A DNA stretch of 64,000 nucleotides, taken from assembly GCF_030028105.1 (NCBI RefSeq), contig NC_092382.1, positions 88,452,533-88,516,532 of the forward strand, written 5' to 3'. Under the pieces are notes generated by a model that had not been told where the DNA came from, did not search any database, and was given only the letters and a program-made list of their open reading frames with translations. Positions 1 to 64,000 of this stretch are shown piece by piece. Source of the stretch: Mobula birostris. Taxonomy: Eukaryota. A program made the translations under genes and the position numbers. How positions within the stretch are numbered: position 1 is the stretch's first letter; the number at the start of each line of letters is the position of its first letter.

Positions 1-322
1 TGGAACTGGAGTGATATTTGGAAATCTGACTTTTGAAAACATCATTTAGCAAGCAAATCAGATATGTGTGGTGTGCAAAAGGTCTGGTGAGAAAATCCTT
101 CATCACCCTCTACAAGCCTGCTGCATAGGTTGTGTGAGAGTGCAAATGAACTTGATCAAACCCAGAGGAGATCTAAGTTCTTATTGACAGTGATTTGCTA
201 GCTGTTAAAATAAATACCCCTCTATTTAAAATTCAGTGTGCACATGTTGCTATCACTGGGTAAAAATTGCACAGCACAAGATTTTTCAGCACACCAGTCA
301 TTACAAATTTGAGGGGACATTG
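1..322 (+). mobile_element. hAT transposon relic (TTF-type zinc-finger transposase fragment plus terminus), copy A
   Basis: Paralogous to 13490-13950; ends in the TIR-like ttgaggggacattg. Confidence 0.6.
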
Positions 323-670
323 GTGGGAAGGTGGGGAGACCTCCAGTGTCCCTGATGCCCTCACCTACAAGATGTGCATCCAGCTGCAGCTTGTAACCCT
401 GCACGTTAGGGAGTTGGAACTCGAAATGGATGAACTCCAGATCATTTGGGAGTTGAAGGGGGTGATAGATATGACATGAAGAGAGGTGAGTTACACCCAA
501 GGTGCAGGACACAGGAAACTGGGTGAGAGTCAGGAACGGGAATGAGGTTAAATAGCCATTGCAGAGTACTCTTGTTGCTGTCCCGCACAACAACAGGTGG
601 ACCACTTTAGAAACTGTCGGGGGGCACTACCTGGCAGAGGGAATTCAAAGGGCTGATAGTGGAAAATGAT
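323..670 (+). mobile_element. CR1 LINE ORF1 fragment (resumes about 1425-1556)
   Basis: WEGGETSSVPDALTYKMCIQLQLVTLHVRELELEMDELQII resembles the CR1 ORF1 zinc-finger/leucine-zipper region. Confidence 0.75.
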
Positions 671-675
671 AGTAT

Positions 676-1425
676 AATGTGAAAAAGACTAAGGAGCTGG
701 TGGTAGACCTGAGGAGAGCTAAGGTACGGATGACTCCTGTTTCCATCCAGGGGGTCAGTGTGGACATGGTGGAGGATTACAAATACCTGGGGGTACGATT
801 TGACAATAAACTGGACTGGTCAAAGAACACTGAGGCTGTCTACAAGAAGGGTCAGAGCCGTCTCTATTTCCTGAGGAGACTGAGGCCCTTTAACATCCGC
901 CGGACGATGCTGAGGATGTTCTACGAGTCTGTGGTGGCCAGTGCTATCATGTTTGCTGTTGTGTGCTGGGGCAGCAGGCTGAGGGTAGCAGCCACCAGCA
1001 GAATCAACAAACTCATTCGTAAGGCCAGTGATGTTGTGGGGATGGAACTGGACTCTCTCACGGTGGTGTCTGAAAAGAGGATGCTGTCTAAGTTGCATGC
1101 CATCTTGGTCAATGTCCCCCATCCACTACATAATGTACTGGGTGGGCACAGGAGTACATTCAGCCAGAGACTTATTCCACCGAGATGCAGCACAGAGCAT
1201 CATAGGAAGTCATTCCTAACTGTGGCCATCAAACTTTTCAACTCCTCCCTTGGAGGGTCAGACACCCTGAGCCAATAGGCTGGTCCTGGACTTATTTCCT
1301 GACATAGTTTACATATTACTATTTAACTATTTATGGTTCTATTACTATTTAATTATTTATGGTGCAACTGTAACAAAAACCAATTTACCCCGGGATCAAT
1401 AAAGTATGACTATGACTATGACTAA
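676..1425 (+). mobile_element. 5'-truncated Rex1/Babar-type LINE, specific to copy A
   Basis: ORF 679-1278 (KTKELVVD...YKYLG...KKGQSRLYFLRRL) is the RT C-terminus. It has aataaa plus a (tatgac)n tail and is absent at the paralogous sites near 14310 and 44465. Confidence 0.85.
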
Positions 1426-1556
1426 TATCCTAGTGGTAAGGCTTGCTTTTGCTAGTGTTTGTGGGGGGGGGGGGGGGGGGCAGTGGTGGGTGGCTGTTTG
1501 AACTAAACTTGCATGGGGAATGGGAGCCAGAATGACAGAACAGAGAGTGGAGAGGG

Positions 1557-1730
1557 TGAATCGAATTGACTTTATTATTTATATCTTTCATATACCTGAG
1601 GAGTAAAATCTTTATGTTTTGTCTCCATCTGAATGTGCAGTGTGCAATTTGTAGTAATTTATACTAAGTCGTTTGTAGATAGGACAGTCAATATAACATG
1701 GAAATGCAGTTGTATCAGCATGAATTAATA
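1557..1730 (-). mobile_element. Rex/Babar LINE 3' tail fragment
   Basis: Minus strand reads aataaagtcaattc; a longer version lies at 14410-15160. Confidence 0.65.
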
Positions 1731-1734
1731 CCAG

Positions 1735-2160
1735 TTTCCCCTTCCAATCAAGTTTGGCCAGCTTCTCTGTCAAAGAATCATGGGGAAGTTCAGTACAGAA
1801 ACAGGCCATTTGTCCCGTCTAGACAATGCTGAAAACATTTAAGCTGTCTGATGCAATGAGCTGCACTGGGACCATAGCCGTCCATACCCTACCATCCAGG
1901 TACCTATCCAAACTTCTCTTAAACGCTGAAATCGAGCTCACGTGCACCACTTGTGCTGGCATCTCATTCCATACTCTCACATTCAATTCAGGGAAGAGGT
2001 TTTCCACATGTTCCCATTAAATTTTCGTTAGATGGGCCACTTACCCCTGACCTCTGGTTGTCATCCCACCCAACATCAGTGGAAAAAGCTGCTTGCTTGT
2101 ACCCTATCGACACCTTCCTAATTTTATATACTTCCAAAACATCCTCAAAGCAATGTATAA
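1735..2160 (-). mobile_element. CR1 LINE 3' fragment
   Basis: Minus-strand RVWNEMPAQVV...FKRSLDRYLDG matches the CR1 ORF2 C-terminus. Confidence 0.75.
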
Positions 2161-2189
2161 TTTCCTTAGTTATGCCTAGAGCCTTTTTC

Positions 2190-2555
2190 AGGTGTATAAG
2201 ATGATGAGGGGCATTGATCGTGTGGATAGCCAGAGGTTTTTCTCCCAGGGCTGAAATGGCTAACAGCAGAGGGCATGGATTTAAGGTGCTTGGAAATAGG
2301 TACCGAGGGGATGTCATGGGTATGTTTTATTACACAGAGAGTGATGGGTGCGTGGAATTCACTGCCAGCGGTGGTGGTCGAGGCAGATACAATAGGGTCT
2401 TTTAACAGTCTCTTAGATAGGTACATGGAGCTTAGAAAAATAGAGAGCTATGCACTAGGGAAAGTCTAGGCAGTTTCTAGAGTAAGTTACATGGTCGGCA
2501 TAACATTTTGGGCTGAATGGCCTGGAATATGCTGTAGATTTCTATGTTCTATGTT
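2190..2555 (+). mobile_element. CR1 LINE 3' end
   Basis: TQRVMGAWNSLPAVVVEADTIGSF motif and a ttctatgttctatg tail. Confidence 0.8.
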
Positions 2556-3500
2556 GAACAGCGAAATCACTTTGGCTCTCCTACAATCCTCTGATAACTC
2601 CCTCATCACTAAGGATGATTTAATTATTTCTTCTCGGGCCCTGTCAATTTCTACACTTGCCTCCGGTAGGGTCCTAGGTCCTTGTCATGCCCTGGAGATT
2701 TATCCACCCTAATCTGCCTCAGCATAGCAAGCATCTCCTCTTCTTTAATCTGTGCAGGGTCCACGATTTTAACACCGCTCTTCCACACTCCCATAGACCC
2801 TGTGTCCATCTCCTAAGTAAACAGAGAAGAAAAAAAATGTTTAAGATCTCCCCCACCTGCTTTGCTTCCACACGTGGATTGCCATTCCGGTCTTCCAGAG
2901 GACCAACTTTGTTACTTCTAATCCTTTTGCTCTCAATTTATCTGTAGAATCCCTGAGGGTTATCCTTCATCTTTTCTGTGAGGGCAATCACATGCCTTCT
3001 TTTAGCCATCCTAATTTATATCTTACTTGTTCTCTTGCATTTCTTATACTCCATAAGAATCTACCTGCTTATCCCTGTTATGGAACTCCATTTTGTGCTT
3101 CACCAGGGTCTCAATACCCCTTGAAAACCAAGAGATACAGTTTCTAACTTTACGTTTTATTCTGACAAGCACATACCCGCATTGTACTCTCAAAATTTCG
3201 CTTTGAAGGCCTCCCATTTACCAAGCACACCTTTGCCATAAAGCAGCCTGTCCCAGTCCACAGTTGCCAGATCCTAGTGTCATAATTCCAGGTGTTGATC
3301 CATGCCCTGAACACATCGGCCTTTCCTACGCTGCTCCCTGTATTGAAATATACAGGATTGAGCATATTCACTGCACCATGCTCACCTTTTTCATTCCTGA
3401 CTTTGTCTGAGGACTGAACAACATCTGTCTCCACAACCCCTCCACTATCTGTTCTGTCATTCAGGCTCCCATTCCCCCTGTAACTTTAGTTTAACCCCCC
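2556..3500 (-). mobile_element. Internally deleted CR1 fragment (ORF1/ORF2 junction, endonuclease start and tether)
   Basis: VYFNTGSSVGKADVFRAWI resembles the CR1 APE N-terminus. Confidence 0.7.
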
Positions 3501-3544
3501 CCCCCCCCACCCCCACCTCCCACCATGCAGCTCTATCACCCCTT

Positions 3545-5466
3545 TGGCTTTCATCTCCCAGATCAATAAAAAGGAGGTGCATACCAGGTACATGCAGATA
3601 GGAACAAATAGAAATACAGGAAATTCAAGTGAACACTTATGAAAGAAATAAAAGAAGGCATGAGGTTGCCCCAGCAGACAAGGTGAAGGAGAATCCTCAG
3701 GGACTCTGCAGATATGTTAAGAGCAAAAAGGTTGCAAGGGACAAAATTAATCCTCTGGAAGATCAAAATGGTAACCCATATGAGGAGACAAAATAGATGG
3801 GGGAGATTTTTTTTCGCAGCCGTATTTACTCAGGAGATGGATACAGAGTCTATAGAAGTGAGGCAAAGCAGCATCAACTTCATGGACCCTGTACAGATTA
3901 CAGAGGTGGAGGTGTTTGCTGTCTCAAGGCAAATTACCATGGATAAATCCCCAGCACCTGACAAGTTATTCCCTGGGACCCTGCGGAAGACAAGTGCAGA
4001 AATTTTTGGAGCCCAAGCACAGATATTTAGAACATTCTCAGTGACAGGTGAGGTACTGGAGGATTAGAGGACAGCCAATGTTGTTCCGCTGTTCAAGAAA
4101 GGCTCTGAAAATAAACGAGGAAATTCTTTGTTGGTGAGCTTGACATCAGTAGTGTGAAAGTTATTGGAACATATATGCAGGAACCGGATATATAAGTATT
4201 TGGATAGATGTCGACTGATTAAGGATAGACAGCATGGCTTTGTGCATGGTAGTTCATGTCTAACCAATCTAATAGAGTCTCTCGAGGAAGTTATCAGGAA
4301 AGTGGATGAAGGCAAGAGAGTGGATGGTGTCTACATGGACTTTAGCAAGGCACTTGACAAAATCTCATATGGGAGGTTGGTCAAGAAGGTTCAGTCACTC
4401 AGCATTCAAGATGAGATAGTAAATTGGATGAGACCCTGTCTTCGGGAGAAGCCAGACTGTGGTAGCAGATGGTTGCCTCTCTGACTGGAGACCTGTGACT
4501 AGTGGTGTGCCACAGGGATCAGTGCTGGATCTGTTGTTGTTTGTTATCTATATCAGTAATCTGGATGATAACATGGTTAGCTGGATCAGCAAATTTGTGG
4601 ATGAAACCAAGACTAGGGGTGTAGTGCGAGGAATACTATCATGGCTTGCAATGCGATCTGAACCCGCTGGAAAAATGGGTAGAGAAATGGAAAATGGAAG
4701 TTCATGCAGACAAGTGTGAGGTGTTGCGCTTTGGTAGGACCTACCAGGGTAGGTCTTACACAGTGACTGGTAGGGCACTGAGATGTGTTGTTGAAGAAAG
4801 GGATCTGGGAATACAGGTCTATAATTCACTGAAAGTGGTGTCACAGTTCAATAGGAATGGAAAGAATGATTTTGGCATATTGCCCTTTAAAACCAAAGTA
4901 TTGAGTATAGGAGATGGATGTTATGTTGATGTTGTACAAGACATTGGTGAGGCCTAATTTGGAGTATTGTGTGCAGTTTGGTCACCAACCTGCAGGAAAG
5001 ATGTAAAAGAGGTTGAAAGAGTTCAGAGAAAACTCACAAGGATGTTGCCAGGTCTGGAGAACTTGGGTCATAAAGAAAGATTGAACATGTCAGGACTTTA
5101 TTACTTGGAACGTAGAAGATTGAGGGGAGATTTGATGGAGTTATAACACAATTATGAGGGGTATGGATGGGGTAAATGCAAGCTGGCTTTTACCACTGAG
5201 ATTGAGTGGGACTACAACCAGAGGCCATGGGTTAAGGGTGAAAGGTGAAACGTTAAGGGGAACAAGAGGGGAAACATCTTCACACAGACGGTTAACCAGG
5301 TGTGGAATGAGCAGCCAGCACAAGTGGTGCATGCAAGCTCAATTTCAACACTTAAGAGGTTTGTATAGGTACCTGGATGGTAGGGGTATGGGTGTAGAAA
5401 GTTTAAATAGTTCAGCACAAACTAGATGGGCCAAAGGGCCTGTTTCTGTGTTGTACTTTTCTATGA
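3545..5466 (+). mobile_element. Decayed 5'-truncated CR1 (RT domain to 3' tail)
   Basis: Frameshifted ORFs with QHGF, YMDFSKA, SGVPQGSVL and KFVD motifs; tail ttctatgac. Confidence 0.9.
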
Positions 5467-5968
5467 CTGTGACAAGAACCTTAAATTATACCAATATTCA
5501 CTCTAATTCCTTTTAACGGCTGTGCAGACCAACCATACATCTGAGTAGGAGATATTTATATGGCGTTAAAACTGCGGCACTTTAAATTAACAGTACATAA
5601 AAGAAAATCTCAGCTGCACGTCAACAAAGGCTATTTGTGTGAGAGTGTTTCAGTTACTGTGGAGCCAGGCACCCATGCAGCTCAGTGGGAAGAGGGAATA
5701 ATACCAATGGAGAGAGTCAAACTGAGCCAGGTCACAGATTGGAGATGGCGGAAATGCCCCATACTTAAAGAGACAGGAAGAGCATCAGAGAGTTTGATGG
5801 TCATTTGAGATACCAGCACTGTGCCCAGTTAGAAGATGATTTCTCTCTCCAACTTGGGTTGAACCTCACTGTAACAGTGTGATGTCAGATCATTCCTTGG
5901 CAAATCAAGTGATCTCATCTGAAATGTTTTCCTTCACCCATTGATGGATTTTGTAAATCTTTTTACAG

Positions 5969-6366
5969 GTTAGACATGACACGGAATGTGGGAATCTCGA
6001 ACGCAGCACTCCAGTTTTGCTGTCTCTGTGCAGATATTTAAGTGGAGCAAGGGATTCACTCGATCATCCTTCCTGCTCAGACCGTGGGGAGGGATTCACT
6101 CGATCATCTGACCGACTGGCACACCTGTCATTTTACACAGGAGAGATCCCATTCATCTGCTCAGACAGTGGGTTGGATTGACTCGATCATTTGAACTGAA
6201 GGTACATCAGCAGGTTCACTCTGGGACAAGGCCATTCATCTGTTCTGTGTGTGAGAAGGGATTCAGTCAGTCTTCCCACCTGTGGACACACCAGTCAGTT
6301 CACACCGGGCAGAGGCTGTTCATCTGCTGAATTTGTGGGGAAGGATTCACTCCGTCATCTGACCTA
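5969..6366 (+). other. 5' part of finger exon A: splice acceptor plus degenerate fingers ending in an in-frame TGA (6328)
   Basis: ttttacag|G acceptor is conserved, with exon starts at 20418, 30283(-), 42127(-) and 60590. Frameshifted finger repeats follow. Confidence 0.7.
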
Positions 6367-7320
6367 ATGGCTCACAAGCGAGTCCACACCGGGGAGGGGC
6401 CATTCACCTGCTCGGACTGTGGGAAAGGATTCAATAAATCATCTAAGTTGAAGGTACATCAGCGAGTTCACACTGGAGAGAGGCCATTCACCTGCTCAGA
6501 CTGTGGGAAGGGATTCACTCAGTCATCTCAGCTACTGATACATCAGTCAGTTCACACTGCAGAGAGGGATTTCACCTGCTCAGATTGTGGGAAGAGATTC
6601 CCTCACTCTTCCACCCTACAGAGACACCAGCGAGTTCACACTGGGGAGAGGCCGTTCACCTGCTCAGTCTGTGGGAAGAGATTCTCTCGGTCATCCCACC
6701 TACAGAGTCATCAGCGAGTTCACACTGGGGAGAAGCCGTTCACCTGCTCAGACTGTGGGAAGGGATTCACTCGATCATCCAACCTACAGATACACCAGCG
6801 AGTTCACACTGGGGAGAGACCATTCACCTGCTCAGACTGTGGGAAGGGATTCTATCAGTCATCTACCCTACAGAGACACCAGCGAGTTCACACTGGGGAG
6901 AAGCCGTTCACCTGCTCAGACTGTGGAAAGGGATTCACTGAATCATCCACCCTATTGGCACACCAGTCACTTCACACTGGGGAGTGGCGGTTCTCCTGCT
7001 CAGAATGTGGGAAAGGATTCAATCAGTCTTCCAAACTACTGGCACACCAGTCAGTTCACACCGGGGAGTGGCCATTCACCTGCTGTGAATGTGGGAAGGG
7101 ATTCACTCGGTCATCCAAATTACTGGCACACCAGCGAGTTCACACTGGGGAGAGGCCGTTCACCTGCTGTGAATGTGAGAAGGAATTCGCACGGCCATCT
7201 GATCTACAGATACACCAGCGAGTTCACACCGGGGAGAGGCCGTTCACCTGCTGTGAATGTGGGAAGAGATTCACTCGATCATCTCATCTACTGAGACACC
7301 AGCGAGTTCACCCTGGGTAG
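6367..7320 (+). CDS. C2H2 zinc-finger protein A, 11 tandem fingers, no effector domain seen
   Basis: CxxC-x12-HxxxH repeats with TGERPF linkers; open for 317 aa. Confidence 0.85.
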
Positions 7321-7696
7321 AGGCCAATCACCGGCTCAGACTTTGGGAGGAGATTCTCTCAGCCATCTTCACCAAATGTGCATCATTCAGTTCACACTGG
7401 GGAGAGGTGGTTCACCTGCTGTGAATGTGGGAAGGGATTCACTCAGTCATCTAACCTTGTGACACATTACTGGGTTCACAATGGGGAGAAAGTTTCAAAA
7501 AGCTGCTTGCTGGATATTTGTCCATCACCGTTGCTGAATGCAATTTCGAGAGTGACTGTCCATGCTGAACTCTACAATTATTGCTGCTGCTCACCACACC
7601 CAGTTCTGCACCCTGGTCACTGGGCATGGGAGGAGTTTCTTCTGCTGCACATTCACCTTTAATGGGACTGGAGTTTAATAATCCGGATCTGAGACA

Positions 7697-7702
7697 AATA
7701 AA
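7697..7702 (+). terminator. Putative poly(A) signal of ZNF A (paralogues 39893-39898 -, 62757-62762 +)
   Basis: aataaa in the conserved aataaatcagttctatttt context downstream of arrays A, D and E. Confidence 0.55.
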
Positions 7703-8369
7703 TCAGTTCTATTTTGAACTCTGTCTCCGGTACTTAGTAAATTTATAACATACCTGGTGTACAGTAGAGAGTCAACTCAGGCCGGCTGGACCCTGCCAGT
7801 GATTCTGTTCCACGACAGTCCTTTTAAATCCTGCCCTGTTGTTCATCTCTCTCTCCCTGTGGTGATGAGTTCCAAACAGTCACCACTCTGTGGGTGAAGA
7901 GGTTTCCCTTGAATTTTCTGCAGACTGAAGAAGTGGAGCTGACTGCAGTTCTGTCTGAGATGTTCTTCCCGCTGAAATCTCTGGACTGAGGAAGAATAAC
8001 ACTGGTAGTTAACCTCCTTAATTACGACTCATTTCCACATTATGGGTCATTTTTCCTGCTTCTAAAGGGTTGTTAGAAAACACCACTGTCCTATAAAGAC
8101 TGAAAGTAGAATGGGAAACCATCAGTTGGACATTCAACGGAGCAGGATCAGAAACCAGAGGCAGGTCTGCACAGGGCAGAGTCTGGGGGTCTGGACAATG
8201 GTCGGGGTAAGAACGTATGATGAGGAGAAGGGAATCAGCAGCGGAGCATGGCAACGAATGACAGAGTAGCAACATTTGGAAGCTGATTGACAGAGAAAAT
8301 CTTTTGTTTGTCTGACGGATGACACAAATAATACCTGTGGTGAGGTGCTCCACTGGTCAAGGAACATGT

Positions 8370-9415
8370 GTGTGTTGGGAATGGTTTTATCTATTGAGCG
8401 AGTTGTTCCTGCTTGTTTATCCTGTCATATTATATCTGGATGGTTATTATGGATTGTCCTATCTGAAATAATGTGTTGATTATCATATAATTTGTAAGAT
8501 TTTGACTGTAAAACTGGATCAGGCTTGAATTTATGGTGCCTTTATGAAGTGATGAAGGGCATTCATGAGTAGGTACTTTAAAGCAAGAATTTGGTGAGTG
8601 ATATTTGCCACTTGATTGTACCTTTGTAAGTAATCAGATTGAGTTAAACTGCTGCAGGATCCTGGAATGTGTTGGATTGTGTCTGGTTTCTCTTAGCATT
8701 TTCTGCACTTACTCTCTTGCTTGTTTGTATTTCATGTATTTTCAATTTTTCTTCCTTTTATTAACCACCTTGTCCTGTATTTCTGCAAGGACCCCCTCTG
8801 TTTCTGGGAAGAGGTCTCCAACTCTCAGTCAGGTGCTCGATGCTTCCTTGTCACCGTCTCGTCTGCTCAGATCATTGGGATGTCCCCCATGGAGGGTCAT
8901 ACTCATTCCACTGGTTAATGTTTTCTTCCATAGTGATGATTCATTTGCCTGAGTTGGTCTCTCATTAAAATTTTCTGGTCTGAATTTCTTATCACGATTG
9001 CATATACACACATGGAGTGCTGAATCCTTTTCATTTTTGATGGAAATATATACCTAGAAGTTTTATCTGACTGTTGTGTGATTTTTGTTTTCATGTGTGT
9101 TTTTTCTCTTCCTCCTTCTGTCCAAGGTAGTGTTAATCTAAGTGGGTTGAGTTTAAATAGTCTTTTCTAAAGTTGTCATTTCAGTTCTTATTTATCTTTG
9201 TAAATTTTACTGATTGAAATGGGACCAAGATATTTTCATTAAAAAAGTCAATGTCGGTATTGGTGAAACTGTTTATTGCTTTTGTTGTATTTGTCAACTA
9301 TTCAGCTCTGTTTGGCAGGTTTTTTTTCAGCCTTGAACTAAATTTTGTCAAAGGTTTTCTCGATTTTGCACTACTTTCTATTGTATTTGCTTGTTGATTT
9401 TCCAGATATGTGGGT
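8370..9415 (-). mobile_element. R4/Dong-like (restriction-like endonuclease) non-LTR retrotransposon relic
   Basis: Manual minus-strand translation gives LHG..DKEAS..LRVGDLFPETEG..IQD, a CRKC..TIQHI..SC zinc knuckle, YNQVANI, KPDPVL and DRTIHNNHPDI..DK..ID. The 9060-9415 part is less certain. Confidence 0.75.
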
Positions 9416-9550
9416 ATCAGGAGTCCCAAAGAAGGGTCTTGGCCCGAAATGTTGATTCCCATGCATAGATGCTGCCTGACATGCTGAGCTCCTCCAGCAC
9501 TTTGTGTGTAGTTCTCTGGATTTCTAGTATCTGCAGGTCCTCTTGTTTCC
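9416..9550 (+). mobile_element. Penelope-like terminal repeat fragment with degenerate hammerhead
   Basis: gaagggtcttggcccgaaatgttga...gatgctgcctgacatgctgagctcctccagca; paralogue at 38075-38200 (-). Confidence 0.65.
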
Positions 9551-9574
9551 CAGATACTTGTATGTTTCTTGAAA

Positions 9575-11178
9575 TAACAAGCCGGTAGTTGGGTTGCGTG
9601 GCTCTGTTGGTAAAATATTAAATAAAATCATTAGAAAGGGGTGGCAAAGGGCTGGAAGGTGTAGAATCTCTGTGGGTACAATTAAGGAAGAGCAAATGTA
9701 AAAATAAAAAAAATCCCTGATGGGAATTGTATAGAGACCCCCAAACAGTAGTGAGTATGTGGTCCACAAATTACAATGGGAGATAGAAAGTGCGTGCCAA
9801 AAGGGCAGTGTTCCAATAGTCATGGGGGATTGTCATGCAGGTGATTAGGAGAATTAGGATGGTGTTGGTCTCGAGGAGGAATTCCGAGAATGCCTACAAG
9901 AAGTTTTTTTTAGAGCAGCTCATGGTTGAGCCCACTTGGGGATCACCTATTCTGGACTGGGTGTTGTAATGAACCGGAATTAACTAGGTCACTTAAGATC
10001 GAATATCCCTTAGGGGCAAGTGATCTTAATATAATCCAATTCACCCGGACATTAGAGGAGAGGCTGAAGTTAGATGTGGAATAAAGAGAATTTGAGAGCA
10101 AGAGAGAAGAATTGGTCAAAATTTAATTTGAAAAGAACATGGGCAGGGATGAAAACAGAGCAGCGATGGCTGGAATTTCTGGAAGGATTTCGGAAGGCAC
10201 AGGATATATAAATCACAAAGTGGAAGTAGTATTCTAAAGGTAAGGTGACAAAACTGTGGCTGATAAAAGAAATCAAAGGCAACATAAAGATCAAAGAGAG
10301 GGCATAGAGCAAAAATTACTAGGAAGTTAGAGGATTAGATTAGATTATGAGGACGCTCAGTCCTCATTTATTGTTATTTAGAACTGCATCCATGCATTAA
10401 GAAATGATACAATGTTCCTCCGGAGTGATACCACAAAAAAAACAGGACAAACCAAAGATTAACACTGACAAGACCACATAATTATAACATACAGTTACAG
10501 CAGTGCAAAGCAATACCATAATTTGATAACGAACAGACCATGGGAATGGTAAAAAAAAACAGATGCAAAGTTCCCATCGACTCCCAATAGTCCTGATAGC
10601 AGGCGGCAGAAGTGAGGAACCCTCTCTGTCATAAACCTCCAGGCACCGACAACTGTTGATGCATTGGAAGCATCCGACCCCAGCCGACTCTGAGTCCGTC
10701 CAAAAAATTCGAGCCTCCAACGAGCCCTTCGACACCGAGCATCGAGCACCATCTCTGCCGAGCACCTCGACCCCATCCCGGCCGCCGAGCAGCAAGCAAA
10801 GCCGAGGACTCCAGGCCTTCCCCTCCGGAGATTCAGGACCACACAGTAACAGTGGCAGCAAAAAAGGCATCTCAGAAGTTTCTCCAGATGTTCCTCCGTT
10901 CTCTCACGTCTGTCTCCATCAAATCAGAATTGTGCACGGCACCCTATTTGACAGATTACAGATATCATTCACCGGAGTGCTGCCATCTTCTCCTCCTCCA
11001 AGATTGGGAAGCTTATAAAAACCAACAGGATGCAACTAAAATAATTAAGAAGGAAAAGATGGAACACATAGGTGAGCGAGCCAGTAATATTAAAGAGGAT
11101 ACCAAATGTTTTTTCAGTTACATACAGCGTAAAAGAGAGGTGAAAGTGGATATCGGACCACTGAAAAATGATGCTGGA
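9575..11178 (+). mobile_element. Old CR1 ORF2 fragment (endonuclease/tether) interrupted at 10333-10999
   Basis: GIVYRPPNS and VMGD motifs; KEDTKCFFSYIQRK; uninterrupted paralogue at about 36850-38030 (-). Confidence 0.75.
10333..10999 (-). mobile_element. Non-autonomous LINE derivative/SINE of about 660 bp, specific to copy A
   Basis: Minus 5' end gaagatggcagc, 3' aataaa plus (tctaa)n tail; empty site gaggattgggaagc in copy D at about 37290. Confidence 0.7.
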
Positions 11179-11269
11179 TGCAAGATCATCCAGCAAGTTG
11201 CTCCATCTACTTGCCTTTTCCCCATAACCCTTGATTCCCTTACTCTGTAATAACCTATCTAACTCGATC

Positions 11270-11640
11270 AGGTTCATGAGGGACTCTTGCTGTCAGATTC
11301 TGCAGTTCTTGCGGCTGTTCATCGCACCCAGGACTGAACCCTGGTCACTGAGCATTGGAGGAGCCTGTTCTGCTGATGTTAGCCTTAAACTAGACTGGTG
11401 TTTAATATTGTGGATCTGTGAAAGATAAATCAGTTCTGTGTCAAATCCCGTGTCACAAGTACTTACTCTCTCTACCACACTCACAATGTACACTAGAGAG
11501 GCCACTCAGTCCATCTGGTCCCTGCCCATGTTTCTGTTCCATATTTTAAAATCCATCTCTGACGTTCCTCTCTCTCTCCCTCCCTGTGATGACAAGTTGC
11601 AACTAGGCACCACTCCGTGGGAGAAGAGATTTCCCTTTAA
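11270..11640 (+). pseudogene. Diverged relic of a ZNF 3' UTR/poly(A) region (paralogue 47735-48135 -)
   Basis: cacccaggactgaaccctggtcactgagcattggaggag and gtttaatattgtggatctgtgaaagataaatcagttct align by eye to 7596-7710. Confidence 0.6.
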
Positions 11641-11644
11641 TTTT

Positions 11645-12000
11645 ATAGAATCATAGAAATTTGCAGCACATTACAGGCTGTTCAGCCCACAATGTTGTGC
11701 CACACCATATAACCTGCTCTGGAAACCGCCTAGAATTACCCTCACAGATGGCCCTCTATTTTTCTAAGCTCCATGTACCTATCTAAGCTCTTAAAAGACT
11801 CAGTTGTATCCACCTCCACCACCGCCACTGGCCGTGCATTGCATACACCCACCACTGTTTATGTAAAAGCATTACCTTTGACAACTCTCTTGCAACTACT
11901 TCCAAACACCTTAACGCTATGCCCCCTTGTGTTAGCCATTTCAGTTGTGGGGAAAAAGCCTCTGGCTATTCCACGACCAATATCTCTCATCATCACCTGT
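11645..12000 (-). mobile_element. CR1 3' end
   Basis: Minus-strand CR1 C-terminus with a ttctatgattctat tail; paralogue 47365-47730 (+). Confidence 0.75.
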
Positions 12001-12779
12001 ATGGATTTCCTGCATGATTTTCTCTAGCTTGAATATGACGATGAGCTCACTGTGGTTTTGACATTCCCCAGGGCTCAGGAATAAGGTGGTTAAATTCCTT
12101 CTTCCCTGCTCTTTTGAACGTTTTGTGTCATTTTCACTCATTTCAAAGGACTGTGCTTCAGACAGCTGGGTTGTTGCAATGTGCCTCTAAAGTCTGACAG
12201 CAGACCAGTGAGTGACTCTTCGATGGAGCAGAGTCAGAAACCAAAGAATTACCAGCCTGAGTCAGGGCTTTGGGGCTCCAGAGAGATATGGGGTCGAGAG
12301 TTTACGAGGAGGAGGAGGAAGAGGAATCAGGCCCGCAGGATGTTCCTACAAATGAAAGATCAGAAACATTTGGAAACTGATTGAAAAAAATGCAAAACAC
12401 TGGAGGAAATCAGCAGATCAGGCAGCAAATGTGGAGAGGAATATGTAGACAACCTTTAGGCCGAGCCCCTTCAGCATGCCTAGACTGTATACTCTGCTTA
12501 GTTACTGTCTGAACTGCAGAGCTCTTCCTGCGTTTTGTGTGTGTGCGTCTCTGTATTTCCAGCAACTGCAGCTGTGTTTTATATCTGCCTTTGTAAGAGG
12601 ATTGTACATACAGTTTGATATTGTGTGTATTGTTTATGGCAGCCGCTTTCTGCGCTAAAACAGCTGCTGAGGTTTCTATATACACAAAAAAAACTGAGGT
12701 ATGGACATGGAACCGGTGGTTGCAGAAACTATTAATGGCACCTTGTTTACGCAGATAGACCTGCGCTAAAAATTCCGCC

Positions 12780-12899
12780 GGCGCTGAAGCACCGCTCAAA
12801 TGCGCAGGCGTAAAGGTTGATTAGATTTGCAATATCACGCATGCGCGCAGTACACAATACCCTCAGGATCACGGCTGCAGGATCGGACGCAGGTAAGCG
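12780..12899 (+). promoter_or_regulatory. CpG-rich promoter and non-coding exon 1 of ZNF B
   Basis: NRF1-like tgcgcaggcg (12801) and cgcatgcgc (12838); donor cag|gtaagc at 12893; candidate next acceptor ctctctcag at 13009. Confidence 0.6.
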
Positions 12900-13189
12900 A
12901 GTATCTCGGGGTGATAATTTTCAACACCGACTGAGGGACAATTGTTGTGACCTGCGGGCGCCGTGGCCCACAATCCCGGGACAGTCCTGCTCTCTTCCCT
13001 CTCTCTCAGCCCCAGCATCCGTACACGGGCCCCGGGGAGCTTCCGGCTGATGAGGGATTGGGAACCGATGGATCTCTCAGACAGAGCTGAGCTCCAGCTG
13101 TCTAAATGCAAGGATTGGAAACTCGGAGAAAGGGAACAAAATCTTTTACATCAGCAGTTGAGAAAATCACCTTTGTTCTAATTCCAATG

Positions 13190-13320
13190 ACAAACAAGAG
13201 AAAATCTGCAGAAATCCAAGCAACACGCAGAAATTGCTGGAGGAACTCAGCATTAGTATATTTTTCATAGATGCTGCCTGGCCTGCTGAGTTCCTCCAGC
13301 ATTTTGTGTGTGTTGCTTGT
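13190..13320. mobile_element. Penelope-like termini in inverted (fold-back) arrangement
   Basis: caagcaacacgcagaaattgctggaggaactcagca ... tgctgagttcctccagcattttgtgtgtgttgcttg. The paralogue 45401-45539 has a 13-bp direct repeat ggaggtagaacaa. Confidence 0.7.
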
Positions 13321-13489
13321 TCTACCTCCTCTTGTTCTGGACCTTTCTACCCGCGAGGACATGTTTTGACCCATTCTCTCTGGGTACATAATGATATCAA
13401 ACACCTTTGCCCTGGGCAACAAGAAGCTTTCACATCACAAATCTGCCAGACTCCAATGAGACAGACGACTGCCCTTCCCTTCTTATTCA

Positions 13490-13950
13490 TTGGCATTGCC
13501 ATCAATGAGTTCACCACCGTCAGTCACCTGGGGGAGGGTTCAGGGGAAATATTTATGTACAATACAGAAACTGGTGTTACCTGTGTGTATTGTGACAATG
13601 CAAAAGTTGCTGGAGAATTTACAAGTGGGAGGAAGTGGAGTGATATTTGGAAATCTGACTTTTTAAAGCATCATTTAGCAAGAAAATCACATATAGGCGG
13701 TGTGCAAAAGCTCTGGTAGAAAATCCTTCATTACCTGCTATAGGCCTGCTACATAGGTTGTGTGAGAGTGCAGATGAACGTGATCGAACCCAGAGGAGAT
13801 CAAAGTTCTTATCTCCAGTGATTTGCTCGCTGTTGAAATGAATACCTCTCCATATAAAATTCAGTTTACACATGTTGTTGTCACTGGGCAAGAATTGTGC
13901 AGCACAAGATTTTTGCACACACTGGTCATTACAAATTAGAGGGGACATTG
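13490..13950 (+). mobile_element. hAT transposon relic, ZNF862/TTF-type zinc-finger N-terminus plus terminus
   Basis: CVYCDNAKVAGEFTSGRKWSDIWKSDFLKHHLARKSH; end ttagaggggacattg; inverted paralogue 44811-45270. Confidence 0.65.
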
Positions 13951-16900
13951 GTGGGAAGGAGGGGAGACCTCCAGTGTCCCTGATACCCTCACATACCTGA
14001 CTCCCTGTGAATCTGCACATTAGGGAGTTGGAGCTGGAAATGGATGAATTCCGGATCATTCGGGAGTCAGAGGGGTTGATAGATATGACATGAAGAGAGG
14101 TGAGTTACACCCAAGATGCAGGGCACAGGAAACTGGGTGATGGTCAGGAAGGGGAATGAGGTTAAATAGCCATTGCTGAGTACTCTTGTGGCCAACCCCC
14201 ACAACAACAGTTAGACCACGTTAGAAACTGTTGGCAGGGAATTAGCTGGCACAGGATAGTCAAAGGGCTGATAGGGGATTCGTCAGTTAGGGGAACAGAA
14301 CTAGAAGGGGGACTAATAACCTAGTGGTCATGCTTGCTAGTGCTAGTGGATGTTAAACTAAAGTTGCAGGGCGGATGGGAGCCAGAATGCCAGAACAGAT
14401 AGTGGAGTCATTGAATTGAATTAACTTTATTACTTACATCCTTCATATACATGTGGAGTAGAAATCTTTATGTTCCGTCTCATCTCAATGTGCAATTTAT
14501 AGTAATTTATAGTAAATAGTATTTAAAACAGGACAGTCAGTATAATATAGAAATACAATTGTATCAGCATGAATATATCAGTCTGATGACCTGGTGGAAG
14601 GAGCTGCCCCAGAGCCTGTTGATCCTGGCTTTCATGCTGTGGTCCCGTTTCCCAGATGGTAGAAGCTGGAACAGTTTGTGGCTGGGGTGACTCGGGTCTT
14701 CAGTGATCCTTCAGGCCCTTTTTACACACCTGTCATTCTAAATGTCCTGAATAGTGGAAAATTCACATCTACAGATGCGCTCGGCTGTCCGCACCACTCT
14801 CTGCAGAGTCCTGCGATTGTGGGAAGTACAGTTCCCATACCAGGCAGTGATGCAGCCAGTCAGGATGCTCTCAATTGTGTCCCTGTTGAAAGTTCTTAGG
14901 ATTTGGGGGCACATTCCACACTTCTTCAACCATCTGAGGTGAAAGAGGTACTGTTGTGCTTTTTTCACCACAGAGAGAGTATGTACAGACCACGTGAGAT
15001 CCTTGGTGATGTGGATGCTGAGGAACTCAAAGCTGTTTACCCTCTCATCCCCAGATGCATCAATGTCAATGAGGGTTAGCCTGTCTCCATTCCTTTTGTA
15101 ATCTGCAACCAGCTCCTTTTACTCTGTGACATTGAGGAAGTGGTTGTTTGCTTGACACCAGTCAGGTGTTGTTCAGACTTCAGACAAAGTCAGCAATCAA
15201 AAGGTTGAACATGGTGCGGTGAATGTGCTGAGCTGTGTAAATCAAATGCAAGAAGCATCATAGGAAAGCCAGATGAGCTCAGTGCATTGAATGGTGATAT
15301 TGGTACCATTACTGGGAGTTAGTTGCACCCAACAGTCTGAGGGATTGAGAGGAACACATTTACAGAGAGATCACAGACTATGCCAAGAAACAAAGTTTGT
15401 TAACTTTCCATATATTGACTGGGAGACTCCCATACTGTAAAAGGACTAGATGGGGTAGAGTTTGTCAAATGTGCCCTCAGTTAATGGAATTCCTGACATG
15501 GACGTGTGCAATAAGCTGTTAGGAAATGATCCAGGGCTAGTGACAGAAATTAGTGTATGGGAACACTTTGCATCTGGTGATCACAAAGCCTGAGATTCCA
15601 TATAGATATGGGAAAAGAAAGATCTGGACCATGGTTTGAGATTCTAAATTGGAGAAAGGTCAATGTTGATGGTATCAGGAAGGATCTAACAACAGTGGAT
15701 TGGGACAGGCTGTTTTCTGGCAAAGGAGTACTTGGTAAGTGGGAGGCCTTCAGAAGTTAATTTTTGAGGGTGTAGAGTTTGTATGTGCCTGTCAAAATAG
15801 AAGTTGAAAAGTAACTGGTGCAGGGAACCTTGCTTTTCCAGAGATATTGAGGCCCCGGATATCTTGTTCCTCTAAGTGCCTCACGCTGCTGGGTGCAACC
15901 AAGACTCATTAATGACTACAATATCATAATTCCACGCCTGAGCTCATCCGTTTTCTTTTTTTTTTTGTTGTCTTCTGTTGGTTTCTAAAAGCTTTCCAAT
16001 AGTTTTTATGCTATAATTTGCCTTCTCTTTGGCTTTTATGTTGGCTATGGTTTCTCATTTCAGCCACGGTTGTGTCCTCCTGCCTTTCCGATGCTTCCAC
16101 TTTGGGATGTATCGATCACTCAGCTCCCGAATTGCTCCCAGAAACTCCAGCCATTGCTGCTCCTTTGTCATTCCCAACAGTTTTCCCTACCAATGAAATT
16201 TGGCCAGCTTTTCTACAATAGAAACAGGAAGAAGTTTGGTACAGAAACATGTCATTAGGCCCATCTAGTAAATGCTGAAAAACCTTTTAAGCTGACAAAT
16301 GCAAAGACCTGCACCAGGACCAAAGCCCTCTATACCCCTACCATCCAGGTACCTATCCAAACTTCTCTTTAATGGTGAAATCGAGCTGGCATGAACCACT
16401 TGTGCTGGCATCTCATTCCACACTCTCTCAACCATTTCAGTGAAGAGGTTTTCCACAGGTTCCCATTAAATTTTCGTTAAATGTGGGAGGCACTTACCCA
16501 TGACCTTTGCTTATAGTCCCACCCAACCTCATTGGAAAAAGCTGCTTGCATTTACCCTATCTATACCCTCATAATTGTGTATACTTCGAACAAATCTTCA
16601 AAGCAATGTATGATTTCCTTGTTTATGTTTAGAGCCTATTTTAGGTGTATAAGATGAGGGGCATTGATCATGTGGATAGCCAGAGGTTTTTTCCCAGAGC
16701 TGAAATGGCTAACACGAGGGGACACAGGTGCTTGAAAATAGGTACCAAGGGGAAGTCAGGGGTAAGTTTTTGACAGAATACCTTGTGTGTGGATCGCACT
16801 GCCAGCAGTGGTGGTGGAAGCGGATATAATAGGGTCTTTTAAGAGCCTCTTAGATAGGTACATGGAGCTTAGGAAATTAGAGGGCTATGTTCGAGGGGAA

Positions 16901-19800
16901 ATTCTAGGCAGTTTCTGGAGGAGGTATCATGATTGGCACAACACTGGGCCGAAGGGCCTGTAATGTGCTGTAGGTTTCTATGTTCTCCGTTAAACAGCAG
17001 AACAACATCGACTGTTCTTTTCAATCCTCTGGTACCTCCCCCTGTCGCTAAGGATGACTTATTTATCTCCGCTAGGGACCCAACAACTTCTGCACTTACC
17101 TCCCGTAGCGTCTGAGGGAGCACCCTGTCATGTCCTGGAGATTTATCTACCCTAATCTGTCTCAGGATAGCAAACATCTCCTCTTCTTTAATCTGCACAG
17201 GGTCCACGATTTTAATGCCGCTTTCTAACACTTCCATGGACCCTGTCCATCTCCTGAGTAAATAGAGATGAAAAAAAAATTAAGATCTTCCCGATCTGCT
17301 TTGTTTCCACACATGAATTGCAATTCTGGTCTTCTAGAGGACCAACTTTGCCCCTTGCAATCCTTTTGCTCTTAATCTGTCCATTAGGATAATGCTTCAT
17401 CTTCTCTGCGAGGGCAACCTCATGCCTTCTTTTAACCATCTTGATTTATTTCTCATGTGTTCTCTTGCATTTCTTACACTCCATAAGAAGCTACCTGCCT
17501 ATCCCTGTTCTGCAACTCCATTTTGTGCTTCACCAGGGTCTCAATATCTCTTGAAATCCAAGGTTCCCTACAATTTGTATCTTTACCTTTTATTCTGACA
17601 AACACATACCCGCTTTGTACTCTCAAAATTTTGCTTTAAAGGTCTCAATTTACCAAGCACACCTTTGCCATAAAGGAGCCTGTCCCAGTCCACAGTTGCC
17701 AGATCCTAGTGTCATAATTCGAGGTGTTGATCCATGCCCTGAACACATCCGCCTTTCCTGCGCTGCTCCCTGTATTGAAATATACAGGGCTCAGCATATT
17801 CACTGCACCATGCTCAACTTTTTCATTCCTGACTTTGTCTGAGGGCTGAACAACGTCTGTCTCCACAACCCCTCCACTATCTGTTCTGTTATCCAGGCTC
17901 CCATTCCCCCTGCAACTTCAGTTTAACCCCCTTACCCCCACCTCCCACCATGCAGCTCTATCACCCCTTTGGCCGTCATCTCCCAGATCAATAAAAAGGA
18001 GGTGCATACCAGGTACAGGCAGATAGGAACAAATGGGGTACTTCTGAAGTACAGGAAATTCAAGTGAACACTTATGAAAGAAATAAAAGAAGCCATGAGG
18101 TTGCCCCAGCTGACAAGGTGAAGGAGAATCCTCAGGGATTCTGCAGATATGTTAACAGCAAAAAGATTGCAAGGGAAAAATTAATCCTCTGGAAGATCAG
18201 AATGGTAATCCATACGAGGACACAAAATATATGGGGGAGATTTTACTGTATTTACTCCAGAGAGGGACACAGTCATTAGAAGTGAGGCAAAGCAGGACCC
18301 TTTGTGGACCCTGTACAGATTACAGAGGTGGAGGTGTTTGCTGTCTGAAGGCAAATTAGCATGGATTCTCAGGGCCTGAGAATTTGTTCCCTGGGACCTA
18401 CTGGAAGACAAGTGCAGAAATTGTCGGGGCCCATTCACAGATATTTAAATCATCCTTAGTGACAGGAGAGGTACTGGCGGATTGGAGGGCAACCAATTTT
18501 GTTCCGCTGTTCAAGAAATGCTCTAAAAATAAACTAGGAAGTTACACACTGGTGAGCCTGACATCAGTAGTGGGAAAGTTATTGGAACATATGTGCAGGA
18601 ACCGGATATATAAGTATTTGGATAGATGTGGACTGATTAAGGATAGGCAGCATAGCTTTGTGCACAGTAGGTCATGTCCAGCCAACCTTATCGAGTCTCT
18701 CAAGGAAGTTGTCAGGAAAGTGGATGAAAGTAATGTGGTGGATGTTGTCTACATGGACTTTAGCAAAGCACTTGACAAAGTCTCATATGGGAGGTTGGTC
18801 AAGAAGGTTCAGTCACTCAGCATTCAAGATGAGATAGTAAATTGGATGAGACACTGTCTTTGGGAGAAGCCAGACTGTGGTAGCAGATGGTTGCCTCTCT
18901 GACTGGAACCCTGTGACTAGTGGTGTGTCACAGGGATCAGTGCTGGATCTGTTGTTGTTTGTCATCTATATCAGTAATCTGGATGATAGTGTGGTTAACT
19001 GGATCAGCAAATTTGTGGCTGACACCAAGATTGGTGGTGTCGTGGACAGTGAGGAAGACTATCATGGCTTGCAGTGCGATCTGGACCAGCTGGAAAGATG
19101 GTTTGAGAAATGGAGAATGGAATTTAATGCAGACAATTGCGAGGTGTTGCACTTTGGTACGACCTTGATCTTACACAGTGACTGGTCGGGCAGTGAGGAG
19201 TGCTGTAGAAGGAAGGGATCTGGGAATACAGGTCGATAATTCACTGAAAGTGGTGTCACAGTTAGATAGGGACGGAAAGAAAGATTTTGGCACGTTGGAG
19301 TATTGTTGCAGTTTTGGTCACCAACCTGCAGGAAAGATGCAAAAGGGGTTGAAAAAATTCAGAAAAAATTAAAAAGGATGTTGCCAGGTCTGGAGGACTT
19401 GGGTTATAAGGAAAGATTGAACATGTCAGGGCTTTATTCCTTGGAATGTAGAAGATTAAGGGGAGATTCGATGGAGGTATACAACAGTTATGAGGGGTAT
19501 AGATAGGGTAAATGCAAGCTGGCTTTTACCACTGAGATTGGGTGGGACTACAACCAGAGGCCATGGGTTAAGGGTGAAAGGTGAAACGTTAGGGGGAACA
19601 AGAGGGGAAACTTCTTCACACAGACGGTCATCCGGGTGTGGAATGAGCAGCCAGCACACCCGGTGCCTGCAAGCTCAATTTCAACATTTCAGAGCTTCGT
19701 ATCGGTACCTGGATGGTAGGGGTATGGGAGTAGAAAGTTTGAATAGCTCGACACCAGCTAGATGGGCCAGACATGTTTCTGTGTTGTTCTTTTCTATGAC
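13951..19800. mobile_element. CR1 fragment mosaic in the intron of ZNF B (ORF1 + 13951-14410; RT + 17970-19800; several minus pieces)
   Basis: Paralogous to 323-5466; RT motifs in ORFs 18384-18902 and 18877-19239. Confidence 0.85.
14410..15160 (-). mobile_element. Rex1/Babar LINE 3' fragment
   Basis: ORF 14738-14971 KKAQQYLFHLR..TIESILTGCITAWYG..LQRVVRTAERI; (attca)n tail. Confidence 0.8.
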
Positions 19801-19835
19801 TGTGAGAAGAATCTTAAATAATACTGATATTCACT

Positions 19836-19941
19836 CTCAAAGTTGCTGGTGAACACAGCAGGCCAGGCAGCATCTCTAGGAAGAGGTACAGTCGACGTTT
19901 CAGGCCGAGACCCTTCGTCAGGAGAATTCCTCGTGTTTGTG
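19836..19941 (-). mobile_element. 106-bp Penelope-derived insertion with 12-bp TSD, specific to copy B
   Basis: TSD ctgatattcact at 19824-19835 and 19942-19953; empty sites in A (about 5495), C (about 30710) and E (about 60115). Confidence 0.85.
19889..19923 (-). ncRNA. Minimal type I hammerhead ribozyme motif
   Basis: Minus strand: tc-CTGACGA-agggtctcggcct-GAAA-cGTC^gactg. Confidence 0.7.
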
Positions 19942-20818
19942 CTGATATTCACTGTAATTCCATTTAACAGCCGTGCAGACCAACCATACATCTCAGTAGG
20001 AGATATTTACATGACGTTAAAACTGTGGCACTTTAAATTAACAGTACATAAAAGAAAATCCCAGCTGCATGTCAACAAAGGCTATTTGTGTGAGAGTGTT
20101 TCAGTTACTGGGCCCAGGCACCCATGCAGCTCAGTGGGAAGAGGGAATAATACCAATGGAGAGAGTCAAACTGAGCCAGGTCACAGATTGGAGACAGCAG
20201 AAATGCCCCATTCTTATAGAGACAGAAAAAGCATCAGAGAGTTTGTTGGTCATCCCAGATACCAGCACTGTGCCCAGTTAGAAGATGATTTCTCTCTCCA
20301 ACTTTGGTTGAACTTCACTGTAACAGAGTGATGTCAGATCACAGCTTGGCAAATCAAGTGATCTCATCTGAAATGTTGTCATTCACCCATTGATGGATTT
20401 TGTAAATCTTTTTACAGGTTAAAAATGACAAGGAATTTGTCTCTGGGAATCTCAAACACAACACGCCAGTTTTGCTGTCTCTGTGCAGATATTTAAGAAG
20501 TGGAGCAAGGGATTCACTCGATCATCCTTCCTGCTCAGACCGTGGGGAGGGATTCACTCGATCATCTGACCGACTGGCACACCTGTCATTTTACACAGGA
20601 GAGATCCCATTCGTCTGCTCAGACAGTGGGTTGGATTGACTCGATCATTTGAACTGAAGGTACATCAGCAAGTTCACACTGGGCAAGGCTGTTCATCTGT
20701 GTGTGAGAAGTGATTCAGTCGGTCTTCCCACCTGTGGACACACCAGTCGGTTCACACTGGGCAGAGGCTGGTCATCTGCTGAATTTGTGGGGAAGGATTC
20801 ACTCGGTCATCTGACATA

Positions 20819-21526
20819 ATGGCTCACCAGCGAGTTCACACTGGGGAGAGGCCGTTCACCTGCTCATTGTGTGGGAAGCGATTCACTCGGTCAGCTAAAC
20901 TGAAGGTACATCAGCGAGTTCACACCGGGGAGCGGCCGTTCACGTGCTTATTGTGTGGGAAGGGATTCACTCAGTCATCCACCCTAATGCTGCACCAGCG
21001 AATTCACACTGGAGAGAGGCCATTCACCTGCTTAGACTGCGGGAAGGGATTCACTCAGTCATCCACCCTACTGGCACACCAGTCAGTTCACACTGGGGAG
21101 AGGCCATTCACCTGCTCAGTGTGTGGGAAGGGATTTACTCAGTCATCCACCCTAATGGTGCACCAGCGAGTTCACACTGGGGAGAGGCCATTCACCTGCT
21201 CAAACTGTGCGGAGACATTCACTCGGTCATCCAACCTACAGAGACACCAGCGAGTTCACACTGGGGAGAAGCCATTCACGTGCCTAGACTGTGGGAAGGG
21301 ATTCACATCGTCATCTAAACTGAAGGTACATCAGCGAGTTCAGACTGGAGAGAGGCCGTTCACCTGCTCAGATTGTGGGAAGGGATTCACTCAATCATCC
21401 CACCTACAGAGTCACCAGCGAGTTCACACTGGGGAGAAGCCGTTCACCTGCTCAGACTGTGGAAAGGGATTCACTCGGTCATCCTCTCTCTTGGCACACC
21501 AGTCAGTTCACACTGGGGAGAAGTAA
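20819..21526 (+). CDS. C2H2 zinc-finger protein B, 8 fingers (6th lacks its last His); normal 3' UTR lost
   Basis: 235-aa finger ORF; degenerate fingers after the stop are cut by an ERV LTR at 21660. Confidence 0.75.
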
Positions 21527-21659
21527 TTCATCTGTTGAGACTGGGAAGGGATTCGCTCGGTCATCTGACCGACAGAGACACCAGCGAGTTCACACTACAG
21601 ATAAGCCGTTCACCTGTCAGACTGTGGGAAAGGATTCCCTCACTCTTCCACCCAACAGA

Positions 21660-22142
21660 TGAGATGTTAAAGGATAAGTTGTCCTGTTAACTTGTTGGAA
21701 ATTAGATGCTCTCAGGTGATTACGTGGTCTTTGTCAAGTACTATTGAGATTTTAAAGGGTAATTTGTGCTGATGACATGCAAGAATTTTGATACTAATCA
21801 CACACATTGTACTTGGGTGGATGACCTTTGCTTCTGCTTTAGGTGCTGAAGTATCTTTGTCTCGTACTATTAGTGTTGCCAGGCACGTGACTGTGGGAGT
21901 AGCTAAAAATTGTATCTTGCATACGTGACCCATGTGGTGTAAAACCCTATAAAAAGGGAGGACTGTTCCCCTGTTCGAAGAGCATCGCTTGACAGGGCTC
22001 TGCAAGTACTGCGAAGTTTGTTAAGCGATCCTCCAAAAAGCTTGTACTTGCTTAAATAAAGAATCGTGGCTATCCACAGAAGTTGGCGTATTGCATTTGT
22101 ATCAACTGTGTAAGAATCTCAAGAAAACAAACCGACATGACA
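21660..22142 (+). mobile_element. ERV 5' LTR
   Basis: TG...CA termini, TATA tataaaaa at 21948, aataaa at 22055, followed by a PBS. Confidence 0.8.
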
Positions 22143-22144
22143 TG

Positions 22145-22162
22145 TGGCGACGAGGATGGGAT
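22145..22162 (+). promoter_or_regulatory. Primer-binding site, tRNA-Ser(GCU)
   Basis: tggcgacgaggatgggat is the reverse complement of the 3' 18 nt of vertebrate tRNA-Ser(GCU) including CCA. Confidence 0.85.
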
Positions 22163-22850
22163 TATAACATAAACGGAGCTCCTAGGTGGAATGAATAAGT
22201 GATCAGTTTTGTGATGGTGACGTGAGACGGATGGGCCCACAAGGTAAGATTTACCTTGATCTCTCTCATTAACCTATCACTCAGTCGACCCCTCGTCCCA
22301 TGGAGCTCTGTAGTGATGGAATCCCTGGGATACCTTATGCACTAGTACGCTGACGGATTCGTCTCAGGGAGGTTCGAGTCCCCCGGAGTTCGGAGGTTAG
22401 AGTCCTCAGAGCTGCAAGTTTTCGGAAAAGGAGGTGAGAGTCCTCTGATAGTGGGGTTCGAGTCCCTGAAGATAAGGTTAATTACAGTGTCCGTCTCAAC
22501 CACCCGGCCTCAGACTGGTTGTTAAGACGGGAAGTCCCCCATGCAAGGGTCAGGACCCTGAAGTGTGTGTGGAGAGCAAAGACACTGGGCTAGTACATAG
22601 AGATAAGTTAAGGAGTTGGCACTTTAAGATTGGGACAGACATTGGATAAGCCGGGTGTCGGAACCCCTTTGTATCGGTTATGTCAGGATAACCCCAAAGA
22701 TGAGGAACGGTTCAGATGGCTGTCGCCATGCTGAAATTAAAAAATTGAGAAATGAAATTTGCCCAATACAGGGAACTTAGGATGTAAATAAATGTATAAA
22801 AGCAGAAGAGGCAATTTGGAAATGTAATACAGAGTCTAAATGGAAAACTT
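22163..22850 (+). mobile_element. ERV leader and decayed gag N-terminus
   Basis: Donor aag|gtaag at about 22243; GQTLDKPGVGTP..LYRLCQ..PIQGT*DV resembles a class I matrix start. Confidence 0.5.
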
Positions 22851-23234
22851 TAATATCCACGTGGAGGAAGTAACAAATAAATCAATGCAGACCAGCTGGG
22901 AGAATAACACATGTCGGAGAGGGATAAATTCATGTGATCTAAGCCAGGGTTCCCCAATTAGTTTTCCACAAGGGCCAAATTATGTCAAACATGCCAAGCC
23001 AAGGGCCATAACGTCCAGGGTTTTTTTATTGCACCAGTAAGTTGTTTTATGAGCAGATGTTGCTGCTGCTATTAACATTAATCATTAATTGTTATTATTA
23101 TTAGTAGCAATAATATAGCCCTGGGATTCTGAAAGCCTGAGTTGTGGGTCACTCAAGAAAAAAATGCACTCTTGAAACAAAATAAGTCCAAAACCAACCA
23201 TTTAATTATGACTGTAGCTCTTGCAACTGTCAGC

Positions 23235-23590
23235 TGTCACATTGAGATGGTAGTGGACCCAAATGCAAGACACAGACACTGAAGTACTAGGAACAGGACA
23301 AGGATGCAGGACCTGGGCTGAGACCTGGACAAGAAACAGGGAAACCGGACAAGGAACTATGAACTCGTAGCCTGGGCTAGGGAGAGCGGGACCACGACTA
23401 GAAACTATGAACTAGGAGACAAGGCTTGGACTCCGAGCCAGAGACTGGACAAGGACACAGAACCTGGGTCTTGCCTCGGGCTCGGACCCCAGAACCAGGC
23501 AAGGACATGACATGGCTACCAGACAGGACGTGGCTGGGGTCTTTGCTCTTGAGGCTTGGGCCTGGGGTCTTGGCTCTTGAACTTTGAGAC
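23235..23590 (-). mobile_element. Probable LTR fragment nested in the hAT relic
   Basis: Starts tgtcac...ggacccaaatgcaagacac with short internal repeats, as in fish Gypsy LTR ends. Confidence 0.4.
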
Positions 23591-23971
23591 AGGCTGGGGT
23601 CTGGGGTCTGGGCTCTGGAGGCTGCGGGCCGGGGTCTGGGCTCTGGAGGCTGCGGGCCGGTGTCTGGGCTCCCGAGGCTGCAGGCCGGGGTCTTAGGTCT
23701 CGAGGCTGCAGACTGGGGTCTAGGCTTCCGAGGCTGCAGGCTGGGGTCTTGGGTCTCGAGGCTGCAGACTGGGGTCTTGGGTCCCGAGGCTGCCGGCCGG
23801 GCTCTAGGCTCTGGAGGCTGCAGGCCGGGGTCTGGGCTCTCAAGGCTGCAGGCCGGGGTCTGCGCTCTCGAGGCTGCAGGCCAGGGTCTGGGCTCTCGCG
23901 GCTGCAGGCCGGGGTTTTGGGTCCCGAGGCTGCAGGCTGGGGTCTAGGCTCTCGAGGCTGCAGGCCTGGGC
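23590..23971. repeat. GC-rich minisatellite, 28-bp unit, about 13 copies
   Basis: Unit approximately ggggtctgggctctcgaggctgcaggcc. Confidence 0.9.
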
Positions 23972-24961
23972 TAAAACCTCTACTCTTCTTGTTGCCATGT
24001 TAGCTGACAATGGCACCGTCTTTAATAGCTCCACAACCGTTTGGTTTTCTCATCATGAGTTAAAACTTCGCCAACTGTATCAATTGCACACGTTTCAATC
24101 AACTCGGCATCAGCGAATGGCTTCTTAGCTTTGGCAAGATCCCATGACACATGCAATGATGCAGCTGTTGTGCTCTCTTGTGCAGATGTTGACTTATAGC
24201 TGGTAGAAATGGAGTGCTTTATGCTGTTATTATATTTGTGATGTTTTGTTAGTGTTGATCTGATTTTGCAGGGTATTTGGCATTGAAACTGGCGGCATGT
24301 GTAGTGTTGAAGTGCTGCTTCAGATTTTCTGTTTTGCTGACAGCTACGGCAGCGGCGGATCTACTGACCATCGTGTTTGCGGTGATATTGTGGCCGTTCA
24401 GTTATTATTACCTCCCCGAGACTTTCCTGGACATCACCCCTGGGTGCAGTGTGATCTCTGCCCTGGTACAGGCAGCCACAGAAATTTCTGTCTGGTTCAC
24501 CGTCACTTTTACTTTTGATCGGTTTGTCGCCATTTGTTGCCAGAAGCGGAAAATAAAATATTGCACCCGGAAAACTACGGCTGTGGTTCTGACAACAACC
24601 GGCGTTCTGCTCTGCTTTAATAATGTGCCCTTCTTCTTTATATATCATCCTGTGAAAGTGGTTGACAATATACCCTGGGACTGTATTGAAATACCGGGTG
24701 GGTGGGATATGACCGGCTTTCTACCGTCCTCACACCATTACTCCCGTTCAACGCCCTGACAGTCAGACACATTTTGGTGACTAATCGTGTCCGTAAGGTG
24801 CTGAGGGGTCAGAGCAAGGCGGAGAACCGCAGTGACCCGGAGATGGGGAGCAGGAGGAGGTCTGTGATCTTACTTCTCACCATCTCCGGAAGCTTCACCA
24901 TCCCGTGGTCGGTGAATGTTGCCAAATTCCTTTATTACACCATTGCCGGACTGGATCCAAG

Positions 24962-27900
24962 TGTAAGGTGTTTCTTCTTTGTTATGTTATAATTGAAATG
25001 GCTTGTTTATTATGTTAACTGCTGAGAAAGTCCTCCCGCTAGCAGTTTGTTTGGATTATGTTACAGATAAGAGGGTGAACAAACCAATTGGGATAGATGT
25101 TATTCTTTCTGTGTGTCTGTAAGTTATTGTGATGGGTGGGTTTTTGGGAGAAGGTGGGAGAGAGAGACAGAGGATGGACAAGGTGCTGTGAGCCCGCTAA
25201 CAGGGTCGGACCCCACGCAGGAGTCCGAGGTCCAGGGTGTTCGGCGAGGAGACAGAGACGGACTCGTGTGGCGCGTCTGGTCGACCATTGTTGTTGGTCC
25301 CAGGCGGCAGGTTGAGGTGGTCCGAGGGAAGACGCAGGGTGAAGAAGGAGGGTCCTGAGGTCCAACTGTTTGTGCACGAAGAGATTGAACTTTGATAGGT
25401 GTGGTGCCTTTTATTTTCCTTTTGTATTTTATTCCCTATTATTAATTATATAGTTCCAGTAATATCTGTAAAACTGTAATTCATTTAATCGTATCTGGTG
25501 TACTGTGTCATTTGGGCGGGGTGGGGTACGTCACACCGCATCCACACAAACTAATTACCCAGTTTGGCAGGGCCGAGGGCTGTTTCCCTAGACGACCGCG
25601 AGCTGAGCGACCGTGAGGCTGGCCATGGGGGCTACATTTGGGGGCTCGTCCGGGATTTGAACCCGGGACCTGTCGCACCCCACCAGCTTCTTCCACCCTG
25701 ACCTGAAAAGCAGCAGGTAAAGGATGTTCAGCCTCTGGTTTTTTTCTTCCTGATGACTTCTTTTTGGTCAACTTTCAGTTTTTCCACTTCATTTAAACTG
25801 TCGATAGTATCTTTTCCGAGGTCTGTTCTCCTTTGCTTCATCTCCTGTGGAGTGTAGTCAAACTCCCCTCTCTGGGCTCTCGGTTTTCTGTTCGTCTTAG
25901 TCAGACCACTTCCTTGATCTTCCCCAACTTGTAAGTCTTCCAATCTTTTCTGGATTAATTCATCAGTACATGACCACAGTGTCGGCTCGGAATTCCGTTT
26001 CTCCTCATGGTCTCTCCTCCAACTCCCCACCAAAAGCCCCTGGTTCCCAGCCATATGTTCTATCAACAGGAAATTCAACTGGTTTGTCCGGTCATTTTTC
26101 TCACATTGCACCAAACTCCGCCAGCTAGTCCTGCAGACACAGAAGACTGTTATGGGAGAAGTACTTTGTTCATTATGGCCTCCCCCGGTAGATCCATAGT
26201 GATCAGTCACGGGACTGCGAGAGCAGACTTATCCATGAATTACTGGGTATGCTTGGGTTTGAGAAATCCAGGACCACCCCCTATCACCCGCAAGGTGATC
26301 CTCAGCCCGAGAGGTTTAACCGGACCCTGCTGGACATGCTCGGCACTGTGGCGATCGGTCAGAAGAGTAAGTGGAGTCAGCACATCGGCCATTTGGTTCA
26401 CTGTTACAATTGTACTCGCAATGACCCTACGGGGTACTCGCCTTATTATCTGATGTTCGGGCGGGAAGCGAAGTTGCCCATTGACCTGTGTTTTGGGACT
26501 GAAGCGGGTGAATTACCTTTGAAGCCATATCTGAAGTATGTGTCCGATATAAGGAGAGAGTTGAAAAGGGCGTACGAGTTGGCTGAGACAGCGGCCACCA
26601 AGCAGAATTAGAGGAAAAAGAAGAGGTATGATCAGAAAGTAAAATTCTCCCAACTATTGCCGGGAGAGCGGGACTTTATCCGGGATTTAGGACTACCTGG
26701 TAAGCACAAGCTGGCGGATCGCTGGGCGGCCACCCCCTATGTGGTAGAGAGCCAGATGCCGAATCTACCTGTTTACCGGGTGAGACCCGATGATGGGAAG
26801 GGGCCTGTCAATGTACTCCATCGGAACCACTTGTTGCCTCTGGGTCCAGAGGTGAAGGTAGACCCAGAGCCCGACTGGGAGTTTACGGCTAGTATGAGGA
26901 CTCTGCAAGGGCGCAGGGCGAGGGAAGAGCCCGCTGCGAAAGGGACAGGGCCGGTCCCCACCCGGAAAAGGGATACGTCATCGGAAGACGATAATTCGGT
27001 CGTGTGGCACCTCTTTCCGTTCACTGATTCCCCGGTACCGGAAAAAGAGGCTCCTGGCCCTTCCCCCACTGAGTTAGGGGAGAGGAGGGAGGGTGCTGAG
27101 GAGCCACCTGAAATACAGCCGGCATTGGGGAAAGAGAGGGTGAAACCAGAGCCCGAGGCAGAGGGCTCTCAGGTGCCGAGTGGTCCCAGTGAGGGTGAGG
27201 GTCCGACAGGTAGGCCCGGGGTGTCACCTGTGGAGTCTGAGCCGGAAGAGTCAGCTGAGGAGGTACAGAGGTCTCAGAGGAGTAGGCGTGGAGTTGACCT
27301 ATACAGTGCCAGGAGAACAGGGTGTGATCTCTACAACCCTGGGAAGTTATGTCACTGCTTTATGCACCTCGGTTGGGTTTTGTGTTTTGTAAGGAGAAAT
27401 GGTGAACTCTGTTAAAGTCATGAGGACATGACTTTTATTTGGTGGAGAAGAGTGTAAGGCGTTTCTTCTTTGTTATGTTATAATTGAAATGGCTTCTTTG
27501 TTATAACTGCTGAGAAAGTCCTCCCGCTAGCAGTTTATTTGGATTACGTACAGATCAGAGGGTGAACAAACCAATTGGGATAGATGTTATTCTTTCTGTG
27601 TGTCTGTAAGTTATTGTGATGCGGGTTTTTGGGAGAAGGCGGGAGAGAGAGACAGAGGATGGACAAGCTGCTGTGAGTCTGCTAACAGGGTCGAACCCCG
27701 CGCAGCAGTCCGAGGTCCAGGGTGTTCAGCGAGGAGAGGAGACGGACACGTGTGGAGCGTCTAGTCGACCATCGTTGTTGGTCCCAGGCGGCAGGTCGAG
27801 GTGGTCCGAGGGGAGACGCAGGGTGAACGAGGAGGGTCCTGAGCTCCAACTGTTTGTACGCTAAGAGATAGAACTTTGATAGGTGTGGTGCCTTTTATTT

Positions 27901-28120
27901 TCCTTTTATATTTTATTCTCTATTAATTATATAGTTCCAGTAATATCTATAAAACTGTAATTCATTTAATCGTATCTGGTGTATTGTCTGTTATTTGGGT
28001 GGGGTCGGGTACATCACACAGCATCCACACAAACCAATCATCTAGTTTGGCGGGGCTGAGGGCTGTTTCCCCAGATGACGGCGAGCTGAGCGACCCTGAG
28101 GCTGGCCAGGCGGGGCTACA
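24962..28120 (+). mobile_element. Non-autonomous Ty3/Gypsy LTR element: LTRs 24962-25636 and 27453-28120, integrase remnant about 26146-27290
   Basis: Paired TGTAAG...GCTACA LTRs, PBS, PPT ggtggagaagag (27441-27452), IHSDQ..TTPYHPQGDPQPERFNRTL integrase core, imperfect 4-bp TSD caag/caaa. Confidence 0.92.
25639..25682 (-). other. Extended PBS: antisense copy of the tRNA-Pro 3' half
   Basis: tgggggctcgtccgggatttgaacccgggacctgtcgcaccc is complementary to tRNA-Pro from CCA to the anticodon, with 1 mismatch at 25672. Confidence 0.9.
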
Positions 28121-28889
28121 CAAATAATTAAAATGATTCTGATCACATTTTTCAACACACCGGAGACATGCTGATGATATTATGTTGTTGCACAAACACG
28201 TTTATTTATGGAGTAAAGCAGTCCAAGTTCAGAGAGCAGTTCATCAGCGCAGCAAAATATCCGCTCACATCAATTATTCAACTAATTAACAGATAACATA
28301 TCTAAGCTCTTCTCGGCGGCGGTCGCAATGTTTTCGATCTTGACTCTACAGAACCAGCGGTAATCGGAGAACGTGGCAGCGGGGGAGAGTAAATCTGGTT
28401 TAGCACCCGAGAGAAACACAGCACAGGAACAGACTCTCCGACACCCGCACCCCGCCACCTCCTCTCCTACCGATTATTATGCTCATCCTACCTTTTATTT
28501 TCAGCTTTCCACCATATTCCCGCACTCGTCACCGCCAGACCCTTCTCGGTCTGAGAAAGCCAGACAGGTTCTGGGGACATTCAGGACCAAATCGGCAAAA
28601 ATGCCACTCATTTCCTACTTTAGTCTTTTGCATAAAAATTAAATTGGAAAAAAAAGGCCAACACGAACTTACAGTAAAGCTTGCACTTGTCCATCACATT
28701 AGACAAAAATGTTATGGAGGAATGTTTAACACCACAGCACTGATTCCCAATTGCGTGATTTTTTTTTACCGAAACCACCGATGCCTACTCTGCTTCGAGG
28801 AAAATAATGACATCTCACTTCCAGATTTCTAATAAATTTCCATCCGACTTCCCTCTACATTCACTCCAGTAGAATTGCACGTTTCCTAT

Positions 28890-31800
28890 ATGATATGATA
28901 ATCAATACATTATTACAGATAGGACAATCTATAATAACCATCCAGATATAATATTAGAGAATAAACAAGCAGGAACAACTTCCTCAATACATAAAACCAT
29001 TTCCAACACACACATGTTCCTTTGACCAGTGGAACACCTCACCAGAGGTATTGGTTGTGTCATCAGTCAGACAACTGCAAGATTTTCTCTGTCAATCAGC
29101 TTCCAAATGTTGCTACTCTGTCATTCGTTGCCAAGACCCACTGCTGATTCCCTTCTCATCATCATATGTTCTCCCCAGTGTGAACTGACTGGTGTGTCAG
29201 GAGATAAGATGACTGAGTGAATCCCTACCCACGGTCTGAGCAGGTGAATGGCCTCTCCCCATTATGAACTGACTGGTGTGCCAATAGGGTGGATGGCTGA
29301 GTGAATCTCTTTCCATAGTCTGAGCAGGTGAACAGCTTCTCCCCAGTGTGAACTCGTTGGTGACTCTGTAGGTGGGATGACCGAGTGAATCCCTTCCCAC
29401 AGACTGAGCAGGTGAATGGCCACACCGCAGTGTGAACTGACTGGTGTGTAAGTAGTTCAGATGACCAAGTGAATTCCTTCCCACAGTCTGAGCAGGTGAA
29501 CGGCCTCTCCCCAGTGTGAACTGAATGGTGTGCCAATAGGGAGGATGACTGAGTGAATCCCTTCCCGCAGTCTGAGCAGGTGAACAGCTTCTCCCCAGTG
29601 TGAACTCGTTGGTGAATCTGTAGGTGGGATGACTGAGTGAATGTCTTCCCACAGTCTGAGCAGGTGAATGGCCTCTCCCCGGTGTGAACTGACTGGTGTC
29701 TCTGTAGGTAGGATGACTGAGTGAATCCCTTCCCACAACCTGAGCAGGAGAAATCCCTCTCTGCAGTGTGAACTCGCTGATGTACCTTCAGTTTAGATGA
29801 ACAAGTGAATCCCTTCCCACAGTCCGAGCAGGTGAACGGCCGCTCCCCGGTGTGAACTCGCTGGTGAGCCATTAGGTCAGATGACCAAGGGAATCCTTCC
29901 CCAGAAATTCAGCAGATGACCAGCCTCTGCCCAGTGTGAACTGTCAGGTGAGTCCACAGGTGGGAAGACCGACTGAATCCCTTCTCACACACAGAGCAGA
30001 TGAACACACATATCAGCCCAGTGTGAACTTGCTGATGTAGCTTCAGTTCAGATGACCGAGTGAATCCATTCCCACTGCCTAATGAGCAGGTGAATGGCCT
30101 CTCCTGTGCAAAATGACAGGCATGCCAGTCAGTCAGATGATCGAGTGAATCCCTTCCCACAGTCTGAATGGGAAGGATGGTTGTTTGAATCCCTTGCTCC
30201 ACTTCTTAAATATCTTGACAGAGTCTGCAAAACTGGCGTGTTGTGTTTGAATTCCCATGGACAATTTCCTTGTCATTTTTAACCTGTAAAAAGATTTACA
30301 AAATACATCAATGGGTGAAGAACAACATTTCAGTTGAGATCACTTTAGTTGCCAAGGTGAAGAGAGAAATTATCTTCTAACTGGGCACAATGCTGGCATC
30401 TGGAATGACCAGCAAACTCTCTGATGCTCTTCCTGTCTTGAAAGAATGCGGCATTGTTGCCATCTCCAATCTGTGACCTGGCTGAGTCTGACTCTCTCCA
30501 TCGGTATTATTCCCTGTTTCCACTGAGCTGCATGGGTTCCTGGCCCCACAGCAACTGAAACACTCTCACACGAACAGCCTTTGTTAACTTGCAGCTGGGA
30601 TTTTCTTCTATGTACTGTTAATTTAAAGTCCCACAGTTTTAACGCCATGTAAATATCTCCTACTCAGATGTATGGTTGGTCTGCACAGCTGTTAAAAGGA
30701 ATTAGAGTGAATATTAGTATTATTCAAGATTCTTGTCACAGTCATAGAAAAGTATAACACAGAAACAGACCATTTGGCCCATCAAGTTTGTGTCGAGCTA
30801 CTTAAACTTCCTACTCCCATACCCCTACCATCCAGTTACCTATACAAACATCTAACATGTTGCAAGTGAGCTCGCAAGCACCACTAGTGCTGGCTGCCCA
30901 TTCCACACCTGGATGACCGTCTCCGTGAACAAGTTTCCCCTCTTGTTCCACATAACCTTTCACCTTTCACCCTTAACCTCTGTGTCCATCAAATCTCCCC
31001 TCACTCTTCTACGCTCCAAGGAATAAAGTCCTCACCTGTTCAATCTTTCCTTATAACCCAATTCCTCCAGACCTGGCAACATCCTTGTGAATTACCTCTG
31101 AACTCTTTCAACCGCTTTTACATCTTTCTGTTGGTGGGTGACCAAAACTGCACACAATACTCCAAATTAGGCCTCACCAGTGTCTTGTACAATGTCAACA
31201 AAACATCCATCTCCTGTACTCAGTACTTTGGTTCATGAAGGCCAAGGTGCCAAAATCTCTCGTTCTGTCCCTATCTACCTGTGATACCACTTTCAGTAAA
31301 ATATAGACCGGTATTCCCAGATCCCTTTCTTCAACAACACTCCTCAGTGCCTGACCAGTCACTGTGTAAGACCTACACTGGTAGGTCCTACCAAAGCACA
31401 ACACCTCGCACTTGTCTGCATTAAATTCCATTTTCCATTTCTTAAACCATTTTTCCAGCTGGTCCAGTTTGCACTGCAAGCCATGATAGTCTTCTCGCAG
31501 TCCACTAGATCCCCAGTCTTGGTGTCATGGTGATCCAGCTAACCATGTTATCATCCAGACTACTGATAAAGATGACAAACAACAACAGATCCAGCACTGA
31601 TCCTTGAGGCACACCACTAGTCACAGGCCTCTGGTCAGAGAGGCAACCATCTGCTACCACACTCTGGCTTCTCCCAAAGACAGTGTCTCATCCAATTTAC
31701 TATCTCATCTTGAATGCTGAGTGACTGAACATTCTTAACCAACCTCCCATATGAGACTCTGTCAAGTGCCTTGCTAAAGTCCATGTAGACAACATCCACT

Positions 31801-33395
31801 GCCTTGCCTTCATCCACTTTCCTGATAACCTCCTCGAGAAACTCTATAAGATTGGTGAGACATGACCTACCATGCACAAAGCCATGCTGCCTATCCTTAA
31901 TCAGTCCTCATCTATCCAAATACTTATATATCCAGTTCCTGCACACAACGTTCCAATAACTTTCACACTACTGATGTCAAGCTCACCAAAGTAGAATTTC
32001 CTGGTTTATTTTTAGAGCCTTTCTTGGACAGATGCTGTCCTCCAATCCTCCAGTACCTCACCTGTCACTGAGGGTAATTTAAGTATCTGTGCTTGGGCCC
32101 CGACAATTACTGCACTTGTCTTCCGCAGGGTCCCATGGAACAACTTGTCAGACCCTGGGTATTTATCCATGGTAGTTTGCCTTGGGACAGCAAACACCTC
32201 CACCTCTGTAATCTGTACAGGGGCCATTAAGTTGATGCTGCCTTGCCTCACTTCTGTTGACTGTGTCCATCTCCTTTGTAAATACGGATGCAAAAAAAAA
32301 ATCTCCCCCATCCATTTGGTCTCCTCATATGGGTTACCATTCTGATCTTCCAGAGGATTAATTTTGTCCCCTGCAATCTTTTTGCTGTTAACATATTTGC
32401 AGAATCCCTGAGGATTCTCTTTCACCTTGTCTGCTGGGGCAACCTCATGCCTTCTTTTATTTCTTTCATAAGTGTTCACTTGAATTTCCCGTATTTCATA
32501 AGTACCCCATTTGTTCCTATCTGCCTGTACCTGGTATGCACCTCGTTTTTATTGATCTGGGAGATGAAAGCCAAAGGGGTGATAGAGCTGCATGGTGGGA
32601 GGTGGGGGTTGGGGAGGGTCAAACTAAATTTGCAGGGGGAATGGGAACCTGAATAACAGAACAGATAGTGGAGGGGTTGTGGAGACAAATGTTGTGGAGA
32701 CAGACATTGTTCAGACCTCAGACAAGGTCAGGAATGAAAAAGTTGAGCATGGTGCAGGGAATATGCTCAATCCTGTATATTTCAATACAGGGAGCAGCAT
32801 AGGAAAGGTGGATGTGTTCAGGGCATGGCTCAACACCTGGAATTATGACTCTGGGATCTGGCAACTGCGGACTGGGACAGGTGTGCTTGGTAAATGGGAG
32901 GCCTTCAAAGCGAAATTATGAACGTACAAAGCGGGTATGTACTTGTCAGAATAAAATGTAAAGATAGAAACTGTAAGAAACTTTGGTTTGCAAGAGATAT
33001 TGAGACCCTGGTGAAGCACAAAATGGAGTTGCATCACAGGGATCGGCAGGCAACTTCTGATGGAGTATAAGAAATGCAAGAGAACACATAAGAAATAAAT
33101 CAGAATGTCAAAAAGAAGGCATGAGGTTGCCCTCACAGAAAAAAAAAATGAAGGGTAATCCTTAGGGATTCTAGAGATAGATTAAGATCAAAAGTATTGC
33201 AAGGGACAAAATTGGTCCTCTGGATGACCAGAATGGTAGTCCACGTTTGGAACCAAAGCAGATGGGAAAGATCTGAAATACTTACTCAGGAGATGGACAC
33301 AGAGTCTATGGAAGTGTGGGAAAGTGGCATTAACATTGTGGTCCCTGTATAGATTAAAGAAGAGGAGATGTTTGTTATCCTGAGGCAGATGAGGA
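28890..33395 (-). repeat. Inverted partial cassette copy C
   Basis: Reverse complement of A about 2710-8490, with the 3' UTR deleted at about 29168; CR1 mosaic at 30740-33395. Confidence 0.9.
29225..29872 (-). CDS. C2H2 zinc-finger protein C, 7 fingers (7th has Cys>Tyr); possibly a pseudogene
   Basis: 215-aa finger ORF starting [10 protein letters not shown]; poly(A) region deleted. Confidence 0.65.
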
Positions 33396-33559
33396 AAGGT
33401 ACGTCACATCTGGAATTATTTCCAGTTAGCGGATGATTTCCTTCTACACGTATTGGGAAATCACATACAAGGCAAGTTACAGCAGGGGTTTGCCATTGCC
33501 TTGAGAGCACCAGCTCTTAACCCAGCACAGATAGAGAGCGTGCAAGGATGTCGTGAATG

Positions 33560-33930
33560 CAGTCCAGAATAAAATGGAAAGTAGGGAAAGCTTAGGAAGC
33601 TAGAATCAAACAGAGACATGGAGGATTAATATGAAGCCAGAAATGAACTTCAAGAAATAAAAGCAAAACTCGAGGAGAATTCAGAAAGCCATGACGGCCC
33701 ATAAAAACTCCTTGGCAAGTATGATTAAAGAGAATCTTAAAGCATTCTTTACATACATCAGGAGCAAGAGGATAACACGGGAGAGTGTGGGACCACTCAA
33801 GGACAAAGGGGGAGGGGAGCATTTGGTTGGATACAAAAGATATGGCTGAAGTTGATAAAGAGTACTTTACATCAATATTTACCAAAGACAAGGAAGTGGA
33901 GCACATGGAGATCAAGGCCTGTTTCCGTGC
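33560..33930 (+). mobile_element. CR1 ORF2 tether fragment
   Basis: IKENLKAFFTYIRSKRITRESVGPLKDK. Confidence 0.7.
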
Positions 33931-35396
33931 TGTGTGATCCACCACTCTGGACATGACAAATTAACGATGGTGGCATCGCAAGGCATTGATTTCAAAACTC
34001 CACACCCCTGTGAATATCTGTTTCTGTCAGGGTAACATACAGATTGGTCACTTCTGCTAAACAACTGGCAATTGATGAAGTTCCTGTGTCGTCTTCCATT
34101 AATGTTGCTTCCTTACAGCAAAACTAACCCTCTCACTGTGTCAGAATCAGTGATTAAATCCGGCTCCAAACACTGTGTTTTCATCCCTGCACATTGTAAC
34201 TTGAACCATCTCACTGAGGGTCTGATGGAGACACAACCCCTGCCCTCTGCACGTGTGATCACATCTCCCCTGATTCTGACATTTCAAATACCCTCAGAAT
34301 GGTTTTCTGATTCAGTCTGAAGGTTATGGTACATTCAGCTCATCGTCAAACCTGACAAACCATGTCTTCCCACAGCTGGTTCCACCTGTTGGTGTGTTCT
34401 CTTTCCTCCACCTCCAGGGAAGCTGCATCTCCACACAAACTCCTCACTTGAGATGACTGTCTGTACCCGTGACACAGGAAATCACATCACTGTCTCTCTC
34501 CTGATACCATGTGTGACCTGCTCACCCCCGGGTAGCCTCCCTCAACAAGCTTCTTCCTCAGTCACCATCTGTGAGATTATATAAAACAAAAACAATTAAA
34601 ATGATCTATCAGACAACTCCTGTACCCCTCCACCCCGCTTCTCTGCTTAAAACTCTTCTCCTCAGCCCCTTCCTTTCTCCCTTTCCCCTTACAAACTCCA
34701 GATGTGCATACTGACCAGAACCCACTGTGTGGACATTTATATCTCACAGGAGACTGAACAACCCCGTGTCCCTCTTTGATACAGAGGTCACTGACACCCC
34801 ACCGCCATCCCAATCTGCACCAACAGCCCATGACGGTGACAGCTCTTCCCAGACTCTGGGGCTTTGTAACAAACACAATGTTAACAGCAAGATTAGACAG
34901 TAATTCATATGAAGAGAGAATTGTTGCTCACTGAACAGATACCCGAGCGTCCGATACAACGGAGCAGATCCTCCCCTGTTTACAACTTTATCTGACCCGG
35001 GTCACGGAACGTCCGATCATCCCACTTCCTCACAACAGCAACCCCATCCTCCCCCCACCCGACTACGGTCTCACATCTTTCCAACCACTCACCCCACACC
35101 CACAGTCCACCCATAACCTCTACCCACACACAGACAGATCCCCTTCACCCCAAACCCCCTCCCAGCCTGGGAACCACAACGAACTGATCCCACAGCCCGG
35201 GCTCGGGCGCAAAGCTAAAACCGGGGCTGCGGGACGACCGGCAGAACTCGGTCCCGGCCCTTTCCCACTGCAGCAGGCCCCCGATTCACGCACTCCAGGA
35301 ATAACCCACTCACTCACCGCCGCCTGAACGGCAGACACACCAGCAAAGGCAACAGCTGCGGTTGGCACCGCGCCTGCGTTTACCAGGAGGTTCGCC

Positions 35397-35458
35397 GCAG
35401 CGCCACCCGTGGCCGGAGGACCATGCAGCGCCACCCGTGGCCGGAGGACCATGCAGCG
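35397..35458. repeat. 28-bp tandem duplication
   Basis: gcagcgccacccgtggccggaggaccat x2 plus a partial copy. Confidence 0.9.
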
Positions 35459-35499
35459 GCCGGAGGCGGGAGGGACAATGGAGAGATAAATCACAAACA

Positions 35500-35594
35500 A
35501 CACACATCAAAGTTGCTGGTGAACGCAGCAGGCCAGGCAGCATCTGTAGGAAGAGGTGCAGTCGACGTTTCAGGCCGAGACCCTTCATCAGGAC
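35500..35594 (-). mobile_element. 95-bp Penelope-derived insertion with 12-bp TSD
   Basis: TSD aaatcacaaaca at 35488-35499 and 35595-35606; nearly identical to 19837-19922. Confidence 0.85.
35559..35594 (-). ncRNA. Minimal type I hammerhead ribozyme motif
   Basis: Minus strand: gtc-CTGATGA-agggtctcggcct-GAAA-cGTC^gac; helix I gtc/gac; predicted cut between 35564 and 35563. Confidence 0.75.
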
Positions 35595-35949
35595 AAATCA
35601 CAAACATTTCCCTCCGAGGGAAGTTGGGGCGTTTGTGAAGCGTCTCCTGCGGCCGGAGTCTGATGTATCGCTGAGAGGTAGGAGGAGACCGCTCGGCCCG
35701 TCGGTTTGATGCCGGTTCCCCGGGGAGGGAGAGGATGAAGACGGTGAGAGAGGGGGCGGACAGGATGTTTGTCCCGGTGGGGACAGGAGGGGCTCATCTG
35801 TGGAAATGTCTGAGCCCACGGTGGTGGCGATTCACCACATTGGGGGGCAAACACCGGCAGACTGTTGCCCTGCAAGCGGGGCCAATGGTCCGGGCAAAGT
35901 GGGGATGGAAGTGGTGTTGGGGGGGGGGGTGAGGAGAGGACTTTTCGTA

Positions 35950-36262
35950 TGGTGTTTGTATCCATAACAGAGGGCTCAGACTCAAAACTGAGGAGTGACC
36001 TTTTAGAGTAGTTAAGGAGGATTTTATTTAGTCAGAGAGCAGTGAATCTGTGGAATTCTCTCACACGGCGGTGGAGGCCAAGTCTGTGGCTACATTTAAG
36101 GCAGAAACTAATAGTTTGCTGATCAGTCAGGGCATTGCAGGAGATGCCGAGGAGGCAGGTGCATGGGGTTGAGTGAGAACCGGGATCAGACATGATAGAA
36201 CGGCGGAGCAGACTCGATGGGGCTGAATGGCCTAATTCTGCTCCTGTGTCTTATGGTCTTAT
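35950..36262 (+). mobile_element. CR1 3' end
   Basis: agagagcagtgaatctgtggaattct motif and a tcttatggtcttat tail. Confidence 0.7.
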
Positions 36263-36584
36263 AATGCTAATGTCTTACACAGTGAAGATTGACACAAAAT
36301 ACTTACTACGCTCGGCTGCTATTTCTTTGCTCTATTACTGACTCTCCAGTGTCATCTTCCAGTGGTACAATATCAACTCTTCCCTCTCTTTCACTCTTTC
36401 ACTCTTTATATCTCTGAATAACTTTTGGTACTTGATATTATTGGCTCACTTACCTTAATTTTTCATCTTGTCTCTCCTGTGTGTTTTTTTTTAGTTGTCT
36501 CCTGTTGGTTATGTAAAACCTTCCCAATCCTCTAGCTTCCCACTACTTTCTTGCTATATTATATGACCTCGCTCTAGCTTTGAT

Positions 36585-36830
36585 CAAAAACAGGAGAAAA
36601 TCTGTGGATGCTGGAAACCCAAGCAACACATACACAAAAAGCTGGAGGAACCTAGGAGCTCAGGCAGCACATATGGGAAATAGTAAACAGTTGATGTTTC
36701 GGGCCAAGACCCTTCATCGTGACTGGGAAAAAAGATGAGATGTCAGATGAAGAAGTGTGTGGGTGAGAGGGGTGGAAGAAGTGGTAGGTGATAGGTGATA
36801 CTGGGAGATGGGGAGTAGTGAACAAAAACA
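36585..36830 (-). mobile_element. Penelope-like terminal fragment with mutated hammerhead
   Basis: Minus strand cagtcacgatgaagggtcttggcccgaaacatcaactg. Confidence 0.65.
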
Positions 36831-38204
36831 CTTCTGAGGATATAATTTCCTTAACAATTCTCGAAAGATCATTGCTAATGCCTCCACATCTCTTCAGCCA
36901 CCTCTTTCAGACCTCTGGGGTGTACAGGTGACCTATTTACCTTCAGACCATCTCTGTTTCCCAAGAAACTTCTCCCGGGTAACGTAACTTTACACATTCT
37001 GACCACTGACATCTGGGACTTCCATATTCCTGCCAGGGTCTTCGACAGATAAGAGTGATGTACAATGTATATTCAGTTCACCTACCATCACCTTGCACCC
37101 CACCTCATTGCTACCTCTCCAGCATCATTTTCTAGTGGTTTGATATCCACTTCCACCTCCCTTTTACACTGTATGTACCTGAAGAAAAATGTGGTATCCT
37201 CTTTAACACTACTGGCTAGCTCACCTATGTATTCCATCTTTTCCCTCTTAATTATTTTAGTTGCATCCTGTTGGTTTTTAAAAGCTTCCCAATCCTCTAA
37301 CTTCCCAGTAAATTTTGCTCTATGCCCTCTCTTTGGTTTTTAAGTTGTCGTTGATTTCTCTTATCAGCCAGTTTTGTCACCTTACCTTCAGAATACTACT
37401 TCTTCTTTGTGATGTGTCTATCCTGTGCCTTCTGAATTGCTTCCAGAATTGCTATCACTGCTCTGTTTTCATCCCTGCCCATGTTCTTTTCAAATCAAAT
37501 TTGACTATTTCTTCTCTCTTGCTCTATTCCATTCTATTCCATATCCAACTTTAGCTTCTCCTTCTCTAATGTCAGGGTGAATTTGATCAGATTAAGATCA
37601 CTTGCCCCTAAGGGTTCTTCGAACTTAAAGTGACCTAATTAAGTCCGGTTCATTACAACACCCAATCCAGAATAGCCGATCCCCAAGTGGACTCAATCAA
37701 GAGCTGTTCTAAAAAAAAGCATCTTGAAGTCATTCCAGGAATTCCTCCTCTTGAGACCAACACGATCCTAATTTTCCTAATCACCTGCATGACAATCCCC
37801 CATGACTATTGTAACATTGCCCCGTTGGCACGCACTTTCTATCTCCCATTGTCATTTGTGGACCACATACTCACTACTGTTTGGAGGTCTCTATACAATT
37901 CCCATCAGGGATTTTTTTTTACATTTGCTGTTATACCCACAGATTGTACACCTTCCAACCCTATGCCATGTCTTTCTAATGATTTTATTTAATATTTTAC
38001 CAACAGGGCCACACAACCCCACTACCAGCTTGTTCGTGGCTTGTTCTTTCAAGAAACACATAATTATCCGGGAAACAAAAGGACCTGCAGATGCTAGAAA
38101 TCTAGAGAGATATACACAAAGTGCTGGAGGAGCGCAGCATGTCAGGCAGCATCTACGGATGGGAATCAATATTTCGGGCCAAGACCCTTCTTTGGGACTC
38201 TTGA

Positions 38205-39230
38205 TACCGACATATCTGGAAAATCAACAAGCAAAAACAATAGAAAGTGGTGCAAAATTGGAAAAACCTTTGACAAAATTTAGTTCAAGGCTTAAAAAAA
38301 CCCTGCCAAACAGAGCTCAATAGTTAACAAATACAACAAAGGCAATAAACACTTTCATCAATACTGACATTAGCTTTTTAATGAAAATATCTTGGTCCCA
38401 TTTCAATCAGTAAAATTTACAAAGATAAATAAGAACCGAAATGACAAATTTAGAAAAGACTATTTACACTGAAACCCACTTAGATTAACACTACCCTGGG
38501 TAGAAGGAGGAAGAATAACACACATGAAAAAAAATCACACAACAGTCAGAGAAAACTTCTAAGTATATATTTTCATCAAAAAATAACAGGATTCAGTGCT
38601 CCATGTGCATATGCAATTGTGATAAGAGATACAGACGAAAAAACATAAATGAGAGGCTAACTCAGAAAAATGAATCATCACTATGGAAGAAAACATTAAC
38701 CAGTGGAATGAGTATGACCCTCCATGGGAGACATCCCAATGATCTGAGCAGACGAGATGGTGACAAGGAAGCATCGAGCGCCTGACTGAGAGTTGGAGAC
38801 CCCTTCCCAGAAACAGAGGGTTTCCTTGCAGAAATACTGGACAAGGTGGTTAACAAAAAAAAACATACAAAACAAACAAACAAGGCAATAAATGCAGAAA
38901 TTGCCAAGAGAAACCAGACACAATCCAACACATTCCAGGATCCTGCAGCAGGTAAACTCAATCTGATTACTTATGCAGGTACAATCAAGTGGCAAATATC
39001 ATTCACCAAAATCTTGCTTTAAAATACCTACTCATGAATGACCACCATAACTTCATTAAGGCACCATAAATTCAAGCCTGATCCAGTTAGGGACAGAATC
39101 TCACAATTTATATGATAATCAATACATCATTACTGATAGGATAATCTAAAATAACCATCCGGATATAATATTACAGGATAAACAAGCAGGAACAACTCCC
39201 TCAATAGATAAAACCATTCTCAACACACAC
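38205..39230 (+). mobile_element. R4/Dong-like relic, copy D (also 28890-29015 + and 63405-64000 -)
   Basis: Paralogue of 8370-9415. Confidence 0.7.
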
Positions 39231-40542
39231 ATGTCCTCGACCAGTGGAGCACCTCACAACAGGTATTATTTGTGTCATCCGTCAGACAACCGAATTATTT
39301 TCTCTGCCAATCAGTTTCCAAACGTTACTCTGTCATTGGTTGCAACGCCCCACTGCTGATTCCCTTTTCCTCATCATACATTCTTACCCCGATCATCATC
39401 CAGAGCCCAAAACTTTGCCCTGTTCAGACCAGCCTCTGGTTTCTGACCCTGCTTCATTGAACATCCAACTGATGGTTTCCCATTCTGCTTTCAGTCTTTA
39501 GAGGACAGTGTTTTTTTTTCTAACAACCCTTTACAAGCAGGGAAAATGACCCATAATGTGGAAATGAGCCCTGAATAAGGTTACCTCCCAATGTCATTCT
39601 TCCTCAGCCCAGAGATTAGAGGGGTGAAGAACATCTCAGACAGAACTGCAGTCAGCTCGACTTCTTCAGTCTGCAGAAAATTCAAGGAAACCTCTTCACT
39701 CACAGAGTGGTGACTGTTTGGAACCTATCACCACAGGGAGAGCGAGAGATGAACAACAGGGGAGGATTTAAAAGGACTGTTGTGGAACTGAATCACTGGC
39801 AGGGTCCAGCCGGCCTGAGTTGATTCTCTACTGTATACTAGTTGTGTTGTAAATTCACTAAGTACCAGAGACAGAGTTTAAAATAGAACTGATTTATTTA
39901 TCTCAGATCTAGAATATTAAACTCCAGTCCCATGAAAGGTGAATGTGCAGCAGAAGAAACTCCTCCCATGCCCGGTGACCAGGGTGCAGAACTGGGTGTG
40001 CTGAGCAGCAGCAATAATTACACAGTTCAACACCGACAGACACTCTTGAAATAGCATTCAGCAACGGTGATGGACAAATATCCAGCATGCAGTTAATTGA
40101 AACTTTCTCCCCAGTGTGAACCCCGTAAGGTGTCACAAGGTTAGATAACTGAGTGAATCACTTCCCACATTCACAGCAGGTGAACAGTTTCTCCCCAGTG
40201 GGAACTCAATGATGGTTGATTTGACTGAGAGAATCTCTTCCTTAGCTCTTAGTAGGGGATCGGACCAGTGTGAACTCGCTGGTGTCTCAGTAGTTGAGAT
40301 GACCGAGTGAATCCCTTCCCACATTCTGACCAAGTGAATGGCCTCTCCCGAGTCTGAACTGACCAGTATGCCAGTAGAGTGGATGACCGAGTGAATCCCT
40401 TCCAACAGTCTGAACAGGTGAATGGCCTCTCCTCAGTGTGAACTCACTGGTGTACCAGTAGGTAATATGACTGAGTGAATCCATTCCCACAAACTAAGCA
40501 GGTGAATGCCCAATCCCTGGTGTGAAGTGACTGGTGTCTCAG

Positions 40543-41718
40543 TCACTGAGATGACAAAGTGAATCCCTTCCCACAGTCTGAGCAGGTGAACAGCCTCTCT
40601 CCAGTGTGAACTCGCTGATGTACCTTCAGTTTAGATGAGCAAGTGAATCCCTTCCCACAGAATGAGCAGGTGAACGGCCTCTCCCCAGTGTGAAGTCGCT
40701 GGTGAGCCTTTAGGGTGGATGACTGAGTGAATCCCTTCCCGCAGTCTGAGCAGGTGAATGGCCTCTCTCCAGTGTGAACTCGCTGATGTTCCTTCAGTTT
40801 AGATGAGCAAGTGAATCCCTTCCCACAGTCTGAGCAGGTGAACGGCCGCTCTCCAGTGTGAACTCGCTGATGGTCCTTCAGATTAGATGACCAAGTGAAT
40901 CCTTTCCCACAGTCCGAGCAGGTGAATGGCCTCTCTCCAGTGTGAACTCGCTGATGTACCTTCAGTTTATATGAGCAAGTGAATCCCTTCCCACATTCTG
41001 AGCAGTTGAAATCCCTCTCTGCAGTGTGAACTCGCTGATGTACCTTCAGTTTATATGAGCAAGGGAACCCCTTCCCACATTCTGAGCAGGTGAAATCCCT
41101 CTTTTCAGTGTGAACTGACAGATGTGCTTGTAGGTGGGATGACTGAGTGAATCCCTTCCCACAGTTTGAGCAGGTGAACGGCCTCTCTCCAGTGTGAACT
41201 CGCTGATGTTCCTTCAGTTTAGATGAGCAAGTGAATCCTTTCCCACAGTCTAAGCAGGTGAACGACCTCTCTCCAGTGTGAACTCGCTGATGTACCTTCA
41301 GTTGAGATGAGAAGGTGAATCCCTTCCCACAGTCTGAGCAGGTGAATGGCCACTCCCCGGTGTGATCTGACTGGTGTCCCAGTAGGGAGGATGATTCAGT
41401 GAAACCCTTCCCACAGATTAAGCAGGTGAACGGCCGCTCCCCTGTGTGAATTGACTGGTGTCTCTTTAAGGAGGATGATTCAGTGAATCCCTTCCCACAG
41501 ACTGAGCAGGTGAATGGCCTCTCTCCAGTGTGAACTCGCTGGTGAGCCATTAGGGTGGATGACTGAGTGAATCTCTTCCCACAGTCTGAGCAGGTGAATG
41601 GCCTCTCTCCAGTGTGAATTCGCTGATGTACCTTCAGTTGGGATGACCAAGTGAATCCCTTCCCACAGTCTGAGCAGGTGAACGGCCTCTCTCCAGTGTG
41701 AACTCGCTGGTGAGCCAT
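40543..41718 (-). CDS. C2H2 zinc-finger protein D, 13 complete fingers
   Basis: 391-aa finger ORF; degenerate fingers continue to about 40100. Confidence 0.88.
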
Positions 41719-44700
41719 TAGGTCAGATGACTGAGTGAATCCTTCCCCACAAATTCAGCAGATGACTAGCCTCTGCCCAGTGTGAACCGACTGGTGTGTC
41801 CACAGGTGGGAGGACCGACTGAATCCCTTCTCACACACAGAAGAGGTGAACGGCCTTGTCCCAGTGTGAACTTGCTGATGTAGCTTCAGTTGAGATGACT
41901 GAGTGAATCCATTCCCAATGTCTGTACAGATGAATAGCCTCTCCCCTGTGTAAAATTATGGGTGTGTCAGTAGGTCAGATGATCGGGTGAATCCCTCCCC
42001 ACAGTCTGAGCAGGTAGGATGATTGAGTGAATCCCTTGCTCCACTTCTTAATTATTTGGACAGAGACAGCAAAACTAGCGTGTTGTGTTCGAGATTCCCG
42101 TAGACAAAATTCCTTGTCATTTTTAACCTGTAAAAAAATTTATAAAATCCATCAATGAGTGAAGGACAGTATTTCAGACGAGATCACTTGAGTTGACCAG
42201 GTATGATCTGACAACACACTGTTACAGAGAGGTTCAACCCAAGCTGGGGAGAGAAATCACCTTCTAACTGCGCACAGTGCTGGTATCTGGAATGACCATC
42301 AAATTCTCTGATGCTTTTCCTGTCTCTAAAAGAAGGGGGCATTTCTACTGTCTCCAATCTATGACCTGGCTGAGTTTGACTCTCTCCATTGGTATTATTC
42401 CTTGTTCCCACTGAACTGCATGGGTTCCTGGCCCCACAGTAACTGAACAACTCTCACACAAATAGCTGGCAGTGCATTCCACGCACCACCACTCTCTGTG
42501 TAAAAAAAACTTTCTCTTGACATCCCCCTCAGTATCTATTTCCAAGCACCTTAAAACTATGCCACTCATGCTAGCCATTTCCACCCTGGGAAAAAACCTC
42601 TGGCTGTCCACACGATAAATGCCCCTCATCATCTTATACATCTAAAAAAGGCTCTAAATATAAACAAGGAAATTATACATTGCTTTGAGGATTTGTTAGT
42701 ATACAAAATTTTGAGGGTATAGATAGGGTAAATGCAAGCAGCTTTTTCCACTGAGGTTGGGTGGGACGACAACCAGAGGTCATGGGTACGTGGGAGAGGT
42801 GAAAATTTGACAGGAACATGTGGAAAAGCTCTTTACTGAAATGGTCGTGAGAGTGTGGAATGAGATGCCAGCACAAGTGGTGAATATGAGCTCGGTGTCA
42901 CCATTTAAAAGAAGTTTGATAGGTACCTTGATGGTAGAGGTACGGAGGGCGATGGTCCCGGTGCAGGTAGTTGCATTAGACAGCTTAAATGTTTTTTCAG
43001 CATTGACTGGATGGGTCAAATAGCCTGTTTCTGTACTGAACATCTCCATGTTTCTATGACAGAGGAGCTGGCCAAACTTGTTTGGCAGGGATAAGGTAGG
43101 AGTGACAACGGAGCAGCAATGGCGGGAGTTTGTGGGACCAATTTGGGTGCTGAGTGATAGATACATCCCAAAGAAGTGGAAGCAGTGGAAAGGCAGGACA
43201 CAACTGTGGCTGAAATGAGAAGCCAAAGCCAATATAAAAGCCAAAGAGAGGGTAAATAATGACCAAAAACTATTGGGAAGCTTTTAGAAACCAACAGAAG
43301 ACAACTAAAAAAAAGTCAGATGAGCTCAGTGCATGGACTCATGGAATTGTAGTCATTAATGAGTCTTGGTAGCACCCATTAGAGGAACAAAATATCCGGG
43401 GCCTCAATATCTCCTGAAAACCCAGGTTCCCTGCACCAGTTACCTGCAACCTTTTACCTTTTATTTTGGCAGGTTCATACAAACTGGACACCCTCAAAAT
43501 TTCATTTCTGAAGGTCTCCCACTTACCAAGTACTCCTTTGGCAGAAAACAGCCTGTCCCAAACCACACTTGTCAGATCCTTTCTGATACCATCAAAATTG
43601 ACCTTTCTCCAACTTAGATTCTCAACCCGTTGTCTAGACCTCTCTTTTTCCATATTTACTTGGAACCTCATGGCATTATGATCATTAGACACAAAGTGTT
43701 CCCATACACTAATTTCTGTCACTAGCCCTGGATCATTTCCTGATAGCTTATCGCACACTTCTACGTCAGGAATTCTATGTACTGATTAAGAGCATATTTG
43801 ACAAACTCTACCCCATCTAGTCCTTTTACAGTATGGGGGTCCCAGTCAATATATGGAAAGTTGAAATCACTTCCTAAATCAACCTTTGTTTCTTGGCCTA
43901 GTCTACGATCCCTCTACAAATTTGTTCCTCTTAATCCCTCAGACTGTTGGGTGCAACCAAGTCCCAGTAATGGCTACAATATCATAATTCCCTGTCCTGA
44001 GCTCATCTGACTTTCCTATGATGCTTCCTGCATTGTGATATACACAGTTCAGGACAGTCGTCACACCATGCTCAACCATTTGATTGCTGTCTTTGTCTGA
44101 GGTCTGAACAACATCTGTCTGGTGTCAATAAAACAACCTCTCTGGGATAGCGTCCTCCACCAGTACATCAGACTGACTAATTCAATGCTGAAACAATTGA
44201 ATTTCTGTGTTATATTGACTGTCCTGTTGTATATACGATTTATTATAAATTACTATAAATTGCACATTGCACATTTAGATGGATATGTAACAAAGATTTT
44301 TGCTCCTCGTGTATATGAAGGATACAAGTAATAAAGTCAATTGAATTCAACTCACCCTCTCCACTATCTGTTCTGTCATTCTGGCTCCCATCCCCACTGA
44401 AACTTTAGTTTAACCTCTCCCCCCCCCCAACCCCCCACTAGCAATAGCCAGCCTTATCCCTAGGATATTAGTCCCCTTCTAGTTCTGTTGCCCTAACTAA
44501 TTCCCTGCAACACTTTCTAAAGTAGTCCACCTGTCGTTGTGGGGGATAGCACCGAGGGTACTCTGCAATGGCTATTTAACCTCATTCCCCTTAATGACTC
44601 TCACCCAGTTTCCTGTGTCCTGCACCTTGGGTGTAACTCACCTCTCTTCATGTCATACCTATTTCCCCCCCCCCCCCCAACTCCTGGATGATCCGGAACT

Positions 44701-45824
44701 CATCCATTTCCAGCTTCAGCTCTTTAAAGTGCGGGGTTACAAGCTGCAGCTGGATGCACATCTTGTAGCTGAGGGCATCAGGGATACTGGAGGTCTCCCC
44801 ACCTTCCCACCAATGTCCCCTTTAATTTGTTAAGACCAGTGTGCACCTAAATCTTGTACTGTACATTTTTCACCCAGTGACAACATGTGCACAGTGAATT
44901 TTAAATAGAGAGGTCTTCATTTTCACACCTAGCAAATCACTGTCGATAAGAACTTTGATCTCCTCTGGGTTGATCGAGTTCATCTGCACTCTCACACAAC
45001 CTATGTAGCAGGCTTGTAATGGGTAATGAAGGATTTTCTCACCAGAGCTTTTGCACACTGTCCCTATGTGGTTTGCTTGCTAAATTACACTTTGAAAAGT
45101 CAGATTTCCAAATATCACTCCACTTCCTCCCACTTGCAAATTTTCCAGCAACTTTTGCATCACCACAATACACAAAGGTAACACCAGTTTCTGTATTGTA
45201 CATAAATATTTCCCCTGAACCCTCCCCCAGGAGACTAAGGGTGGTGAACTCAGTGATGGCAATGCCAGTCAATATGAACTACTCTGCCTCATTGGAGTCT
45301 CACACATTTGTGATGTGAGAACTACTTGTACACCCAGAGTGAATGGGTCAAAACATGTTCTCACGACTAGAAAAGTCCAGAACAAGAGGAGGTAGAACAA
45401 GCAACACACACAAAATGCTTCAGGAGCTCAGCAGGCCAGGCAGCATCTATGGAAAAGAATACTAATGCTGAGTACCTCCAGCAATTTGTGTGTGTTGCTT
45501 GGATTTTCAACATCTGCAGACCTTCTCTTGTTTGTGATCGGAGGTAGAACAAAGGTGATTTTCTCAACAGCTGATGTAAAAGATTTTGTTCCCTTTCTCC
45601 GAGTTCCCAGTCCTTGCATTTAGACAGCTGGAGCTCAGCTCTGTCTGAGAGATCCATCGGTTCCCATTCCCTCATCAGCCGGAAGCTCCCCGGGGCCCGT
45701 GCAGGGATGGTGGGGCTGAGAGAGAGGGAAGAGATCAGGACTGTCCCGGGATTGCGGGTCACGGTGGCAAGGTTCACAGCAATTGCCCCCCAGTCGGTTT
45801 TGAATTTTCTCCCCGGAGATACAC

Positions 45825-45935
45825 TCTTACCTGGGCCGATCACCCCAACTCCTTTTGTTTACTGCGCGCATGCGCGATATTCGAGAACATCCGCAGCCCT
45901 GACGCCTGCGCATTAGATCGGCGCTTCAGCGAGCT
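45825..45935 (-). promoter_or_regulatory. Promoter/exon 1 of ZNF D
   Basis: NRF1-like tgcgcgcatgcgcg (45863) and cgcctgcgca (45903); donor cag|gtaaga at 45830; paralogue of 12780-12899. Confidence 0.6.
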
Positions 45936-46604
45936 TTCTGGGTAATCACGGTGCCATGAAAAGTTTCTGTAAGCACCGGTTGTCTATACTTAAGGTTTTT
46001 CTTCCGTAGCAAGCAGAAAGCAGCTTCCATAAACAATACACTTCATATCAGCAAACATTCCGCGTGTCTGATGCCAAAGTAGAACCTTCTTCCAAATGCA
46101 GATATAAAACACGAGATTCTGCTGTTGCTGGAAATGCAGACACATTCACACAAAATGCTGGAGGAACTTTGCAGTTCAGGCAGCAACTAAGCAAAGGGGT
46201 ACACAGTCTAGGCTTGCTGAAGGGGCTTGGCCTAAATGTTATCTATTTATTCCTCTCCACATTCACTGCCTGATCTGTTGATTTCCTCCAGTATTTTGCA
46301 GAAATTAACCACCTTTTTTTCAATCAGTTTCAAAATGTTTCTGGTCTTTAACTTGTAGCCACATCCTGCTGGTCTGATTCCTCTTCCTCCTCTTCGTAAA
46401 CTTTAGGTCCTATCTCTTTCTGGAGCACCAAAGCCCTGATTCAGGCTGGTAACTCTTTGGTTTCTGACTCTACACCATTGAAGGTTCATTTGCTAGTCTG
46501 CTGTCAGACTTTAGAAGCGCATTGCAACAACCTAGCTGTCTGAGGCACAGTCCTTTGAAATGAGTGAAAATGATACAAAACGTTGAAAATGATCGGGGAA
46601 GAAA

Positions 46605-47262
46605 GGGATAGGGTGGTGAAGAAAGCTTTTGGTTTGCTGGCCTTTATTAACCAGAGCATTGAGTATAGGAGTTGGGATGTAATGTTGAATTTGTATAAGA
46701 CATTGGTAAGGCCAAATCTGGAGTATTGTGTATAGTTCTGGTCACCGAATTATAGGAAAGATGTCAATAAAATTAAGAGATTACAGAGGAGGTTTACTAA
46801 AATGTTGCCTGGGTTTCATCTCCTAAGTTACAGAGAAAGGTTGAACAATTTAGGTCTTTATTCTTTGGAGCATAGAAGGTTGAGAGGAAACTTAATAGAG
46901 GTGTTTAAAATTATGAGGGGGATTGATAGAGTTGACGTGGTTAGACATTTTCTATTGACAGTGGGGAAGATTCAAACAAGAGGGCATGGGTTGAGAATTA
47001 GAGGACAAAAGTTTAGGGGTAACATGAGGGGGAACTTCTTTACTCTGAGAGTGGTAGCTGTGTGGAACGAGCTTCCAGCAGAAGTGGTTGAGGCAGGTTC
47101 TATGTTGTCGTTTAAAGTTAAATTGGATAGATATATGGACAGGAAAGGAATGGAGGGTTATGGGCTGAGTGCAGGTCGTGGGAATAGGATAGGGTAAGAG
47201 TTTGGCACAGACTAGAAGGGCCGAGATGGCCTGTTTCCATGCTGTAATTGTTATATGGTTAT
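46605..47262 (+). mobile_element. Young 5'-truncated CR1, specific to copy D
   Basis: ORF 46802-47197 is the CR1 C-terminus; flanked by aagaa; empty site near 12095. Confidence 0.8.
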
Positions 47263-48694
47263 AAGAAGGAGCTTAACCACCTTAGACCAGAGCCCTGAAG
47301 AACGTTAAAAGCACAGTGAGCTCATCGTGTTATTCAGCCTGGAGAGAAGCATGCAGGAAATTCATGCAGGTGTATAGGATGATGAGAGGCATTGGTCGTG
47401 TGGAGAGGCTTTTCCCCAGGGCTGAAACGGCTAACACGAGGGGACACAGGTTTAAACTGCTTGGGAGTAGGTACAGAGGAGATGTCAGAGCTAAGTGTTT
47501 GAAACAAAGTGTGGTGTGTGTGTGTGTGTGGAATGCACTGCCAGCGACGGTGGTAGAGGCAGATACAATAGGGTCTTTTAAGAGACTCTTAGATAGGTAC
47601 ATGGAGATTAGGAAAACAGAGGGCTATGTGGCAGGGTAATTCTAGACAGTTTCTAGAGTCAGTTACATGGTCGACACAACATTGTGGGCCAAAGGGTCTG
47701 TAATGTGCTGTAGATTTCTATGGTTCTATGTAATTGAAGGGAACTCTCCTATCCCACGGAGTGGTGAATAGTTACAACCTGTCATCACAGGGAGAGTGAG
47801 AGGGGAACGGCAGGGAAAGATTTTGATATACTGATATGGAACAGAAACATGGGCAGGGACCAGATAGGCCGAGTGGCCTCCCTAGTGTACATTGTGAGTG
47901 TGGTATAGACAGTAAGTACCTGAGACACGGGATTTGATTCAGAACTGATTTATCTTTCACAGATCCACAATATTAAACACCAGTCTAGTTTAAGGCTAAC
48001 GTCAGCAGAACGGACTTCCCCAATGCTCAGTGACCAGGGTTCAGTACTGGGTGCGATGAGCAGCCGCAAGAACTGCAGAATCTGACAGTAACAGTTCCTC
48101 ATGAACCTGCAGCTGCCTTCAGTCACCGAGATGGTCAAACATTTAACACAGAGCCATTCATGTGAGAATTTAGCCTTTTCTATTTTTCCGAGCTTCTCGT
48201 AAATGTGTGCAGTTTAGTTAAGCTTTATTCCAGAATTTCCACACAACTAAGAGTTTATTACATTTTTTTAATTTTTAGTTTTGCAGTACTTATATAATTT
48301 AACTATTTAATATGTATATTATTGTACTACATAATTGTTAAAATCTATTGTTATGAATTAGGTTCTACTGCTGCCGCAGAGACAAAAAATGTCATGACAT
48401 ATGCTGGTGCTATTAAACCTGATTCTGATAATTGATATGGGAGAACCACCACCGGTCACCTGATCCCAGTTACCGCAGATCGTAATGCGAGATTGAAGCC
48501 TTTTCTATTTATCTGCATTCCTCAGAAATGACAACAGTTCAGTTAAGTTTCCTTCAGAGGTTCCAAAGCAGAATCTCAGTCTGTCTAATATTTCCACACA
48601 ATTAAAATGGGAATTTGTTTATTGTTATCACGTACTGAGCTACAGTGAAAATCTTGCCTGACGTACTATCCACACAGATCAATACATTACAACA

Positions 48695-51600
48695 GCTGAT
48701 ATACGACAAAACAATAACTGTAACAAAGAATTATGGTTGCAAAGAAAGTGCAGTGCAGATAGACATATGGTGCAGGGTCACGTCGAGTTACATTGTGAGG
48801 TCGAGTCCATTTTATCATTCATTCGGCTTATAACCGCAGACAGGAAGCTGTCCTTGAGCCTGGTGGTACGCGCTTTAAGGTTTTTGTATCTCTTCCCCGA
48901 TGGGGGAGCGGGTTTGCAGCAAGAATGTCCAGGTTGTGAGGATCTTTGAGTACATGGCCAGCTTTTCCGAGGCTGGGCAGTGTAGGAAGAGTCCATGGAG
49001 GGGAGGCTTGTTTCTCTGATGTTCTCTGCTCTCCAAAGTTCTCTGCGGTTCCTTGCAGTCACGGGCAGAGCAGTGGCCATACGAAGGCGTGAAGTATCGA
49101 CAAGAAACTCAGAGACCTCGGCCTTCACCCTGCCTTGTGTAGCTGGATCCTGGACTTCCTGTCAGATCGCCGGCAGGTGGTAAGAGTGGGCTCCCTCACC
49201 TCTGTCTCTCTGACCCTCAGCACACATACCACACAGGGTTGTCTCCTTGGCCCCCTCCTTTACTTACTGTGCACCCATGACTTGTGTCGCCACCCACAGC
49301 TCCAATCTGCTAATCAAATTCGCTGACGACACTGCATTGATTGGCCTAATCTCAAATAATAACGAGAAGTCCTCACCCCGACACAGTGGCGTTAAGAAAA
49401 CAACCTCTCCCTCATGGTGACAAAAACAAAGGAGCTGGTTGTGGACTACAGGAGGAATGGAGACAGGGACCAAATTCAACATTTCCAAGTCTGTTATTGA
49501 CAAAGATGCACATGTTAATATTGATCACGACACAATGTATTTTATATATTGTTAATGACATAAAACGTATTTATAGATTGTTACTGACAGAGCATCGTAT
49601 AATTTGTGTTCCGTGTGTTATCTGCATGTACTTGCCTGTGATGCTGCCACAAGTCAGTGTTTCTCGGTACCTGTACCTTCCCGTACTTGTGCACTTGGCA
49701 ATAAATTCAACGGGACTTGAGAAATCTCAGTGAGATTTGATTACTGATGATCATCTTGGCAGCTCGGTAGGTCGAATGTATGAGACAGTACACTGTTAAA
49801 TGCAAAACCCTGAACCGTGTTGATGATCAGAGGGATCTTAGACTCCAAGTTCATCGCTCCCTGAAAGAGACTGCACAGATTGATCGGGTGGTTAAGAAGG
49901 CAAATGGCGTGGTTGTGTTTATTAGTTGAAGCACTGAGTTGAAAAGTCGGGAAGTTGTGTTGCGGCTGTTGCGAGCCTGCGGTCGGACTGTGACTGTGTC
50001 TTTAAGAGCGCCGGAGTGAGGAGGCGGGACTATGACGTCAGTCACAGGCTGACGGCGCTGACTGTGGATTTAACCATAAGAGAGAGAGAGCGATCTGCAG
50101 ACAGGCAGTCGGCCAGTCTAGAGAGAGAGAGACTGGAAAAGCTAATAGCTTCAATTTTTCGCAGCTGAGGCTTGGAACTCTCCTATGCCCACAAGAGTGA
50201 GTTGATCATCGGTACGCGGAACCACAACGAATGTGTGTGGCTATCACTTCGTATAATCGATAGGAGTGAATTTTGGAATATCTTGGGGGACCGCTTGTGT
50301 TAACCCTTGCCTGGGTATGTTGAGTGGTAACACCTGTAAAACGGTATTCCTGTGACAGGTCACTTTCGCTGATAACTCGTATGTGACTTTGTAGAGGGCG
50401 CAGAAGAGGTTTACCAAGATACTGTCTGGATTAGAGGGCATGATCTATAACGAAAGGTTGGACAAACTTGGGTTGTTTTCTCCAGAGCGGCGCAGGCTCG
50501 GGTGAGACTGGATAGACGTTTATAAGATTACGAGAGCTAGAGATAGAGTGGACAGACGATATATTTTTCCTGGGGGTTGAAATGTCCAATACATTTAAGA
50601 TGAGAGGAGATGTGAGCTGCAAGTTTGTTTCTATCTACATTACGACAGTACATTGAGCTGATATACGACAAAAAAATTAACTGTAACAAAGCATTATGGC
50701 TGCAGAGAAAGTGCAGTGCAGATAGACATATGGTGCAGGGTCACGTCGAGTAACATTGTGAGGTCGAGTCTATTCTATCATTCATTTGGCTTATAACCGC
50801 AGACAGGAAGCCGCCCTTGAGCCTGGTGGTACGCGCTTTAAGGATCTTGTATCTCTTCCCCGCTCCGGGTTTGCAGCAAGAATGTCCAAAGTTGTTGGCG
50901 TCTTTGAGTACATGGTCTGCTTTTCCGACGCAGGGGAAGTGTAGGAAGAGTCCATGGAGGGGAGGCTTGTTTCTCTGATGTTCTCTGCTCTCTAAAGTTC
51001 TCTGCAGTTCCTTGCAGTCATGGGCAGAGCAGTAGCCATACAAAGTCGTGAAGTATCGACAAGCTCAGAGACCTCGGCCCTCACCCTGCCTGGTGTAGCT
51101 GGATCCTGGACTTCCTGTCAGATCGCCGGCAAGTGGTAAGAGTGGGCTGCTTCACCTCTGTCTCTCTGACCCTCAGCACACATACCCCAAGGGTTGTCTC
51201 CTTGGTCCCCTCCTTTACTCTCTGTATTCCCATGATTTGCGTCGCCACCCACAGCTCCAATCTGCTAATTAAATTCGCTGAGGACACTACATTGATTAGC
51301 TCAATCTCAAATAATAAAGAGAAGTCATCACCCCGACACGGTGGTGTCAAGAAAACAACCTCTCGCTCATGGTGACAAAAAAAACAAAAGAGCTGTTTGT
51401 GGACTACAGGAGGAATGGAGACAGGGACCAAATTCAACATTTCCAAGTGAGTTATTGATACAAAATGCACATTTTAAAATTAATCAGGACACAGTGTATT
51501 TTATATATCGTTAATGACATAAAACATACTTATAGATTGTTACTGACTGAGAATCGTATAATTTGTGTTCCGTGTGTTATCTGAATGTACTTGCCTGTGA

Positions 51601-51920
51601 TGCTGCCACAAGTCAGTGTTTCCCTGTACCTGTACCTTCCCGTACTTGTGCACTTGGCAATAAATTCAACGGGACTTGAGAAAACTCAGTGAGATTTGAT
51701 TAATGATGATCATCTTGACAGCTCTGTAGGTCGAATGTATGAGACAGTACACTGTTAAATGCAAAACCCTGAACAGTGTTGATGATCAGAGGGATCTTAG
51801 ACTCCAAGTTCATCGCTCCGTGAAAGAGACTGCACAGATTGATCGGGTGGTTAAGACGGCAAATGTCATGGTTGTCATTACTAGTTGAAGCAATGAATTC
51901 AAAAGTCGGGAAGTTGTGTT
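48695..51920. repeat. Local tandem duplication (period about 1.96 kb) of a Rex-Babar/CR1 mosaic
   Basis: 48695-49960 matches 50656-51920; RT pieces WILDFLSDRRQVVRVG..IKFADDT at 49130-49440 and 51095-51420. Confidence 0.85.
49967..50385 (+). mobile_element. Probable truncated LTR inserted into a CR1 fragment
   Basis: Starts tgttgcg, is CpG-rich with a CRE tgacgtca and (ga)n runs; absent from the duplicate at about 51920. Confidence 0.45.
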
Positions 51921-52084
51921 GTAAAACTAGTTAGACCACATCTGGAGTGTTTCATACAGTTCTGGTCGCCCCCACTCTCGGAAGGATGTCGGGGCTTTGG
52001 AGAGGGTGCAGAAGAGGTTTACCAGGATATTGCCTGGATTAGAGGGCATGAGTTAAAACAAAAGTTTGGACAAATTTGCTCTTC

Positions 52085-52600
52085 CTCCGGTGGGAGAATC
52101 TACCGGTCACGTGATCCTGTTTGCCCCTCCCATTTAACTGCAGACGGGCAGCATCTGCGCGTCTATTTCCGAGGCCCCGCCCTCCAGATGACACATCATT
52201 CACTTTGCGCACGCTCAGTGTTTTCCTTTCCACTCAGTGCTGAAACCGATCGTCTGCGGACTCAGGAAAGGATCCTCGCCTCTTGGGTTGGCAGCCGGGG
52301 GTCGCGATCACTGTCTGCGGGCCGAAGATATCACTTTCCCACCGGTGAGTATTACGACCGATCCCGAGCGGGGAGATCCGATGTTGGCCGTGAGCCCCGA
52401 ACTGAAGACCAGTTCCTCATTTAACTTCCAGTTATCTGGGGTCGCCAAAAATGTGTAGACTTCACGTAATCTGCATTGAACGATCCAATCCAGGAGCCCG
52501 GGCTGTCCATTTCTGCAAAATTGAAAGGCCAACAGGTCACACGAGGCTGTGTGCGCAGATCTGCCCCGCCCTCTGCTTTGTGACGCAAGATCACGCGGTG
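52085..52600 (+). promoter_or_regulatory. CpG-rich candidate promoter/exon 1 upstream of ZNF E
   Basis: E-box gtcacgtgat at 52106-52115; donor ccg|gtgagt at 52345. Confidence 0.5.
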
Positions 52601-53419
52601 TTTTTTCTAAAGTCCCTGGATGGGTAGTGATGCTTCCTCCATATTGTGTTGGGGAAATCTGATTTTGGCCACTGAGTCCCATTAACTCCCCCCAACTCTC
52701 CTCACTTCCTAAGGCTCCTCGCATTTGTCCTTGAGCTTCATGGCTGTTGTGTCTTTTCCCAGATTGGGGTGGGTGAGGAAGGAGAACGTCCCAGGTTGTG
52801 GGGATCTTTGAGTTCACTGCCTGCTTTACCGAGGGACTGGGAAGTCTAGAAGGGAGAATGGTTTCTGTGATGTGTTAATCTGTATCCAAAGGTCTCTGCA
52901 GTTCCTCGCAGTCACGGGCAGAGTAGTTACCATGCAAAAGCATGAAGTGTCCGGATGGGAAACTTTCTATGGTGTGTTGATAAAAATTGGGTGAGGATTA
53001 AAGTATATATGGTAAAGTTCTTGTTGTTTCTTCTAACTTTGTCATTTTAGAATTTTTATACAGTAGTATGTGCTATTAATTCAGTATCTGTATTGCTGGA
53101 GGACCATCAGTGATTGTTCTCGATCCCTTCTCCCACCTGGTTCCATCTGCTTATCCCTGCCCATCTTGTTCAACTACTGTCCAGTCTCGTAACCCCACCT
53201 CACCCCCCCCCACCTGCTTCAGAGATACCCTGCTCTACGGACAACGTGGCAGAGCAGGGTATCTTGCAGGGGACTTTAAATCACACAAGGTTGGATTCAT
53301 TAATGAAACCTGTTAAGTTTCCTTCGTTCACCCCCTGATATCATTAAAAACGTCCACTAAGCAGCCTTTGAATACAAACTTTCACCTACATGTGATGTAA
53401 TTCTGGTGCCCCCACATAA

Positions 53420-54970
53420 AACCATAAAATATACAGTAGGAGGAAAATTAGGTCATTTGGCCCATTGCACCTGCTCTGCCATTTATTCATGCCTGCTCCA
53501 ATTTTCCTTAGTCCCAGTCTCCTTCCTTTTGCCCATAAACTGTCATCAATCAAGAATCTAGCAACCTCTGCCTTTGATATCCATAAATACTTAGCCTTCA
53601 CAGCTGCCCGTGGCAAAGGATTCCACAGATTCAGCACTCTCTGGCTAAAGAAATTCCCCCTCGTTCACCTTTCTAAAAGGTCGTCCCACTGCCCCCTTTA
53701 TTCTGAGACTACATCCTCTGGTCCTGGACTCTCTCAATACAGGAAACATCCTCTCCATATCCACTCAATCAAGGCCATTTACCATTCGATAGGATTCAAT
53801 GAAATCATCCTTCATTCCTCTGAATACAGGTCCAGAGCCATCAAATGCTCTTCATGTGACAGGCCATTCAGTTCTCTACTCATTTTCATAAACGTCCTTG
53901 GAACTCTCTCCAATGGAGCCCAAGGGGCCCAAAACTGCTGAGAATAATCCAAGAGCTTTATAAAGTTTCAACATTACTTCCTAACTTTTATATTTTAGTC
54001 TTCTTGAACTGAATGCGAACATCATGTTTGCCTTCCTCAGCACAGACTCAACCCGCAAACTAACCTTTAGGGAATCCTGCACAAGGACTCCCAAGTCCAT
54101 TTGCACCTCAGATTTTTTTGTACATTCTCTCCATTTAGAAAATAGTCAACCCTTTCATTTCTTCTAGTGAAGTGTATCATCATTCACCTCCCAACACAGT
54201 ATCCTATCTGCCATTTCCTTGCCCATTTTCCTGATTTTTCTGTAGTCTCCCTACTTCTCCAAAACGACCTGCCCTTCCACCTATCTTTACATCCCCTGCA
54301 AACTTTGCAACAAAGCCATCAATTCCATCATCCAAATCATTGGCATATAACATGAAAAGAATCATTCCCAACATAGACCCCTGTGGAACTCCACTAGAAA
54401 CTGTTAGCCAGCCAGAAAAGGTTGTCTGTATTCTCACTCATTTCCTCCTGCCAATCAGCCACTACCTTTTTCCTGTAATAACATAGGCTCAGAGCTCATT
54501 AAGGAGCCTCACATGTGGCACCTTGTCAAAGGCCTGAAAATCCAAGCACACAGCAGCAACCAATTCTCCTTTGTCTACATTGCTTATTTTTTCTTCAAAG
54601 CATTCCAACAAATTTATCAGACAAGATTTTCCCTTGAGGAAACAATGCTGACTCCGGCCTATTTTATCTTGTGCCTCCAAGTACCTCGAACTCACATCCT
54701 TACCAATCGACTCCAACATCTTTCAAACCACTGTCAGACTGAATGGCCTATAGTTTCCTTTCTTCTGCCTCTCTCCCTTCTTGAAGAGTGGAGCGACACT
54801 TGCAATTTTCCAGCATCCAGCACCATTCCTGAATTTAGTGATTCTTGAAGGATCATTACTAATGCCTCCACAATCTCTCCGGCCACCTCTTTCAGAACTG
54901 TGGGCATAAACCATCAGGTCCAGATGACTTATCTGCCTTCAGATCTTCAGTTTCCAAAGAACCTTGTTGT
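53420..54970 (-). mobile_element. Decayed CR1 (RT to 3' end)
   Basis: NYRPFSLT, QHCFLKGKSCL, SGVPQGSML and KFAGD motifs in broken ORFs. Confidence 0.85.
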
Positions 54971-55278
54971 GGTCCCTTCTGTACAGGTCCCACCTTCCCT
55001 GGAAGAGAGCCATGGAACCAAAAATCTTATCCCCTCCCCTTCCTTCCCCCTCCACATGCCTGATGTCATGCATGGTTTTGCTACACTGGGGTCTGACTTC
55101 ATGTGTGCTGTTCCTTACATCTGCAGGTTTGTTTCTCGTGGTTGTGCAGTTTAATCTTTCTTCCATTCAGACAAAGGAGTGAGATCCAGATCTGTCACGT
55201 TCTCTCATTGTGGGTGGAGATTTTTTTTCATTGATTTCATTCCACTGTTACAACTTGCCGAAGTGCAGCCAATGTTTC

Positions 55279-57888
55279 ATAGAAACATAGAAACATAGAA
55301 AATAGGTGCAGGAGTAGGCCATTCGGCCCTTTGAGCCTGCACCGCCATTTATTATGATCATGGCTGATCATCCAACTCAGAACCCCGCCCCAGCCTTCCC
55401 TCCATATCCCCTGATCCCCGTAGCCACAAGGGCCATATCTAACTCCCTCTTAAGTATAGCCAATGAACTGGCCTCAACTGTTTCCTGTGGCAGAGGATTC
55501 CACAGATTCACCACTCTCTGTGTGAAGAAGTTTTTCCTAATCTCGGTCCTAAAAGGCTTCCCCTCTATCCTCAAACTGTGGCCCCTCATTCTGGACTTCC
55601 CCAACATCGGGAACAATCTTCCTGCATCTAGCCTGTCCAATCCCTTTAGGATTTTATACGTTTCAATCAGATCCCCCCTCAATCTTCTAAATTCCAACGA
55701 GTACAAGCCCAGTTCATCCAGTCTTTCTTCATATGAAAGTCCTGCCATCCCAGGAATCAATCTGGTGAACCTTCTTTGTACTCCCTCTATGGCAAGGATG
55801 TCTTTCCTCAGATTAGGGGACCAAAACTGCACACAATACTCCAGGTGTGGTCTCACCAAGGCCTTGTACAACTACAGTAGTACCTCCCTGCTCCTGTACT
55901 CGATTCCTCTCGCTATAAATGCCAGCATACCATTCGCCTTTTTCACCGCCTGCTGTACCTGCATGCCCACTTTCAATGACTGGTGTATAATGACACCCAG
56001 GTCTCGTTGCACCTCCCCTTTTCCTAATCGGCCACCATTCAGATAATAATCTGTTTTCCTATTTTTGCCACCAAAGTGGATAACTTCACATTTATCCACA
56101 TTAAATTGCATCTGCCATGAATTTGCCCACTCACCCAACCTATCCAAGTCACTCTGCATCCTCTTAGCATTCTCCTCACAACCAACACCACCACCCAGCT
56201 TCGTGTCATCCGCAAACTTGGAGATGCTGCATTTAATTCTCTCATCCAAGTCATTAATATATATTGTAAACAACTGGGGTCCCAGCACTGAGCCTTGCGG
56301 TACCCCACTAGTCACCGCCTGCCATTCTGAAAAGGTCCCGTTTATTCCCACTCTTTGCTTCCTGTCTGCTAACCAATTCTCCACCCACACCAATACCTTA
56401 CCCCCAATACCGTGTGCTTTAAGTTTGCACACTAATCTCCTGTGTGGGACCTTGTCAAAAGCCTTTTGAAAATCCAAATATACCACATCCACTGGTTCTT
56501 CCCTATCCACTCTACTAGTTACATCCTCAAAAAATTCTATGAGGTTCGTCAGACATGATTTTCCTTTCACAAATCCATGCTGACTTTGTCCGATCATTTC
56601 ACCGCTTTCCAAATTTGCTGTTATTACATCCTTGATAACTGACTCCAGCAGTTTCCCCACCACCAACGTTAGGCTAACCGGTCTATAATTCCCCGGTTTC
56701 TCTCTCCCTCCTTTTTTAAAAAGTGGGGTCATATTAGCCACTCTCCAATCCTCAGGAACTAGTCCAGAATCTAACGAGTTTTGAAAAATTATCACTAATG
56801 CATCCACTATTTCTTGGGCTACTTCCTTAAGCACTCTAGGATGCAGACCATCTGGCCCTGGGGTTTTATCTGCCTTCACTTCCTTCAATTTACCTAACAC
56901 CACTTCCCTACTAACATGTATTTCGCTCAGTTCCTCCATCTCACTGGACCCTCTGTCCCCTACTATTTCTGGAATATTATTTATGTCTTCCTTAGTGAAG
57001 ACAGAACCAAAGTAATTATTCAATTGGTCTGCCATGTCCTTGCTCCCCATAATCAATTCACCTGTTTCTGTCTGCAGGGTACCTACATTTGTCTTTACCA
57101 GTTTTTTCCTTTTTACATATCTATAAAAGCTTTTACAGTCCGTTTTTATGTTCCCTGCCAGTTTTCTCTCATAATCTTCTTTCCCCTTCCTAATTAAGCC
57201 CTTTGTCCTCCTCTGCTGAACTCTGAATTTCTCCCAGTCCTCAGGTGAGCCACTTTCTCTGGCTAATTTGTATGCTTCTTCTTTGGAATTGATACTATCC
57301 CTAATTTTTCTTGTCAGCCACGGATGCACTACCTTCCTTGATTTATTCTTTTGCCAAACTGGGATGAACAATTGTTGTAGTTCATCCATGCAACCTTTAA
57401 ATGCTTGCCATTGCATATCCACCGTCAATCCCTTAAGTGTCATTTGCCAGTCTATCTTAGCTAATTCACGTCTCATACCTTCAAAGTTACCCCTCTTTAA
57501 GTTCAGAACCTTTGTTTCTGAATTAACTATGTCACTCTCCATCTTAATGAAGAATTCCACCATATTATGGTCACTCTTACCCAAGGGGCCTCTCACGACA
57601 AGATTGCTAATTAACCCTTCCTCATTGCTCAGAACCCAGTCCAGAATAGCCTGCTCTCTAGTTGGTTCCTCGACATGTTGGTTCAAGAAACCATCCCGCA
57701 TACATTCCAAGAAATCCTCTTCCTCAGCACCTTTACCAATTTGGTTCACCCAATCTACATGTAGATTGAAGTCACCCATTATAACTGCTGTTCCTTTATT
57801 GCACACATTTCTAATTTCCTGTTTAATACCATCTCCGACCTCACTACTACTGTTAGGTGGCCTGTACACAACTCCCACCAGCATCTTC
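55279..57888 (-). mobile_element. Young 5'-truncated CR1; ORF2 (partial APE plus RT) broken by one in-frame stop
   Basis: ORFs 55872-57884 and 55377-55871 share a frame across a single TAG; FADD; (ttctatgt)n tail; tgtttc on both flanks. Confidence 0.95.
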
Positions 57889-58482
57889 TGTTTCGAGGTA
57901 TATAACCCTATTAATGCAAGAAGGAAGCCTTTTCTGTTTTTCTGGGCTTCTGAAACATTTGTACACTTCAGTTAAATATCCCTCCAGAAGTTCCAGAGGA
58001 GAAGCTCAGTCTGTCTAATATTTCCACACAATTAAAGTAGGGAATTGTTTATTATTGTCATGTACCAAGGTTTAATGAAAATCTTGTCCTGCATTCCCTC
58101 CTCTCAGATCAACACATTACAACAGTAGAAAATGATAATTCATTAACAGAGTGTAACAAAGCATTATGGTCACAGAGAAAATCCACTGCAGGTAGACATA
58201 TGGTGCAAGGTCACATTGAGTTACATTATGAAGTCAAGGTTCCATCTTATAATACTGAGGAATATTCAGTTTGTTTATAACAGCAGAATGGAAACTGTCC
58301 CAAGCCTAGGAATCTTTAATTATGTTGTCTGATTTACTGAGGCGGCAGGAAGTATAAAGAGAGTCCATGGAGGGGAGGCTTGTTTCCATGATGTGTCCAC
58401 AGTGCTCTTCTATTTCTTGAAGTCAAAAGAAGAGAGTAACCGTACAAAGGTGTGAAGTATCTGGATGGGATACTTTTCATGG

Positions 58483-59062
58483 TGTAAAATTAAATTTGCC
58501 AGATGAATAACAACACTACAAACAGTTATTTACTTTATCCTTTTCACCAGTTTATTTGTTCGAACTCAGCCGGCTAGAAGATCGGAGCGAAGCATCAGAG
58601 AGACAGAATTCGTCTCCCTCCGGCGGCTCATGATGAATCTCAGTCTAACATGCAGAAATATTACAATTATAGAACTAGCGAAACAAAGAGCACTTTAGTT
58701 CAACTGGTATTCCCACCAAGGCTGTTGGAGCAAAACTTAATTTATTAGGTAAGAGAGTCCACTAAATCAGGGTTTTAATTACAAATGAATGTTCTGTCCA
58801 ATCCTTATCAGTTATTCTCTTTTGTTAGACAAAGGAATGAACTTAGTTCAATTCGTGTCTCATGAGAACTCAACTCTACATAACATTCCCAAGAGGCATC
58901 TGTGTGTCGTTAATCTAAACAAGCTGCAAGCAGATTCCTCAGTGAAGGACAGAACAGAAATTTGCACACTATCCAGAACAGAGCACACATAAGTTGGCAC
59001 TTAGTTTTAACCTGTTATTTACAAGAGTCCAAGAATCATTTCTTACATCCCCCAATACCCTT
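58483..59062 (-). mobile_element. 3' LTR (58483-59047) with adjacent polypurine tract
   Basis: TGTAA...TTACA termini; PPT-like aagggtattggggga abuts TG on the minus strand; aataaa at 58551-58556 (-). Confidence 0.65.
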
Positions 59063-60970
59063 AAAACTTCATCACCAGAGTGTTGTAGCAGATAGTTGCC
59101 TTTCTGACTGAAAACCTGTGACTAGTGGTGTGCCACAGTGCAGGATCTGTTGTTGTTTGTCATCTCTATCAGTAATCTGGATGATAGTGTCATTAATTGC
59201 ATCAGCAAATTTGTGGATGACACCTGGATTGGTGGTGCAGTGGACAGCAAGGAAGACTATCATGGCATGCAGTGCGATCTGGACCGCTGGAAAAAATGGT
59301 TTGAGAAATGGAAAATGGAATTTAATGCAGACAAGTGTGAGGTGTTGTGCTTTGGTTGGACCTGCCAGGGTAGATCTTACACAGTGACTGGTAGGGCACT
59401 GAGAAGTATTGTAGAAGAAAGGGACATGGGAATACAGGTCTATATTTCACTGAAAGTGGTGTCGCAGTTCAATAGGGATGGAAAGAAAGATTTTGGCACA
59501 TTGGCTTTCATAAACGAAAGTGCTAAGTAGAGGAGATGGATGTTATGTTGAATTTGTACAAGACATTGGTGAGGCATAATTTGGAGTATTCTGTGCAAGT
59601 TTGATCACCAACCTACAGGAAAGATGTAAGAGAGTTTGAAAGAGTTCAGAGAAAATCCACAAGGATTTTGCCAGGTCTGGAGGTCTTGGTTCATAAGGAG
59701 AGACTGAACGGGTCTGGGCTTTATTCCTTGGAATGTAGAACATTGAGGGGAGATTTGATGGAGGTGTGCCAAAATTATGAGGGTTATAGATGGGGTAAAT
59801 GCAAGCTGGCTTTTTCCACTGAGATTGGTTGTGACTACAACCAGGGCCATGGGTTAAGGGTGAAAGGTGAAACATTAAGGGGAAAATGAGGGGAAACTTC
59901 TTCACACAGACGGTCATCCAGGTGTGGAATGAGCAGACAGCCCAACTGTTGCATGTGAGCTCAATTTCAACATTTAAGAGGTTTGTATAGGTGCCTGGAT
60001 ATTAGGGGTATGGGGTAAACAGTTTAAATAGTTCAACACAAACTAGATGGGCCAAGGGGCCTGTTTCTGTGTTGTACTTTTCTATGACTCTGTGACAAGG
60101 ACATGAAATAATACTAATATTAATGTAATTCCTTTTAACAGCTGTGCAGACCAACCATTCATCGGGGCAGGAAATGTTTACATGGCTTTAAAACTGTGGC
60201 ACTTCACATTGACAGTAGATAATAGAAAATTCCAGCTGCATGTCAACAAAGGCTATTTGTGTGAGAGTGTTTCAGTTACTGTGGGGCCAGGCACCCATGC
60301 AGCTCAGTGAGAACAGGGAATATTACCAATGGAGAGTGTTAAACTGAGCCAAGTCACAGATTGGAGATGCAGAAATGCCCGATTCTTATAGAGACAGGAA
60401 GAGCTTCAGAGAGTTTGATGGTCATTCCAGATACCAGCACAGTGCCCGGTTAGAAGATGATTTCTCTCTCCAACTTGTGTTGAACTTCACTGTAACAGTG
60501 TGATGCCAGATCACACCTTGACAACTCGAGTGATCTCATCTTAAATGTTGTCCTTCACTCATTGATAGATTTTATAAATCGTTTTTCAGGTTAAAAACGA
60601 CAAGGAATATATCTACGGGAATCTCAAACACAACACACCAGTGTTGCTGTCTCTATCCAGATACTTAAGAAGTGGAGCAAGGGATTCACTCGATCATCCT
60701 TCCTGCTCAGACTGTGAGGAGGGATTCACTCGATCATCTGACCGACTGGCAGGCCTGTCAGTTTACACAGGGGAGAGGCCGTTCACCTTTTCAGACTGTG
60801 GGGATTCAAGGTCAATTCATGAAGTTACATCAGCAAGTTCACACTGGGACAAGCCATTCACCTGTTCTGTGGGTGAGAAGGGATTCAGCTGGTCATCCCA
60901 ACTGTGGACACACCAGTCAGTTCACATCTGCTGAATTTGTGGGGAAGAATTCACTCAGTCATCTGACCTA

Positions 60971-61927
60971 ATGGCCCACCAACGAGTTTGCACTGGAGAG
61001 TGGCCGTTCACCTGCTCGGACTGTGGGAAGGGATTCACTCAGTCATCTCATCTACTGAGACACCAGTCAGTTCACACTGAAGAGTGGCCATTCACCTGCT
61101 CAGACTGTGGGAAGGGATTCACTCAGTCATCTGAACTAAAGGTACATCAGAGAATTCACACTGGGGAGAGGCCATTCACGTGCTCAGACTGTGGGAAGAG
61201 ATTCACAACGTTAGCTAGCTTACAAGCACACCAGCGAGTTCACACTGGGGAGAGGCCGTTCACCTGCTCAGTCTGTGGTAAGGGATTCACTCAGTCATCT
61301 CAACTGAAGGTACATCAGCGAGTTCACACTGGGGAGCGGCCGTTCACCTGCTCAGTCTGTGGGAAGGGATTCACTCAGTCGTCTAAAGTACTGAGACACC
61401 AGTCAGTTCACACTGGGACGTGGCCATTTACCTGCTCAGAGTGTGGGAAGGGATTCACTGAATCATCCTCCCTACAGAGACACCAGTCAGTTCACACTGG
61501 GAAGTGGCGGTTCACCTGCTCAGACTGTGGGAAGGGATTCAATCGGTCATCTCACCTGCTAAGACACCAGTCAGCCCACACAGGGAAAGGGCCATTCACC
61601 TGCTCAGACTGTGGGAAGGGATTCACCCAGTCATCTCTATTGAAGATACATCAGCGAGTTCACACTGGGGAGAGGCCTTATACCTGCTCAGACTGTGGGA
61701 AGGGATTCATTTTGTCATCCCAACTGAAGGTACATCAGAGAGTTCACAATGGGGAGAGGCCATTCGCCTGCTCAGACTGTGGAAAGGGATTCACTTCGTC
61801 ATATCACCTACTGAGACACCAGTCAGTTCACACCGGAGAGTGGCCATTCACGTGCTCAGTTTGTGAGAAGGGATTCACTTCGTCATATCGCCTACAGAAA
61901 CATCAGTCAGCCCACACAGGGAAATGA
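60971..61927 (+). CDS. C2H2 zinc-finger protein E, 11 fingers
   Basis: 318-aa finger ORF starting [10 protein letters not shown]. Confidence 0.85.
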
Positions 61928-62516
<589 letters not shown>

Positions 62517-64000
62517 CTAGTGACACACTACCGGGTTCACACTGGGGAGAAAGTTTCAACAAGCTGCATGCTCGATATTTGTCCATCATTGTTTCGAAAG
62601 CAATTTCGAGAGTGACTGTCAGTGCTGAACTCTGCAATTATTGCTGCTGCTCACCACACCCAGTTCTGTGGCCTGGTCTCTGGGCATGGGAGGAGTTTCT
62701 TCTGCTGCATATTCACCTTTAATGGAACTGGAGTTTAATATTCTGGATTTGAGACAAATAAATCAGTTCTATTTTAAACTCTGTCTCTAGTACTTAATTA
62801 ATTTATAACATACCTCGTGTACAGTAGAGAGTCAACTCAGGCTGGTTGGACCCTGCCAGCGATTCAGTTCCACAACAGTCCATTTAAATCCTCCCCTGTT
62901 GTTCACTTCTTGCTCTCCCTGTGGTGATGGGTTCCAAACAGTCACCACTCTGTGAGTGGTTTCCCTTGAATTTTCTGCAGTCTGAAGAAGTCGAGCTGAC
63001 TGCAGTTCTGTCTGAGATATTCTTCGCTCCTCTAATCTCTGGGCTGAGGAAGAATGACATTGGTAGTTAACCTCCTTAATCATGACTCATTTCCACATTA
63101 TTGGTCATTTTCCCTGCTTGTAAAGGGTTGTTAGAAAACACCACTGTCCTTTAAAGACATGGGAACAGAATGGGAAACCATCAGTTGGATGTTCAACAAA
63201 GCAGGGTCAGAAACCAGAGGCGGGTCTGCACAGGGCAGAGTTTGAGGCTGTGGACGATGGTCAGGGTAAGAATGTATAATGAGGAGAAGGGAATCAGCAG
63301 CGGGGCTTAACAACATTTGGAAGCTGATTGACAGGGAAAATAATTTGTTTGTCTGATGACACTAACAATGATTATGGTGAGGTGCTCCACTAGTTGAGGA
63401 ACATGAGTGTGTTGGGAATGATTGTATCTACTGAGGGAGTTGGTCCTGCTTGTTTATCCTGTAATATTATATCCGGATGGTTATTATGGATTGTCCTATT
63501 AGTAGTTATGTATTGATTATCATACAATTTGTAAGATTTTGACTCTAAAACTGGATCAGGCTTGAATTTATTGTGCCTTTATGATGTTACAGTGGTCGTT
63601 CATGAGTTTGTATTTTAAAGCAAGATTTTGGTGAATGATATTTGTCACTTGATTGTACCTACGTAAGTAATCAGATTGAGTTAAATTGCTGCAGGACTGT
63701 GTCTGGTTTCTCTTGGCATTTTCTGCATTTATTGCCTGTTTTGTTTGCCTTTAATGTAATTTTTATAATTTAAAATGTTAACTACCTTGTCCTGTATTTC
63801 CCCAAGGAACCCCTGTTTCTGGGAAGAGGTCTCCAACTCTGAGTCAGGCTCGCAATGCTTCCCTGTCACCAGCTAGTCTGCTCAGATCATTGGGATGTCT
63901 CCCATGGAGGTCACACTCATTCAACTGGTCAATGCTTTCTTCCATAGTGATGATTCATTTTTCTGAGTTGGCCTCTCATTTAAGTTTTCTGGTCTGTATT

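What the first reader, a model, noticed from the sequence alone, without database searches (positions are those of the whole stretch)
5969..61927. Expanding family of apparently effector-less tandem zinc-finger genes with diversified DNA-contact residues
Seen: five paralogous ORFs made only of C2H2 fingers (11, 8, 7, 13, 11) with near-constant scaffolds but different -1/2/3/6 residues (A: KSKV, QSQI, HSTR, RSHS, RSNI...; D: WSQV, QSTA, ESSR, CSKE, CYKV...; E: QSHR, QSEV, TASA, SYHR...). The ORFs stay open for 650-1180 nt while co-duplicated TE relics and flanking fingers are full of stops and frameshifts. No KRAB, SCAN or BTB exon is recognisable. Known: tetrapod KRAB-ZFP clusters evolve this way and target TEs. 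Inference: a KRAB-independent, possibly TE-recognising ZNF repertoire in a cartilaginous fish, acting by steric blocking or through an unrecognised cofactor or upstream exon.
Basis: partly seen in the sequence, partly recalled or inferred. Interest (0 to 1): 0.75.

Follow-up and report, generated by a model that had tools for sequence, protein, structure and literature searches.

The report
Finger-only zinc-finger genes of rays
Five duplicated genes, likely from a ray, have reading frames made only of zinc fingers because a shared stop codon cuts off any front domain; their zinc-holding residues are conserved while their DNA-reading residues change faster than neutral, so they likely track fast-changing repeats such as transposons without the silencing domain land vertebrates use, although no target has been shown.

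Summary
Observation confirmed. Five C2H2 arrays (11, 8, 7, 13, 11 finger units) sit in 5 of 5 duplicated gene units; named relatives are rays (Hypanus, Mobula). All five share a splice acceptor, about 400 nt of decayed fingers, one in-frame TGA, and an ATG 13 codons later, so nothing spliced to that acceptor can fuse with the intact fingers. Contigs of three RNA-like runs of relatives end loose at the acceptor, on several different upstream exons. No KRAB, SCAN or BTB was found. In 25 finger pairs pN/pS is 0.06 at Cys/Phe/Leu/His and 2.4 at helix positions -1/3/6, also without CpG changes. Transposon targeting and steric blocking are untested; a cryptic acceptor inside the array is not excluded. 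Large chondrichthyan ZNF repertoires were already counted (Wells 2023), and this scan has noted such clusters in at least eight other windows, one in this genome. Verdict: real, under selection, a new variant of a known kind, targets unknown.

The parts
5969..6366 (+). Gene A: 5' part of finger exon (acceptor at 5969, decayed fingers, TGA 6328-6330), inferred 5' UTR
6367..7320 (+). Gene A ORF, 317 aa, 11 fingers; AATAAA near 7697; promoter inferred to lie just before the window start
   Evidence: window 2-663 matches B 13631-14278
12801..12892 (+). Gene B candidate promoter/exon 1 (CpG-rich, GC-rich motifs recalled as NRF1-like, donor CAG/GTAAG after 12892)
   Evidence: sequence only
13010..13158 (+). 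Gene B candidate exon 2 with an upstream ATG (13050); its 3' end matches a loose end at the acceptor in run X3; donor +1 reads T here; no coding signature
20418..20818 (+). Gene B 5' relic part (acceptor 20418, TGA 20780-20782)
20819..21526 (+). Gene B ORF, 235 aa, 8 units (unit 6 His>Gln)
29225..29872 (-). Gene C ORF, 215 aa, 7 units (unit 7 Cys>Tyr)
29873..30283 (-). Gene C 5' relic part (acceptor 30283, TGA 29911-29909)
35001..36000 (-). CpG island with donor after 35318; candidate promoter of C, unrelated to the B/D promoter; link to C not shown
40543..41718 (-). Gene D ORF, 391 aa, 13 fingers, followed by broken fingers to about 40100
41719..42127 (-). Gene D 5' relic part (acceptor 42127, TGA 41757-41755)
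45567..45715 (-). Gene D candidate exon 2 (ATG 45675), 142 of 149 nt identical to B
45831..45912 (-). Gene D candidate promoter/exon 1 (donor after 45831)
52001..52600 (+). CpG island with donor after 52344; candidate promoter of E, unrelated to the others; link to E not shown
60590..60970 (+). Gene E 5' relic part (acceptor 60590; frame open from acceptor to TGA 60932-60934)
60971..61927 (+). Gene E ORF, 318 aa, 11 fingers; AATAAA near 62757

Best explanation
These are five segmentally duplicated ray-type genes whose finger exon carries a shared in-frame stop, so their predicted proteins start at an internal methionine and consist only of 7-13 zinc fingers, which likely bind fast-changing repeated DNA (young transposons) and would act by sitting on it rather than through a fused silencing domain. 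Shown: duplication with co-copied introns in both orientations; the acceptor, stop and ATG layout; splicing of family members at that acceptor in RNA-like contigs of relatives; conservation of the zinc scaffold; excess amino-acid change at -1/3/6. Inferred: an ancestral gene once read through the 5' part, which became UTR after the nonsense change; ribosomes reach the ATG by leaky scanning or re-initiation past short upstream ORFs; arrays are reshuffled by unequal exchange and conversion; the targets are repeats; the effect is occlusion of promoter or factor sites, possibly helped by partners that bind the fingers themselves.
For: Layout in 5 of 5 genes. Relic lengths 398/401/411/409/381 nt, different modulo 3. 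The acceptor frame is open to the same stop in gene E, and a Mobula hypostoma model ends at that position (P0003), consistent with a once continuous frame and an old stop. Loose ends at 20413-20419: 14 contigs in X1, 3 in X3 and 13 in X9, none among the 6 rows shown for the large DNA-like run X19 (24 of 285 rows shown); summed contig depth rises 6.3, 4.2 and 28-fold across the acceptor against 0.62 in X19. Scaffold pN/pS 0.06 (3 changes in 329 sites) and -1/3/6 pN/pS 2.4 (p 1.5e-8) in 25 disjoint closest pairs; without CpG-type changes -1 2.6, +3 3.4, +6 1.7 (+6 not significant). Scaffold lesions 6 of 60 in relic fingers against 3 of 300 in coding fingers, p 0.001. Context: ZNF and retroelement counts correlate across metazoans, and contact-residue selection marks TE-targeting families (PMC10547256).
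Against: No target was predicted or measured. No run is on record as RNA, all are contigs, and none holds half of the query words (best 0.36), so expression is shown for the family in relatives, not for A-E. Pairs are not phylogenetically corrected, and near-identical patches occur even in intronic TE relics (117-118 of 120 nt), so conversion can mix old helix types and inflate the contact-site ratio. Non-scaffold positions are only weakly constrained (pN/pS 0.78-0.82). Diversity at contact sites (0.31-0.41) is only modestly above 120 reference arrays (median 0.26, 95th percentile 0.33). B and C each carry a damaged finger, and all five arrays trail broken fingers. An ATG 7 nt into the exon in 4 of 5 genes opens a short upstream ORF, and -3 is a pyrimidine in 4 of 5 main starts, so output may be low. 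Wells et al. themselves question a purely defensive role.
Confidence: 0.48

Rival explanations
1. They are functional finger-only proteins, but their targets are not transposons: satellites, their own gene cluster, host promoters, RNA or proteins.
For: All selection results fit equally well. Wells et al. note that fly ZAD-ZNFs do not target TEs and propose repeat stabilisation instead of silencing (PMC10547256).
Against: Rapid paralogue-specific turnover at -1/3/6 (40 codes in 50 fingers) suggests a moving DNA target, which host promoters are not (inference).
Confidence: 0.29
2. The family is mostly decaying: arrays stay clean through recent copying and conversion from a few functional donors, and the helix diversity is old.
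For: Broken 5' and 3' fingers in all five genes, conversion-like patches, upstream ATGs, weak constraint outside the scaffold.
Against: 0 lesions in 50 units against about 22 expected; scaffold ratio 0.06 among the closest pairs; adjacent relic fingers of the same genes do lose scaffold residues (6 of 60).
Confidence: 0.1
3. A hidden effector exon is spliced in frame to a cryptic acceptor inside the array, past the TGA, making these ordinary effector-plus-finger genes.
For: Each finger has an AG after a short pyrimidine run; the clean read test ended at 20505 and did not cover it, and one search showed only 15 of 1275 joints. A's first exon lies outside the window.
Against: No KRAB, SCAN or BTB hits. 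At least three different upstream exons join the mapped acceptor. The one candidate coding exon shows 3 non-synonymous and 1 synonymous change in 36 codons and has no credible homologue. A sawshark model also starts at a Met directly before its first finger (P0060).
Confidence: 0.08
4. The unit is itself a mobile or selfish element that carries zinc fingers.
For: Many divergent copies: 1110 contigs of run X19 lie on a 571-nt stretch; both orientations occur.
Against: The copies share introns, different decayed TE relics and 3' UTRs over several kb with unequal ends, and the promoters differ; no transposase or RT is common to all units. Terminal repeats were not searched specifically.
Confidence: 0.05

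Closest known systems
KRAB zinc-finger protein clusters of sarcopterygians (with TRIM28)
   Same: Clustered birth-and-death duplication, all fingers in one exon, conserved scaffold with variable helix residues, TE-rich setting (PMC10547256 introduction read; PMC11603059 passages).
   Different: No KRAB here; the front of the finger exon is closed by a shared stop. PMC11603059 (passage) lists only PRDM9 for whale shark, and PMC8455134 (passage) reports KRAB enrichment among families lost in cartilaginous fishes.
Cyprinid FiNZ-ZNF genes (Wells et al. 2023, PMC10547256; parts 1, 2, 3 and 5 of 9 read, supplement rows seen)
   Same: KRAB-free, lineage-specific, hundreds of paralogues, positive selection at base-contacting residues.
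   Different: FiNZ genes have a 28-aa acidic domain on a coding exon upstream; these predicted proteins have only 14 residues of finger/linker sequence before the first Cys. FiNZ has knock-down evidence; this family has none.
Chondrichthyan tandem ZNF ORFs counted by Wells et al. and RefSeq 'zinc finger protein 239/92-like' models of Mobula and Hypanus
   Same: Same gene class: 315-3586 ORFs per genome in the 7 shark, ray and chimaera rows seen; XP_062896313.1, XP_059818804.1 and XP_059816923.1 share the exon start.
   Different: Those three models translate the 5' relic part, not an intact array; in the papers read, the stop-and-restart layout and the selection pattern are not described.
PRDM9 zinc-finger array (Baker et al. 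2017, PMC5519329, passages)
   Same: 84-nt minisatellite-like array with diversity at contact sites.
   Different: No SET, KRAB or SSXRD; share of diversity at contact sites 0.31-0.41 against 0.46-1.0 in the four complete PRDM9 rows seen; fingers only about 80% identical in DNA.

Membership tests
KRAB-ZFP | Tandem C2H2 array with TGERP-type linkers in one exon | tested here: met
KRAB-ZFP | KRAB domain in frame with the fingers | tested here: not met
   shared TGA. A's first exon lies outside the window, but the TGA blocks fusion through its acceptor.
KRAB-ZFP | Diversifying change at DNA-contact residues | tested here: met
   -1/3/6 pN/pS 2.4; +2 not diversified
KRAB-ZFP | Binds TE DNA and recruits TRIM28/SETDB1 | not testable with these tools
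   no genome, TE library, motif predictor or binding data
FiNZ-ZNF | N-terminal 28-aa acidic domain on a separate coding exon | tested here: not met
   the predicted proteins begin inside a finger. No FiNZ profile was run; the test is the absence of any in-frame N-terminal domain.
FiNZ-ZNF | Expression at zygotic genome activation and TE de-repression on knock-down | not testable with these tools
   runs are unlabelled contigs
SCAN-ZNF or BTB-ZNF | SCAN or BTB domain upstream in frame | tested here: not met
   0 of 116 upstream ORFs of 60 aa or more; the home-made SCAN profile was partly mis-cut and is not relied on
PRDM9 | PR/SET domain upstream of the array | tested here: not met
   shared TGA
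Lineage-specific tandem ZNF expansion (Wells et al. class, 5 or more fingers per ORF) | ORF with at least five C2H2 fingers in a recently duplicated cluster | tested here: met
   5 of 5 ORFs; paralogue introns 6-14% divergent

The most novel reading that the evidence does not exclude
One nonsense change amputated the front of an ancestral ray zinc-finger gene; the bare finger module, restarted at an internal Met and re-wired to different promoters and first exons, then multiplied into a repeat-recognition repertoire that restrains transposons with no effector domain at all, a third vertebrate solution beside KRAB and FiNZ.
Probability: 0.3. Interest if true: 0.8.

Novelty: new variant of a known kind. 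Interest (0 to 1): 0.5.

Why it matters
KRAB and FiNZ models assume that a fused domain recruits the silencer. A large, selected, finger-only family in the outgroup to bony vertebrates would test whether DNA recognition alone can drive ZNF-transposon co-expansion, and what vertebrate repeat control looked like without KRAB. It also matters for annotation: three RefSeq models seen here translate the decayed 5' part instead of an intact array.

Tried and rejected
No whole genome is held, so genome-wide dN/dS and a TE library were out of reach. No RNA holder was listed as RNA on record. The 16-kb lay was swamped by repeats and showed no informative joint. By eye the exon-2 peptide recalled a KRAB-A helix (from memory). 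Rejected: Pfam 0 families at E<=10, not among the top KRAB-profile hits, no homologue among longer proteins, three low-complexity chance hits among 1.84 billion representatives, only E>1 ribosomal hits in PDB, no Atlas hit. Exon 2 looked more conserved than its flanks (7 of 149 against 317 of 2002, p 7e-5), but the segment was chosen after the fact and equally alike 120-nt patches lie in intronic TE relics, so conversion suffices. It has no RNA structure (z 0.2 and 0.6) and the window has no Rfam match. CpG decay as the cause of helix diversity: 10 of 28 differences at -1, but only 1 of 25 at +3 and 0 of 14 at +6. Read-through of the TGA: rejected as a general route, since indels break the upstream frame in most copies; retention of the stop is itself not significant at this divergence. 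A codon-model fit timed out, so selection rests on pairwise counts. The array search was saturated by tetrapod KRAB-ZNFs and named no ray among the 120 listed. None of the five proteins is in the collection exactly. Two of four loose-end motifs matched nothing in the window as distinct exons, a third (exon-1-like, mixed consensus) had no match within 3 mismatches, and one matched exon 2.
Full report
Observation. A six-frame scan of the whole window found five C2H2 arrays and one stray chance match. From ATG to stop the ORFs are A 6367-7320 (+), B 20819-21526 (+), C 29872-29225 (-), D 41718-40543 (-) and E 60971-61927 (+). They hold 11, 8, 7, 13 and 11 exact 84-nt units; two units are damaged (B6 His>Gln, C7 Cys>Tyr). 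Position +2 is Ser in 44 of 50 fingers, so the diversity lies at -1, +3 and +6 (40 distinct codes).

Gene anatomy. Self-comparison shows several-kb duplicated units in both orientations that share introns, TE relics and 3' UTRs; the 330 nt before the acceptors differ by 6-14%. All five share an acceptor (5969, 20418, 30283, 42127, 60590), then 381-411 nt of a short spacer and decayed fingers, then a TGA in the frame of the ORF, then the ATG 13 codons later. The relic part has 13 indel events and lengths that differ modulo 3. So no exon spliced to this acceptor can be fused to the intact fingers. In E the acceptor frame is open up to the TGA, and a Mobula hypostoma model ends at the same place (P0003). 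I infer that the front was once coding and that the stop is old. B and D share a CpG-rich candidate promoter with a first donor (12892, 45831) and a second candidate exon (13010-13158, 45715-45567). The CpG islands upstream of C and E are unrelated to it and to each other, and their link to these genes is not shown. A, D and E share a poly(A) signal context.

Taxon. The 42-residue exon start hit 2 of 7 candidates, from Hypanus sabinus (90%) and Mobula hypostoma (83%), so the window is likely from a ray. No genome is held.

Transcription. No holder is on record as RNA, and the best share of words was 0.36, so the runs are relatives or paralogues. On 19935-20505, contigs of three RNA-like runs end loose at 20413-20419 (14 in X1, 3 in X3, 13 in X9). 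None of the 6 rows shown for the large DNA-like run X19 does, though only 24 of 285 rows were shown. Summed depth steps up 6.3, 4.2 and 28-fold across the acceptor against 0.62 in X19; contig depth is a crude measure. The loose letters differ. One set matches the end of candidate exon 2 in B and D, one encodes the residues before the junction in the H. sabinus model P0002, and others match nothing in the window. Family members therefore splice several different upstream exons onto this acceptor. In B and D the base at the matching donor position is T, so use of exon 2 by these two genes is uncertain. An acceptor inside the array was not tested cleanly (one search was swamped).

Effector search. 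Pfam found no KRAB, SCAN, BTB or SET among 116 sense-strand upstream ORFs of 60 aa or more, only retroelement remains and weak chance hits. A KRAB profile from 41 proteins gave best E 1.2 over 3078 six-frame fragments. The exon-2 peptide shows 3 non-synonymous and 1 synonymous difference between B and D in 36 codons and has no credible relative. Its high DNA identity is matched by patches in intronic TE relics and is best read as gene conversion, a lead I took from an earlier AI note (e1-9877731).

Selection. In 25 disjoint closest pairs covering all 50 units, pS is 0.156 and pN/pS is 0.06 at Cys/Cys/Phe/Leu/His/His, 0.59 in linkers, 0.82 elsewhere, 0.51 at +2 and 2.4 at -1/3/6 (p 1.5e-8). Without CpG-type changes the ratios are 2.6 (-1), 3.4 (+3) and 1.7 (+6, p 0.10). 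The coding units have no stop or indel, against about 22 expected at the intron rate; scaffold lesions are 3 of 300 against 6 of 60 in two relic fingers of the same genes (the six were counted by eye). Limits: the counts are pairwise and uncorrected, the codon model timed out, conversion can shuffle old helix types, and the window was picked for long ORFs. The share of diversity at contact sites is 0.31-0.41, above the median of 120 reference arrays (0.26; 95th percentile 0.33) but below the four complete PRDM9 rows seen.

Mechanism. Shown: layout, duplication, family-level splicing, scaffold conservation, contact-site turnover. Inferred: translation from the internal ATG by leaky scanning or re-initiation (an ATG 7 nt into the exon opens a 21-47 codon ORF in 4 of 5 genes); DNA binding; repeats as targets; action by occupancy. 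I put the whole chain at about 0.48, working finger-only proteins with other targets at 0.29, decay at 0.10, a hidden effector at 0.08 and a mobile element at 0.05. Tandem C2H2 coding also stalls ribosomes and destabilises mRNA in zebrafish (PMC11620358, abstract only), which could further limit output.

Comparison. It evolves like KRAB-ZFP and FiNZ-ZNF clusters but is a member of neither, since the defining N-terminal domain is absent. Wells et al. (PMC10547256; parts 1, 2, 3 and 5 of 9, term searches, supplement rows) counted 315-3586 tandem ZNF ORFs in the seven chondrichthyan rows seen. Their main text has no occurrence of shark, cartilaginous or skate, and they state that many such families are uncharacterised. 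PMC11603059 and PMC8455134 (passages) support the scarcity of KRAB in cartilaginous fishes; PMC10380595 (two passages) added nothing. Six literature searches (listings only beyond the papers named) showed no paper on a finger-only elasmobranch family. The library lacks most subscription journals, and supplement files 3-5 of Wells et al. were not searched. This scan has noted similar clusters before: seven windows of other genomes and one in this genome 2.6 Mb away with a shared stop codon. These are unreviewed AI notes, not independent evidence.

Verdict. The feature is real and under selection, and the finger-only architecture now has a concrete cause in sequence and partial transcript support. 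The exciting claim, transposon control without an effector, remains a testable hypothesis. New variant of a known kind; interest 0.5.

Noticed in passing
window 24100-24960 and 28121-28290 (+): Broken rhodopsin-family GPCR gene (7tm_1, E 8e-6), split by an LTR element; its last helix resumes after the element. The name GPR139-like comes from an earlier AI note and was not tested.
   Followed up: partly
window 24961-28120: LTR retroelement relic with two LTRs about 680 nt long and 91% identical and integrase-like remains (recalled resemblance; Pfam gave no hit).
   Followed up: partly
window 55380-57971 (-): Young LINE with nearly open endonuclease and RT frames (699 + 164 aa; RVT_1 E 5e-32), lying between E's candidate promoter and its finger exon.
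   Followed up: partly
window 48694-49962 and 50656-51921: Direct repeat pair of about 1.27 kb, 92% identical, not identified.
   Followed up: no
window 13400-14280, 2-663, 44510-45300: Co-duplicated intronic relic with a Cys/His pattern recalling a DNA-transposon zinc finger (from memory; no Pfam hit).
   Followed up: no
window 23532-23970: GC-rich 28-nt tandem array, 13 copies, built of 7-nt subunits.
   Followed up: no
window 7571-7917 versus 11299-11644 and 47732-48079: A 350-nt piece of the ZNF 3' UTR recurs (about 72% identical) upstream of the B and D promoters, perhaps the tail of an older tandem neighbour.
   Followed up: no
window 20043-20417: One contig of run X9 skips this stretch; moved by one base the skip has GT..AG ends, suggesting a further small upstream exon.
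   Followed up: partly
P0060 (Pristiophorus japonicus) and P0062 (Heptranchias perlo): The sawshark model starts at a Met just before its first finger, and the Heptranchias model has the same motif context, at a start site different from the rays'. Finger-only starts may have arisen twice or be ancestral in elasmobranchs.
   Followed up: no

What the first reader, a model, noticed from the sequence alone, without database searches (positions are those of the whole stretch)
25639..25682. Gypsy PBS extended into a 42-44 nt cDNA of the primer tRNA-Pro, possibly recording inosine-34
Seen: complementarity to tRNA-Pro does not stop at 18 nt but runs through the T-arm, variable loop and anticodon stem to the anticodon GG (42 nt, 1 mismatch). 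The next two bases, C and A, fit position 34 read as G and U33. Known: plus-strand strong-stop synthesis normally halts at m1A58; tRNA-Pro(AGG) carries I34, which RT reads as G, and eukaryotes generally lack Pro(GGG) genes. Inference: a fossil of RT read-through of a mature (CCA-bearing) primer past m1A58 and m1G37, followed by an aberrant strand transfer. The inosine inference rests on only 2 nt.
Basis: partly seen in the sequence, partly recalled or inferred. Interest (0 to 1): 0.7.

Follow-up and report, generated by a model that had tools for sequence, protein, structure and literature searches.

The report
Retrotransposon fossil of over-copied primer tRNA
A dead jumping gene, likely from a ray, carries a backwards copy of about half of the tRNA that primes its copying, joined to a flipped piece of a sister element, likely because reverse transcriptase overran its stop and jumped templates; whether it records the tRNA's inosine cannot be read from this copy.

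Summary
The tract is real. Two bases after the 5' LTR of an integrated Gypsy element, the match to tRNA-Pro (reference recalled) runs 42 nt with one mismatch. The element has lost gag-PR-RT. After the tRNA copy come about 450 nt in reverse orientation from a high-copy sister element (decayed pol carrying a captured myosin piece), 21 unassigned bases, then half an integrase. The donor's homology reaches back to 25676, so only 37 nt (tRNA 76 to 40) are surely tRNA; positions 39-35, and the two 'inosine' bases, lie in a 5-7 nt overlap. The base read as I34 is also required by a donor glycine (11 of 11 donors), and a paper reports RT putting C opposite position 34 of a primer it assigns to Pro-UGG. 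The chance that position 34 was copied spans 0.00-0.86 with the assumptions, so inosine and m1G37 read-through are undecided. Best reading: over-extended plus-strand DNA rescued by two template switches. Single event versus subfamily is untested. Over-extension is known in vitro; earlier unreviewed notes of this scan report similar over-copies in three other genomes.

The parts
24259..24957 (+). Host GPCR (7tm_1) pseudogene, 5' part; insertion target
   Evidence: Pfam 7tm_1 E 8e-6; frame read to the LTR
24958..24961 (.). Left copy of 4-bp target-site duplication (3 of 4 match the right copy)
   Evidence: a 4-bp duplication keeps the GPCR frame across the element
24962..25636 (+). 5' LTR, TG...CA
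   Evidence: self-blast; 49 differences in 665 aligned positions to the 3' LTR, K2P 0.078
25639..25656 (+). Canonical 18-nt primer-binding site for tRNA-Pro (positions 76-59), after a 2-nt spacer
   Evidence: same type of site in relatives L001, L008; tRNA identity recalled
25657..25675 (+). Over-copied primer: complement of tRNA-Pro positions 58-40, 18 of 19 matching; no other source found
   Evidence: donor homology ends at 25676
25676..25682 (+). Junction overlap: fits tRNA 39-35 (5 nt; 7 nt if 34 is read as G) and also the donor's Gly-Gly-Val codons on the minus strand
   Evidence: codon map; donor proteins; chance overlap of 5 or more p 0.005
25676..26126 (-). Reverse-oriented piece of a non-autonomous sister Gypsy element: RNase H remnant then captured sarcomeric myosin heavy chain sequence, with internal deletions and a frameshift
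   Evidence: high-copy in related genomes
26127..26147 (.). 21 unassigned bases between donor and integrase
   Evidence: best other match 14 of 21 in the window, 14-15 of 21 in L001 and L008
26148..27425 (+). C-terminal half of Gypsy integrase, with stops and a frameshift
   Evidence: 89% to Mobula P0007 over 139 aa; tblastn; 51, 50 and 41 contigs in three runs leave the window sequence at 26148
27441..27452 (+). Polypurine tract
27453..28120 (+). 3' LTR
28121..28124 (.). Right copy of the target-site duplication; the GPCR pseudogene continues to about 28300
   Evidence: weak 7TM hit E 0.013

Best explanation
This is an integrated, dead Gypsy element whose plus strand likely overran the normal stop in its tRNA-Pro primer, copied it to at least position 40, and was likely rescued by two template switches. 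Shown: intact LTR pair, PPT, frame-keeping 4-bp duplication, a 37-nt sure tRNA copy at the primer site, a 5-7 nt overlap with a reverse-oriented piece of a sister element, 21 filler bases, and a jump into mid-integrase that drops gag-PR-RT-RH. Inferred: (1) the primer lacked or was read through m1A58 (copied without error); (2) the over-long 3' end could not complete normal second-strand transfer; (3) it paired by microhomology with a co-packaged RNA of the non-autonomous, myosin-carrying sister family and copied about 450 nt of it, which is why tRNA and donor are both antisense on the plus strand; (4) it then joined the minus-strand DNA inside integrase, giving a two-LTR product that integrase inserted in the germ line. 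Where RT left the tRNA (40 to 33) is undecided.
For: Element anatomy. Donor identity and orientation. Seven donor proteins give a tblastn segment ending exactly at 25676 (P0001, P0003, P0006; P0128, P0129, P0131, P0132), and 11 of 11 donors holding the region run on uninterrupted past it (12 examined, P0005 lacks it). Overlap of 5 or more nt has chance 0.005. The family normally has integrase upstream of 26148 (P0007; contigs leaving there). Of 15 related loci examined (of 70 fetched), 9 show a primer site after an LTR end; the two Pro-type ones run 21 and 17 nt, and none reaches the variable loop (by eye). HIV-1 RT makes minor plus-strand products ending in the anticodon loop (PMC13191261 section 10). 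Switches in LTR-mediated capture show median 6-bp microsimilarity and sometimes 2-26 bp de novo sequence (PMC5131818 passages).
Against: One locus; no genome was held, so the primer sites of this family in this species were not seen. The tRNA-Pro reference is recalled. The donor's DNA at the junction is known only through proteins of other rays, so wobble bases are not fixed. The same product could arise on the minus strand. The papers read say products extended this far cannot transfer or integrate, so a rescue must be assumed. Co-packaging of the sister RNA is inferred; its LTRs and primer site were not seen.
Confidence: 0.6

Rival explanations
1. Same over-copy, but the donor piece was gained on the minus strand: RT left its own RNA in integrase, copied the sister's nascent cDNA (or an antisense transcript), and this truncated minus strand annealed to the over-long plus strand by the 5-7 nt overlap.
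For: Gives the identical product; explains the large deletion as a short minus strand; inter-molecular plus-strand transfer is proposed for HIV-1 proviruses (PMC9278108 passages).
Against: Needs a single-stranded sister cDNA or antisense RNA as template; an RNA-to-RNA jump from tRNA to a sense sister RNA needs neither.
Confidence: 0.22
2. The primer was a 3' tRNA half cut in the anticodon loop, so RT ran off the template end near position 35-33 and then jumped by microhomology (a sub-case of either route, not exclusive).
For: Would explain an end inside the anticodon loop, error-free copying of A58 and a long overlap; the overlap model leans to ends past G37 when junctions are homology-selected.
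Against: No direct evidence; HTLV-1 was found to use full-length tRNA-Pro (PMC11251516 passages); a stop before m1G37 is equally allowed.
Confidence: 0.15
3. Two events: an older over-copy, then a sister element nested in reverse and later deletions removed most of both.
For: The insert has internal deletions against donors and the element is old (7.4% LTR divergence).
Against: No donor LTR or second target duplication is left; one breakpoint would have to fall exactly at the end of the tRNA copy with a 5-nt overlap.
Confidence: 0.1
4. The long tract is a trait of the whole family or of a propagated subfamily, not a one-off slip at this locus.
For: An unreviewed note of this scan reports about 500 copies of an over-long site in another genome (e1-10321918); a long site would be inherited if the element were recopied; 39, 49, 10 and 46 contigs ran over the ends of the stretch laid, letters not shown.
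Against: Related elements have 17-21 nt Pro sites; no listed contig bridges donor and integrase, though most rows were not shown; the leader that usually holds the packaging signal is gone (recalled knowledge).
Confidence: 0.12
5. A tRNA-derived SINE or processed tRNA pseudogene inserted here by chance.
For: The tract is tRNA-like and the genome is repeat-rich.
Against: It begins with the CCA complement exactly at the primer-site position; no 5' tRNA half, body, tail or own duplication; no second copy in 64 kb; ARAGORN finds no gene.
Confidence: 0.02

Closest known systems
Over-extended plus-strand strong-stop DNA of HIV-1 (products P1 and P5; PMC13191261 section 10 read; PMC8599865 passages)
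   Same: RT copies the primer past A58, with a minor stop in the anticodon loop at position 37.
   Different: Described in vitro or in TRMT6 mutants and as unable to transfer or integrate; here a Gypsy product of that length is integrated with both LTRs in a germ line.
Strand-transfer deletion mutants of spleen necrosis virus vectors (Pulsinelli and Temin 1991; only the title seen in a reference list; text not held; content recalled)
   Same: Large deletions starting at the primer site through faulty plus-strand termination, recalled as sometimes taking in cellular sequence.
   Different: Cell-culture retrovirus; here a natural retrotransposon fossil with an identified inverted donor. I could not check whether that paper already shows tRNA copied this far.
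LTR-mediated retrocopies of animals (Tan et al. 2016, PMC5131818; 12 passages read)
   Same: Internal ORFs replaced by a foreign RNA piece between two LTRs; microsimilarity at one joint, short de novo sequence at the other.
   Different: The switch partner is the tRNA primer itself, the insert is reverse-oriented, and the donor is a sister retroelement (itself an LTR-mediated capture of myosin sequence).
Fish and ray Ty3/Gypsy elements with PNMA-type gag and RT-RH-IN order (P0007, P0008, P0012, P0042)
   Same: Integrase 89% and 82% identical to Mobula and Hypanus proteins; TG...CA LTRs; Pro-type primer site as in L001 and L008.
   Different: gag, protease, RT, RNase H and the integrase N-terminus are missing; primer site 37-44 nt against 17-21 nt.

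Membership tests
Ty3/Gypsy LTR retrotransposon copy | Paired direct LTRs with TG...CA ends | tested here: met
   24962-25636 and 27453-28120, 92.6% alike
Ty3/Gypsy LTR retrotransposon copy | Primer site next to 5' LTR and PPT next to 3' LTR | tested here: met
Ty3/Gypsy LTR retrotransposon copy | Short target-site duplication | tested here: met
   4 bp, 3 of 4 matching; keeps the host GPCR frame
Ty3/Gypsy LTR retrotransposon copy | Gypsy-type integrase | tested here: met
Ty3/Gypsy LTR retrotransposon copy | gag-PR-RT-RH-IN complement (autonomy) | tested here: not met
   only the integrase C-half is present; a deleted derivative
Over-extended plus-strand strong-stop product | Starts at the CCA end at the primer site and stays colinear with the tRNA past position 58 | tested here: met
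   25639-25675; tRNA-Pro reference recalled
Over-extended plus-strand strong-stop product | Ends at a modified base (position 37 or other) | tested here: inconclusive
   end point lies anywhere from 40 to 33 because of the donor overlap
Over-extended plus-strand strong-stop product | Longer than the site of normal family members in the same species | not testable with these tools
   no genome held; only fish relatives seen
DNA record of inosine-34 | C opposite position 34 that can only come from the tRNA | tested here: not met
   the base is also fixed by the donor glycine, 11 of 11
DNA record of inosine-34 | C at 34 is specific for inosine | tested here: inconclusive
   PMC11251516 section 7 reports mostly C at 34 for a primer assigned to Pro-UGG; that primer could itself be the AGG tRNA of the same body (recalled)
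LTR-mediated retrocopy (Tan et al. 2016) | Insert replaces internal ORFs between two LTRs, microsimilarity at joints | tested here: met
LTR-mediated retrocopy (Tan et al. 2016) | Insert comes directly from a host mRNA | tested here: not met
   it shares the RNase H remnant and derived residues of the sister element, not native myosin
tRNA-derived SINE | 5' tRNA head without CCA, body, tail, own duplication, many copies | tested here: not met

The most novel reading that the evidence does not exclude
RT copied the germ-line primer through unmodified or bypassed m1A58 and m1G37 and through inosine-34 (read as G) to position 33, possibly the cut end of a 3' tRNA half, and used the 7-nt match to jump onto a co-packaged sister RNA; over-long plus strands are then not dead ends but a route by which LTR elements capture RNA in reverse orientation, and genomes hold countable fossils of tRNA editing and modification state.
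Probability: 0.3. Interest if true: 0.6.

Novelty: new variant of a known kind. Interest (0 to 1): 0.4.

Why it matters
The papers read treat plus-strand DNA that runs into the anticodon arm as a dead end. This locus shows such a product integrated with both LTRs, and names the RNA that likely rescued it. If such junctions are collected genome-wide, their end points (58, 55, 38, 33) and misread bases would give an in vivo map of where a retrotransposon RT stops on germ-line tRNA, and would test whether plus-strand jumps explain reverse-oriented captures. It also gives a caution: end-point bases in such fossils cannot be read as tRNA modifications until the downstream donor is identified. One copy alone cannot settle the inosine question.

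Tried and rejected
No own genome held. ARAGORN: 0 genes in the window and 0 in 39 of 70 loci scanned, so no tool-supplied tRNA-Pro reference; supplements of PMC11417395 and PMC11251516 could not be read and may hold tRNA-Pro sequences and position-37/58 modification levels that bear on the stop point. Donor scan of metagenome contigs: 72 pattern matches, 0 confirmed. Integrase scans of viral contigs: 0 of 11 and 0 of 66 confirmed. Pfam gave nothing for the donor and the ESM Atlas only generic coiled coils under 0.9; the window's own 92-aa piece had 0 PDB hits, so the myosin assignment rests on ray donor proteins. The exhaustive protein search never left the queue. No RNA holder listed for the stretch. 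Public contigs were laid only on 25681-28250, so they say nothing about the tract or its left junction. My first reading, that the insert was a host mRNA, was dropped. My early view that the overlap refutes inosine was dropped. RNA ligation of a tRNA half to donor RNA was considered and set aside because it predicts no overlap (chance 0.005). Literature searches for an integrated long tRNA copy in an LTR element and for the myosin-carrying ray element listed no paper whose title or abstract start describes either; the library lacks most subscription papers.

Full report
Setting. The window is a C2H2 zinc-finger cluster. Closest proteins for the element come from Mobula, Hypanus and Hemitrygon, so the host is likely a myliobatiform ray (inference). 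No genome was held.

The element. Self-comparison shows one LTR pair, 24962-25636 and 27453-28120, with 49 differences in 665 aligned positions (K2P 0.078). This is an upper bound on age, because an aberrant transfer could join LTRs from two templates. The flanks are two halves of one GPCR pseudogene (Pfam 7tm_1), and a 4-bp duplication (3 of 4 bases still matching) keeps its frame across the element. So the product was inserted by integrase. A polypurine tract precedes the 3' LTR. The interior is only 1.8 kb.

The observation. Two bases after the LTR the tract starts with the CCA complement and follows tRNA-Pro from position 76 to 35, 42 nt with one mismatch at 43; the next two bases are C and A. 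The tRNA-Pro sequence used is recalled; attempts to get one from a call failed. Independent support is modest: both strands of a T-stem round a 7-nt loop, and a sub-threshold alignment to the tRNA-like domain of tmRNA. One mismatch is the expected decay (1.4-1.5). A58 was copied correctly. There is no second copy in the window and no tRNA gene.

What follows the tract. The next 450 nt are homologous, on the minus strand, to multi-copy ray ORFs (3 hits, 40-57% identity; 10 hits from P0003). These are a decayed non-autonomous Gypsy derivative: RT remnant (37-55% to a full pol), RNase H remnant, a coiled coil and an integrase-tail remnant. The coiled coil is a captured piece of sarcomeric myosin heavy chain (P0003 residues 2-215 against myosin-7 915-1121, E 4e-13). 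The window's own piece had no PDB hit. In the donors this sequence is in sense with pol; here it is reversed. Contigs of three DNA-like runs and one run guessed to be RNA cover it at depths similar to the integrase (summed contig depth, not a copy number), and some leave the window sequence at 25808 and 25952, where real donor proteins hold stretches missing here. After 21 unassigned bases (26127-26147; best other match 14-15 of 21) the sequence enters integrase at 26148. There 51, 50 and 41 contigs in X1, X2 and X6 leave the window sequence, and Mobula P0007 has intact integrase upstream. So this interior is not the usual form of the family.

The junction. Seven donor proteins give a tblastn segment that ends exactly at 25676. 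On the minus strand 25684-25676 reads Gly-Gly-Val; 11 of 11 donors that hold the region have Gly-Val there and continue with Thr or Ile (12 examined, P0005 lacks it), whereas the window continues into tRNA position 40. Hence 25639-25675 (37 nt) is surely tRNA, and 25676-25680 (tRNA 39-35) is shared by both. 25681, the base read as I34, is the first base of the donor's invariant glycine; 25682 is a wobble base. An overlap of 5 or more nt arises by chance with p 0.005, of 7 or more with p 0.0004 (equal base frequencies). This is the mark of a homology-guided switch; Tan et al. report a median of 6 bp and sometimes 2-26 de novo bases (PMC5131818, 12 passages).

Inosine and m1G37. RT may have left the tRNA anywhere from 40 to 33. 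Even if 34 was copied, PMC11251516 (section 7 read) reports mostly C opposite position 34 of a primer it assigns to Pro-UGG with ncm5U; that primer might really be the AGG tRNA with the same body (recalled), so this weakens but does not remove the inference. Zebrafish tRNAs carry m1A58 in nearly all clusters and m1G37 in many, with some A58 sites varying in development (PMC11417395, 12 passages; Pro-specific values were in the unreadable supplement). Verdict: undecided, about 0.3.

Controls from relatives. Of 70 loci fetched with an integrase alignment I examined 15. Nine show a primer site after an LTR end. The two Pro-type sites run 21 nt (L001) and 17 nt (L008); six others run about 18-20 nt; L013 runs about 28 nt into the T-stem (by eye, tRNA identities recalled). 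None reaches the variable loop.

Mechanism. Most likely (0.6): plus-strand synthesis overran A58, could not complete the normal transfer, paired by microhomology with a co-packaged sister RNA and copied it (hence tRNA and donor both antisense), then joined minus-strand DNA inside integrase. The minus-strand route gives the same product (0.22). That the tract is an RT copy of the primer I put above 0.9. Rivals are listed separately; their confidences overlap and do not sum to one.

What is known. HIV-1 RT yields minor plus-strand products ending at positions 55, 54 and 37; only those ending at 58-54 are said to transfer (PMC13191261, 12 passages and section 10), and longer ones are said not to integrate (PMC8599865, 12 passages). 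Pulsinelli and Temin 1991 described deletions from strand-transfer errors (title seen in PMC9278108, 6 passages; text not held; content recalled). Ten searches listed no paper on an integrated long primer copy in an LTR retrotransposon, judged from listings. Unreviewed notes of this scan report similar over-copies in three other genomes and an LTR element with a partly reversed host insert in this genome; none was checked here. A look-up of the insert found 0 look-alike windows.

Verdict. Real feature, partly right interpretation, a new variant of known RT errors: an over-long plus strand rescued through a reverse-oriented sister RNA and integrated. The inosine record is possible but not readable from this copy. 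Interest 0.4.

Noticed in passing
window 25676-26126 (minus); proteins P0001-P0003, P0005, P0006, P0128-P0134: A non-autonomous Gypsy family in Mobula, Hypanus and Hemitrygon carries a spliced-looking piece of sarcomeric myosin heavy chain between decayed RT/RNase H and the integrase tail; many copies keep long open frames and are annotated as MYH16-like or uncharacterised genes. One literature search listed nothing on it.
   Followed up: partly
L013 about 130-160: Primer site of a distant Gypsy element runs about 28 nt, through the T-loop into the 5' strand of the T-stem (Ser-type by recall): a second, shorter over-copy.
   Followed up: no
L001 about 405-425: Pro-type primer site runs 21 nt, to tRNA position 56, like the lentiviral primer over-extension sequence; may be chance in a T-rich leader.
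   Followed up: no
window 27312-27494: A 183-nt contig with 0 differences across integrase tail, PPT and 3' LTR start in run X5 (guessed RNA) suggests the same locus is present in that organism; expression is not shown.
   Followed up: no
window 24259-28300: The element interrupts a single-exon GPCR pseudogene; its right part is itself covered by many contigs, so a multi-copy receptor family.
   Followed up: partly
window about 62516-62064 (minus): Solo LTR of a related family (66% over 183 nt) inserted in zinc-finger coding sequence, no primer site after it.
   Followed up: no
window 55872-57971 (minus): 699-aa open frame with endonuclease and RT domains of a LINE.
   Followed up: no
window 23532-23970: Imperfect tandem repeat just upstream of the GPCR pseudogene.
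   Followed up: no
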